The translations under genes were made by a program, and so were the position numbers. Shown piece by piece: positions 1 to 40,972 of a DNA stretch of 40,972 nt. Source of the DNA: Anaerolineae bacterium (GTDB lineage Bacteria > Chloroflexota > Anaerolineae > JAADDB01); contig WFQT01000188.1 in assembly GCA_015486895.1 (NCBI GenBank), positions 1-40,972 of the forward strand, read 5' to 3'. Numbering within the stretch: position 1 is the stretch's first letter; every line of letters begins with the position of its first letter. Below the pieces are notes generated by a model. It searched no databases. It had not been told where the DNA came from and saw only the letters and a list, made by a program, of their open reading frames with translations.

Positions 1-2
1 AC

Positions 3-638
3 GGAGGTAGTGGGGATGCGCTTCCTCTTAAGTTGGGTAAGAACACTATCGGCCGTCAAGATGACAATGATGTTACGCTGCGCGATTCGACAGTTTCCCG
101 ACATCATGCGGTGATTTTTGTGGAGCGCGATGTGGTGACCCTGCAGGATTTGGGTTCCAGTAACGGGACTTTTGTGAACAACCAGCGTTTGAGCAAAGTG
201 CGGAGCCGGGTAGAGCCGGGTGTCAATATCCGTTTTGGAAATCAAGAATTTACTCTCCGCAAAGACAACGCGAGTAGTGATGATACGGTTCATCAGAGTA
301 ACAAAAGAGAGCCCCAAAACGGATCCGCCCAGGCTAAACAAGTTGATTCTAAGCAACTGAAACCGGCCTTTCTGGTTGATGGTGGAGGGCAGCGCATACC
401 TTTGCAGAAAAAAGAAACGAAAATCGGCCGTAGTCCGGCTAACGATGTAACACTGAATGACCAGGCTGTTTCCACAAATCATGCTGTCATTACTGTGAAG
501 GAGGGGAAGTTTGTCCTGCGCGATTTGGATTCGACTAATGGCACCATAGTCAACGGAGCGAAAGTAAAGGAACATGTATTGCAGCAAGATGACATAATCC
601 AGTTTGGCAAAGCGAAATATGTATTCCAGGTCGGTTGA
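3..638 (+). CDS. Tandem double-FHA domain protein, 5' end outside the window
   Basis: Two FHA motif sets: IGR..TVSRHHA..LQDLGSSNGT and IGR..AVSTNHA..LRDLDSTNGT. The frame is open back to base 3 (GGSGDALPLKLGKNTIGR, paralleling GGGQRIPLQKKETKIGR of FHA2), so TTG33 is probably not the start. Confidence 0.9.
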   Translation, partial: GGSGDALPLKLGKNTIGRQDDNDVTLRDSTVSRHHAVIFVERDVVTLQDLGSSNGTFVNNQRLSKVRSRVEPGVNIRFGNQEFTLRKDNASSDDTVHQSNKREPQNGSAQAKQVDSKQLKPAFLVDGGGQRIPLQKKETKIGRSPANDVTLNDQAVSTNHAVITVKEGKFVLRDLDSTNGTIVNGAKVKEHVLQQDDIIQFGKAKYVFQVG

Positions 639-693
639 GTACGCTCGCTGACATTTTAGCCACCATCAGATTCGTGATAGGAGGAAAAGAAAC

Positions 694-3642
694 ATGAGAA
701 AGTCATTCTCTCAGTATTATTGGAGTGTTGTTGTCCTCATTGCAACACTTGTGATCCTCGTGTTGATAGGAGGGTATACCACGCTGGCTATGACAGAGAA
801 AGCAGACGCCGCAACTACAATGTTCAAGCCGAAGCCTCTAGATGTTATTCTGGTTGTTGACCAATCGCACAGTATGTTCACGATTAGCGATCCTTCCCAG
901 GTCATTACAGATACTCAGGGGAGGCCCATTGGTGAGATTCCTCCTGTGCGGCAATTGGCAGCTCAGTATTTCGTGGATTATTTGCATGTGGATCAAATAC
1001 CCAGTGTCGAAAACAGGGTTGGCATAATTTACTTTGGAGAGAAACCCGAACTGGCAGCTCCCTTGACAAATGTTTCCACGGATCAAAATGTCAGACACTT
1101 GCACGATATATTAGAGGCAACACCCCCTGATTTGCATTGGACAGACACAGATGCCGCTTTCGAAGAAGCTTATAAGGTACTATTCAAGAGTCCCCAAGCC
1201 GATTCCAGCCACGAACACGTGGTTGTGTTCCTCTCTGACGGGCTTCCCCAGATTATCTATCCCTGGCCCATCGAAGACAGCACGAAAAAAGATGGGACGC
1301 CATTAGAGGGTAAGAGAAGTTACTATCTGCGTCACAAGAGGATTATCGAGCAGTTCAGTGAGAAAGGGGTGAGGTTTTATACTATTATTATTGCCAAGAC
1401 CGGATATGTGGATTACAACGACAAAGCACTCCAAGACCCTAAAATGGCCGGGCTTGGTTTCAAGAACTTCGCAAATCTGTGGCAGCAGGCCGCGACCGCG
1501 ACGGGTGGAGATTATTTCCGCTTGAGCGTTGGCAAAAATAACAGTCTGAAGCGCTCGGACCTGTTGGCGATTTACCACGCCATTTTGGCCAATCTGCTAA
1601 GTATTTCGCCATTACAGCGCTACCAAGGGGGGGTAACCGCCCCTGACCAGACTGTGCCTATTACAGTCGGTAAATGCCGGAAATTGTTGATTACAGTGCA
1701 GAAGGGCGAGAGTAATACCGAGGTTAGTCTCAAGACACCGGATAACCAGCTCATTCCTCCAACTACGGTGCGATCGACTTATGTGATCTACAAAGTGGAG
1801 AACCCCCCAACAGGGAGTTGGTGGCTTCGTTTCCAGGGCGGGCAGGGGACAAACTACAATGTCAGCCTGGATTGCGCGGATATTACCCTGCAGGCCAGGT
1901 TTCTCTCTCCGGGAAGTAGTTTCCAGCAATGCAAGCCCATGCCTATAGCTGTTAAGCTGGTTTCTGAAACCGGGGAACCTGTGAATGATGCACTGGTGGG
2001 GGTAAATATCCTTCTTCCTGATGGTAGCACGAAATCTTTGGCTTTGGACAATCGCGGACAGGGCTTGTATCAAAAGACATTCACAGAAACTAAGCAAGAG
2101 GGGAAATATCAACTTTCTTTGGAAGGTCATCAAGGAGATAAGATTGCCAAGCGTGAAAAGGGAGTCTCCTTGTTGGCTGTACCTTATTTAAGTCTTATCA
2201 GCCCTAAGTCCGGAATTCAGTTGCCGGGTGGCACTCTCTCCGTTGAGGCCGGGGTGAAAGTTGCGTGCGCATTAGCCTCGGGAGATGCGGATATCAGTAA
2301 CGGGAAGGCTACGGTTCGCACTTACCTGATCAGAAGCGATGGCACTAAAACGGCGCCCATCGAGCTTGTTGACGACGGGCGCAACGGTGACCACAAAGCG
2401 GGCGATGCTGTTTTCACTGGCGCTTTTTCTCAAGTTCAGAAAGGTGCATACGCTTTGGTGGTGGACCTCGCGGTTCCGGCGTTGAACGTTCAAGATCACA
2501 TCAAGGAGCAGATCACAGTAGGGATGCCGCCAACAAAAACACCTACGCCTACGGAGACACCTGTCCCCACAGCTACGCCAACTGCCACGCCGGCAAATGC
2601 CGGCCATTGGGTCGGGAAAAACAACATCACTGTTCGGGCCGGTACAAAGGGAGAAATACCATTACACTTTAACAGTTCGGGCTTGAAAGACGGGCAAGTA
2701 GTGCGCGTGAAACTCACAGGCGTGCCGGCCGGGCTGGCCCTGCATACGGACCGGGTCCAGATCTTGCCGGGGAAGAAAGACACAACTGCAGTACTTCATT
2801 TTTCGGTGGCGAAAGAGTTAGCGCCGGCCAAAGGTAAAAGCAAGAAAGTCTATGCCGGTACTTTAGAGTTGACCTATCCTGATGGCAAGACTAAGCATGA
2901 TCAGATAAGCTTCACAGTCTTGCCGCCGCCTACCTCTCCATGGGCGTATATCATCATTCTGGTAGTACTGTTGGCAATTGTCGGTGGACTACTTGGTGCG
3001 TACGTTTTCGTCCACGGACGTGGCCAGTTGGTTGGCAGGCTGGTATACGATAGTGCACCGGAAGGCACCGACACGTCTGATATTGACTTGTATGGTAACA
3101 AGTACGATCTGACACTGGATGAAATGCCAAGCTATGAAGAGGGAGAGACTATCCCTGAAGCAGAGAGCGACGATAATGACGGTCTTGGTGGGTACGATAG
3201 CTATGAGGAAAACGACAGCGTGGGGCCTCAAGATGAGCCGTTACATGCAACACTGACGTTTTTCGCTCGCCGAGGAAATCAGGAGGCGGTCTTGAAAGTT
3301 ACTGAAAGTAATAAAGCTGTCTCTGTTAACGGCGGTCTGCTAAGTCAAGGAGAAACCAAGAAACTAAATGATGGGGATATCATTGAAGTGGGTAGTTACA
3401 AATTGCACTATGAATATTTAGGTGTTTCCGGAAATGAAGATGAAGGTTGGCAGACAGAAGAAAACGGATGGGATACAGGGGAATACGGGGATTATACTGA
3501 AGGAGATGACACGGGTGAATACAGTGGTGGCGGTTTCGGAGACTCTGACCAAGGAACTGGATACGACACTGGTAGTTCCGGTGACTATGATCAGGGAACT
3601 GAATACGATGACAGCGGAAATGATGGTTACACAGATTATTGA
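694..3642 (+). CDS. Membrane-spanning vWA-domain protein with Ig-like domains, Pro/Thr linker, TM, degenerate FHA-like domain and acidic tail
   Basis: AGGAGG RBS at 679-684. N-terminal hydrophobic segment; MIDAS DVILVVDQSHS..T..VFLSDG; LVDDGRNGDHKAGDAVFTG (choice-of-anchor-X-like); TPTPT linker; TM WAYIIILVVLLAIVGGLLGAYVFV; VNG..LNDGDIIEVG FHA-type end; D/E/G/Y-rich tail. Confidence 0.85.
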   Translation: MRKSFSQYYWSVVVLIATLVILVLIGGYTTLAMTEKADAATTMFKPKPLDVILVVDQSHSMFTISDPSQVITDTQGRPIGEIPPVRQLAAQYFVDYLHVDQIPSVENRVGIIYFGEKPELAAPLTNVSTDQNVRHLHDILEATPPDLHWTDTDAAFEEAYKVLFKSPQADSSHEHVVVFLSDGLPQIIYPWPIEDSTKKDGTPLEGKRSYYLRHKRIIEQFSEKGVRFYTIIIAKTGYVDYNDKALQDPKMAGLGFKNFANLWQQAATATGGDYFRLSVGKNNSLKRSDLLAIYHAILANLLSISPLQRYQGGVTAPDQTVPITVGKCRKLLITVQKGESNTEVSLKTPDNQLIPPTTVRSTYVIYKVENPPTGSWWLRFQGGQGTNYNVSLDCADITLQARFLSPGSSFQQCKPMPIAVKLVSETGEPVNDALVGVNILLPDGSTKSLALDNRGQGLYQKTFTETKQEGKYQLSLEGHQGDKIAKREKGVSLLAVPYLSLISPKSGIQLPGGTLSVEAGVKVACALASGDADISNGKATVRTYLIRSDGTKTAPIELVDDGRNGDHKAGDAVFTGAFSQVQKGAYALVVDLAVPALNVQDHIKEQITVGMPPTKTPTPTETPVPTATPTATPANAGHWVGKNNITVRAGTKGEIPLHFNSSGLKDGQVVRVKLTGVPAGLALHTDRVQILPGKKDTTAVLHFSVAKELAPAKGKSKKVYAGTLELTYPDGKTKHDQISFTVLPPPTSPWAYIIILVVLLAIVGGLLGAYVFVHGRGQLVGRLVYDSAPEGTDTSDIDLYGNKYDLTLDEMPSYEEGETIPEAESDDNDGLGGYDSYEENDSVGPQDEPLHATLTFFARRGNQEAVLKVTESNKAVSVNGGLLSQGETKKLNDGDIIEVGSYKLHYEYLGVSGNEDEGWQTEENGWDTGEYGDYTEGDDTGEYSGGGFGDSDQGTGYDTGSSGDYDQGTEYDDSGNDGYTDY

Positions 3643-3747
3643 TAACCGTGTTCGACAATTACGCTGCCTTTGGGACATGTCATGTAAGTAATGGAGATGA
3701 TTAAGTCATTGTCATAAGATATTCAGCCAAACTACAGGAGGATGAAA

Positions 3748-6507
3748 ATGGCATATTACGATGATGTTGCTGCAGGCGAAGAAGAAGAATTGGCGCCAGA
3801 AGTGACCATGGAATTCCGACCGACATTGATTATTGGCTTGGGTGGTACAGGTCATGAAATATTGGTACGCTTAAAGGCCCGGTTTTTGGACACGTACGGA
3901 GAGAAAATCTCTCACGTCATTAAGTTGATCTCGTTCGATACGGCGGACGAAAGCATTAATGTGGTTTCGGAAAAAGGGCGACTGGTAAGTCTTACCAAAG
4001 ATGTGGAGTTGGTCAACATTGGTCACGTTCCGGTGGGCAGTATTCTTAGAAATTTGGATCGTCACCCGACCATCAAGGCCTGGTTGCCTACCAATCTGCC
4101 GGTGCGCGCTATCACGGCTGGCGCTAAAGCAATCCGCCCTTTAGGGCGGTTAGCGCTTTTCTATCATTACAGCCAGGAGGCGCGCGTCCGTGATCGCTTG
4201 TTGACCTCGATTCGCTCTTTGACGAATATAAAGCTCAAAGGCGAAGTAGGGGAAGGCGCTGTTGTCGCAAAAACGCGAGGGTTGAATGTCTTCATCGTTG
4301 CGTCTGTATGCGGTGGCACTGGAAGCGGTACCTTTATCGATATGGCTTACTTGACCAAAAAGCTCATCGAGAATAACGGCATACAACCAGAATTTTGTTT
4401 CATAAATGGGATGTTGGTACTTCCCCAAGCGTTTGCCATGGTTGCTTCGGATGCCATTATGGCCAATGCTTATGCTTCCCTTCGCGAATTGAATTACTTC
4501 TCGAAAGAGGGTAACTATTATGCGAAGTATCCAGATGGGTTAGAAGTCCAAATTCACAACCGACCGTTTAATATTTGCTATCTCATCGATGCTGTCAATG
4601 AAAATGGTAAGACATTGACCGGCTTAGAGGATTTAGCTCCGATGATCGCTGAGAGTATTTTCCTGCAAATTGGCTCTCAGGTGGGTAAGGCCACGCAAAG
4701 CGTGTTCGATAATGTGAAGAGCCTGGATCGCATGGAGAACGGGGAACCTACAGCATTTAGCAGCTTAGGTACGGCGTCTTTGGTTTTTCCGGCCAAACGT
4801 ATCATTGAGGTCTGTTCGTATCGTTTCGGCCAGGCTTTGATTCGTGAGGCTGTCACGCATGATCCTGACAAGGGAGCAGTGCCGGAGCTTGTACGCCAAT
4901 TCCAAGAGAAAAGTCATGTGCTGCCGAAGGCACTTCTAAGTGATGTGATGCGTGATCCGAAGGGGCGAGAAATCAGGATTGGACTGGAAGCCAGCAAAGA
5001 GATTCGTGACGCTAATCGTGAAGAGGTATTGAAGCGGACTGAATCATTTGTCCAGAATTTCGAAATCCGACGCTTGAATGGCGATTACATGAAATTGGGT
5101 AATAGCAATGCCAAACGCATAACAGCTAAACTACGCCAAGACTTGGTTGCCGAAACGCACAGAATCGTTGATGATCCTCAGCTAGGGCCTGTGCTGGCTG
5201 TGTTGTTCCTGGAAAGGCTGGATACTGAGTTGAAGAAAATGTTGGCTGCACTCGATAAAGAGCGGCAACGACTCAGCGGGCAACTAAATGCCGTAAAGAA
5301 GCAAATCAACGGTGTGAAAGCCGGTTTTACGGCTGCCTTGAATTCGTTTCCATTGGGAAGAGGTGGACGCATCGCCAAAGCTAGAGATGAATATCTCTCG
5401 GTACGGCAAAAACAGTTCACGCTCCAGCTCGAGATCATGAAGCGCAACCTTATTCTCGGCGCTTTGTCAGATTTCGACAGTGAGGTCGCAGAGTCGAGAA
5501 AAGCCGTCGGTATAATGGTCGACAAGTTTAACGCGGTGGCTCACCGTTTCGAGCGGGAGGAAAAGGAAGCACGAAGGGGCGAACGTTTTGCTCAAATGGT
5601 GCTGACAACGGAGATTACCGATGATAAGGACTTGGACCGCTATTATGGCGAACACGCAGGGGCGGTAGCTGAGAATTTCAACCGCTACCTGGAACGGATC
5701 GGCAGCCTTTACGATATAGGAAAGAAAGATGAAATAACCATTGGCAGAAGCATTTTTGAATTCTCGCAAGGTCTGTTCCAGCCTCTCTTCGATATTCATT
5801 TGGAAGACCTGATTCGCGAGAAACGACACGCCATATCGCCAGAAGAGCGGCTGGAAGATTTGCGCACGGATTCAGTGCCATTTTGGAATTATGAGGCTGC
5901 TAAAATGACGGGCGGTGGCGAGATGGAATCCATTCGCGTCATTGGCGTTGAGGACAAGAACACGTCTCTGTATCGGGATGCCATTCGCAAAGGGGAGACT
6001 TTGATTTCCACACGAGATCCCCATCGCCTGACCGTTTTACACTCGAAGCATGGTTTGCCACTCTTCGCATTGCGTCAACAAGACTTTTACGCGAAGAAAT
6101 ACGAAGAACATTTGCGGAAACGCGTCAGTCCTTTGCACCTGTTTCCTGATTTGCCCTGGTTGGAAGGTGAGGAAGCTGCACACCAATGGTTTGCTTTGGG
6201 TCAGGCTTTTGGATTAATCAAGAAAATTGGTGTGTGGTACTACTGTCAGCCCAAAGACAGTTTGGAGGTAGAGGTCAAACTAGATCAAGGATTGCGTCAG
6301 TCATTAGATGCGTTCACTCAAAACCAACAGCTCATTGATGACATCAAAGGACAAATTGAAGCCAAAATCAGGAATATGGGGAACAAGAAAGCTATAGAGG
6401 TTTTGCAGGAATATCAAGACCGCGCTTTGGCTCGAGATCCCGAAGTGCGACAACTGGAGATTCATTTGAAGAAACTGGTTAGGGAATTTGCTAACCAGAT
6501 GGAATGA
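3748..6507 (+). CDS. Tubulin/FtsZ-like GTPase (Tubulin_2/FtsZl1 type) with long helical C-terminal region, predicted active
   Basis: PTLIIGLGGTG (T1), GAKAIRPLGR (T3-like), VASVCGGTGSGTFID (T4 signature, 4312-4329), ANAYASLRELNYF, PFNICYLID. AGGAGG at 3736-3741 favours ATG3748 over ATG3742. Confidence 0.9.
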   Translation: MAYYDDVAAGEEEELAPEVTMEFRPTLIIGLGGTGHEILVRLKARFLDTYGEKISHVIKLISFDTADESINVVSEKGRLVSLTKDVELVNIGHVPVGSILRNLDRHPTIKAWLPTNLPVRAITAGAKAIRPLGRLALFYHYSQEARVRDRLLTSIRSLTNIKLKGEVGEGAVVAKTRGLNVFIVASVCGGTGSGTFIDMAYLTKKLIENNGIQPEFCFINGMLVLPQAFAMVASDAIMANAYASLRELNYFSKEGNYYAKYPDGLEVQIHNRPFNICYLIDAVNENGKTLTGLEDLAPMIAESIFLQIGSQVGKATQSVFDNVKSLDRMENGEPTAFSSLGTASLVFPAKRIIEVCSYRFGQALIREAVTHDPDKGAVPELVRQFQEKSHVLPKALLSDVMRDPKGREIRIGLEASKEIRDANREEVLKRTESFVQNFEIRRLNGDYMKLGNSNAKRITAKLRQDLVAETHRIVDDPQLGPVLAVLFLERLDTELKKMLAALDKERQRLSGQLNAVKKQINGVKAGFTAALNSFPLGRGGRIAKARDEYLSVRQKQFTLQLEIMKRNLILGALSDFDSEVAESRKAVGIMVDKFNAVAHRFEREEKEARRGERFAQMVLTTEITDDKDLDRYYGEHAGAVAENFNRYLERIGSLYDIGKKDEITIGRSIFEFSQGLFQPLFDIHLEDLIREKRHAISPEERLEDLRTDSVPFWNYEAAKMTGGGEMESIRVIGVEDKNTSLYRDAIRKGETLISTRDPHRLTVLHSKHGLPLFALRQQDFYAKKYEEHLRKRVSPLHLFPDLPWLEGEEAAHQWFALGQAFGLIKKIGVWYYCQPKDSLEVEVKLDQGLRQSLDAFTQNQQLIDDIKGQIEAKIRNMGNKKAIEVLQEYQDRALARDPEVRQLEIHLKKLVREFANQME

Positions 6508-6541
6508 AGTGTTCGGCGGCGGTTTTTCTAAGGGTAACTAT

Positions 6542-6620
6542 TACCAGCCCGATTTAATGGCTGTTTTTGAGAATGACCTCCTTGCCAAACAGTAATTTCC
6601 AGCAGAGACTCGGGCTGGTA
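6542..6620. repeat. Perfect 11-bp inverted repeat with a 57-nt spacer between the two tubulin-like genes
   Basis: TACCAGCCCGA (6542-6552) and TCGGGCTGGTA (6610-6620). Confidence 0.6.
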
Positions 6621-6884
6621 GCATTCAGCAATGGGAATTACAGCGACAATTCGGGGAAAGACTGTTATTGATTCAGAACTGCATTAATGTGTGTTGGCTC
6701 TAAAGTGGTTGCTGCAAGCCCATTTTACAGACCATGCGGTTTGAGCCATCATATTTGACGCATGTTCTTGTTTGTGTCTCCAAGAATTTGGTGTATTCTG
6801 AACAACTCGGGCGAGGAATCAGTTTATCAGACGAAATTAGCTTTGGGTCAGACTCCGATGATTGTGGAGAAAAGAGGTGCTGCA

Positions 6885-9800
6885 ATGGAAAGAACGATAA
6901 GACAGGCATTAATTGTAGGTATTGGAGATACCGGGATAGCAGTGCTTTCAAGACTGCGGGAACGCCTTGTCCACTTATCAGATGGGAAAGGAGTTCCTGT
7001 CATATCGCTTGTTGGGATCAGCGAAAATGGTAACTTTCCGAGAAACGAGCTTCCTGCAGGAGAGGAGGTACAGCCTATCCATCAAATTACTTTGTCCGCA
7101 AGATCTGTAGATGATGCTGTTTTGCAATTGCTGTCACCCGAGCTTCAAGAAGCAATCATAGCGATGAAACCGGCTGGACAATCTGAGGCGTCTACCCGGT
7201 TGACCGGTTGGCTGAAGTTTTTCTCTAACGCGCCGTTTATCGAATCCACACTCCGGCAATGGACGTTGCAGGTCATAGACACGGCCGCCAAAGATAAACT
7301 CAAGAACATGGGCATGGGAGTTCATTCCACTGCGGCCCTGGATGTTTTCGTTGTTGGGGCATTAAGCGATCCTTTTACCAGCGGCACGTTAGTCGAGTTT
7401 CCCTACTTGCTTCAGCATATTTTGGAACATCAGATGATTGCGGAACGCATAACTAAGCGTTACGCCGGTGTTCTTTTTTTACCGGTTTTTGCCGACGAGA
7501 CTCACGATGGTGAAGATATTAATGAACGTCGTAAGAGAGAGTATACGCAACAGGCTAACACCTATGCCGCTCTAAAGGAACTGGACTATTACATGGACCA
7601 GGGGCATTACAAGATGAGTTTTGATCCGGGGTTGCGAGTAGAACAGATTAGGGCACCTTATGACTACGTTTATTTGGTTGATGCGGTGAATGAAGCCAAT
7701 CAAAGGATCCCTACCCGCTCTCAGATGACCGAAATGGTAGCTGAATGGTTCGATCAGACTTTGACCACCACAATGGGCGAAGAACTGAGCAAGCAAAGTA
7801 CGCAAGGCGGAATAGCGCGTTCCTTTGGGAAATTGGCGGTTTACAGCGGTTTTGGGCTTTCAGCCTATATTTTACCTGTGGAAGAGACTATTGACGTTGG
7901 TGCAATCCGTTTGGGGCTGGATATGCTGGGTCGCTCTAAGGGGTTGTTGAAAGAGCAGCCCCCGGAAGCCATCGAGCCGGTCGTTTTCTCCGCAGTAGAT
8001 AAGGACGGGGTTGTCGCTCGGCTGCGTAATGGTAATGGGGGCGACAAAAAGATTGCCGCTTATACAAACCAATTTGACAAGCCTTTCCGGCATATGGCCC
8101 CTTACGACCTGAAAGCCTTTTTTGAGACGGTTTATAAATCGTTTGGACATAATTACACCAGGCTTCTGCCGGTTATTGAAAGGAATATGGCGACTAATCT
8201 GGAAGACCTTCTCGATGAAAAACAAAAAGAGGTCGAAGACAAAGCCTTTGAGCTGATCGATGATAACCATATCGGCGGTATTTCCCTGGCTATCCGTGCC
8301 TTGCAGTCACTGACGGAGCGTTTGAATAAGTTAGTCGCTGTAGAACGCGGGAACTTGGACTTGATAACTGGTCAATTGAAAGAGGCAACTGAGGATGTGA
8401 CTAAGACACAAGCAGCTCATGTCGCTGCTGTTTATGCTTTTTATCCGGAGGATTGGAGAGAGCAGATCGTTGTCTGGGGTGGTTTGATTGGTTTCTTGGT
8501 ATTTTCATTTTGGCTGTCTATTACATCGTTTCTGTTCGCTAAAGACAATTTGGCTGGTTTAGTTGCTGAGTGGAGCGGCGGTGATCTAAGTTTTTTAGCT
8601 CGCGCTGGCTTACAACTGGCTACTTTTCTCTTCCTTATCGCGGCTCTGTTTGCTGTGGGCGTGGCCGGATATAATGCCTACCACTGGTGGAAGCGTACTC
8701 GCTCTAATTATGTCTCTACCCTAAAAACAAGATTGACAGATGCTCTAAAGAAGGTTGTGACCTCTATGACGCTTCATTACTTTTCCGCTATAGAAAGGGT
8801 GAGTAAAGAGGTCAACGGCCAAGTTGTAGATTTGCGGGATAAAGTGGAAACCGTCCAGGATGCGTTGCAACAACGGTTTGCTGCGCCTCATGCGTTGTAT
8901 GGTTCGCGACGTTTCTTGCTGGAAGAGTCTTTACTGACGGAAGAAGATTTTGATGAGTTTTATGAAGAGATTGTTGGGGGTTCTGTCGAGGACGAACTCT
9001 ATAGATTCTCCCAGCCGGAGCAATATGGCACTATTTCCGGATGGCGGGATATGGAGCCGAAGGAAATAGAAGACAAGTTACTTGCGTTTGGCAGGGGATA
9101 TCTGTCTCCGGGATTGAAGGAAAAGGATGTCGAGACGCTTTTAGTCAAACATGCTCAGTTGAGTGAACCCAACGAATCTGGAAGACACCCTTACTCTCCA
9201 ACGGCCAATGATGAGGATGCTAAGATTCGTGCTGTACAAGAGAAAATGAAAGATTTGATCGACTCTGCCAAGCCATTCTTGCGCTATAATTCCACGGCAC
9301 TTGATACAGCGGTAAATCCGTCGTTGATTCAGGTAGTTGGTTTTCTCCAGGCTAACAATGATGATTCTTTGGTACAAAAAGCGGTGGAGCAAATTGGTAT
9401 TGGCTCTGGGGCAACAATCCAAACAGTGCGTGTACCCGATCGCTATCATATTATTTCCATGTCAGTCCGGCATGGCCTGCCTTTGTCTGCCGTTAGTATG
9501 CTTGCGAGTTATCGAGAACAGTATAGCCGGTTTCGGGCCAGGAATGAGGTAGGTTTGCATGCCCAAAGCAAGTATCTTATGTTGCCGGATATTTTCCCCC
9601 TCCGTTTCGAGGGAAAGATTATATCAGAACCGCAAGAAGCGGTTGCTCTGGGCCTCGCTTTTGGCAAAGTGCACTGGAACTCGCGCCAAAAGCGCTACGA
9701 GTGCCAGTATCATGACAATTTCCTGGAAAAGAATATTGTCGTGCCTCTGGGAGAGGATAAAACTGCCGCCACAATGTTTCTACAAGAGCACGTGGAGATA

Positions 9801-10067
9801 CTATCAATCCTCTCTGAACAAATCGATGAAGATGTAACCCGTAGAAGTCGACAAAAACTGAGTGTGAGTGCTCTGGGAGATACGGCAGGCGAAAGTGCTA
9901 CAATTACGACGGAATCTGCTAAAGGCATCGTGGGCGGTAATCGTTCAGTTATTAAGTTCTTGCTCGATTACCTGGAAAAGAACAAAAAGAGTAGAAGCAA
10001 ACGAAAAGCGTTAGCCGATTGGGAAATTCTTGTAATCGAGGAGTATATTACTAAATTGAGAAGATAA
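6885..10067 (+). CDS. Second tubulin-like protein with degenerate GTP-binding motifs and an internal transmembrane hairpin
   Basis: ALIVGIGDTG; T4 position reads GALSDPFTSG (7368-7385); ANTYAALKELDYY, PYDYVYLVDAVNE, RHGLPL and ALGLAFG align with the upstream paralog; hydrophobic segments at about 8466-8680. GAGGTG RBS precedes ATG6885. Confidence 0.85.
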   Translation: MERTIRQALIVGIGDTGIAVLSRLRERLVHLSDGKGVPVISLVGISENGNFPRNELPAGEEVQPIHQITLSARSVDDAVLQLLSPELQEAIIAMKPAGQSEASTRLTGWLKFFSNAPFIESTLRQWTLQVIDTAAKDKLKNMGMGVHSTAALDVFVVGALSDPFTSGTLVEFPYLLQHILEHQMIAERITKRYAGVLFLPVFADETHDGEDINERRKREYTQQANTYAALKELDYYMDQGHYKMSFDPGLRVEQIRAPYDYVYLVDAVNEANQRIPTRSQMTEMVAEWFDQTLTTTMGEELSKQSTQGGIARSFGKLAVYSGFGLSAYILPVEETIDVGAIRLGLDMLGRSKGLLKEQPPEAIEPVVFSAVDKDGVVARLRNGNGGDKKIAAYTNQFDKPFRHMAPYDLKAFFETVYKSFGHNYTRLLPVIERNMATNLEDLLDEKQKEVEDKAFELIDDNHIGGISLAIRALQSLTERLNKLVAVERGNLDLITGQLKEATEDVTKTQAAHVAAVYAFYPEDWREQIVVWGGLIGFLVFSFWLSITSFLFAKDNLAGLVAEWSGGDLSFLARAGLQLATFLFLIAALFAVGVAGYNAYHWWKRTRSNYVSTLKTRLTDALKKVVTSMTLHYFSAIERVSKEVNGQVVDLRDKVETVQDALQQRFAAPHALYGSRRFLLEESLLTEEDFDEFYEEIVGGSVEDELYRFSQPEQYGTISGWRDMEPKEIEDKLLAFGRGYLSPGLKEKDVETLLVKHAQLSEPNESGRHPYSPTANDEDAKIRAVQEKMKDLIDSAKPFLRYNSTALDTAVNPSLIQVVGFLQANNDDSLVQKAVEQIGIGSGATIQTVRVPDRYHIISMSVRHGLPLSAVSMLASYREQYSRFRARNEVGLHAQSKYLMLPDIFPLRFEGKIISEPQEAVALGLAFGKVHWNSRQKRYECQYHDNFLEKNIVVPLGEDKTAATMFLQEHVEILSILSEQIDEDVTRRSRQKLSVSALGDTAGESATITTESAKGIVGGNRSVIKFLLDYLEKNKKSRSKRKALADWEILVIEEYITKLRR

Positions 10068-10849
10068 CAGGGTGGTTGTGTATTGTTCGCAGCGGTGAAT
10101 TACAAGAAATTTTGCTCGTTACCAGTCGGCCGTTTCAGTGGGGAGATGATTGGTAAAATGGCATTCTGCTTTTTGCCGACTTATTCTGATACATTGGTGT
10201 TGTCCGGGAGAGATGTAAGGAATCTGCGGAGAACCTACGTAATCAGCGTTCCACTTGACCCAGATTGAGCAGTTACGCTCTCTCAATCTATTAGGGTGAG
10301 AAAAAGATGATGAGGCGAGAGACGGACGCATGTTGGGAAATAGCTCGTTTCCTTTCGCGTCTCCGTGATTGGTCGAGTGCTGTTGACAGGTCTGTTGAGT
10401 AACAGGTTCGACGAATTCGCTAAACAACTAAAGCTCAGCTCTGCTATGTTTGGAGCCTGCCTAAACTATCCATAGAAAATGATTTGACAGGGAAGCAGCC
10501 TGCCAGTTGTGTGTTCGTTGCTTTCGAAGCTGTCTCTGCGCGTTCTGTACTCCTTGCAGCTTCCGTTTCCAGCAGGTGGGTAACCAGTATAGAGCGTCAA
10601 TCAAAATGGGAAAGTAACATTACTTAGGACATTGCTAATATTGCGACATTGTAAGTTTTACTTGTTGAAGCGTCATGGTGGGCTATCAGGTGCATTTTAC
10701 AAGAATAATTGGGGCTGTTACCTTGACTGTGGACGCGAGATGGTGGATATGACCTGATATCGACGGGATAATGCAGGGTTTGGACAAATCGGGGGGCTGG
10801 ATGCTCATTCTTTTTTTCACGCCAAGTGGGCTACGCAGAAGGAGGAATC

Positions 10850-13630
10850 ATGTCTTTGCAACCTGGCATGCATTTAGGACGCTATGAAATTGTGGCTCTA
10901 CTCGGGGAGGGTGGATTCGCTAATGTCTATGAGGGCTACCAACGCGAGTATGACCGGCGGGTCGCCGTAAAGGTGCTTCACGAGTGGTTGGCCAAGGATG
11001 CACGCATTGTAGCCAGATTTAGGGAAGAGGCGATCAAAACATTCAACCTCCAACATCCCAATATTGTGCGTGTGTTGGATTTTCAGGAGGATCGCGGTCA
11101 TTATTTCATCGTGATGGAACTTGTAAATGGCCAGTCGTTACGCCAGCTAATCAATGCTCGTGACGCGACAGATTTTGTGCACGATGATGTGGCTGCGACT
11201 CGTCTTCACGATGACGCTAATGCCAAGACGCAGCTTCACCAGCTCTCCTCTTCTTATCAAGAACTCGATCTCGGCATCATTTCCAGCATTTTTCGGGATG
11301 TGTGTGCTGCGCTCACATACGCGCATGGCGAGCAGATCATTCATCGCGATGTGAAACCGGACAATATTCTGGTGGCGAGGGACGGCCGGGCATTGTTGGT
11401 GGATTTTGGTATTGCTAAAGCCCAGGATGAAGCGCTACATCTGACTAGTACCGGTGTGCGAATTGGCTCGGCTTTATATATGGCGCCGGAGCAAATCCGT
11501 GTGTCTGGCAAGCAAGAAAGCGATTATCGTTCCGATATTTATTCTTTGGGCGTCACTTTATACGAAGTATTGACCGGAACACCCCCTTTCGTCGCGAGAG
11601 AGGCGCAAAGCATCTGGAGAATGCATTTGGAGGACCAGCCGATTCCTCCCTCACGGCAGAAACCTGATTTACCTGAGCGACTCGACGCAGTTGTGCTCAA
11701 ATGCTTGGCGAAAGACCCAAACGATAGGTACCAGAATGCTACAGATGTTGCTCAGGCGCTTTCCGATCTGATAACACCCAAACCTATCACGATCTTGTTC
11801 TCCTCCACGCCACCGGTGACTGCCAAGAAGCGTCGCGAAGAGAAAGCGAAATTGGTATGTCCGGCATGCGGATATGATTTTCATGCTACGGATGTCAAAG
11901 CTATCTGTCCGGCGTGCGGGTACGAGTTCCCTGCTGAAGAAGGGGGACAAGCTTTCTCCCAGCGAGAGGCACGCGCCAGTAAATTCCTGCGTGATTTGGG
12001 CCTCAGTGCGGACTTATCACTTGATGTGAAGGCTTACGAGTATGACAAGAGCATCAAGACGCCTCTCCAGGCAGCTACCAGGCATGCTGTCGAACATGCC
12101 AAAGAAGTTTTCGCCGATGGTGTCGTTGTTCTTCCTGAAGAGAGTCCTGATCTGCCCCAGAAATACACTGACACCAGCGCTGCCTTGTTTGATGTAGCAG
12201 CATTGATGGAATCCCAAGCCTTGAAAGAATTTCAGGTTAAGCGAACGGCCCGGCGATATCGGCGACAGTCAGTCCATAAGGCGCGAGCATTGGCCTGTGC
12301 GGTAATAGGCAAATATCACACGTCGTTGGCTGCCTCTCGCGAGAACCACGATGAGGTGGTGAAGGGATACGAACAGTCTGTCAACTGGTATCAGAGGGCT
12401 CAGGAACACGGCAAGCAGAGCGATGAGCAAAGGGAGGCATTGACATCTCGCTTTGAGGCTGCGGAGATGCTCGTCAAGCTCATTTTGGACTTTCCGCCAG
12501 AAGGACAGGATCGATTAGCAGAGCAGGCTGTGCGCGTGTTTGATGATTTGCCACCTGACTTTTGGGGTGCTGAAGCAGATAAGAAGAAAGCAAATAGTTA
12601 CCGGGGACTGTATGCCGAGAAATTGGAGACGATAGAAAGAGCTAAGAAGGAAATTGCTAATACGCAAGCCACAACCCTCGGCTATGGGAAGAAATGGCGT
12701 GCTTCTGATGAGAAATCTTTACTGGCGCCGTTACGCGCTCGGTTAAATACGTTGTTTGCACAACAACTGCCTTCGCTGTTGCCTCATGACGCTGAAATAC
12801 ATTTGACGCTTTGGATTGGCATTTTTCTCTTATGGCTTTTAGGGCGCGCACTGCTCCCACTTGGATCTTTGATCCGGGCTGCACACGTGTTAGCATTGCT
12901 GCCAATGCCTCACTTTTTATCTCCTGCCATTGGATTGATTGGGACTGCCATCAGCGGCCTGTTGATTTTAGCGCCGTGGATTTTAGGGTATTGGGGTGGG
13001 TATGGGCGCGCTCGTCCCAGCGTAAAGCATTTCAACCAGATCGATCTAATCCTTTCTTTTGTTGCCATTCTGACGCTATTGCCGTGGTTGGGGCTCTGGC
13101 TTTATGGGGCCTTACTGATGGGTTTGGGGGTTATAGCCGGTAGATATTTGGACAAAAAGAGAGCTTTCAAACGTGGGGATAAAGTAGGTATGGTTATTGG
13201 AGGTGCGTTGTTGGTGCTCTTTTTGCTCTATCTCGTGCTTTATGCTGCACCGCTCACTTTGGTGTTGGCGGCGCTTGTCGGCTTGGCCGGTTGGCTGAGT
13301 GGTGACTATCTGTGCCGGTTGGATGTGACGTCCACGGCGTTACAGCAGATCAACGAGAATCTCTCGTTGCTGGAAAAAGAGTCGACGCTCCTTGTGGCTC
13401 GGCTGCTGTACAGTGTGGATCGGGATGAGTTCGTGAATGTGGAAGCGTTGAAAAGTGGAACTGAGGACTTTCGAAACGGGTTAACCGAGATCGTTTTCGA
13501 CGGTAGTACGGGCTGGACGGTCAAGGGACTCGTAATGCAGTTGAAGAAAAGCACGATTTCTCTTTTGCGCCATGGGGTGCAGGAAGCAAGCGTCAGATTG
13601 AGAAAAGGCAAAGATCGGCAACAGAATTAA
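10850..13630 (+). CDS. Ser/Thr protein kinase with double CxxC zinc ribbon, helical (TPR-like) region and polytopic membrane domain
   Basis: GEGGFANV, VAVK, FREEA, HRDVKPDN, DFG, YMAPE, DIYSLG; CPACG..CPACG; several C-terminal hydrophobic helices; AAGGAGG RBS before ATG10850. Confidence 0.92.
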   Translation: MSLQPGMHLGRYEIVALLGEGGFANVYEGYQREYDRRVAVKVLHEWLAKDARIVARFREEAIKTFNLQHPNIVRVLDFQEDRGHYFIVMELVNGQSLRQLINARDATDFVHDDVAATRLHDDANAKTQLHQLSSSYQELDLGIISSIFRDVCAALTYAHGEQIIHRDVKPDNILVARDGRALLVDFGIAKAQDEALHLTSTGVRIGSALYMAPEQIRVSGKQESDYRSDIYSLGVTLYEVLTGTPPFVAREAQSIWRMHLEDQPIPPSRQKPDLPERLDAVVLKCLAKDPNDRYQNATDVAQALSDLITPKPITILFSSTPPVTAKKRREEKAKLVCPACGYDFHATDVKAICPACGYEFPAEEGGQAFSQREARASKFLRDLGLSADLSLDVKAYEYDKSIKTPLQAATRHAVEHAKEVFADGVVVLPEESPDLPQKYTDTSAALFDVAALMESQALKEFQVKRTARRYRRQSVHKARALACAVIGKYHTSLAASRENHDEVVKGYEQSVNWYQRAQEHGKQSDEQREALTSRFEAAEMLVKLILDFPPEGQDRLAEQAVRVFDDLPPDFWGAEADKKKANSYRGLYAEKLETIERAKKEIANTQATTLGYGKKWRASDEKSLLAPLRARLNTLFAQQLPSLLPHDAEIHLTLWIGIFLLWLLGRALLPLGSLIRAAHVLALLPMPHFLSPAIGLIGTAISGLLILAPWILGYWGGYGRARPSVKHFNQIDLILSFVAILTLLPWLGLWLYGALLMGLGVIAGRYLDKKRAFKRGDKVGMVIGGALLVLFLLYLVLYAAPLTLVLAALVGLAGWLSGDYLCRLDVTSTALQQINENLSLLEKESTLLVARLLYSVDRDEFVNVEALKSGTEDFRNGLTEIVFDGSTGWTVKGLVMQLKKSTISLLRHGVQEASVRLRKGKDRQQN

Positions 13631-13674
13631 AGTTAGCATGAACAGTCATGGGAAAGCGGATCGGGGAGGAAGGT

Positions 13675-15402
13675 ATGAGTATTGCGGAATATTCCAATGT
13701 CATTGATCACCTACCGTCCATCAGGGAGATTAGAAATCTCCATAGGGCTAAGACAGGAACTCACACTCATGGTGATGTTTTCTTACTTCATCATACTGGC
13801 AATGAGGGAGTGGTTTTGAAACTCTTGTTCGAAAAACTGGTGAGCGATCAGGCATTCCAGTCGGGATTTCTTAAGGCCGCTGCGATAGCGGCTAAGTTGG
13901 AACATCCCAACTTTGTCCGCGTGTTTGGCGCCAAAAAGGTGGGCAACCAAGTGGTGTTGGCGATGCAATACGCTGACAAGGGGAGTCTCAGTGATGTCTT
14001 GGATAAGGCCGACGATAACAAACTTTCTCTCGACAAAGCGGTTCGAGTTTTAGCAGGTATCTGCGCTGCGCTAGAATACGCACATGAAAAACGAATTACG
14101 CATTGGAACATCAAGCCGGGGAGCGTATTGTTAACCAGAAATGATCAGGTTAAGCTCGATGCCTTTGATTTGGTTATGGCAATGATGGAAGCGCACGGAG
14201 GTGGGAATGCCCGTGATACCGAGGTAAAAGGTTTGGGGTCCGTGTTTTACGAAATGGTAACGGGATTACCTTACGACGAAGATACCACAAGACTGGGCAT
14301 TATTAGACCTGGAAAATTACGGAAGGTTATTAGGCGGTCGTTGGAAAGTGGTAACGGCAATCCTTATCGGAATGTGAGTCAGTTTTGCGAGGATTTTAAG
14401 AGATCTCTCCCTAAATCAGGGGGAGTGCTTGTGGCACTTGGCGATGTTTATCGCACAGCTAAACAAAGGCTAACTATTCGGTGGGAATATCCTGTTGAGC
14501 TTGATTCTGATTATTATCCTTCAGCGATTCGGTTGAACCGGGATGGGGATGTCTATTTGCTTTTGTCGTCTCGATCACAAAATGCGGGTCTGGTTTATTT
14601 TTACGACAAGCGATTTGCTGGCAAAGCTCGGCAGGAATATTCAATCGAGGGGATACCGATCAATGCATTTTTGTCCGACAATGGTGGCATTCTTTACATC
14701 GTGATACGTGGCCAGACTAACGAGTTGAGGATTTTGGAGTGGGATACTTCAAGAAAGAAATGGATTCAGGACTGGTATGTCCCTGGCGATGGGATCAGGC
14801 AGATATTGAGAATTAGAAATGATGGTAGGTTTCTTCTTGTCGAGGAGAACCAGCTTGTTATATGGGATGCCTTTCGCGGTCAATCGAAAGCAGTGAACGC
14901 AAAGTTAAGGAACAAAGAGATTATCTTGGCTGCTTATAAGGACGAGGGTGGCATTAGGATTATTTCATCACTTATCAAGAATTCTACTAGCACTGACCTA
15001 TGTATAGATATCTCTCGATTTGTTCTTGATGGTACAATTTTCTGTCGCCACCTGGACGAGCAGCAAGTTGGCGGGGATAATGATGAGCCAATGGAACGCT
15101 CGGTGCCAGCCGCCGGCCGTCGTTATTTGGGTTTTCGTATAGACGATTTACGGCTGTTCTTTTTTGATATTTCAAAGCGATCTGTTGTTTCAGTCAAATT
15201 GCCGTACAATTATGCCACTTGCGCCTCTACAATTGGCGAGCCCACTGGTGAACTGGCCATGCTGAATAAAGATATTGCCAAGGAAAGTCTTTTGTGGTGG
15301 GTCGGAAATAGAAGCGTAGCTGTTGCCATACAACAAAACCGTGAACGATTCGTACGGATCTATCCTTTGACGTACCTTCATCACATCTTGGGAGTGGGTT
15401 AA
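13675..15402 (+). CDS. Pseudokinase with C-terminal beta-rich (propeller-like) domain
   Basis: Kinase fold remnants VVLK, HPNFVRV, MQYADKGSL, ALEYAH. HRD is replaced by HWN, DFG by AFD, and there is no Gly-rich loop or APE. GGAGG..ATG13675. Confidence 0.75.
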   Translation: MSIAEYSNVIDHLPSIREIRNLHRAKTGTHTHGDVFLLHHTGNEGVVLKLLFEKLVSDQAFQSGFLKAAAIAAKLEHPNFVRVFGAKKVGNQVVLAMQYADKGSLSDVLDKADDNKLSLDKAVRVLAGICAALEYAHEKRITHWNIKPGSVLLTRNDQVKLDAFDLVMAMMEAHGGGNARDTEVKGLGSVFYEMVTGLPYDEDTTRLGIIRPGKLRKVIRRSLESGNGNPYRNVSQFCEDFKRSLPKSGGVLVALGDVYRTAKQRLTIRWEYPVELDSDYYPSAIRLNRDGDVYLLLSSRSQNAGLVYFYDKRFAGKARQEYSIEGIPINAFLSDNGGILYIVIRGQTNELRILEWDTSRKKWIQDWYVPGDGIRQILRIRNDGRFLLVEENQLVIWDAFRGQSKAVNAKLRNKEIILAAYKDEGGIRIISSLIKNSTSTDLCIDISRFVLDGTIFCRHLDEQQVGGDNDEPMERSVPAAGRRYLGFRIDDLRLFFFDISKRSVVSVKLPYNYATCASTIGEPTGELAMLNKDIAKESLLWWVGNRSVAVAIQQNRERFVRIYPLTYLHHILGVG

Positions 15403-18400
15403 TGATTGACCTGATATTTGACTTCCTAAACAATCTGCTTGCCAACTGGATATGGGATGTTGCCGGTCATGATCTTGTGATTGCAGGCGCCATATCAGTT
15501 GTGTTGCTTTTACTCGCGGTTGCTCGTTTTCAGGAAGGTGGATCAGCAGATAGTAAAGTGTCTGCTTTATGGAAAATCTTGCTGGCACAGTCTACTAAGA
15601 TCCTCTTCTTTTTGTTTGGTGTTGCCTGGGGAGTCTTGTGGTTTGAGACGGGATTTGTCGCGGCTGGTCGATGGGTACCTAAGCTAATGCTTTTGGTTTT
15701 TGCCTTGGTTCTTGTTTATGTGGTGTGGAGCTTTCGCACGGAGAACTGGGTGTGGTGTTATGCTGTCTTGATGGTCGCGCTCTTTATTATGTTCTTGTAT
15801 CCTACCCCTGCCAGTTGGGTTCACGGTGACTTGGCTTCTGTGTACGTCGAGGTATCTCCCAGGTATAGGGAAACCGCGTTACAAAATGTGCAGATAGGGA
15901 GTGAACTGGCTCGTCATCACATATATTCAACTATAAAGTTCTCATGGGCGGGCGCAAAGAGGCAGAATCCGGTCAGGTATCTACAATATATTAGACGTAA
16001 CGCTTTGTATGACGCGGCGGTTATGATCACGGATGACGGTGAGAAAGACAGTAATTGGCACATTTCCTTCGATCCTCCGATTAACGGTACTGATCGCATT
16101 ACTGTTACAACGCATGTTAGTATGGAGTATGTAATATCCGGCTACTTGGCACGATTGAGAATCTCGCACGGGTTGGACGCACCTTCTTACCACGACATGT
16201 CGACATTCTTGGAGTTATTGTTTCCCATGGGAAAAGTGTCTGGATGGGAAGGGCTACCAGATGAATCATTCAAGTCACTGGATGTTGCGACTCGAACGAT
16301 ACCTGACTTGTCCTACTTGATTCTCAAAAGCGCCTTCCAAACGCGAAACTGGGACTTGTTGAATTGGAAAGTGCCCACCAGTGATCTGGACTTGGAATCG
16401 TGGAGCAAAAAGCGAGTCGAAGATAGTTCGGACAAAGAGACCCGGAAAAACGTGAAGTTTGCCAAGCAGTTACTATTGCTGGGCATAGCTATTCAAAGAC
16501 GCGAGTTAGATTCTGCCGTGGAGTTAGACAAAAACCTGCATGACGAAATGACTGCTTGGGGGGAAAGCCTCCCGTCTTCACTGACAACGAAATACTACAT
16601 TTTGCACGTCAAATTGGGATTATTGTATATTGATCTTTCTAAGGACAGGGTGCAGATAGGGTCTGATGATCTCAAACATCTCATGAAAAAGGGGGAAGCT
16701 TATCAAGATGAAAGAGACTTACTATTGGGTCAAATATATCTGGACTATAGCAGTTTGATTGGGAAAGGAGGCCTTGCTGACAATGAGCGCATGTCCGAGG
16801 CGGCAAAACGATTGCAATCGGCCTGTACAGAAGCTGTTCATACCGATAGTCCCCTTTCCGGTATCGAGGCGTGTTACTGGGGATATGATAGGATCCCACC
16901 GGTATTGAGCACTGTTGACTGGATGGGTCAGGCACAGAAAATAGCCGATAGATACCACATATCTCTGAAGGAAGCATTTGTCGAAAACGCAAGAAGTAGT
17001 ATTGAGGCGATCCAGGCTGAAAAAAAGATTGAGCTCCCTATTCAGCTAATGGCATTTGTGCCGTCAACTGAACGTTCATCCAAAGAGATTGTTCTACGTA
17101 TTAAGGACGAATACAACAAAGACGCGGGTACGTGCGTGCTCAAGTTACAAAATGGTATAGGTTCACACGATGCAATACAGGAATACCGGAGTGATTCTTC
17201 TTGCAAAGTGACGGTGGGCACAGATTACCACTATCGCTGGAGTGAAAACAAACAGCATAGCGGCACTATTACTTTAAAGCCACGAAAATATTTCCTGTAT
17301 TGGACACCTTCAGGTGGGACAGAACGAAAGTTTAGCCTTGTACCCCTGGTGCTGGACTTACGCCCCATGCCGATCGATATTCATTTGGAATTTCAGCCGC
17401 AACAGAGATTCCATGTTGTCGGAGAGCCTATTACCCTGACAGCGTATTTTCGAGGCAGTTTATCTTCTGCTCACGCTTCAGAGCTTATGAATATGATTTC
17501 CACTCACGTGAAATTCAATGCAGAAATTCGGCCAGCCGCACCTTTGCACGGTAAATGTCCCCTAGAAACCCCTGTTCCACTGAATACTGACGGTTCACAG
17601 GTCGTTAGTGGACGATGGATTCCCCGTGTGGGGGCGTGTGATGCATACAATGTTCGAGTTAAAGGTGTCTCGCTCGGTCACGTAGTATACATTGGAACGA
17701 TGCCCTTGCAATCGCAGGTCATAAAACTGGATAATATTGTGCCTTGTACCATGCAGATTGCTGACAACAATGTGGTCTGGATTTATGGCGGCCCCTCTGC
17801 TCAACACTATGACCGGATAAAGAGGCCAGAAGCTGGTGAAACTTTCAAAGTGACTGGGAAGGATGCTTTTAATGAAAGGTGGGTGAGGATTGATCTTGGT
17901 GACGGAAAAGAAGGGTGGATATACAACAGCCCAGGTCATGTCATAGTACATGGCTCTCTCTCGGATGTTCCGATACTAGACAAGAGGCCACCATCCAATC
18001 CACACGTAATTACCGTTCGGGATGTAATTTTGCTTAGTGGACCTGGGGAGCGGTGTGAGAAAGTGTCTAAGATGGGACCTGGTACAGATTTGAAAATCCA
18101 GGCGCAGAGTGTGGATGGACAGTGGTGGAAGGTCCAGTACAAGGGGGGTACTGGATGGATTAGGAAAGATAATGTAGGCCAGGTTCAGGGTACAACCGAA
18201 GAAATCAAGGCCTTGTGGCCCTTGGACGTCAAGATAGTGAAGGAAACTAACACGTACGATTCGTATGGAGATTATGGGAGTAAAGCCCTTGTCGGCGATC
18301 GTTTCAGCGTTACAGGAAAAAGCCAAGACGGGAAATGCTTACAAAGCTATTTGGGCGACGTGTCAGGAGTTTGGATTGATAGTAGCGCTGTGGAGTATAT

Positions 18401-19319
18401 CGCGGGGAATATATGTGCAGTACCCGTAGTACGGAAAGATTGCCCAAAGCGGTCTCCACAGGGACCATACGTGTTGGCCAAGGGAAATGATGTGCCGCTG
18501 CATTCCGGGCCTGGGCAACAATGCGGTATAGTGACAACAGTGACTTCCGGCACGGAGCTCGCTGTCACAGCTCAGAGCGCGGATCGAGAATGGTGGAAAG
18601 TTAAATACACAGGCACCAGTGGATGGATAGCGAAGGGTCATGCGAGCCAGATCCGGGGGGCGGACAAAGAAATTGAGCCTTTGTCACTATCAAAAGTCAG
18701 GATATTGAAGAATACCGATATCTACGACTCGTCTGGCAATGTCGAGCACAAAGTTTACGCGGGCGATTATTTCAGTATTGTCGGTAAGAGCGGGGATGGG
18801 AACTGTTTGCAGGGTAGTCTCGGCGATACTGCCGGAGTTTGGATTGAAAGCAGCGCAGTGGAATACGCCAAAGAAAACGTTTGCGCTGTGCCCGTAGTGC
18901 AAGCAAAGTGTCCTGAACGGCACACATTTGTCCCTCCATGCATAGACAACTATACAATCCTTTTCCCGCGTCCTGGTGCTACTATTAGTGGGAACGTAAC
19001 CATTACGGGGAATATAGCTGTTTCTGGCTTCCAGCAATATAAGGTAGAGTATGTGAAGTTGTCTGACGACGCGAGATTGCGAGTGGAAAGAGAAAATGGG
19101 GTCCCAACTCCAACACCGTTACCGGATGGGAAATGGCATGTAATTGTTAAAGGTGTGAAGGCTCCCGCGCATGCGCATGAGCTGGCTACTTGGGCTACGA
19201 CTTCCGTTCCTGATGGAGTATATGAATTACGTTTAGTCATCGATTATGTCCAGAACGGCCACTGGAAGTATGAGCCCAGGTGTCGCATTCGGGTCAGGGT
19301 GCAGAACAAAAAGCCGTAG
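15402..19319 (+). CDS. Large membrane protein: N-terminal TM helices, helical region, about five SH3b-like domains, C-terminal Ig-like domain
   Basis: TAATG overlap with the pseudokinase stop. Hydrophobic N-terminus; repeated SGPG..WWKV.Y.G..GWI motifs; ILFPRPGATISGNVTITG..YKVEY..LATW.T..VPDGVYELRL terminal domain. Confidence 0.75.
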   Translation: MIDLIFDFLNNLLANWIWDVAGHDLVIAGAISVVLLLLAVARFQEGGSADSKVSALWKILLAQSTKILFFLFGVAWGVLWFETGFVAAGRWVPKLMLLVFALVLVYVVWSFRTENWVWCYAVLMVALFIMFLYPTPASWVHGDLASVYVEVSPRYRETALQNVQIGSELARHHIYSTIKFSWAGAKRQNPVRYLQYIRRNALYDAAVMITDDGEKDSNWHISFDPPINGTDRITVTTHVSMEYVISGYLARLRISHGLDAPSYHDMSTFLELLFPMGKVSGWEGLPDESFKSLDVATRTIPDLSYLILKSAFQTRNWDLLNWKVPTSDLDLESWSKKRVEDSSDKETRKNVKFAKQLLLLGIAIQRRELDSAVELDKNLHDEMTAWGESLPSSLTTKYYILHVKLGLLYIDLSKDRVQIGSDDLKHLMKKGEAYQDERDLLLGQIYLDYSSLIGKGGLADNERMSEAAKRLQSACTEAVHTDSPLSGIEACYWGYDRIPPVLSTVDWMGQAQKIADRYHISLKEAFVENARSSIEAIQAEKKIELPIQLMAFVPSTERSSKEIVLRIKDEYNKDAGTCVLKLQNGIGSHDAIQEYRSDSSCKVTVGTDYHYRWSENKQHSGTITLKPRKYFLYWTPSGGTERKFSLVPLVLDLRPMPIDIHLEFQPQQRFHVVGEPITLTAYFRGSLSSAHASELMNMISTHVKFNAEIRPAAPLHGKCPLETPVPLNTDGSQVVSGRWIPRVGACDAYNVRVKGVSLGHVVYIGTMPLQSQVIKLDNIVPCTMQIADNNVVWIYGGPSAQHYDRIKRPEAGETFKVTGKDAFNERWVRIDLGDGKEGWIYNSPGHVIVHGSLSDVPILDKRPPSNPHVITVRDVILLSGPGERCEKVSKMGPGTDLKIQAQSVDGQWWKVQYKGGTGWIRKDNVGQVQGTTEEIKALWPLDVKIVKETNTYDSYGDYGSKALVGDRFSVTGKSQDGKCLQSYLGDVSGVWIDSSAVEYIAGNICAVPVVRKDCPKRSPQGPYVLAKGNDVPLHSGPGQQCGIVTTVTSGTELAVTAQSADREWWKVKYTGTSGWIAKGHASQIRGADKEIEPLSLSKVRILKNTDIYDSSGNVEHKVYAGDYFSIVGKSGDGNCLQGSLGDTAGVWIESSAVEYAKENVCAVPVVQAKCPERHTFVPPCIDNYTILFPRPGATISGNVTITGNIAVSGFQQYKVEYVKLSDDARLRVERENGVPTPTPLPDGKWHVIVKGVKAPAHAHELATWATTSVPDGVYELRLVIDYVQNGHWKYEPRCRIRVRVQNKKP
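18000..18920 (+). repeat. Intragenic tandem duplication of about 468 nt (two-SH3-like unit, A-B-A-B)
   Basis: GVWIDSSAVEYIAGNICAVPVV vs GVWIESSAVEYAKENVCAVPVV; SGPGERC..WWKVQY vs SGPGQQC..WWKVKY. Confidence 0.85.
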
Positions 19320-19771
19320 CAAGTTGTAGCGGTGATTCTCTGCGAGACGGTGTCGTGGCCAGGGGGGTATCATGAATCTGGCGCTCCACTGCGGAGGAAA
19401 AGAGTGGTAAATTATGGTTCTTGCCAACATTGGGCGAAGCCACTCCTTGGAGAGGTTCGCTTTGTTCACTTCCGGGCGCCAACCAGTCTGACTGCGATCT
19501 CACTGATGCTGACTGGCATTCGGCAGCCCCCAGGTTGCCGGTGGGTTCCTTCTGGTGCGGTATAGTTCACAGCGGATGGCAGTAACAATGCCATTTGGAG
19601 CAGTCTGCGCTTTAGCCGCATCGACGACGCGACGGCGTGGCCTCGAGATGGCAGGTTGCGGACTTTGTTGGAGCGCGACAAGAGTTTTTTTGACGCTCTG
19701 CGGCTCTACGGCCGGTATTTTCAAAGGATTTATCGTTAGTCTATGGCACACTATTGCGGATGAAAATTGAG

Positions 19772-19799
19772 ATCAGCGTGCATCAGCGTTAATCAGCGT
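19772..19799 (+). repeat. Three copies of ATCAGCGT at 10-bp period (REP-like short repeat)
   Basis: gATCAGCGTg cATCAGCGTt aATCAGCGTt. Confidence 0.8.
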
Positions 19800-19833
19800 T
19801 CCATTTTCGAGAGCGAATGGGGGGGGGAACAAC

Positions 19834-20706
19834 ATGTTCAACTGGAAACGGGCTGTCTTGGTATTATCGACATCGTTACTCGCGACTATTCTGCTTTCTG
19901 CTTGTTCTTTTCAGGTGAACGTCTATGTGCATAAAGGGGAGAAATGGAAAGTCGAAGAAAAACTGGCTATGCCGAAGAACTTGGGCAGCCTCGGCCTCCA
20001 GATGGAGGGATTGGGCATCAACTTGCCACTGAACACGGAGTTGCCGCTGACTATGGCTTTCAATCAGATGACGGCTGCTTGTCCGCAACACGGGTGGGAA
20101 TGCAAAGTAGACAAATCCACCAAGAAGGACGGGACAATCTTTCTGTTCACGGCGCAAGGTCAGGGCTATGATTCTTTGCAGACATTCCTTAATTCCGCGG
20201 GAACTTCTTTTGGGCAGCAGTTCCAGGGAAAAAGCGGAAACATCGCGATCCCTTCGCTCACCGTTCGGGAAGAGAACGGCGGGGTGCACATTGCTGATGC
20301 TTCCGTTGGCGCCCAGCCGTTGACTGCAGAATCGAAAGCGTTGATTGGCTCACTGTTTCCGGTAAAAGTTCGCATTCACGGCCGGAAGATCATTGGTAGC
20401 AATGCCGATGAAGTCCAAGGAGGCACAGCTATCTGGAATTCGGCACGTCCGATAGATGTGACCTTGGTCCCCGGCGGTGCCACATCCTTGCCTGCCATGC
20501 TGGGGTTGGCGCTTGCCGGAGTTGTAATTGTATTTGGCCTCGTAGTGGCTGCCATAAAGCTGTTGCCCTCCAAATTCTCTTTTGGCAAGGTACACAACGT
20601 ACCTCCCGAATGGGGCAGTGACACATGGGGAAACGAGGGCGAGCCGGACTACGGGGAATCTGCCTCTTTTGACGAGTACGGAGATGATGCAGATGAGTGG
20701 TCTTAA
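19834..20706 (+). CDS. Lipoprotein, LppM-like, with C-terminal TM and acidic cytoplasmic tail
   Basis: Signal peptide with lipobox LLSAC; VRIHGRKIIGSNADEVQGGTAIW resembles the LppM-type C-terminal motif; TM MLGLALAGVVIVFGLVVAAI; tail rich in D/E/W/Y. Confidence 0.7.
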   Translation: MFNWKRAVLVLSTSLLATILLSACSFQVNVYVHKGEKWKVEEKLAMPKNLGSLGLQMEGLGINLPLNTELPLTMAFNQMTAACPQHGWECKVDKSTKKDGTIFLFTAQGQGYDSLQTFLNSAGTSFGQQFQGKSGNIAIPSLTVREENGGVHIADASVGAQPLTAESKALIGSLFPVKVRIHGRKIIGSNADEVQGGTAIWNSARPIDVTLVPGGATSLPAMLGLALAGVVIVFGLVVAAIKLLPSKFSFGKVHNVPPEWGSDTWGNEGEPDYGESASFDEYGDDADEWS

Positions 20707-20750
20707 CGTTGAATTGCGGTATAGTTAGGGTTGAGAGCGGGGAAAAGCAA

Positions 20751-22973
20751 ATGACGGACCAGGATATTCCGTTGCTTCATGATGATAAAACGCGGCTTCG
20801 CTCAGAGCGAGGTTCCTCGCGCTCGCGAGCCGGTGAAAATCCTGACGAACTTAAAACGCGGTTGAAACCGGATGGGCGATTGGCGGAAAGCGGCGCAGAT
20901 AACGGTCTTGTGGTAGCCGGTTATACCACTATACGTCGTATCGGGGCGGGGGGATTCAGCACTGTCTATCAGGCTCGCGATGCCGCAGGCCGTGACGTAG
21001 CGATAAAAGTTTTGAACGAGAACTTTGCCCATTCTGAAGATATTTTAGAACGTTTTCGACGGGCTGCAACGATTGTGGAGAAGTTTGATCATCCTAATAT
21101 AGTGCATGTGTTGGGACTGGTTGACGCCGGCGGCCGGCCGGGGCTGGTCATGGAGTTTGTCCAAGGGAGAACCTTGGAAGAGGTCGTACAAGAAGAAAAC
21201 GGACTGCCCGTGGATCAATCCATTAGCATTGCCGCTCAAATGTGTGATGCTTTGGCTTATGCGCACAAACGGGGTGTGATTCATCGTGATGTCAAACCGT
21301 CGAATATCCTTTTGCTACCTAAGAATGATCACGCACAAGAGGGCTGGATCGCCAAGCTGACGGACTTTGACATTGCCAAGATTGTCACCGAGACTGGATT
21401 CACTCATTCCGGGACACAAATGGGGACGCCGTACTTTGTAGCCCCGGAACAGTGGCAAGGAAAACATGACATTGATGGCCGGGCTGATGTTTTCAGCTTA
21501 GGCGTCGTCTTGTACTACATGCTTACAGGTACCGTGCCTCAAGGGCGCTTTGGCCACCCTTCTGATACCAACCCGGACATACCCCGCCGGATTGGAAGTG
21601 TTATCCTGAAAGCCGTTGCCCTAAACAGGGACATTCGTTATCCGGATATGGTTGCTCTAAAGAAAGCGTTAGTGGGCGACAGGGTAACGAAAGCTTCTCA
21701 AGATATTCCATTTGAGTTCCGTTTGGGAGTACAAGCACATAGTTTGGACGAATTGGTTGACCAGTGTGATGCAGACTGGGCTACAGGACTGCAGCATCTT
21801 GAGGATGGCGACATTCTTATCTGGCTGGAACGTGTCAGTCCGGATCTTGTGCCATGTGTACAAAGTGCTATAGCTGGGACGGGAAATCGTGATGAGGCAT
21901 TGGAAAAGACGTTGCACTGCATAGATCCGTTTCTGCCGTGGCCAGTGCTGGAAACAGATCCGTTTTCGCTAAATTTTGAGGAACTGGCCCCCGGCGAGCA
22001 GCAAACAAGAACGATAACGATTCACAATCCCAGTCGCGGCTATTTGTTAGGGCAGATTGCTGAAACGCCTGAATGGATAACCGTGGGGTCAGAGGTGTTC
22101 AGGTGTTTGGCAGGGGAGAGCCGGACGATAAGTATTCAGGTGCAGGTACCGGAAAAGGCCCAATCACAGGCTATGAATGGGGCGTTGCGATTGGAGTCTA
22201 ACGGCGGGAATGCCAGTATCCCTGTTTCTGTGACTGTCGGGCGGCGACTCTTGCTTCGGCCTGACTACTCCGTGGGCTCGTTGGAAGAGTTATGTGATAG
22301 TGCTCAGCATGATTGGTACCAGATTCGTGCATTGTTATACAACGGCACGTTAGCTGACTGGTTGCGTCAGAGTTTACTTCTCTTCAGTCTGGCGAATGCG
22401 GCCAAAGACGTCGTGTCCCGGGAACAGGATCGTGATGCCGGTCTTTTCGGTTTCTTGGCGGACAATTGTCCAGATCCCAAGCGATGCTTGCCGCCAAGAT
22501 TAGTCACCCGGTCGACTCGCGTGGGTTTCGGTAAAGGCATTCGTCAGCTAGACCCTGTTCGGGTAACTATCCGAAATATTGGCGGCGGCGATTTGCGGAG
22601 TTTGAAGATCGTTGGTCGGCCAAATTGGGCAAAAGTGAGAATAGCCAAAGCAGGTCAGCGACGTGTACTCGTTGAACTGGCCGGGGAAAGGCGTAAAGCC
22701 AACAGTAGCGTTTCGGTAGGTGTTGTGAAGTTCTCTTTGCCTGATGATAATCCAGTGCCTAAATGGGGCAGTGTCAAGATAGGAATCACCATGGAAGTTC
22801 CGCTTGTGTTAAGGCTCTTTGAACAAATTATCTCTTGGCGGGTGTTGGTTGCCGGTCTTCTGATCGGGACTGCTGGAGTGATTTTGGCCCACTTTGTTGG
22901 CTGGCAATGGGTGTTACTGGTGGTTGTTGTCAGTGTGGTCAGCTTTGCAATAGTGTTCTATTCGTTTTCATAG
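20751..22973 (+). CDS. Atypical Ser/Thr kinase (DFD, alphaC Glu->Ala) with two helical+Ig-like modules and a C-terminal TM pair
   Basis: GAGGFSTV, VAIK, RFRRAA, HRDVKPSN, LTDFDIAK, FVAPE, DVFSLG; repeated LxEL..W..L..G.I/L..WL..RD.[AG]L module followed by T.TI.N...G.L beta-sandwich. Confidence 0.88.
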   Translation: MTDQDIPLLHDDKTRLRSERGSSRSRAGENPDELKTRLKPDGRLAESGADNGLVVAGYTTIRRIGAGGFSTVYQARDAAGRDVAIKVLNENFAHSEDILERFRRAATIVEKFDHPNIVHVLGLVDAGGRPGLVMEFVQGRTLEEVVQEENGLPVDQSISIAAQMCDALAYAHKRGVIHRDVKPSNILLLPKNDHAQEGWIAKLTDFDIAKIVTETGFTHSGTQMGTPYFVAPEQWQGKHDIDGRADVFSLGVVLYYMLTGTVPQGRFGHPSDTNPDIPRRIGSVILKAVALNRDIRYPDMVALKKALVGDRVTKASQDIPFEFRLGVQAHSLDELVDQCDADWATGLQHLEDGDILIWLERVSPDLVPCVQSAIAGTGNRDEALEKTLHCIDPFLPWPVLETDPFSLNFEELAPGEQQTRTITIHNPSRGYLLGQIAETPEWITVGSEVFRCLAGESRTISIQVQVPEKAQSQAMNGALRLESNGGNASIPVSVTVGRRLLLRPDYSVGSLEELCDSAQHDWYQIRALLYNGTLADWLRQSLLLFSLANAAKDVVSREQDRDAGLFGFLADNCPDPKRCLPPRLVTRSTRVGFGKGIRQLDPVRVTIRNIGGGDLRSLKIVGRPNWAKVRIAKAGQRRVLVELAGERRKANSSVSVGVVKFSLPDDNPVPKWGSVKIGITMEVPLVLRLFEQIISWRVLVAGLLIGTAGVILAHFVGWQWVLLVVVVSVVSFAIVFYSFS

Positions 22974-22996
22974 TTTCCATAATGGAGGCACTAACA

Positions 22997-23263
22997 ATGA
23001 TAAACGAGGAGAAACTGTTGACGGATATTTTTGTTGGTGTGGTTGCTGGGTTAACAATAAGCTTTATCACTTGGCTTCTGCAAGGTACTATCCATTTAGT
23101 GGCAAAACACCCCTGGTTAATTCTGATTTCTGGAGTTGTCGTTGCGGTAATTACTGTTCTTGGTATTTTCTACTACCGCTACGTATCAGAACCAATTGTT
23201 TCCTCGCCAGTAGAGACCTTTGAGGATAATCTCAGCGGAGAAGATGAAAAGGATTATATTTGA
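22997..23263 (+). CDS. Small (88 aa) two-TM membrane protein with acidic tail
   Basis: GGAGG RBS before ATG22997; two hydrophobic helices; fills the gap between the paralogous kinases. Confidence 0.65.
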   Translation: MINEEKLLTDIFVGVVAGLTISFITWLLQGTIHLVAKHPWLILISGVVVAVITVLGIFYYRYVSEPIVSSPVETFEDNLSGEDEKDYI

Positions 23264-23303
23264 TTGTAGAGGAAAGTATAGTTTTGCTTGAGAAAGGAGA
23301 GAG

Positions 23304-25505
23304 TTGGTGATGGACCAAAATATTCCATTGCTCCACGATGATAAAACTAAACTTCGCAAAGAGCAAGATCAGTCGCGCTCACAGGCAGGTCAAAGTTCTG
23401 AAGAGCTTAAAACGCGGTTAAAACAAGACGGGCAGCCGGCGGAAAGCAGTGCAGACAATGGTCTTGTGGTAGCCAGTTATACCACTTTACGCCGTATTGG
23501 CGAGGGGGGCTTCAGCACTGTTTACCAGGCTCGCGATGCCGCAGGCCATGATGTAGCGATAAAGGTGTTGAATGAGAATTTTGTCGATTCCAGAGAGATT
23601 TTAGAGCGCTTTCGGCGAGCTGCAGCTATTGTAGAGAAATTCGACCATCCTAACATTGTGCATGTGTTGGGACTGGTTGATGTTGGCGGCCGGCCGGGGC
23701 TGGTCATGGAATTTGTTCAGGGCAAGACTTTAGAACAAGTGATTCAAGAAAAGAGTGCGTTAGGTGTAGACCAAGCCGTCAACATTGCCGTGCAAATGTG
23801 CGATGCTTTGGCTTATGCTCACGAAAGGGGTGTGATCCATCGCGATGTCAAACCATCCAATATTCTCTTGCTGCCCAAAGGAAGCGATAGCCAAGAGAAA
23901 TGGGTTGCCAAGCTGACTGACTTTGATATTGCCAAAATCGTCACCGAAACCGGATTTACACGTTCTCGCATCCAGATGGGGACGCCGTATTTCGTAGCTC
24001 CGGAGCAGTGGCAAGGCAAACATGACATCGATGGCCGGGCCGATGTGTTTAGCTTGGGGGTGGTCCTGTACTACATGCTCACGGGCACAGTGCCTCAAGG
24101 GCGCTTTGGTCACCCTTCAGACACAAATCCTGGCATACCCCGTAGGGTCGGTAGCGTTATCCTGAAAGCTGTAGCTCTCAATAGGGACATTCGTTATCCC
24201 GACATGGCTGAGTTGAAGAAAGCATTAGTCGGAGACAAAATGACGAAGGCTACTCGGGACATTCCATTCGAGTTTCAATCTGGGCCGCCAGCGCACAGCA
24301 TATACGATCTGGTTGAGCGATGCGACTCTGATTGGGCGACAGGACTGCAGCATCTCAAGGATGGTGATATTCTCATTTGGCTCAAGCGCGTAAAGCCAGA
24401 ACTTGTGCCATGTGTGCAGAAGGCAGTGGCTACAAAGGGGAACCGTGATGAAGGCTTGGAGGAGGCCTTGCACTGCATGGATCCGGCGCTTCCGTGGCCT
24501 GTGCTGGAAACAGAGCCTCTTTCGGTGAGCTTCGGGGAGTTAGCACCTGGCGAGCGCAGATCAAAAACGATAACGATTCATAACCCTAGCCGAGGTTTCT
24601 TATCCGGTAAAGTGGGCAAAATGCCGGAATGGCTCCAAGTCAAAGGCAAGGTGTTTCATTGCCATACCGGGGGCAGTCAAAAGTTAGTTTTAGTAGCGAA
24701 GGCACCGTCAAAGCCGTCGTTCGGGCCTGTAGAGGGAGAGTTACGAATTGAATCTAACGGCGGCAAAGCGACTATTCCTCTTTCTATGACAGTCGCTAAC
24801 CGGCTATTGATCCGATCTGACTTTTCTGTCAGTACGTTGTTAGAGCTCTGTCATGTTGCTCGTCAGGAGTGGATCCGCATTAGGAGGCTATTATATGATG
24901 GCTCCATAAGCGACTGGCTACGGGAAAGCCGCCTGCACTTCAAGATAGCAAATGAGGCGAAAAAGATCATGACGACCGAGGATGATCGCGACGCAGGCCT
25001 CTTCCACTTTCTACAGGAACATTGTCCTCAACCGGAATCTTGTTTGCCGGCAAAGCTAGACACCAAAACATCCACCGTCGATCTCGGTAAAGGGCGCGGC
25101 AAACTGCCGCCTGTGCGCATCAGAGTCAGAAATACGGGCGGGAACACGTTGCAGAATTTGGCAGTTAGCGATCGGTCTCCTTGGATACGGGCCGACATCA
25201 TCAAAACCGGCGACCATCAGGCCATTGTCGAAGTTCTTGGCAGTGGACGTCACCTTAGCCCCGGAGTACGACAAGGTTTTGTCAAGCTTTCCGTCCCCGA
25301 TTCTCCTGTGCCTGCCTGGGGGAATACGACCATCGATGTAAACATGGAAGTTCTTCCGTCGTTTCCCAAGTGGTTGGTATTTGTCATCATCTTGTTGGCG
25401 GTGGCAGGTGTAGCTATGGGGTTTGTTATTGACTGGCGAATTTCGCTTAGCATCACTGGCGCACTTATTGTCAGTGTGTTAACTGTCTTCTCGCTTTTGT
25501 CGTAA
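23304..25505 (+). CDS. Tandem paralog of the 20751 kinase (start may be 23307 or 23310)
   Basis: Long identical peptide stretches with the 20751 gene (e.g. QMGTPYFVAPEQWQGKHDIDGRADVFSLGVVLYYMLTGTVPQGRFGHPSDTNP); same DFD and RFRRAA; AAGGAG RBS. Confidence 0.9.
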   Translation: MVMDQNIPLLHDDKTKLRKEQDQSRSQAGQSSEELKTRLKQDGQPAESSADNGLVVASYTTLRRIGEGGFSTVYQARDAAGHDVAIKVLNENFVDSREILERFRRAAAIVEKFDHPNIVHVLGLVDVGGRPGLVMEFVQGKTLEQVIQEKSALGVDQAVNIAVQMCDALAYAHERGVIHRDVKPSNILLLPKGSDSQEKWVAKLTDFDIAKIVTETGFTRSRIQMGTPYFVAPEQWQGKHDIDGRADVFSLGVVLYYMLTGTVPQGRFGHPSDTNPGIPRRVGSVILKAVALNRDIRYPDMAELKKALVGDKMTKATRDIPFEFQSGPPAHSIYDLVERCDSDWATGLQHLKDGDILIWLKRVKPELVPCVQKAVATKGNRDEGLEEALHCMDPALPWPVLETEPLSVSFGELAPGERRSKTITIHNPSRGFLSGKVGKMPEWLQVKGKVFHCHTGGSQKLVLVAKAPSKPSFGPVEGELRIESNGGKATIPLSMTVANRLLIRSDFSVSTLLELCHVARQEWIRIRRLLYDGSISDWLRESRLHFKIANEAKKIMTTEDDRDAGLFHFLQEHCPQPESCLPAKLDTKTSTVDLGKGRGKLPPVRIRVRNTGGNTLQNLAVSDRSPWIRADIIKTGDHQAIVEVLGSGRHLSPGVRQGFVKLSVPDSPVPAWGNTTIDVNMEVLPSFPKWLVFVIILLAVAGVAMGFVIDWRISLSITGALIVSVLTVFSLLS

Positions 25506-25761
25506 GGTATTATTGCGGTGGACTTGTTCTCTTGTGCCGAGTACCCAAAGACAGGGTTTCTCAGGCCGATTGCTAAGTTAGAGAGTGCAGCCCCCGGGGA
25601 GTGCGACAGGGGCGTTCTTGGGCTCTTTGCATCTTCATGGTTCTGTTTCAGAGATATGCAGAAAGAGGAAGCTTGTTCGCTGTCTACGGAAATAGCGGAA
25701 TGCAGGTTCTGCTTTTATCGTCTAAAGAAGCAGTTGTTATGAAACAATACGGAGCACAGCG

Positions 25762-26892
25762 GTGGAAAAACAGAATGACTCGGCAAAAAAAGAAATTGAT
25801 GAACGCAATACTGCAGCGGACGGAGAACAGGAAAGGGAAGCGAGTGGGGAAATGCCCGAACAGCAACCGGAAGCGGTCGGGAAAAGTTCTGCAGACGGAT
25901 TGACTCAACCGGCCGACGAAGAGACAATAGCTTCGGGCGAAGAAGAATTCGACGCTTTGCTCACGACACCACCACAAATTTCCCCTGAGTGGGGGAAAAT
26001 AGTACGTTCGTTGCTGCTATTTTGGGCTAACGGCGCTCTTTTGGCTATTGTCACGGTCTATTTGTTAGAACAATATGCATCGCGACCTTTTGCCATCCAC
26101 ATTAATTATTCCATCTTAGCGTTAGAGGTTATTTCTGTTCTCGTTCTTGGCTTTATGGTGGGTAGCGCTTGGGGCGGCCCCGGAAGGTTCTCTTTGCTGG
26201 GACTATTCTTGGGATCGATGGTTACTATTCCGGTGGTAAGCTACCTCTTTTTGTTGACGCTGTCACAATTTAAGCATTTGTACGTTTCCGGTCAGGAAGA
26301 CTTAAGCTACATCGTTATTGTCGCAATCTGGATAGTTGTTTTTGGCCTAATTGGCGCTTTGTGGTTGCCGGTAAAGTCACGACGCAGTGCGTTGTTGGCG
26401 CTCCTTCTCATCTTCTTGGCGGCTCTAACCGTCGGTTGGTTTTTCTCTCGAGGTGATTTACAGTTTGCAGCGACAAAGTATCGTATGCTAGACCGAAACG
26501 TACCGGTTCCCTATGCAAATATTTCCTGGACTCCATCGGTGCCCACTCCAACATCGACACCGACCTTCACACCAACGGCTACATGGACACCATCACCTCC
26601 CGTCACAACAATTCCTGCTACCAAATCCGTTTCGCCAAAGGCGGTATTACCTGCGGCCCCGGTTATTATCCAGGTCGGTGGGCACGTGCGGATTGTCAAT
26701 ACTGGCGGCAAGCGGTTGCGCATCAGGGAGAAGCCGAGCACAAGTGCGAAGATATTGTTAGCGGTGGAAGAGGGAAAAACGTTACTCGTTTCCGGTGGGC
26801 CTGTGAATGCTGATGGTTATACCTGGTGGCAAGTGAAACAAGGTTCCATCGTTGGTTGGGCCGCCCAAGACTGGCTCAAGCCGGTGCGATAA
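25762..26892 (+). CDS. Polytopic membrane protein with acidic N-terminus, Pro/Thr linker and C-terminal SH3b domain
   Basis: About five hydrophobic helices; TPTSTPTFTPT; LRIREKPSTSAKIL..GGPVNADGYTWWQV..GWAAQDWL. Confidence 0.8.
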   Translation: MEKQNDSAKKEIDERNTAADGEQEREASGEMPEQQPEAVGKSSADGLTQPADEETIASGEEEFDALLTTPPQISPEWGKIVRSLLLFWANGALLAIVTVYLLEQYASRPFAIHINYSILALEVISVLVLGFMVGSAWGGPGRFSLLGLFLGSMVTIPVVSYLFLLTLSQFKHLYVSGQEDLSYIVIVAIWIVVFGLIGALWLPVKSRRSALLALLLIFLAALTVGWFFSRGDLQFAATKYRMLDRNVPVPYANISWTPSVPTPTSTPTFTPTATWTPSPPVTTIPATKSVSPKAVLPAAPVIIQVGGHVRIVNTGGKRLRIREKPSTSAKILLAVEEGKTLLVSGGPVNADGYTWWQVKQGSIVGWAAQDWLKPVR

Positions 26893-26943
26893 TCAGACCA
26901 GGATCACAGACAGAGATACAAGCAATTTGAGCGGGGAGCGAAG

Positions 26944-28971
26944 GTGGCAGAGCTTATTGGTAAGACATTAGGACAATATCAGATTGTCGAGGAGGTCGAC
27001 CGTGGAGGAATGGCGGTAGTATACCGGGCCTATCAACCTTCGCTGCACCGCTATGTGGCTATCAAGGTGTTACCACCGCAATTGACCCTTGACACGACCT
27101 TTGTGCAGCGCTTTTTGCGAGAAGCGCGTGCCGCTGCCCAACTGGAGCATCCCAATATCGTTACCATCTACGACGTGGGCGAGCAAGAGGGTATCTATTA
27201 CATTGTTATGCCGGAGTTGAAGGGCGAATCGTTGCGCCGTTTGATCCGGCGTGAGGGAAAGTTGCCGTTAGCGCGTGTGGTTCACATTGTGAGCCAGATC
27301 GCGTCGGCGCTGGACTATGCCCACGCACACGGATTTGTGCATCGAGACATCAAGCCAGGGAATATCATTGTGGATGGGGATGACCATGCCACACTGACGG
27401 ACTTTGGGATCGTCAAGGCGGCGGAGGGTGCCCAACTGACTCGGTCTATGATGATGATAGGCACGCCGGAGTACATGTCGCCGGAGCAAGCCAAAGGAGA
27501 AAGGGTAGGGCCGGCGACGGATGTCTACTCACTGGGGATAACGACGTATGAGATGTTGGCGGGGAGAGTGCCATTCAAAGCGGATAGCGCGCCGGCACTC
27601 TTGCACAAGCAAGTATATGAGCGGCCGAGACCGGTTGGTGTTTATGCTACGGATTTGCCGTCGGGTGTAGCTGGGGTGTTGAGCAAAGCGTTGGCCAAGG
27701 ATCCGGTGCAGCGTTTCGAGAGCACGGGGGAGTTTGCGGAGGCGTTGCAGGATGCAGCGGCGGGCAAGCCATTTCATTGGGAGGAAGCGGAAGCGTCGAC
27801 GGTCGTCTACTCGCAGGAGACCCGTGGAGAGGATTTGAGAAAGTCGGGAGAGCGCATATCTCCGGTGCGGACGCTGACGGAGGCCGCCCGCCAATTAGAG
27901 GAAGCTGGCAATGTGGAAGGAGCACTGACCACCTATCGCCAGGCCCTGGAATTAGCCCGATCCGACCCGGCGCTGGCCTCCCTGGAGCGGAAGATTGCCC
28001 TCACCGTGCAGGATCTGGCGGAGCGGCAAGAGAGGGCAGAGGAAACGGTTCCTGTGCCGTCCCCCGCGCTTCCCAGGACGACTGCGGTTGAACATGCGGC
28101 GCGAACAGGTAGCGAAAGCCAGCGCAGGCAATTTGCTATAGTACTATTGGTATTCGTGAGCTTGTTGATCGTTAGCCTTGTGGGCGCACTGGCTGCGTTC
28201 GGTGTTATCTTACCACGAAGAAGTGCTCTCTTGCCTTCCCCCACTGTTGGAACGACTGAAACGGCGACAGTGCGTGCCTTCAGGGAATTGGCAACTATCC
28301 CAGCAAAGGTAGGGAGGCTTCCAATGACTACACCTACGCCGACTGTAACGCCGACCGCAACGGCGACAACGACACCAACTTTTACGCCTGTTCCTCCCAC
28401 AGCAACCGATACGCCTGTGCCACCGACGACAACTCCGACCTCAAGATGCCGGTTGGCTGTCGCCCGGCAATTTGCTGCTATTTGGGATTGGGACAAACTT
28501 GGCTGTGCGCTCGCTAAGACGGAGATCACGTGGTCAGCGTGGGAAGCTTTTGAGAGGGGATATATGTTTTGGCGCAGCGACATAGATAGGGTCTATGTTC
28601 TATACTCGGGAGCGAGTGACAACAAAACAGCCGGCCAATGGATGAAGTCTTCCCCTGATTGGGTGTGGCAGGGAGATAACCCAAATGGAATCGGACTTTC
28701 ACCTCCACCGGGGTTGCATGAACCAAAGCGAGGGTTTGGCTGGCTCTGGCGAACGCATTTGGGTGGACCAAATAGCAAGATAGGTTGGGCGCTGGCAGAA
28801 GAGCGAGGATTCTGTGCCGAGATACAGTCTTTCGAGCATGGTTTCCTTCTGCGGGGGGGAACTATACGTTCCTGTATTGACGAGAAAATCAATGAGCCAA
28901 GGACAACACACCCTGCCTTTACCTACATTTTGTTGACCGTGTATGGGGATGGGGAATGGCATCTACATTGA
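26944..28971 (+). CDS. Receptor-type Ser/Thr kinase with TPR-like insert, TM, Pro/Thr stalk and extracellular domain
   Basis: RGGMAVVY, VAIK, FLREA, HRDIKPGN, DFG, GTPEYMSPE; TM FAIVLLVFVSLLIVSLVGALAAFGVIL; ectodomain with LGCA..FERGYMFW..PKRGFGWLW..IGWA..FEHG motifs. Confidence 0.92.
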   Translation: MAELIGKTLGQYQIVEEVDRGGMAVVYRAYQPSLHRYVAIKVLPPQLTLDTTFVQRFLREARAAAQLEHPNIVTIYDVGEQEGIYYIVMPELKGESLRRLIRREGKLPLARVVHIVSQIASALDYAHAHGFVHRDIKPGNIIVDGDDHATLTDFGIVKAAEGAQLTRSMMMIGTPEYMSPEQAKGERVGPATDVYSLGITTYEMLAGRVPFKADSAPALLHKQVYERPRPVGVYATDLPSGVAGVLSKALAKDPVQRFESTGEFAEALQDAAAGKPFHWEEAEASTVVYSQETRGEDLRKSGERISPVRTLTEAARQLEEAGNVEGALTTYRQALELARSDPALASLERKIALTVQDLAERQERAEETVPVPSPALPRTTAVEHAARTGSESQRRQFAIVLLVFVSLLIVSLVGALAAFGVILPRRSALLPSPTVGTTETATVRAFRELATIPAKVGRLPMTTPTPTVTPTATATTTPTFTPVPPTATDTPVPPTTTPTSRCRLAVARQFAAIWDWDKLGCALAKTEITWSAWEAFERGYMFWRSDIDRVYVLYSGASDNKTAGQWMKSSPDWVWQGDNPNGIGLSPPPGLHEPKRGFGWLWRTHLGGPNSKIGWALAEERGFCAEIQSFEHGFLLRGGTIRSCIDEKINEPRTTHPAFTYILLTVYGDGEWHLH

Positions 28972-29151
28972 ATTTGGTAACCGTCATGGCTTTACCACCC
29001 GTCTTGTATAAGGCTATTTCATCTTATATAGAACGACTAACTTCATCTGTTTTAGATTTGCCCCTGGGTTGCGGAACAAGCATTGCAGTGGATAAATGTT
29101 GGCTTTTGTAAAAACGGATTTTGTCTCGGTATTCCTGCCAAGGAGGGAAAC

Positions 29152-30711
29152 GTGCGTGATGATACTACCCTGAGGATAGAAGTAGCTGGATACCAGATTT
29201 TGGAAGAAATCGGCCGCGGTGGCATGGCGGTTGTCTATAAAGCGCTACAAGTAAGCTTGGGACGCGAGGTTGTGCTAAAAGTATTGTTGCCAAATCTTGC
29301 TGCCGATGAGGAATTGGTACAGCGTTTCCAGCGAGAAGCAAAAGCTGCTGCCGCGCTTAAGCACCCTAATATCGTTACGATTTACGATGTGGGGCATGAC
29401 GAAGATTACTACTACATTGCCATGGAATACATCAAAGGTTATTCTTTACAATCCTATTTGCAACGCCAGGAGAAGCTTGATTCAGGGGAGGCTTTGCACA
29501 TTTTGCGCGACATCGCCTTTGCTTTGGACTACGCACACGATCATGGCTTTGTGCACCGCGATGTCAAGCCAAGTAACGTTCTGATAGAGGCAGAGACAGG
29601 TCGTGCTGTTTTGACAGATTTCGGTGTGGTAAAAGCTATCAGCGATGCAACACGACGTCTAACGCACACGGGCGCATTCATTGGCACCGTTCATTATGCT
29701 GCGCCGGAGCAGATACAGGGACATGAAATTGACCAGCGCGCTGATCTTTACGCTTTGGGCGTCATGGCATATGAGATGTTAAGTGGGCATTTGCCCTTCG
29801 AGGGCAATACGTTAACTGTTATGCATGCCCAGGTTTATGAGCAACCTCCCCACGCTACGGAATATAATCCTGAGCTATCACCTCAAACGGATAGCATCTT
29901 GCAGCGCTCCTTGGCTAAAGCCCCCGGGGATCGTTTTGAAAGTGCAGCAGCCTTTGTGGAAGCGCTACAGAACGCGTTTGCTCAACCTTTTTCCGCTCCT
30001 TCTGTTCCTAAGAAGAAATGGCCAAAAAGGAAATGGTCGTTGAGGGAGGCATTCGTTGCGGCTGCAGTGCTATTCGTGGGGACAGTAGTGGCCGCTTTAG
30101 CAGGTGGCCTGATTCCACTACGGCCCGCTTTGCCTACTGCTACGGTTCCGGTTGTCATCACTCAGCCACCTGGGAGCACGCGAACAATGACGCTGACACC
30201 AACATCGAAAGCCTCATCGACATCCCAGGCTGTGGTAGTGAATCCTTCTCCTTCGCCGAGCACTACACTCGCACCTACGGACACGGCGACACCTACACTT
30301 ACTCCTACGCCTACTCTGACGAATACACCGACGGCTACGGCTACGCCCCGTCCGGAAGCAGTGGTGCAGGCAGCCACCTTGAATGTGCGTTCTGGCCCTG
30401 GCACTTTGTACCCGGTGATCGGCAAAGTGCATCAGGGGCAGATTCTTTTGATCAAGGGCAAGAATTCGGATGAAACGTGGTGGCAGATATGGCTGGAAAG
30501 TGGAGCACTCGGTTGGGTCTACAAGAGCCTGGTGGCGTCGCGTGGCGCTATAGCTGTTGTTCCTGTTGTGCGGAATATCCCCACACCACCGCCGACGGCA
30601 ACTGCCACTCCGACGTCCGTGCCGCCGACCAATACGCCTGTTCCGGTGCCACCGCCAACGCCTTTGTCGCCTTTGCCAACGCCCGTGCCCACCTGGACGC
30701 CAAGGCCGTAA
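29152..30711 (+). CDS. Receptor-type Ser/Thr kinase with TM, Pro/Thr stalk and SH3b domain
   Basis: GRGGMAVV, HRDVKPSN, DFG, GTVHYAAPE; LNVRSGPGTLYPVIG..WWQI..GWV; AAGGAGG RBS before GTG29152. Confidence 0.92.
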   Translation: MRDDTTLRIEVAGYQILEEIGRGGMAVVYKALQVSLGREVVLKVLLPNLAADEELVQRFQREAKAAAALKHPNIVTIYDVGHDEDYYYIAMEYIKGYSLQSYLQRQEKLDSGEALHILRDIAFALDYAHDHGFVHRDVKPSNVLIEAETGRAVLTDFGVVKAISDATRRLTHTGAFIGTVHYAAPEQIQGHEIDQRADLYALGVMAYEMLSGHLPFEGNTLTVMHAQVYEQPPHATEYNPELSPQTDSILQRSLAKAPGDRFESAAAFVEALQNAFAQPFSAPSVPKKKWPKRKWSLREAFVAAAVLFVGTVVAALAGGLIPLRPALPTATVPVVITQPPGSTRTMTLTPTSKASSTSQAVVVNPSPSPSTTLAPTDTATPTLTPTPTLTNTPTATATPRPEAVVQAATLNVRSGPGTLYPVIGKVHQGQILLIKGKNSDETWWQIWLESGALGWVYKSLVASRGAIAVVPVVRNIPTPPPTATATPTSVPPTNTPVPVPPPTPLSPLPTPVPTWTPRP

Positions 30712-30765
30712 GCCCATTCTTGCGTTTGTGTCTGGGGTGGGAAGTTGCGAAGGAGGAGATTCGAT

Positions 30766-33700
30766 ATGCCAAGACTGAACCGATGGTTCTTGATAGCACT
30801 GATGTTAGGCCTGTGGGTGACCGTTCTGTTTCATTGTGCCATGCCCGGGGAAGATCGAGCGGTGGCTGCGCCCGCTGTGCCAACGGGTGAGACAAGGTTG
30901 ACGTCCGATATGGGGACGCCGCTGCCTGGCCTCTTACCCCAATGGCCCGTCACGACAAATGGACGAGCACCTTTTATGCCGACGGCGGGGAAGATGCGTG
31001 GACAATCTACCGGCGCTCAGGTCAGCACGCCGTATCACTATTTTCTTTTTTCGATCGGCGCCCAGCCTCCGGTGGGGCAATTTGACTATCCCTGCGGCGT
31101 AGCCGTTGCTCCCGACGGCTCTATTTATGTGGTGGATAGCGGGAACAACCGCATCCAGCATTTCAGCGCCAACGGTACTTTCTTGGCTACATGGGGCTCC
31201 CTGGGTTCCAGCGATGGGAAGCTCGATCACCCTGCCGGAGTGGCTGTTGCTTCGGACGGCTCTGTCTACGTAGCCGATAGCGGGAACAACCGCATCCAGC
31301 ATTTCAGTGCCAATGGCGTGTTTTTGGGCGAATTCGGCTCGTATGGTTCCGGCGGCGGGCAATTAGAGCAGCCGGGTGGTATTGCCGTGGCTCCAAATGG
31401 GACGATCTATGTAGCAGACACTGGCAATCATCGCGTCCAGCATTTCAACGCTACCGGCGATTTCTTGGAGACATGGGGATATTATGGCTCCGGCAATGGG
31501 CAGTTCAATCATCCTGAGGGTATTGCTGCTGCTCCCGACGGCACTATTTACGTCGCAGACACTGACAACCACCGCGTTCAACGTTTCAGCGCCACAGGGA
31601 GCTTCTTGGGAAAATGGGGTGCCCGTGGTGCCAGCGATGGACAGTTCAACCACCCTCGGGATGTTACTGTGGCGCTCAACGGCAGCATTTACGTGGCAGA
31701 CAGTGATAACTTTCGAGTTCAACGCTTTAGTGCTGCCGGGGCTTTCTTAGGAAAGTGGGGATCTCGCGGCTCCGGCAATGGGCAATTTAGCCACCCACGT
31801 GGCATTGCTGCGGGGCCCGATGGCACAGTCTACGTGGCGGATAGTGATAATCACCGCATCCAGCGTTTCAGTGCTGTTGGAGCTTTCTTAGGAGAATGGG
31901 GGTATCAGAGTGCTGACGGTGGGCAGTTTGATCACCCGCGTGGGGTGGCCGTGGCACCCGATGGCACATTCTATGTGGCGGATACTTACAATCATCGTGT
32001 CCAGCATTTCAGCGTCAGCGGGGCTTTTCTGGGGATGTGGGGAAGTGGCGGTTCCAGCATTGGACAGTTAGACCACCCGCGCGGAGTTGCTGTAGCTCCC
32101 GATGGCACGGTATATGTGACGGATACCTACAACCACCGCATCCAACGTTTCAGCGCTACCGGGGTCTTCTTGGGAAAGTGGGGCTCTCATGGCTCCGGCA
32201 ATGGGCAGTTCAACTTGCCATTCGGTGTTGCAGTAGCTCCTGATGGCACAGTTTATGTGGCTGATACTTACAATCACAGCATCCAGCATTTCAACGCTAC
32301 AGGGGTCTTTTTAGGGAAGTGGGGATCCCGTGGTTCTGGCGCTGGACAGTTTGCCTATCCGGATGGTGTTGCTGTGGCGCCCGACGGCACAGTTTACGTG
32401 GCGGATACTAACAATAACCGCATCCAGCGTTTTAGCGCTACGGGGGCCTTCCTGGGGGAATGGGGATACTTTGGGATTGGTGATGGACAGTTTAATTATC
32501 CGGTTGGCATTGCTGGAGCTCCTGACGGCACAGTTTACGTGCTGGATACAAACAACCATCGGATCCAGCATTTCAGTGCCATCGGGCAGTTTCTTGGAAA
32601 ATGGGGCGCCGAAGGCGCTGGCGATAGGCAATTCTACTATCCAGATGGCGTTGCTGTAGCCCCCGATGGTAAACTCTACGTGGCGGATAGTGGGAACGAT
32701 CGCATTCAGGTTTTCGGTACAGCCTATCCCAATACCTGGCGCGGTGCATATTTCGCCAACCGCTGGCTTACCGGTGCGCCTGCTTTGATCCAACAAACGT
32801 CCGCCCTTGACTTCGACTGGGGATTTAATTCTCCGGGACATAGCGTGCCCACCAATGATTTCTCGGCGCGCTGGCAGCGCTATGTTTGGTTCGATAGTGG
32901 CACTTATCGCTTTGATATTAGCGTGGATGATGGGGCACGTGTTTGGGTAGATGATAATCTGATCATTGAATCGTGGCGAGATCCTCAAGTTGCTAACTTT
33001 TCTGCGACGGTGCACCTGCTGGCCGGTTACCATCGCATGCGCGTGGAATACTACGAAAGGTCCGGGGGGGCGCATTTCAGATTGACCTGGTCTGTGTTGG
33101 AGACGCCGACAGCGACACCCACGTCTACGTTGACGCCGACCCGCACACTGACGCCCGTTTGTGACTCTTACGAACCCAACGACACACCTGGTGATGCTTG
33201 GGGGCCATTACATTTCGGACAGACATATAGTGCCAAATTCTGTCGTGGTGATAATGACGATTTTTATTTCTTCAACGTGTCGCAGGTCTCTCCAATTAGA
33301 GTGCTTTTGCAGTTGCCGAGCAGTTTGGTGGGACACGTTGGCATGATATTGTACGACAGTGACTTTGATATAATTTGTCAAGCATTGCCGGTGAACGCAC
33401 AGGATTTTTGGCAAACATGTGATATTGGGAGGGTAGGGCGTTATCTGCTGCGGTTGTATCCGGAGACGGGGTATCACGACAATATCCAAACGTATGTGTT
33501 TCAGGTGGATCATGCCTCTCCTTCGCCTACTCCCACACCCACATTTACACCGACGCCGACAGCGACAGCAACGCCCACGGCGACGCCTACGCCCACGGCC
33601 ACGCCTGTTCTGCAGTTCGTTCCCTGGTTGCCGTATCATTACTTCGTCTGCGATGGTTATGAGCCAAACAATAACAGATATAAGAATCCTTGGGGGCCGC

Positions 33701-34011
33701 TCCACTCGGGGTGGCCGTACCGGGCTAAACTGTGTAAGGGCGATGAGGATAACTACTACTTTGACACGACAAGAGCGGAGGATGTGCAAATTCGTTTGCA
33801 ATTGTCAAGTCGTTTGATCGGTCATACTTCCATCTGGCTTTATGCACAGAGTGACTTGAGCAAGACCATTTGTGGAACAGGACCGGTCAAAGCGATAGAT
33901 TACAATGAGACCTGTCATGTTGCCCATGCCGGACGTTACGTCGTGCGCCTTTATACTGACGGCGTTGGAGACAATGTGCATTCGTATACTTTGCGGGCCG
34001 TTTACCGATGA
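30766..34011 (+). CDS. Secreted protein: 12 NHL repeats, PA14 domain and two CDxYEPN (PPC-like) domains
   Basis: Signal peptide; 12x F..P.GVAVAPDG..YVAD..N.RIQ.F; PA14 motifs DFDWG, FSARW, DDGARVWVD; AAGGAGG RBS before ATG30766. Confidence 0.9.
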   Translation: MPRLNRWFLIALMLGLWVTVLFHCAMPGEDRAVAAPAVPTGETRLTSDMGTPLPGLLPQWPVTTNGRAPFMPTAGKMRGQSTGAQVSTPYHYFLFSIGAQPPVGQFDYPCGVAVAPDGSIYVVDSGNNRIQHFSANGTFLATWGSLGSSDGKLDHPAGVAVASDGSVYVADSGNNRIQHFSANGVFLGEFGSYGSGGGQLEQPGGIAVAPNGTIYVADTGNHRVQHFNATGDFLETWGYYGSGNGQFNHPEGIAAAPDGTIYVADTDNHRVQRFSATGSFLGKWGARGASDGQFNHPRDVTVALNGSIYVADSDNFRVQRFSAAGAFLGKWGSRGSGNGQFSHPRGIAAGPDGTVYVADSDNHRIQRFSAVGAFLGEWGYQSADGGQFDHPRGVAVAPDGTFYVADTYNHRVQHFSVSGAFLGMWGSGGSSIGQLDHPRGVAVAPDGTVYVTDTYNHRIQRFSATGVFLGKWGSHGSGNGQFNLPFGVAVAPDGTVYVADTYNHSIQHFNATGVFLGKWGSRGSGAGQFAYPDGVAVAPDGTVYVADTNNNRIQRFSATGAFLGEWGYFGIGDGQFNYPVGIAGAPDGTVYVLDTNNHRIQHFSAIGQFLGKWGAEGAGDRQFYYPDGVAVAPDGKLYVADSGNDRIQVFGTAYPNTWRGAYFANRWLTGAPALIQQTSALDFDWGFNSPGHSVPTNDFSARWQRYVWFDSGTYRFDISVDDGARVWVDDNLIIESWRDPQVANFSATVHLLAGYHRMRVEYYERSGGAHFRLTWSVLETPTATPTSTLTPTRTLTPVCDSYEPNDTPGDAWGPLHFGQTYSAKFCRGDNDDFYFFNVSQVSPIRVLLQLPSSLVGHVGMILYDSDFDIICQALPVNAQDFWQTCDIGRVGRYLLRLYPETGYHDNIQTYVFQVDHASPSPTPTPTFTPTPTATATPTATPTPTATPVLQFVPWLPYHYFVCDGYEPNNNRYKNPWGPLHSGWPYRAKLCKGDEDNYYFDTTRAEDVQIRLQLSSRLIGHTSIWLYAQSDLSKTICGTGPVKAIDYNETCHVAHAGRYVVRLYTDGVGDNVHSYTLRAVYR
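31081..32715 (+). repeat. 12 tandem NHL repeats with 141-nt (47-aa) period
   Basis: First repeat FDYP at 31081, twelfth FYYP at 32632 = 31081 + 11x141. Confidence 0.92.
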
Positions 34012-34098
34012 TGTCGTTTTGCCGCAAATGGATAATCGATTTAACCCATAAACGAATTAAGGCGTGGGGCGTACAGCGAGAAATAGAAGGGGAGAGGC

Positions 34099-34428
34099 AT
34101 GAGGGACAAAAGCTTGATTGGCCAGACGCTGGATCGCTACCGCATCACAGAGATGCTCGGCAAAGGGGGGATGGCGGTAGTCTACAAAGCACATGACGAG
34201 CACCTGGATCGTGATGTCGCCATCAAACTCATCCGCAGCACTGCTTTCCCACCGGAGCAGTTGGATAATGTCCTGAAACGCTTCAAGCGTGAGACAAAAG
34301 CGCTGGCTAAGCTGTTCCATCCAAATATCGTCAGGGTATACGATTACGGCGAGAATCGGAGTGCACCCTTTTCCATGGTACTGCTAGAATTCTGTTGCGC
34401 CAATCAATGTTCTGTCATGAGGGGATAG
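34099..34428 (+). pseudogene. Truncated Ser/Thr kinase (N-lobe only)
   Basis: GKGGMAVVY, VAIK, FKRET, HPNIVRVYDYG, then similarity is lost before the hinge. No HRD or DFG; the next kinase starts at 34430. Confidence 0.85.
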
Positions 34429-34429
34429 G

Positions 34430-36412
34430 ATGAGAAAGTTAGGTGATTACCGCATTTTGCAGGAAATAGGCTCTGGCGGCATGGCAACCGTTTACCTGGC
34501 CACCGACAGCCGCACAGGACAGAAGGTGGCGCTAAAAGTATTACACGCCGATCTGGCTCAAAACTCGGTTGATGTGGCACGCTTCCGGCGCGAAGCAGAA
34601 GCGGCTATGCGTCTCCAGAACCCTCATATCGTCAAAGTTCTGGATTTTGGCCAGGCAGGCGATCGCTACTTCATTGCGATGGAGTTCGTGCAAGGATTGA
34701 CCATCGCACAGTTGATCAAGAAAAAGGGAAATTTGTCTGTTGAGCAGACTCTGGCTATCGCGTTGCAAGTTGCAGAAGCTCTCGCAGAAGCCGATCGACA
34801 TCACATCGTGCACAGGGATATCAAACCGCAAAATATTATGATCACGGATAGTGGTTTGGTCAAAGTAACTGATTTTGGGATTGCTAAGATTGTAGGGGAA
34901 GAAACGCTGACGCCGGATCGGTTTTTTGCGGGGAGTCCTCGTTATGCTGCACCGGAGCAGGCAGGAGGCAGCCATGTTGACATTCGGGCTGATATTTATG
35001 CCCTCGGCGTCTGCATGTACCAGATGCTGGCGGGCGTGGTGCCGTTCGACGCCGATACACCGTTGGCCATTATGCAACAGCATTTGGAGAAAGACCCAGG
35101 ACCGTTACACAATTATGCTGAAGTGCCGCGTGGTGTTGAGCAATTGGTCATGAAAGCTTTAGCTAAGGATCCAGCACAAAGATTTCAATCGCCGGCAGAA
35201 ATGGCGGGAGCGTTGAAGCAACTGCAGTTGAACGGTGGTGAACCATTGCCGGAGAGCGACGAAACCGTGGTCAGACAATTGCCTAATGTCCGGGAAACAA
35301 ACACGGCCATCGAACCAGAGGAGCAGCGTGAACAAAACGTTCCATCAAGATGGGCAGTAACGCACTTACCGTGGTGGCAGACGCCGCTTGTGAAATTTGT
35401 CATTGGTTCTTCCATTGTGGTTGCTATCCTTTTCTTGTGGCAACCGCCATTTGTTAGGGCGGCTGCGAAAGCCGTACAGAATCTGTTTGGGTCAATGCCA
35501 ACGGCTACGTTGACGCTTACACCGACCGTAACAACGCTTCCCGACAGGATAACATTGAGTTTGCGCGCTGCTGAAATGACACAGGTTACCGTTCAGGTTG
35601 ACGGAACGGACAAATTTGTTGGTGTCATGGCCAAAGGGGAAACGAAAACATGGCACGCACAGTATGTAGTCTCGGTTGAGTCCATTAATGGTGGCGCTCT
35701 ACAAGTGACATTGAACCGCGTGACGCTGGGTACATTAGACCCGGCGAACAGTTACATTAAGCGGACCTGGATATTCGAGAATGGAAAGGTAGTAGAGGCC
35801 CCTCCGGTCGTACCGACCTCGACGCTTACACCGACGCCTACAATAACGCCTCCGACCACGATGACACCTACACCAATACCGACACGGACACCGACGGTAA
35901 CATTTACATGTACGCCGAGTCCGACCGGCACGCCAAGCCCCGCGAACGCCCCACGACCTGTGAATACCCTGCAGTCGGCAAGTACGCCGAGGCCGGCGAA
36001 CACGCCGAGGCCGGCGAACACGCCGAGGCCGGCGAACACGCCGAGGCTGACGAACACGCCGCGGCCGACGAATACGCCAAGACCGACGAATACGCCGCGG
36101 CCAAGGCCAACACCTACGCATGCAGTGGCTAACGCACGTATCTTTGGACATTTCCGGGTAACGGAAGGTGGCCATACCCATGGTTTCACGAAAGGACGCA
36201 TCGAGTTATGGCATCAAAACCGGAAAGTGGGCAATACATCACCAGCCTGGGAGAATGGATATTTCGAGTTTAGTGGCCTGCCTGCCGGTAATTATCAAGT
36301 TATTGCCATTACTATCAAAGGCTATTACTTTGTGACGGGCAATGAACACGATGTTGACAATGTGGAAAGCGGTCACGCATACGGCCCACTGGATTTCGCC
36401 GTGAAGCCGTGA
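34430..36412 (+). CDS. Receptor-type Ser/Thr kinase with TM, RodZ C-terminal-like (DUF4115-like) domain, NTPRP repeats and terminal beta-sandwich
   Basis: GSGGMATV, VALK, FRREA, HRDIKPQN, DFG, YAAPE; LSLRA..QVTVQVDG..F.G.MAKGETKTW.A..V...NGGALQVTLN..LG.L; NGYFEFSGLPAGNYQV. Confidence 0.9.
   Translation: MRKLGDYRILQEIGSGGMATVYLATDSRTGQKVALKVLHADLAQNSVDVARFRREAEAAMRLQNPHIVKVLDFGQAGDRYFIAMEFVQGLTIAQLIKKKGNLSVEQTLAIALQVAEALAEADRHHIVHRDIKPQNIMITDSGLVKVTDFGIAKIVGEETLTPDRFFAGSPRYAAPEQAGGSHVDIRADIYALGVCMYQMLAGVVPFDADTPLAIMQQHLEKDPGPLHNYAEVPRGVEQLVMKALAKDPAQRFQSPAEMAGALKQLQLNGGEPLPESDETVVRQLPNVRETNTAIEPEEQREQNVPSRWAVTHLPWWQTPLVKFVIGSSIVVAILFLWQPPFVRAAAKAVQNLFGSMPTATLTLTPTVTTLPDRITLSLRAAEMTQVTVQVDGTDKFVGVMAKGETKTWHAQYVVSVESINGGALQVTLNRVTLGTLDPANSYIKRTWIFENGKVVEAPPVVPTSTLTPTPTITPPTTMTPTPIPTRTPTVTFTCTPSPTGTPSPANAPRPVNTLQSASTPRPANTPRPANTPRPANTPRLTNTPRPTNTPRPTNTPRPRPTPTHAVANARIFGHFRVTEGGHTHGFTKGRIELWHQNRKVGNTSPAWENGYFEFSGLPAGNYQVIAITIKGYYFVTGNEHDVDNVESGHAYGPLDFAVKP
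35981..36106 (+). repeat. Seven 18-bp tandem coding repeats, (N/S)TPR(P/L)(A/T/R)
   Basis: aacacgccgaggccggcg repeated with progressive degeneration. Confidence 0.9.
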
Positions 36413-37299
36413 CGGGGATAAAGTAGAACAAGAACGGCCATGATACATAGATAGCGTGGGCTCGCGCGGGTTTTTCTTTTCCTGCTCTGCTTGACTCGAA
36501 GGGACAGAGAGAGTATTATTCCTTGTATTGGAACACATTTAAACATAGATGCTTACGTTTTTAAAGCTCTTGGACACAATGATTGCAGAGTCGTCACAGC
36601 TTGCAGCAATGGAACACCAGAATAGTCCGATAGAAAAAGTAATCGCCGTATGTCGGACGGAAGTAAAGGTTGATCGAGCGTGGGAGGGAACAGAAAGTAT
36701 ATGGTGTGCCGGGTCAATTGAAGAAATGACTTCAGGCAAGATGGCCGAACCTTCTGAAGGCGAAACACCATTTCTGGACAAAGCGGGATTCAGTGAAGTG
36801 CTTCCGCCGTTTCTAAAGGTTTCCTTCGCTCAGGGCTGGTAGTGCGATTACTGCTGCTATTCTTGACCAATGACGCTTTTTTGGCTTTTGTCACGGTTTG
36901 TTGGATGGAACAATTCGTGTAAGCGACCTGTGCTAGATCGTTTCTTAAATCCCCATTCGCTGTTCCTGTGGCAGGCTACCTTTGGTTTTTTAGCGAGCTG
37001 GTGAAGGCTGACGGTTATACTTGGTGGAAAGTGAGTCGATGCACGGCTATGGGTTAGGCCGCTCAATAACTTGCTCGACTCTGTGCAATGCAATGGCTAT
37101 TGGCGGTTCTGTACTTTATAAATAGTGATGATTTCGCTCATTCAATCAAGAATGTGTTTTCATCGGCAAACTGGCGGGATTGTTAGCTTACAAAAAGCCT
37201 AAGTTGTTTTGTTGAAAGATGGTATCGCTTTTTGTGTTTCGTCTTGCTCGGGAAGGGAATAATGCTCTGCTAAGGGCTTTGCCCTGGACAATACTTTTA

Positions 37300-37323
37300 T
37301 AGAGTTAGTGTTAGAGTTAGTGT
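37300..37323 (+). promoter_or_regulatory. Perfect 12-bp tandem direct repeat, possible regulator site
   Basis: TAGAGTTAGTGT x2, about 90 nt upstream of ATG37413. The repeat is seen; its function is inferred only. Confidence 0.3.
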
Positions 37324-37412
37324 CTATCTCAACGGGAAACGAGGCGTGAATCGTTTTGTTTGACTGTCTGGCGGCAAGGGTCAAATAGAATGTGCGGAAG
37401 GAAGGGGAAAGT

Positions 37413-39230
37413 ATGTCAGGAAAGATGAGGCTGTTGTTAGTCATGTTATTCTTCGGCATTGGGCTGGTTATGTTGCCTCGCAGCGTGGTGTACGCACAGA
37501 ATGTGGGGGGCGGGGGTACGACGGCTTCCAATGCTCAGATGTACCTTAACTTGCTAACGCCGAATGCCTTTACGATATCCACCGTTGCTGTCAATCATCG
37601 GCAGAAAATGAATACTACCGGCCTCAATAATACTCTTCTCGGTAAGCAGTTCAAGACAGCCGGCAAAAGCCTGCAAGCCGTCAAAGCCATCGACAGCCCC
37701 AGAATCGATGGCGACCTTAGTGAATGGGCTAACGTGCCTTATGTGACGTTGAATGCCTCCACGGCGGACTACCATGCCGGCAAAGAACCTTATCCAAGCA
37801 CAACCGATTTGAGTATGAATGTTTTTTCCGCCTGGAATGATTCATTTGTTTGGTTTGCTTTCGCGGTCACAGACGATGTGATTGTAGAAGATAGTACATC
37901 TCTATGGAAGGACGATGAGATAGAGCTGGGTATTGATGGACTAAATGATCACGAGGCACACTGGTTTGAAGATGATCATCAGTATTTATTCACGGCCAAC
38001 GGTCGCGACAGTGACTTTGGGCAAAGGACGCCCACCGCTATAACTTTCGCCGTTCGGAGGGTGTTGGGCGGTTGGAACGTAGAGGTCCGAATTCCGCGTT
38101 CCGAACTTGGCTTTGCCAGCACGCCTTTGCTTGTCAACCAGATAATCGGTTTCAATTTGGGTCTTCATGACGATGATGATGGTGGTGATTATGATACCCA
38201 TCTCATTTGGCGCGGAAATAGTACAAACAACAGCCAGGATTATGGGAAGTTGATTCTGAGCGGGTTGACGTATGCCTTTCAAGCTACGCCCACGCCTGAA
38301 CCAACGGTTATCCCTACTGTTACCCCAACGCCTACACCTACGTCAATGCCTGCGCCTGATAACGACGACATAGATAGAGCTACGTACATATCGGTGTCTG
38401 CTGCTTCTTTTGCCAGCACATACACTGAAAAAACTTCAGGAGCCACGACTGCGGCAGATGATCCGAATCTGGAATGCGTTTCGGGTCAAAGATACCATTC
38501 AGTTTGGTATCGCATTACGCCATTGGTGAATAGTCGGCTAACGATTGATACTTTCGGGAGTCAGTACGACACAGTGTTGGCTGTCTGGACAGGAAAACGT
38601 GGTGCCTTGCATTCTGTTGGGTGCAATGATGACAGCGATGGACAATCTCAGTCCCGTCTCGCCGTTGATGTGCGGGCAGGGACAGTCTATTATATTGAAA
38701 TCGTTGGTTTCAGTGTAGAAAGCTATGGCAACCTCACTTTCAATGTGTACTCTGTTCCGTCAGTGTCCACTGCGACGCCTACACCTACGGCAATGTTTAC
38801 ACCGACGCCAACAAATACGCCTGCTCTGCAGTTCATTCCCTGGTTGCCGGTTCGTCACTTCGTGTGCGGCGCATATGAACCCAACAATAACAGATACCAA
38901 AATCCCTGGGGACCGCTTCTCACTGGCTATTCCTATAATGCTATGTTGTGTGCGAAAGATCCTGAGGACAACTATTATTTTGATACGACGACTACTGATA
39001 ACGTGCAGATTAGCTTGCAATTACCCAGCAAATTGGTCAGCCATACGGCAATCTGGCTTTATGCGCAAAGCGACTTGAACAAGACTGTCTGCGGCACCGG
39101 GCCGGTCACGGTAGCTGATTACAGTAAGACATGTCATATTACCCACACGGGGCGCTATATTATCAACATCTACACTGATGGCGTAGTAGACAATGTTCAT
39201 CCGTATATATTGCGGATGACTTACCGGTAG
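37413..39230 (+). CDS. Secreted protein with CBM9/DOMON-like sugar-binding domain, PxNDD/PPC-like domain and shared C-terminal CxxYEPNN domain
   Basis: Signal peptide; PRIDGDLSEW, AWNDSFVWFAFAVTDD, DEIELGID, VEVRIP, IGFNL..DDD; SVWY..IDTFGSQYDTVLAVW..GCNDD. Confidence 0.82.
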   Translation: MSGKMRLLLVMLFFGIGLVMLPRSVVYAQNVGGGGTTASNAQMYLNLLTPNAFTISTVAVNHRQKMNTTGLNNTLLGKQFKTAGKSLQAVKAIDSPRIDGDLSEWANVPYVTLNASTADYHAGKEPYPSTTDLSMNVFSAWNDSFVWFAFAVTDDVIVEDSTSLWKDDEIELGIDGLNDHEAHWFEDDHQYLFTANGRDSDFGQRTPTAITFAVRRVLGGWNVEVRIPRSELGFASTPLLVNQIIGFNLGLHDDDDGGDYDTHLIWRGNSTNNSQDYGKLILSGLTYAFQATPTPEPTVIPTVTPTPTPTSMPAPDNDDIDRATYISVSAASFASTYTEKTSGATTAADDPNLECVSGQRYHSVWYRITPLVNSRLTIDTFGSQYDTVLAVWTGKRGALHSVGCNDDSDGQSQSRLAVDVRAGTVYYIEIVGFSVESYGNLTFNVYSVPSVSTATPTPTAMFTPTPTNTPALQFIPWLPVRHFVCGAYEPNNNRYQNPWGPLLTGYSYNAMLCAKDPEDNYYFDTTTTDNVQISLQLPSKLVSHTAIWLYAQSDLNKTVCGTGPVTVADYSKTCHITHTGRYIINIYTDGVVDNVHPYILRMTYR

Positions 39231-39635
39231 GCGATAGTGTAACAAGCCTCCGAGAGAGACGGAGTTATAAAAAGAGTGTGGATAACCTCATTGTAACGGG
39301 CGACATTTTTCGATTCAGTACGCAAATGAACTTATCTTGTAGTGTCCTTCCGTTTTCGACGACAATCTTACCATGGGTTTGTGAAGGTTCTGTGAAGAGC
39401 TCCTGTTTTCTGGCAAGTTAACAGGGGCAGGTAGAGCATGACGCCCTGCGTTCTGTTTTCTATTTGTCATTTTTGGCTATCAATATTGACCGCTTGATAC
39501 GGGTTTCTGATATCAAGTTGATAAAGGTTTTGGGCTGTGATACGTTTGCCTAAGACAGATGCAACCAAAGGTGAGCCGATCGACTCAATATCATGTGGAA
39601 AGCAAACGTCACTACTCGCAAGGAGATATTTGTCA

Positions 39636-39663
39636 CAGCGGCGACACGTTGCCGCAGGGCAAA
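39636..39663. repeat. REP palindrome upstream of the RAYT
   Basis: CAGCGGCGACACGTTGCCGCAGGGCAAA, a near-copy of 40259-40288. Confidence 0.8.
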
Positions 39664-39676
39664 AACGGAGGACTGT

Positions 39677-40204
39677 ATGAACTGGCCACATGCTCCTACC
39701 CATTGGCTGTTCGAGCCGGGCATCTATGTTGTCACTGCAGCCACCTATAAAAAAGTGCACTACCTCAACACTCCGGTCCGGAAAGATTTCTTTCAACAAT
39801 CCTTGTTTGCCATCGCTGCAGAGTTTGGCTGGCGTTTGCAGGCTTGGGCGATTCTGATCAATCACTATCACTTTGTTGCAGCATCTCCTGAAAACCCGGA
39901 AACGTTGCGCCGATTGATCGGCAAACTACACATGACCACCGCCAAGGAAATTAACCGCCAGGATGGGCAGCATGGACGCAGAGTGTGGTATCAGTACTGG
40001 GATACTCGCGTTACCTATCAGAAATCTTATCTGGCGCGGTTGAATTATGTCAACAATAATCCTGTTAAGCATGGATTGGTGGGTAATGCCGAGAATTATC
40101 CCTGGTGCTCGGCAGCATGGTTTGCTCAGAATGCATCGCTGGCATTTGTAGAGACCGTAAAGCGGTTCAAAATAGATCGTGTGAACGTTTACGATGACTT
40201 TTGA
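39677..40204 (+). mobile_element. REP-associated tyrosine transposase (RAYT/TnpA-REP, Y1 HUH family)
   Basis: GIYVVTAAT, AWAILINHYH (HUH), VWYQYWD, NYVNNNPVKHGLV..YPWCS; GGAGG RBS before ATG39677; REPs on both sides. Confidence 0.88.
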
Positions 40205-40216
40205 TCTTGAATTGCG

Positions 40217-40320
40217 CTTTGGACTGCTTTGGACTGCGCTATCTTGATGGCGCTTTCAAAAGCGGCGACACGTCGCCGCAGACCAAAGTGGGCTGTGCCA
40301 CCTTGATGGCGCTTTCAAAG
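40217..40320. repeat. Cluster of three REP palindromes in alternating orientation (REPIN/BIME-like)
   Basis: CTTTGGACTGCGCTATCTTGATGGCGCTTT, AAAGCGGCGACACGTCGCCGCAGACCAAAG and GGGCTGTGCCACCTTGATGGCGCTTT, plus a tandem CTTTGGACTG duplication. Confidence 0.85.
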
Positions 40321-40330
40321 GCGGCCAGGC

Positions 40331-40903
40331 TCACAACCGCGTGCGCTGCTTGATCCGCCGCCCACGGCCGCGCGTTCGTCGCGGCGGACGAGGGGGCTGC
40401 ACGACGAAGGTGAGTTTCTCCAACATGTTCAACGACACTTCGGTCGGCACCAACTGTCCCAAGATGGTCAGCAGGACGCGAACACGCTCCGGGCCGGAAA
40501 GCTGGCGGTCGAACAAAGCGTACTTCCCTTTTAAGGCGCCTTTGGTAATGGCCACGCGATCACCTTTGTGGAAAAGCTGCCCCCGGGCGTAAACTTCCCC
40601 GCGCGTTTGGGCGATGTAAGCCCGGACACTCTCGATCACGTCTTCCGGAACCGGCAGGAGTTGGTTGTCGAATTTGGGCAGGCTGCGCACGCCCGGCGTT
40701 TGCCGAAGCGCGTAAATGGGGAATTCTTCCAGGTTCAGGCGCACAAACAAATAGTGCGGAAAAAACGGCACGCCCTCTTTTACCTGCCCCTCCGGAGACC
40801 AGAGAGGCAGGTAAACTTCCTGTTGGAGTATCGCCTCGATGAAAAAAGCAACCTTTTGTTCCCAGTGCGGCTTCGTATAAACCAAATACCATTGTACCGA
40901 CAT
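40331..40903 (-). CDS. NusG-family specialised antiterminator (RfaH/UpxY-like)
   Basis: NGN motifs WYLVYTKP..E, PFFPHYLFV, TPGV; KOW motif FHKGDRVAITKGALKG..RVRVLLTILG; GAGGAG RBS on the minus strand. Confidence 0.88.
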   Translation of the reverse strand: MSVQWYLVYTKPHWEQKVAFFIEAILQQEVYLPLWSPEGQVKEGVPFFPHYLFVRLNLEEFPIYALRQTPGVRSLPKFDNQLLPVPEDVIESVRAYIAQTRGEVYARGQLFHKGDRVAITKGALKGKYALFDRQLSGPERVRVLLTILGQLVPTEVSLNMLEKLTFVVQPPRPPRRTRGRGRRIKQRTRL

Positions 40904-40932
40904 ATGACGTACTCCTCAGAAAATAAAATGAG

Positions 40933-40972
40933 ACGCAGATAAACGCAGGCTGCGCACGCAGATAAAAAATCA
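40933..40972. repeat. ACGCAGAT short repeats, probably the left arm of a palindromic element cut by the window edge
   Basis: ACGCAGAT at 40933 and 40956, ACGCAGGC at 40943; followed by AAAAAATCA at the window end. Confidence 0.55.

What the first reader, a model, noticed from the sequence alone, without database searches (positions are those of the whole stretch)
3..36412. Candidate system: FHA + transmembrane vWA + tubulin-like pair + array of eight kinase loci
Seen: one co-oriented run encoding a double-FHA adaptor, a MIDAS-intact membrane vWA protein, two large tubulin-like proteins, eight kinase loci in different catalytic states, and SH3b/NHL/lectin-like surface proteins. Established: FtsZl1-type tubulin-like genes were reported next to vWA, kinase and FHA genes and proposed to remodel membranes (Makarova and Koonin 2010), so the core association is not new; I know of no demonstrated function. 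Inference: this is an unusually elaborated version in which surface recognition is relayed by Thr phosphorylation and FHA binding to a membrane-tethered GTPase polymer. Possible roles are cell-contact recognition, predation, kin or phage conflict, or envelope remodelling.
Basis: partly seen in the sequence, partly recalled or inferred. Interest (0 to 1): 0.88.

Follow-up and report, generated by a model that had tools for sequence, protein, structure and literature searches.

The report
Kinase-gated membrane tubulin-like gene cluster
A Chloroflexota gene cluster joins a surface receptor, phosphothreonine-signalling proteins and a pair of divergent tubulin relatives; the system is conserved but untested, and may show how bacteria switch a membrane-bound filament on and off.

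Summary

**Conserved core.** Comparison with 56 non-redundant related loci shows PP2C, kinase, FHA genes, a two-pass vWA receptor (intact MIDAS outside, FHA-like domain inside), TubA and TubB.
- TubA keeps the GGTGSG nucleotide signature.
- TubB has lost it in 18 of 18 orthologues and carries a membrane hairpin.

**Two cassette types.** The TubA tree splits cleanly. One side uses FHA, kinase and PP2C regulators. The other uses a small GTPase and has none of them.

**Kinase arrays.** They recur.
- 8 of this genome's 12 kinase matches lie on this contig.
- 7 of 16 genomes with FHA-type cassettes have four or more kinase domains on the cassette contig.
- Kinase K1 has orthologues inside two such clusters.
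- K2-K8 and the SH3b/NHL proteins have no orthologues there.

**Reading.** Thr-phosphorylation probably gates assembly of a membrane-anchored FtsZl1 heteropolymer. Its biological role is unknown and nothing has been tested biochemically. This is a new variant of the FtsZl1-vWA-kinase association. The upstream end is cut by the contig edge.

The parts
3..638 (+). Double-FHA protein, open at the 5' end (the contig starts inside the gene). Both domains keep the canonical GR, SxxH and NG residues.
   Evidence: Pfam FHA, E 5.8e-44, 2 stretches. Sequence read. FHA genes lie directly upstream of the vWA gene in related loci.
694..3642 (+). Two-pass membrane vWA receptor. Order of parts: N-terminal TM segment; outside, a vWA domain with intact MIDAS and Ig-like domains (weak YtkA, choice-of-anchor-X) with a Pro/Thr linker; second TM segment; inside, a divergent FHA-like domain and an acidic, aromatic tail.
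   Evidence: Pfam VWA_2 1.1e-8, FHA 0.0033, YtkA 0.0025. NCBIfam choice_anch_X 2.3e-8. Hydropathy segments at 12-30 and 742-760. DxSxS and (S/T)DG in 24 of 24 orthologues. The FHA-like tail aligns with the FHA domains but lacks the canonical Arg and Ser.
3742..6507 (+). TubA: soluble FtsZl1/Tubulin_2 protein with GxGGTG and GGTGSG motifs, long helices and an alpha/beta C-terminal domain.
   Evidence: Pfam 223 bits. Motifs conserved in orthologues. Model of residues 1-450: pLDDT 71.1. Foldseek top hits CetZ, FtsZ, TubZ and tubulin, E from 1.8e-6. C-terminal model pLDDT 79.5, with helices of 35, 52 and 74 residues. No hydrophobic segment.
6762..10067 (+). TubB: paralogue of TubA with a degenerate nucleotide signature and two hydrophobic helices in mid-protein (a membrane hairpin). 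The likely true start is at 6858 or 6885.
   Evidence: Pfam Tubulin_2 99.5 bits. Signature degenerate in 18 of 18 orthologues, while Y-L-x-D-x-x-N-E is kept in the FHA-type ones. Hydrophobic segments at 569-587 and 609-627; the same feature is present in 13 of 13 FHA-type orthologues.
10826..13630 (+). K1: active-looking Hanks kinase with a 32-residue insert, two zinc ribbons, a helical region and a polytopic membrane C-terminus. It is a conserved accessory of the cassette.
   Evidence: Pfam Pkinase 1.2e-49. 39% identity over 519 aa to the G015:C2:18985-21930 protein, including the insert and ribbons. Two relatives inside the G042 cluster. Tail found in 2 of 41 genomes of the relatives set (own and G015).
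13648..15402 (+). K2: soluble pseudokinase (HWN in place of HRD, no DFG aspartate, no activation segment) with a C-terminal domain of no known family. Its start lies 18 nt after K1's stop.
   Evidence: Pfam Pkinase 8.4e-17, profile positions 8-149 only. Alignment.
15402..19319 (+). Membrane protein of 1305 aa with four N-terminal hydrophobic segments, a central region of no known family and three SH3b domains. Its start overlaps K2's stop.
   Evidence: Pfam SH3_3 3.2e-21, 3 stretches. Hydropathy. No relative of residues 1-800 in 40 other genomes. Atlas search gave nothing useful.
19834..20706 (+). Lipoprotein-like ORF of 290 aa with a C-terminal TM segment and an acidic tail. A genome-wide 53-nt repeat lies 25 nt upstream of it.
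   Evidence: No Pfam, PADLOC or NCBIfam match. Sequence. Repeat.
20697..25505 (+). K3 (20697-22973) and K4 (23304-25505): tandem duplicate tail-anchored kinases with DFD in place of DFG.
   Evidence: Pfam Pkinase 3e-46 each. 84% identity between the kinase domains. Direct repeat at 2556-nt spacing, 80-82% nt identity.
25762..26892 (+). Polytopic membrane protein with a weak C-terminal SH3b domain.
   Evidence: Pfam SH3_3 1.8e-5, 25.3 bits, below the 27-bit cut-off. Five hydrophobic segments.
26944..30711 (+). K5 (26944-28971) and K6 (29083-30711): single-pass receptor kinases. K6 has an SH3b domain outside.
   Evidence: Pfam Pkinase 4.4e-50 and 6.4e-56; SH3_3 4.6e-8 in K6. 51% identity to each other. 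TM segments.
30745..34011 (+). Secreted protein with 12 NHL repeats, a PA14 domain and two repeated C-terminal domains. The last of these is shared with the CBM9 protein at 37392-39230.
   Evidence: Pfam NHL 4.5e-121, PA14 2.5e-22. 141-nt repeat family and the 264-nt repeat D5.
34099..36412 (+). K7 (34099-34428), a 109-aa kinase N-lobe remnant, abutting K8 (34430-36412), a single-pass receptor kinase.
   Evidence: Pfam Pkinase 2.9e-11, profile positions 1-80, and 1.7e-50. K7 is nearest to K5 and K6 (49% and 47%).

Best explanation
The window holds the downstream half of a conserved Chloroflexota module. In this module, Ser/Thr phospho-signalling controls a membrane-anchored pair of FtsZl1 (Tubulin_2) proteins.

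**Parts, as shown by sequence**
- A two-pass receptor carries a metal-binding vWA domain outside the cell and an FHA-like domain inside.
- Separate proteins carry canonical FHA domains.
- Hanks kinases are present. Relatives also have one to three PP2C phosphatases.
- TubA has an intact GTP signature.
- TubB has lost that signature but carries a membrane hairpin.

**Mechanism, which is inferred**
- Kinases phosphorylate threonines on cluster proteins after a surface or envelope cue.
- FHA domains read these marks and bring soluble TubA to membrane-bound TubB next to the receptor.
- TubA then assembles with GTP, and PP2C resets the system.
- No other conserved gene follows TubB, so the polymer itself is the output, acting as a scaffold or in membrane remodelling.

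**Kinase array**
- K1 is a conserved accessory.
- The other kinases, with their different membrane and outside domains, are a lineage-specific expansion. It most likely adds inputs, but it may be partly independent.

The biological role is open: conflict or defence, envelope remodelling, or cell contact.
For: **Domains and motifs**
- Domains.
- MIDAS motifs are intact in 24 of 24 vWA orthologues.

**Gene order in 56 non-redundant TubA-class loci**
- vWA directly upstream in 31 of 36 loci. Two of the five misses have one on inspection.
- A second Tub gene downstream in 27 of 39.
- FHA upstream in 16 of 27.
- In FHA-type loci with at least 8 kb upstream: PP2C in 13 of 14 and a kinase in 9 of 14.

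**TubA and TubB**
- The TubA signature is kept throughout the FHA-type clade. The TubB signature is degenerate in 18 of 18.
- A mid-protein hydrophobic segment is present in 13 of 13 FHA-type TubB orthologues, with two segments in 12 of them. None is present in 5 GTPase-type TubB, and none in the FHA-type TubA.
- The TubA N-domain model matches CetZ, FtsZ, TubZ and tubulin over about 290-300 columns. 46 chains have E <= 0.001.

**Two cassette types**
- The TubA tree splits with SH-aLRT support of 100.
- One side has 27 rows: 21 with FHA, kinase or PP2C, and 0 with a GTPase.
- The other side has 26 rows: 11 with a GTPase and 0 with FHA, kinase or PP2C.

**No other conserved output**
- Clustering of ORFs from 17 FHA-type loci finds only Tub, vWA, FHA/kinase, PP2C and TPR families recurring, and nothing conserved downstream.

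**Kinase arrays on cassette contigs**
- Own genome 8 of 12 matches; G015 9 of 17; G042 7 of 12; G044 4 of 20; G045 4 of 15; G047 5 of 23; G048 6 of 10. Contig identities were checked.
- The arrays are co-oriented with the cassette.
- K1 orthologues.

**Background in related genomes**
- The 8 same-family genomes have no Tubulin_2 match.
- 7 of those 8 have a single kinase match.
- A canonical FtsZ lies elsewhere in this genome, on C267.
Against: - No biochemical step is shown. There is no expression evidence, because no RNA run holds the stretch.
- Large gaps separate units: 759 nt before K1, 515 nt before 19834, 331 nt before K4, and 980 nt after K8. The gap before 19834 holds a repeat that sits upstream of many unrelated genes. 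Several transcription units are therefore likely.
- K2-K8, the SH3b proteins and the NHL protein have no orthologues in other cassette loci.
- The genomes with arrays other than this one all fall in one clade of the TubA tree. The recurrence therefore amounts to about two independent lineages.
- Pairs and triplets of kinase genes away from Tub cassettes are common in the class, as the coordinates show.
- The receptor's FHA-like domain lacks the canonical phosphothreonine-binding Arg and Ser.
- Makarova and Koonin could not identify the T6-H7 elements in FtsZl1 and doubted filament formation. My model has only moderate confidence (pLDDT 71.1).
- No PP2C is present in the window itself.
Confidence: 0.55

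Rival explanations
1. Only FHA-vWA-TubA-TubB, perhaps with K1, form the system. K2-K8 and the SH3b, NHL and lipoprotein-like genes are independent receptor-kinase units. They have accumulated by duplication in the same variable island and do not act on the tubulin pair.
For: - There are large intergenic gaps, and a promoter-proximal genome-wide repeat lies before 19834.
- These genes have no orthologues in other cassette loci.
- Local duplication is visible: K3 and K4 are 84% identical, K5 and K6 51%, and K7 is a remnant.
- Within 10.5 kb downstream of TubA, only 3 of 10 FHA-type loci have a kinase, and never more than one.
- Kinase pairs and triplets occur elsewhere in class relatives (coordinates).
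Against: - 8 of this genome's 12 kinase matches lie here, while 7 of 8 same-family genomes have one match.
- Kinase arrays lie beside FHA-type cassettes in six other genomes, and no kinase was seen in the flanks of the 26 GTPase-side loci.
- K1, which heads the array, is a conserved cluster member.
Confidence: 0.25
2. The cluster is an NTP-dependent conflict (anti-invader) system of the kind proposed by Kaur et al. 2020 for multicellular bacteria. The kinase, PP2C and FHA module replaces the GAP1-type GTPases as the threshold device. Tubulin-like assembly is the effector, leading to dormancy or death of the infected cell. This concerns the role and is compatible with the mechanism above.
For: - Kaur et al. 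describe GTPase-centred systems with two tubulin genes and vWA proteins, one fused to YtkA. They describe a separate theme with an active kinase, PP2C and vWA. Both are said to be enriched in multicellular lineages, including Chloroflexi (section read).
- The receptor here has a weak YtkA match.
- Distribution is patchy: Tubulin_2 in 11 of 41 genomes of the relatives set and 0 of 8 in the same family.
- The neighbours are variable and typical of defence loci: an NB-ARC STAND protein in G015, a reverse transcriptase in G018, a helicase in L036, and an IS200-like gene here.
- A sister clade of cassettes uses a GTPase.
Against: - The FHA protein, vWA, TubA and TubB match no PADLOC model. The kinase matches there are generic.
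- I saw no nuclease, pore or other recognised toxic effector.
- No GAP1-type GTPase or FNIII component was found in the window, or among the G015 ORFs that I scanned.
- Only 1 weak relative was found in the viral collection, which says little either way.
Confidence: 0.3
3. TubA and TubB are accessory cell-division or cell-shape proteins under kinase control. The model is the actinobacterial FhaA/FhaB-PstP-PknA/PknB cluster, which acts on FtsZ and wall synthesis (that system is recalled, not read here).
For: - The FHA protein scores 126.6 bits against the NCBIfam FhaB/FipA model, whose cut-off is 125.
- K8 has a weak RodZ_C match.
- The SH3b domains suggest contact with the cell wall.
Against: - A canonical FtsZ exists elsewhere in the genome.
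- No Tubulin_2 match was found in any of the 8 same-family genomes, or in 30 of the 41 genomes of the relatives set. That is not expected of a core division function.
- No RodA, PBP or other division gene is present in the window.
Confidence: 0.1
4. The juxtaposition is an artefact: a chimeric or mis-binned contig.
For: The genome is a fragmented metagenome bin (532 contigs, 4.36% contamination). The first 20 kb have a GC of 0.48, against 0.5275 for the genome.
Against: - A Logan contig of run X1 covers 3001-13334 without a difference. X1 may be the source sample, so this is not independent.
- A contig of run X2, from another study, covers 10133-11303, from the gap into K1.
- The tetranucleotide distance of C188 ranks 76 of 129 contigs of at least 8 kb.
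- The NusG-like gene at the far end has its best outside match (62%) in a same-family genome.
- The same cassette-plus-kinase layout occurs in other assemblies.
Confidence: 0.03

Closest known systems
FtsZl1 (Pfam Tubulin_2) operons with vWA proteins, protein kinases and diverged GTPases. Makarova and Koonin 2010, PMC2875224; passages and section 6 read.
   Same: - The family is the same: both Tub proteins pass PF13809.
[quoted passage not shown]
- A vWA gene with intact MIDAS lies adjacent.
- Kinases are frequent neighbours and many membrane proteins are present.
- A canonical FtsZ is also present in the genome.
   Different: The following are not in the main text I could read (supplements are closed):
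- a fixed TubA/TubB pair in which one partner has a degenerate signature and a membrane hairpin;
- FHA domains and PP2C as regular members;
- a receptor with its own cytoplasmic FHA-like domain;
- a clean split between kinase-type and GTPase-type cassettes;
- clusters of 40-50 kb with 4 to 9 kinase domains.
GAP1-N2-type GTPase-centric conflict systems with tubulin and vWA components. Kaur, Burroughs, Iyer and Aravind 2020, PMC7159879; section 29 and passages read.
   Same: - Two tubulin-domain genes with C-terminal helical regions.
- A vWA protein fused to a YtkA-like domain (weak match here).
- Membrane association.
- Elsewhere in that class, a theme with an active kinase, PP2C and vWA.
- Chloroflexi are listed among the hosts.
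   Different: - No GAP1 or other small GTPase and no FNIII component is seen in the FHA-type clusters I scanned.
- That paper restricts the tubulin theme to Firmicutes and Actinobacteria, and treats the tubulin and kinase/PP2C themes as non-overlapping. Here they are combined and FHA domains are added.
- The GTPase-type sister cassettes in Chloroflexota are nearer to that description.
Threonine-phosphorylation pathway of the Pseudomonas H1 type VI secretion system (PpkA, PppA, Fha1). Mechanism recalled; only the listing and abstract of PMC3224232 were seen.
   Same: The logic is the same. A membrane Hanks kinase associated with a vWA domain, a PP2C phosphatase and an FHA protein together gate assembly of a cytoplasmic polymer machine at the membrane.
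   Different: - No type VI secretion genes are present.
- The vWA domain sits on a separate receptor, not on the kinase.
- The output is a tubulin-like pair.
- This is an analogy of working, not membership.
FHA-vWA signalling modules:
- ArnA/ArnB of Sulfolobus (PMC6509490 and PMC12852372; listings and abstract starts only).
- The Esr pathway of oral Actinobacteria, with MoxR, vWA, a kinase/phosphatase pair and an FHA output (PMC13622651; passages read).
- The Deinococcus DRA0331-0334 operon, with vWA, kinase, FHA and PP2C (bioRxiv 10.64898/2026.01.23.701218; passages read).
   Same: vWA, FHA, a Hanks kinase and a phosphatase are encoded together. In the studied cases, FHA-vWA complexes or FHA output proteins respond to phosphorylation.
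   Different: - None of the passages I read mentions a tubulin-like partner. The word 'tubulin' occurs 0 times in both preprints.
- Outputs there are transcriptional or act on secretion.
- No MoxR ATPase is present here.

Membership tests
FtsZl1 / Pfam Tubulin_2 (PF13809) | Match to PF13809 above the gathering score (27 bits) | tested here: met
   TubA 223.1 bits and TubB 99.5 bits. The genome search gave the same result.
FtsZl1 / Pfam Tubulin_2 (PF13809) | GGGTG(S/T)G-type GTP-binding signature loop | tested here: met
   Met for TubA (CGGTGSG, kept throughout the FHA-type clade). Not met for TubB (LSDPFTSG; degenerate in 18 of 18 orthologues).
FtsZl1 / Pfam Tubulin_2 (PF13809) | N-terminal FtsZ-like domain, then an extended coiled coil, then a mostly helical C-terminal domain | tested here: met
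   The N-domain model matches CetZ and FtsZ. The C-terminal half has helices of 35, 52 and 74 residues followed by an alpha/beta domain. That domain is mixed rather than purely helical.
FtsZl1 / Pfam Tubulin_2 (PF13809) | Adjacent vWA gene with intact MIDAS | tested here: met
   Window gene 694-3642. DxSxS and (S/T)DG in 24 of 24 orthologues. A vWA gene lies upstream in 31 of 36 loci.
GAP1-N2 GTPase-centric conflict systems (Kaur et al. 2020) | One or two TRAFAC GTPases with N-terminal zinc ribbons, plus a GAP1 component | tested here: not met
   No GTPase family was found in any window ORF, or in the 29 G015 and G042 cluster ORFs scanned. The window's upstream end is missing, so the result for this genome alone is incomplete.
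GAP1-N2 GTPase-centric conflict systems (Kaur et al. 2020) | Two tubulin-domain genes together with a vWA-YtkA protein and a multi-TM vWA protein | tested here: inconclusive
   There are two Tub genes and one vWA protein. Its YtkA match has E 0.0025 and 18.9 bits, below the 25.9-bit cut-off. No second vWA gene is present.
Known anti-phage defence systems (PADLOC-DB 2.0) | Core proteins match a defence-system model | tested here: not met
   0 families for the FHA protein, vWA, TubA, TubB, the SH3b protein and the 290-aa ORF. K1 and K2 match generic kinase models only.
Hanks-type Ser/Thr kinases | VAxK lysine, HRD catalytic loop, DFG and APE | tested here: met
   All four motifs are present in K1, K5, K6 and K8. 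K3 and K4 have DFD. K2 lacks the HRD aspartate, DFG and APE. K7 is an N-lobe fragment.
Canonical phosphothreonine-binding FHA domains | Conserved Gly-Arg, Ser-x-x-His and Asn-Gly residues | tested here: met
   Met for both domains of the protein at 3-638. Not met for the receptor's C-terminal FHA-like domain, where the Arg and Ser positions are replaced in the window and in the orthologues.
Type VI secretion threonine-phosphorylation pathway | Linkage to type VI secretion structural genes | tested here: not met
   No such family was found in any window ORF. The TagH and SctD NCBIfam matches fall far below their cut-offs and reflect the FHA domain only.

The most novel reading that the evidence does not exclude
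This is a bacterial counterpart of a signal-regulated cytoskeleton.
- TubB is GTP-blind and inserted in the membrane by a hairpin. It acts as a fixed nucleator or cap, in the way gamma-tubulin does, for GTP-competent TubA.
- Assembly is licensed only when a bank of receptor kinases with different outside domains, together with the vWA receptor, report a surface event.
- FHA domains read the phosphothreonine code, and PP2C erases it.
- A sister lineage solves the same control problem with a small GTPase. The tubulin pair would then be a portable output module with interchangeable switches.
Probability: 0.2. Interest if true: 0.9.

Novelty: new variant of a known kind. Interest (0 to 1): 0.66.

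Why it matters
No function has been shown for FtsZl1 proteins. My searches found no experimental paper on them, and a 2023 survey still treats them as an outgroup of unclear history.

This cluster and its relatives give the family a defined and testable regulatory setting:
- a receptor;
- a writer, reader and eraser set for phosphothreonine;
- a two-protein output whose partners differ in exactly two features, the nucleotide signature and the membrane anchor.

The clean alternation between kinase-type and GTPase-type cassettes is a natural experiment on how a polymer can be switched.

If the polymer is real, this would be a rare bacterial example of receptor-kinase control of a tubulin-like filament. 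It would bear on how regulated cytoskeletons and membrane remodelling arose.

Tried and rejected
**Steps that gave no usable result**
- Complex prediction on the TubA and TubB N-domains gave no verdict (score 0.00). It counts neither for nor against binding.
- No RNA holder was listed for 3742-13630, so there is no expression evidence.
- In read laying, run X2 had no cover beyond about 13005, apart from the repeat at 19756-19808. I do not interpret this.
- The promoter and terminator scan of 9900-27000 gave counts at the level of shuffles (21 against 17.4, and 20 against 16.7). It is uninformative for operon limits.
- There were no Rfam families and no tRNAs in the window.
- The gaps at 10068-10825 and 36413-37391 hold only short stop-to-stop frames. 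I did not scan these frames.
- The fold search of the TubA C-terminal half gave 0 matches at E <= 0.001. Only generic long-helix hits appeared (Smc arm, Vipp1/PspA, BAR), and I do not read them as homology.
- The protein atlas search with the SH3b protein's central region gave a best score of 0.75, which is no lead.
- The viral collection held 1 weak relative (30% identity).

**The missing upstream end**
- No contig end overlaps the start of C188.
- C500 (2843 bp) encodes FHA, PP2C and a membrane kinase. Its PP2C is most like the cassette PP2Cs in my local set. Its kinase is not the single kinase conserved in the family. C500 is a candidate for the upstream part, but it is not linked.
- C259 holds another FHA gene with unrelated neighbours.

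**Readings I dropped**
- I first concluded from the +/-10-kb flanks that the kinase array was unique. Whole-contig kinase maps overturned that.
- I considered calling the conserved D-x-x-N-E motif a T7 loop. I did not, because no residue-level structural alignment was available and Makarova and Koonin could not identify T6-H7 in this family.

- Supplements of papers were closed. Additional files 5 and 6 of PMC2875224 may list FHA or PP2C neighbours.

Full report
**1. What is in the window**

The window is the whole 40,972-bp contig C188 of a fragmented genome bin (532 contigs, 88.7% complete, 4.36% contamination). The nearest named relatives of its genes are Chloroflexota bins.

All long ORFs from position 3 to 40204 are on the + strand.
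- a 5'-truncated protein with two FHA domains;
- a 982-aa vWA protein;
- two Tubulin_2 proteins (223 and 99.5 bits);
- eight Pkinase loci;
- SH3b proteins;
- an NHL-PA14 protein.

Beyond the finding's end lie a CBM9 protein, an IS200-like gene and, on the other strand, a NusG-like gene.

**2. Anatomy of the core**

*The receptor.* The vWA protein has an N-terminal hydrophobic segment (12-30) and a second one at 742-760 (a simple hydropathy scan). Between them lie the vWA domain, Ig-like domains and a Pro/Thr linker. The vWA domain has DQSHS and SDG, and DxSxS plus (S/T)DG are kept in 24 of 24 orthologues. The Ig-like domains give a weak YtkA match and a choice-of-anchor-X match. After the second segment comes a domain that aligns with FHA domains. 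Its Pfam score is E 0.0033 here and 2.6e-5 in the G015 orthologue. Its canonical Arg and Ser positions are replaced. An acidic, aromatic tail follows and is also present in relatives. By the positive-inside rule the vWA domain faces outward; this is my inference. The two FHA domains of the upstream protein are canonical.

*TubA.* It has GxGGTG and GGTGSG and no hydrophobic segment. A model of residues 1-450 (pLDDT 71.1) matches CetZ, FtsZ, TubZ and tubulins over about 290-300 columns. 46 chains have E <= 0.001 and the best is 1.8e-6. The C-terminal half folds as three long helices and an alpha/beta domain, with no significant structural match.

*TubB.* It is a paralogue with the same layout, but its signature loop is degenerate in all 18 orthologues aligned. 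It also has two hydrophobic helices in mid-protein. 13 of 13 FHA-type orthologues have at least one such segment, and 12 have two. None of 5 GTPase-type orthologues has one. One Glu, in the motif D-x-x-N-E, is invariant in both families. I do not assign it to a known loop.

**3. The conserved cassette**

I fetched loci around TubA relatives from species-representative genomes and from metagenomes. In each collection the best 80 were kept, of 301 and 234 confirmed relatives. I mapped domains with phmmer, using window and G015 proteins as queries, and checked samples with Pfam. After dropping 7 duplicates, 56 loci hold a TubA-class protein:
- vWA directly upstream in 31 of 36 loci with enough flank. 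Two of the five misses, L036 and L056, do have one.
- A second Tub gene downstream in 27 of 39.
- An FHA gene upstream in 16 of 27.
- In FHA-type loci with at least 8 kb upstream, PP2C in 13 of 14 and a kinase in 9 of 14.

The typical order is PP2C, kinase, FHA, FHA (sometimes fused to a kinase), vWA with an FHA-like tail, TubA, TubB. Clustering the ORFs of 17 FHA-type loci finds no further recurrent family except TPR proteins upstream, and nothing conserved after TubB.

**4. Two kinds of cassette**

A second layout is vWA, TubA, TubB without a hairpin, then a small GTPase (MMR_HSR1 plus DUF697). It has no FHA, kinase or PP2C.

A maximum-likelihood tree of 53 TubA N-domains splits at its deepest branch with SH-aLRT support of 100 (quick search; rows under 600 aa left out). 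One side has 27 rows: 21 with FHA, kinase or PP2C upstream, 6 with no informative flank, and none with the GTPase. The other side has 26 rows: 11 with the GTPase, 15 uninformative, and none with FHA, kinase or PP2C. The window groups with two metagenome loci, L127 and L128, with support of 99. Its highest identity is 65%, to L127 over the N-domain.

**5. Is the kinase array part of it?**

*Against.*
- Within 10.5 kb downstream of TubA, only 3 of 10 FHA-type loci have a kinase, and never more than one.
- The SH3b proteins, the 290-aa ORF, the NHL protein and the non-kinase parts of K2-K8 have no relatives in the fetched loci.
- The first 800 residues of the SH3b protein match nothing in 40 other genomes.
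- Large gaps precede K1, the 290-aa ORF and K4.
- The gap before 19834 holds a 53-nt repeat that also sits just upstream of unrelated genes on at least 13 other contigs.

*For.*
- 8 of this genome's 12 Pkinase matches are on this contig.
- The 8 same-family genomes have no Tubulin_2 match, and 7 of them have a single kinase match.
- K1 has a clear orthologue in G015. It is 39% identical over 519 aa, including the 32-residue insert and the two zinc ribbons, and both proteins have a polytopic C-terminus. It lies in the same co-oriented run as the G015 cassette.
- Two relatives of K1 lie inside the G042 cluster. A fourth is in G046, on another contig.
- The K1 tail was found in 2 of 41 genomes of the relatives set (own and G015), and in 2 of 10 further cassette genomes.

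*Whole-contig kinase maps.* These changed my first reading. Pkinase matches on the cassette contig are as follows:

| Genome | Matches on cassette contig | Matches in genome |
|---|---|---|
| G015 | 9 | 17 |
| G042 | 7 | 12 |
| G044 | 4 | 20 |
| G045 | 4 | 15 |
| G047 | 5 | 23 |
| G048 | 6 | 10 |

G043 has 3 of 13. G041, G010, G046, G049, G050, G051, G052 and G053 have one each. Contig identities were checked by length and coordinates.

In G015, G042, G044, G045 and G048 the kinases stand in one co-oriented run of 40-50 kb. It opens with an FHA gene, a small NTF2/SnoaL-like ORF, a PP2C and kinases, one of which is a double kinase of about 1,900 aa. A second PP2C and three TPR proteins follow, and then the core.

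So large clusters with many kinases are a recurrent setting for FHA-type cassettes. Those six genomes fall in one clade of the TubA tree, so together with the window this amounts to about two independent lineages. Kinase pairs and triplets also occur elsewhere in the class.

**6. Integrity**

A contig of run X1, which may be the source, spans 3001-13334. A contig of run X2, from another study, spans 10133-11303, from the gap into K1. The tetranucleotide composition of C188 is ordinary for the bin (rank 76 of 129). The first 20 kb are somewhat GC-poor: 0.48 against 0.5275 for the genome. The NusG-like gene at the far end is closest to a same-family genome (62%). A canonical FtsZ is on C267.

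**7. How it most likely works**

*Shown.* The parts, their motifs, their order, their conservation, and the exclusivity of the two regulator sets.

*Inferred.*
- The receptor and the receptor kinases sense something at the surface or wall.
- Kinases write phosphothreonine marks, the canonical FHA domains read them, and PP2C erases them.
- The marks bring GTP-competent TubA to hairpin-anchored, GTP-blind TubB beside the receptor, where a polymer or scaffold forms.
- No other conserved output gene exists, so the Tub pair is the output.

The closest working analogy is the kinase, phosphatase and FHA gate of the Pseudomonas type VI machine (recalled; abstract only). The FHA-vWA modules ArnA/ArnB, Esr and Deinococcus DRA0331-0334 are also close.

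My confidence runs as follows:
- about 0.85 that the core is one functional unit;
- about 0.55 for phospho-gated assembly, including K1;
- about even odds that K3-K8 feed into it.

The role is open. A conflict function in the sense of Kaur et al. is plausible, given the patchy distribution and the STAND, reverse-transcriptase, helicase and IS neighbours. It has no direct support, and PADLOC has no model for the core.

**8. Comparison with what is known, and novelty**

The association of FtsZl1 with vWA proteins, kinases and GTPases was described in 2010. Tubulin-vWA-GTPase systems, and a separate kinase-PP2C-vWA theme, were described in 2020. In the texts I could search I did not find any of the following:
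- the fixed TubA/TubB division of labour;
- the receptor with an internal FHA-like domain;
- FHA and PP2C as regular members;
- the clean kinase-or-GTPase alternation on the TubA tree;
- the 40-50-kb clusters with many kinases.

Supplements were closed and may hold some of this. I therefore rate the finding a new variant of a known kind. It is a real and conserved system of unknown function, with a specific and testable mechanism.

Noticed in passing
window 19756-19808: A 53-nt element with three direct ATCAGCGT-type repeats lies 25 nt before the ATG of the 290-aa ORF. At least 13 further copies lie on other contigs of the genome. Where a downstream ORF of at least 60 aa was found (9 of the 12 other copies examined), it starts 11-182 nt after the copy, within 25 nt in five of them. 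These genes are unrelated to one another (epimerase-like, ferredoxin-like, phosphomutase-like, a response regulator). One copy lies about 150-200 nt upstream of the kinase ORF on C244. The bin containing the element has depth 529 in run X1, with loose ends in three runs. It could be a shared promoter or leader, or a REP-like repeat. An IS200-like Y1 transposase gene lies at 39593-40204.
   Followed up: partly
window 40331-40903 (- strand): The NusG-like paralogue is multi-copy in this genome. It is 92% identical to a copy on C524 and 71% to one on C233, and identical 49-residue ends sit at the edges of C205 and C208. The best outside match is 62%, in the same-family genome G004.
   Followed up: partly
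window 33744-34007 and 38963-39226: [quoted passage not shown] I did not name the domain by any tool.
   Followed up: no
window 34099-34430: A 109-aa kinase N-lobe remnant (K7) ends one codon before the start of K8. It is most like K5 and K6 (49% and 47%), so it looks like a relic of a duplication.
   Followed up: partly
G000 contig C500 (L117/L215), 1-2843: This small contig encodes an FHA domain, a 270-aa PP2C and a membrane kinase that runs off the end. It holds one of only two PP2C_2 matches and one of four FHA matches in the genome. Its PP2C is most like the cassette PP2Cs. Its kinase is not the single kinase conserved in the family. It is a candidate for the missing upstream part of the system.
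   Followed up: partly
G015:C2:1249-51599 (L208, L212, L021, L022); G042:C23:9371-47985 (L209-L211): Co-oriented clusters of 40-50 kb hold 3 FHA proteins, 2-3 PP2C, 7-8 kinase genes (one in G015 with two kinase domains, about 1,900 aa), an NTF2/SnoaL-like ORF, giant TPR proteins (G015) and the vWA-TubA-TubB core. In G015 a Kelch/LVIVD propeller and a 2,406-aa NB-ARC STAND protein follow.
   Followed up: partly
L127:1-1240 (metagenome locus, nearest relative of the window's TubA): Upstream of its vWA gene lie a kinase C-lobe ORF, a short ORF with a degenerate kinase N-lobe and a small membrane ORF. This suggests a broken or rearranged kinase gene at the position where other cassettes have an FHA-kinase fusion.
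   Followed up: no
L036:2-790 (genome G043, flagged unpublished): A YukD-like ubiquitin-fold protein, a family linked to WXG100 (type VII) secretion, lies at the head of this cassette's gene run (Pfam 1.1e-7).
   Followed up: no

Follow-up and report, generated by a model that had tools for sequence, protein, structure and literature searches.

Two long open reading frames (ORFs) fill one interval of the plus strand in a 40,972-nucleotide stretch of DNA from an Anaerolineae bacterium (the whole of which is called the window here), and both encode tubulin-like proteins. The question raised by this locus is why a bacterium would keep, beside a tubulin-like gene with intact nucleotide loops (gene A), a second such gene in which these loops are degenerate (gene B).

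Table 1. Position of the genes and motifs discussed in the text; residues of gene B are counted from the start at 6885.
Feature	Coordinates	Strand	Details
Small FHA protein (two phosphothreonine-binding domains), opening gene of the cluster	33..638	+	Pfam FHA E 4.8e-44, 2 stretches
vWA receptor-like membrane protein	694..3642	+	Pfam VWA_2 E 1.1e-8, VWA E 1.1e-5
Gene A, soluble FtsZl1/Tubulin_2 protein, intact nucleotide loops	3742..6507	+	ORF, 921 aa
Gene A, T1 loop GLGGTG	3835..3852	+	aa 32-37
Gene A, motif GAKAIRPLGR (family-specific, T1-T4 interval)	4120..4149	+	aa 127-136
Gene A, T4 signature loop GGTGSG	4312..4329	+	aa 191-196
Gene B, FtsZl1 paralog, degenerate nucleotide loops, predicted membrane-anchored	6885..10067	+	database gene model, 1060 aa
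Gene B, degenerate T1, GIGDTG	6918..6935	+	aa 12-17
Gene B, ASTRLTG	7188..7208	+	aa 102-108
Gene B, replaced T4, SDPFTSG	7365..7385	+	aa 161-167
Gene B, two hydrophobic helices, hairpin in long-helix region	8466..8690	+	aa 528-552, 576-602
Ser/Thr protein kinase, about four C-terminal hydrophobic segments	10826..13630	+	Pkinase E 1.2e-49
Kinase-like protein, match to N-terminal half of kinase domain only	13648..15402	+	Pkinase E 8.4e-17, profile 8-149 of 263

Genes A and B are full-length paralogs

The first-pass annotation had opened the interval at 3748; the plus-strand ORF is real, but this position is the second ATG of an initial MKM, and gene A starts at 3742. For gene B, the longest plus-strand ORF extends from 6762 to 10067 (1101 amino acids). 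The two proteins indeed align along their length, as had been proposed, with 23% identity over 549 columns in BLASTP (E 1e-23) and a second, C-terminal segment of 26% identity (E 1e-7). Both exceeded the curated cut-off of Pfam Tubulin_2 (PF13809), set at 27 bits, gene A scoring 223.1 bits (E 8e-66) and gene B 99.5 bits (E 3e-28); when the source genome, which is 88.7% complete, was scanned with this profile, A (226.4 bits) and B (102.2 bits) were the only matches. These results confirm that A and B are full-length paralogs within the FtsZ-like 1 (FtsZl1) family. Gene A has 757 homologs at E<=1e-10.

Loss of the nucleotide loops is a feature of the B class

All the motifs previously quoted for the two proteins were recovered, and they occupy the same alignment columns. 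Conservation was then tabulated for 182 A-type proteins, a group that, like the 88 B-type proteins, was itself defined by these motifs: T1 had G 98, L 83, G 100, G 100, T 94 and G 100%, the GAKAIRPLGR region G 100, A 94, R 100, P 79, G 100 and R 86%, and T4 G 100, G 100, T 97, G 99, S 91 and G 99%. The motif-defined B-type proteins carried Glu (22%), Arg (14%) or Pro (12%) in place of Gly at the fourth position of T1, kept only the first Arg (88%) of the GAKAIRPLGR region, the GA part being mostly deleted, and had Asp or Glu instead of the first T4 glycine in 89% of cases. The DPxxSG-type replacement of T4, suggested earlier as worth following through the orthologs, proved characteristic of the class (n=88), with D 56 and E 33% at position 2, P 56% at position 3, S 68% at position 6 and G 65% at position 7. 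The Asn of helix 7 (H7) is conserved in 99% of the A-type versus 20% of the B-type proteins, and the Glu of the K-E-L-D motif remains in 98% of the former and 94% of the latter. The FtsZl1 signature, GGGTG(S/T)G, occurs in gene A as CGGTGSG; gene B has SDPFTSG at this place, with [DE] at position 2 as is typical of its class, and is thus an FtsZl1 member by homology, not by catalytic signature.

The canonical FtsZ of the same genome offered a further reference, its GMGGAG and GGGTGTG aligning with T1 and T4 of gene A, respectively. A local hhalign comparison with this FtsZ aligned T1, T4 and T5, beyond which the probability was 8.7%, and the T7 catalytic loop could be mapped in neither A nor B, so that even the GTPase or polymerization competence of gene A is a prediction. 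The T6-H7 and T7 loop were described as hard to identify in FtsZl1 in the main text of the study that defined the family (Makarova and Koonin 2010; PMC2875224). Judged by the loops, A would probably bind GTP and B would not.

Gene B is a retained subfamily under purifying selection

With its catalytic motifs gone and its evolution faster than that of A, gene B could be taken for a decaying duplicate, i.e., a pseudogene in the making. This explanation is very improbable and was rejected. The orthologs of gene B at 83, 47, 45, 34 and 28% identity were full length in every case, uninterrupted orthologs extend down to ~20% identity, both the replacement T4 motif and the hairpin described below are conserved, and the AF2 model is confident (pLDDT 89.3); the earlier view of B as a full-length, uninterrupted and retained paralog is thereby upheld, and the loop change is a conserved feature of its class, not random decay. 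In the dN/dS comparison that had been recommended, five Anaerolineae/Caldilineae pairs, a set separate from the window's own genes, had values of 0.06-0.13 in the A genes and 0.12-0.18 in the B genes. For the window's own genes, strain differences were taken from run contigs, and among 40 listed of 58 there were 28 synonymous and 1 nonsynonymous in gene A, and 9 synonymous and 2 nonsynonymous in gene B. These values indicate purifying selection on gene B, under a looser constraint than on A, given that B evolves some 2-3 times faster.

A search of 1.84 billion representatives with the B profile produced 7039 family matches at E<=1e-3, and the full-length top matches were B-type, which makes B a large subfamily. 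On a tree of 155 rows, the A and B labels required a single change when all columns were used (SH-like support 89), and 3 changes when the motif columns were removed, against 51.8 for shuffled labels. A metagenome scan with gene B found no relative.

The tubulin fold is predicted in both proteins

The AF2 models (pLDDT 90.4 for gene A) have one three-part architecture in common. In gene A, a tubulin/FtsZ-like domain (~aa 23-371) is followed by three long helices (aa 426-612) and an alpha/beta C-terminal domain (aa 620-921); the corresponding parts of gene B are the tubulin-like domain (~aa 3-348), a region of four long helices (aa 409-666) and an alpha/beta domain (aa 680-1059). The best Foldseek matches of the gene A model were CetZ, TubZ, FtsZ and tubulins (32 at E<=1e-3), with E 2.7e-5 and TM(target) 0.50 for CetZ1; the gene B model matched CetZ2 (E 4.4e-4, TM 0.47), FtsZ, TubZ and tubulin, and both CetZ superpositions covered ~330-360 columns. 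In these models, the tubulin/FtsZ fold is thus kept by both proteins, which also have motifs of the C-terminal domain in common in addition to the K-E-L-D Glu. A sequence search of the PDB with the A profile retrieved only proteins with coiled coils and, weakly, the C-terminal part of RecA, with no FtsZ or tubulin among them, and the ESM Atlas gave no usable match for the C-terminal domain of gene A. Complex prediction, performed with the N domains only (A aa 20-400, B aa 1-380, and GTP), returned a score of 0.00 and a mark of 0.32, i.e., no verdict.

A hydrophobic hairpin sets gene B apart

The most informative feature of gene B, which is absent from the first-pass annotation, lies in its long-helix region, where two hydrophobic segments (mean Kyte-Doolittle values of 2.17 and 2.25 over 19-mers) are both helical in the AF2 model and are located at the tip of the long helices. 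No hydrophobic 19-mer was found in gene A. Of 86 B-type proteins, 75 carry the hairpin, at a constant position, and 174 of 179 A-type proteins have none. It points to a role of B as a membrane anchor or seed.

This distribution bears directly on the parallel with alpha/beta-tubulin or BtubA/B that had been drawn for the pair. Both subunits of alpha/beta-tubulin, and both of BtubA/BtubB, bind GTP. An obligate heterodimer of this symmetric kind, in which A and B would meet at a longitudinal interface and co-polymerize as a dimer unit, would be in keeping with two tandem paralogs of the same fold, with the K-E-L-D Glu and C-terminal domain motifs retained in both, and with the tight gene spacing of most pairs (see below); alpha/beta-tubulin and BtubA/BtubB are likewise paralogous tubulin-fold subunits with divided labor, those of BtubA/BtubB being encoded by adjacent genes. 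Nonetheless, nucleotide binding by both subunits is not what the loops of B suggest, as it lacks the GG of T1, the GGTG of T4 and, as a class, the H7 Asn, and the parallel is therefore a loose one, considering that all those tubulin subunits bind GTP. Moreover, alpha/beta-tubulin and BtubA/BtubB have no membrane hairpin, coiled coil or C-terminal domain of the A/B kind, and some genomes have just one of A and B. Since the hairpin is found in B and not in A, the proteins do not amount to equivalent subunits, and a membrane anchor or seed is favored over the symmetric heterodimer, which we consider improbable.

Gene order around the pair

The vWA protein encoded upstream of gene A has hydrophobic segments at its N-terminus (aa 12-30) and at aa 753-771 and an intact MIDAS motif of the DxSxS type (DQSHS at aa 56). 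Its middle part contains Ig-like domains and a weakly YtkA-like one (YtkA E 0.0025, below cut-off), and its C-terminal tail weakly matches FHA (E 0.0033, below cut-off). Downstream of gene B, the kinase at 10826 is followed by further Ser/Thr kinase (STK) genes within the window, and the kinase-like protein at 13648, judging by its partial domain, is possibly a pseudokinase. No Rfam match was found anywhere in the window, and the promoter and terminator scan of the window stayed at chance level.

The order vWA receptor, A, B is found again in related genomes of the Chloroflexota and in some further phyla. A vWA gene immediately precedes the A-type gene in the related loci L003, L004 and L010; L003 has the full vWA-A-B order, with FHA genes upstream of vWA and an STK after B, and the A-B order is also found in L004, L005 and L012. 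Among 66 genes located downstream of A-type genes in many phyla, 14 matched the B-type HMM at E<=1e-10, all within a gap of <=79 nt, and 31 gave E>1e-3 or no match; the A-B gap in the window, at 254-377 nt, is far wider than in the other pairs. A phylum-wide profile search, in which two candidates were scored per genome, had matches in 7 genomes out of 301, too few for statistics on the pairing, and a locus search with a 12-row B alignment (pattern YAALKELD) retrieved mainly A-type genes.

The pairing of A and B is not universal: two related genomes have an A-type gene and no clear B, and in another, 93% complete, only a B-type gene was detected, on a 7-kb contig that carries FHA and STK genes beside it and no A. 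The last case would agree with a B that does not depend on A and instead holds the vWA, FHA and kinase proteins together as a scaffold at the membrane, its old pocket binding another ligand or none; the conserved acidic/Pro variant of T4 could be such a new binding site. However, the B-type genes observed lie, in their great majority, directly 3' of an A-type gene, and the C-terminal domain motifs are common to both proteins, so that we hold an independent B to be unlikely.

A proposed membrane-anchored partner for a soluble GTPase

We regard it as probable, if only slightly so, that B is a nucleotide-free, membrane-anchored partner that seeds or tethers the soluble GTPase A, under regulation by FHA proteins and STKs. 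A vWA/FtsZl1 membrane module of a Chloroflexota-like bacterium would then have A and B as its two tubulin-like subunits. Of these, A would be the soluble, GTP-binding subunit, presumably self-assembling, and B an ancient paralog that abandoned nucleotide binding with the loss of T1, T4 and the helix-7 Asn, its Asp or Glu occupying the position of the first T4 glycine, which should contact phosphate. The helical hairpin would fix B in the cytoplasmic membrane with both the tubulin-like N domain and the C-terminal domain in the cytoplasm, and A would assemble on B, the latter acting as membrane tether and as seed or cap. Assembly may be controlled by the vWA receptor-like protein from outside, and by the neighboring FHA proteins and Ser/Thr kinases from inside. 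GTP binding by A and its absence in B, contact between the two, polymerization, and an output in the form of membrane remodeling or of a conflict or immunity response are what we infer.

More speculatively, B-type FtsZl1 proteins in general may be widespread nucleotide-free, membrane-inserted pseudo-tubulins that template or cap GTP-dependent filaments of the neighboring A-type proteins on the inner side of the membrane, assembly being gated by an extracytoplasmic vWA/MIDAS receptor and by Ser/Thr phosphorylation that FHA domains read; this generalization is possible but doubtful. If true, it would describe a signal-gated, transmembrane, tubulin-like bacterial cytoskeleton built on the principle of a pseudoenzyme plus an enzyme. 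In its boldest form, the hairpin of B would be a conditional membrane-perturbing effector, freed by the assembly of A.

Few branches of the tubulin/FtsZ superfamily are as divergent as FtsZl1/Tubulin_2, which has thousands of members, and we found no experimental characterization of it in the literature. If many operons pair an intact GTPase with a conserved, membrane-anchored, nucleotide-dead paralog, a concrete and cheaply testable hypothesis is at hand. If true, it would add a bacterial pseudo-GTPase partner within the tubulin fold and bear on how asymmetry between subunits, of which alpha/beta- and gamma-tubulin are examples, can evolve.

Relation to known systems

[quoted passage not shown] It differs in that the C-terminal domain is mixed alpha/beta in our models versus 'mostly alpha-helical' in PMC2875224, and in that neither an OmpA gene nor a separate P-loop GTPase gene was seen in the window. 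The main text of PMC2875224 contains no loop-degenerate, membrane-anchored second paralog, although its additional files might list B-type members. We found no earlier dead, membrane-anchored FtsZl1 paralog in the literature, on which the supplements of PMC2875224 and PMC7159879 might also bear.

The GAP1-N2 GTPase-centric conflict systems, in their Firmicutes 'tubulin theme' (Kaur, Burroughs, Iyer and Aravind 2020; PMC7159879), offer another comparison and, with it, another explanation, namely, that the locus is a conflict or immunity threshold switch such as those authors proposed, in which B is the membrane-damaging effector, its hairpin inserting or forming a pore upon assembly of A. In the relevant passages of that paper, these systems have two tubulin-domain genes fused to coiled coils, as here, accompanied by vWA genes, of which one is fused to YtkA and another encodes an extracellular vWA domain; the window has two tubulin-domain genes and a single vWA gene, the weak YtkA match of which is below cut-off. 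For the helical region of B, Foldseek also gave AhlB, MakA and SmhB, which are alpha-pore-forming toxins, as weak matches (E 4.6e-4), but the superposition was poor (TM 0.24, rmsd ~30 A), and such matches may merely reflect long helices. A GAP1 GTPase and proteins with FNIII repeats define the GAP1-N2 systems (PMC7159879), whereas Pfam detected no GAP1-type TRAFAC GTPase, HSP70 or FNIII among the 16 large plus-strand proteins scanned on the 41-kb contig, which ends just upstream of the FHA gene. PADLOC, moreover, had no match for gene A, one marginal match for gene B (SAVED_TM, E 0.0093), and, for the STKs of the window, nothing beyond generic kinase matches; NCBIfam matched neither A nor B. 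The constant position of the hairpin is what would be expected of a permanent anchor. The GAP1-N2 passages of PMC7159879 do not describe either tubulin copy as inactive or inserted in the membrane, and their systems belong to Firmicutes and Actinobacteria versus the Chloroflexota-like lineage of the window. Overall, a conflict switch of this kind seems rather unlikely.

For the favored reading, in which B anchors a polymer of A, the proposed logic is that of FtsZ with FtsA, ZipA or SepF, i.e., a soluble GTP-dependent polymer with a dedicated membrane anchor encoded nearby; the proposed anchor B would be a pseudo-GTPase paralog of the polymer itself, whereas FtsA, ZipA and SepF are unrelated to FtsZ. 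The canonical FtsZ of the source genome is encoded elsewhere, and the A/B pair is thus not the division ring.

Paired tubulin-like genes in a kinase-rich neighborhood

Gene A, in which the T1 and T4 nucleotide loops of the tubulin/FtsZ fold are intact (GLGGTG and GGTGSG), and its neighboring paralog, gene B, in which both are degenerate (GIGDTG and SDPFTSG), scored 223 and 99.5 bits, respectively, against Pfam Tubulin_2 (PF13809), both above its curated cut-off; this family is the 'FtsZ-like 1' of Makarova and Koonin 2010 (PMC2875224). Alignment of the two proteins covered 549 N-terminal columns (23% identity, E 1e-23), with a second aligned segment in the C-terminal domain (E 1e-7), and the motifs quoted in the first-pass annotation were all found, those of A and B indeed sharing alignment columns. 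These are the only PF13809 genes in the genome (3.4-Mb assembly, 88.7% complete), which also encodes, on another contig, a canonical FtsZ with GGGTGTG and NLDFAD.

All genes of the neighborhood lie on the + strand, in the order double-FHA, vWA, A, B, Ser/Thr kinase, half-kinase and SH3b-rich membrane protein. The half-kinase, which matches only part of the Pkinase profile and may be a pseudokinase, ends in a stop codon that overlaps the SH3b gene start at 15402. The island at 10826-36412 is rich in kinases, with six full Ser/Thr kinase genes and one half-kinase, most of the kinases bearing C-terminal hydrophobic segments, and an SH3b domain is present in the kinase at 29083. The gap between A and B (6508-6884) is unusually long, being 377 nt to the database start and 254 nt to the longest ORF, versus at most 79 nt in other pairs; neither an Rfam match nor a + strand terminator-like site was found in it.

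Coordinates of the genes in the window and in loci of related genomes
Feature	Position	Strand	Remarks
Double-FHA protein	33-638	+	
vWA protein	694-3642	+	N-terminal hydrophobic segment; MIDAS intact (DQSHS); second hydrophobic segment aa 753-771; weak FHA-like tail
Gene A	3742-6507	+	ORF, 921 aa
Gene B	6885-10067 (public gene model); 6762-10067 (longest ORF)	+	Public model 1060 aa
Ser/Thr kinase	10826-13630	+	Hydrophobic segments
Half-kinase	13648-15402	+	Pkinase profile positions 8-149 of 263 only (N lobe to about the catalytic loop)
Full Ser/Thr kinase genes (starts)	10826, 20697, 23304, 26944, 29083, 34430		
SH3b proteins other than the kinase at 29083	15402-19319; 25762-26892		
NHL-repeat beta-propeller protein	30745-34011		1088 aa; PA14 domain; among the kinases
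B-type gene, locus L011 (genome G010)	2245-5133		GIGHRA / NEHLGSG; adjoins FHA and Ser/Thr kinase genes, then a convergent gene
Split A-type gene, locus L009	3073-5852		ORFs of 464 and 423 aa, 114-nt gap; no B-type gene after
Other tandem pair type, loci L006, L007, L008	4353-14483; 4114-14155; 3731-10391		Related genomes

Predicted structures of A and B

The model of A was confident (pLDDT 90.4, 86-row alignment) and comprised a tubulin-like domain (approximately aa 23-371), followed by three long helices (aa 426-612) and, at the C-terminus, an alpha/beta domain. Its best PDB matches were CetZ1, CetZ, TubZ, FtsZ and tubulins, with a TM-score on the target of about 0.5; 32 matches had E<=1e-3. 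When A was compared with the FtsZ of the same genome by hhalign, T1, T4 and T5 were aligned, and no reliable alignment was obtained past T5 for the T7 loop. The model of B was equally good (pLDDT 89.3, 81 B-type rows) and followed the same plan, its N domain matching CetZ2, FtsZ and TubZ; it differed from A in that two hydrophobic helices (aa 528-552 and 576-602), arranged as a hairpin, break the third long helix.

Residues 800-876 of A (window 6139-6369) matched the RecA C-terminal domain, though below the threshold (PF21096, E 1.6e-5, 25.3 bits where 27 are required). This Pfam label is also precomputed for several A orthologs, and the A-family profile matched the PDB RecA 3hr8 (E 0.0017). 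For the long helices and hairpin of B (aa 409-666, window 8100-8900), Foldseek returned weak similarity to the tripartite alpha-pore-forming toxins AhlB, SmhB and MakA (E 4.6e-4, with TM no higher than 0.24 and rmsd about 30 A), for which the long helices alone may account.

B-type proteins as a class

Orthologs of B were full length at 83, 47, 45, 34 and 28% identity, and a search of 1.84 billion representatives with a B-clade profile retrieved 7039 family members (E<=1e-3), the full-length top matches being B-like. Among 295 collected proteins, 182 had both loops intact (A-type) and 88 had both degenerate (B-type), the grouping thus being set by the motifs themselves. The B-type T4 consensus (88 proteins; values in %) was x-[D56/E33]-[P56]-x-x-[S68]-[G65]; T1 lacked its second glycine pair, and the motif GA..(V/I)RP.GR, specific to the family, had its 'GA' deleted. 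The helix-7 Asn was found in 99% of A-type versus 20% of B-type proteins, while the Glu of K-E-L-D was kept in 94-98% of both alike. In FtsZ and tubulin, T1 and T4 hold the phosphates and the helix-7 Asn probably the base; by analogy, the acidic side chain that takes the place of the first T4 glycine in B would be expected to repel phosphate. Among the 86 B-type proteins no shorter than 700 aa, 75 had one or more hydrophobic segments and 63 had two or more, at approximately aa 500-600, versus 174 of 179 A-type proteins with none at all.

In a FastTree phylogeny built from the N domains of 80 A and 75 B proteins (155 rows), the A/B labels changed once when all columns were used (support 89), and three times without the motif columns, versus 51.8 for shuffled labels, a result that is indicative only, since the groups were defined by motif and FastTree readily joins long branches. 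The tree is compatible with one or a few ancient origins of the B type. The B type is a class and not an accident.

Recurrence of the A-B pair

PF13809 was present in 11 of 41 related genomes, that of the window included. The FHA-FHA-vWA-A-B-kinase order recurred in one locus (L003), vWA-A-B in another (L004) and A-B in two more (L005, L012), each with an intact A and a degenerate B. Beyond these, the pattern YAALKELD retrieved 79 loci from 79 other species; an A-type gene was present in 76, and a large ORF lay directly downstream in 66 of the 76. Against the B-type HMM, this ORF scored E<=1e-10 in 14 of the 66 loci, with A-to-B gaps of 79 nt or less; by name, 10 of these are Chloroflexota (Anaerolineae, Caldilineae, Chloroflexia, or phylum only), while Thermodesulfatator, Bipolaricaulota, Omnitrophota, Acidobacteria and 'uncultured bacterium' account for one each. 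Another 21 fell at 1e-10<E<=1e-3 (Microcystis, Paenibacillus, Clostridium, Saccharibacillus), 27 had E>1e-3, and four had no match.

Several findings count against an obligate pair, the 254-377 nt gap in the window being one. In related genome G031, the match downstream of the A-type gene is very weak at most. In G038, the A gene, which is the closest A-type relative found among the related genomes searched (54% identity), is in two ORFs with no B; either the gene is broken or the assembly is wrong. In G010 (93% complete), a B-type gene on a 7-kb contig is the only PF13809 match, and therefore may lack an A partner. This last gene favors B as a scaffold independent of A, a reading that we nonetheless consider unlikely.

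Also counting against an obligate pair, a different type of tandem pair was seen in L006-L008, where a Tubulin_2 protein of about 1200 aa is followed by one of about 2100 aa with Tubulin_2 at approximately aa 1100-1500; T1 is intact in both copies, and the T4 of the second copy is GGFGS(G/A).

A model for the pair and its relation to published systems

In the simplest model, which we regard as somewhat probable, B, free of nucleotide, would tether GTP-dependent assemblies of A to the membrane, or seed or cap them, by way of a putative A-B contact. The hairpin would place both globular domains of B in the cytoplasm, beside soluble A; a vWA/MIDAS receptor facing outward might be coupled to the assemblies, and phosphorylation read by the FHA domains might regulate them.

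The first-pass annotation had proposed an active and a pseudo-GTPase partner, likened to alpha/beta-tubulin and BtubA/B. The loss in B of T1, T4 and the helix-7 Asn partly supports the dead partner; the analogy is weak, because the subunits of alpha/beta-tubulin and BtubA/B bind GTP and are not membrane-inserted, whereas B has lost the loops and has a predicted membrane hairpin. For the same reason, a symmetric A-B heterodimer appears quite unlikely.

The FtsZ-like 1 family and operon type are already known, although uncharacterized: its members were described as sharing predicted operons with genes for vWA proteins, Ser/Thr kinases, a GTPase and OmpA-like proteins, and membrane remodeling was proposed (PMC2875224); the group was set aside in a later superfamily survey (PMC9871819). 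Kaur et al. 2020 assign tubulin-domain genes to GTPase-centric 'conflict systems', those of Firmicutes having two tubulin-domain genes and vWA genes, one YtkA-fused (PMC7159879). That B is an effector of such a system, its hairpin perturbing the membrane, seems rather unlikely. The text searched in PMC2875224 and PMC7159879 yielded no description of a loop-degenerate or membrane-inserted tubulin copy, and searches of the main-text literature turned up no conserved, membrane-anchored, loop-dead B subfamily paired with an intact A.

Selection on A and B

Strain differences were obtained from contigs of two other public runs (X2, X3), which covered most of the interval; among 40 listed of 58, A had 28 synonymous and one nonsynonymous, and B nine and two. 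Across five loci of Anaerolineae/Caldilineae that have A+B pairs of their own, dN/dS (Nei-Gojobori) was 0.06-0.13 for A and 0.12-0.18 for B, at a dS of 0.7-2.2, i.e., near saturation. B is therefore constrained, yet evolves 2-3 times faster than A, in agreement with the identity of one ortholog pair, probably on a single contig (74% for A versus 45% for B). Decay of B is accordingly a highly improbable explanation. The X2 contigs, from a run of a different study, matched long stretches of 3742-10067 at 99% or more, so that close relatives at strain level recur in samples of this type; X2 also contained a second variant that was more divergent (records with 12-30 differences).
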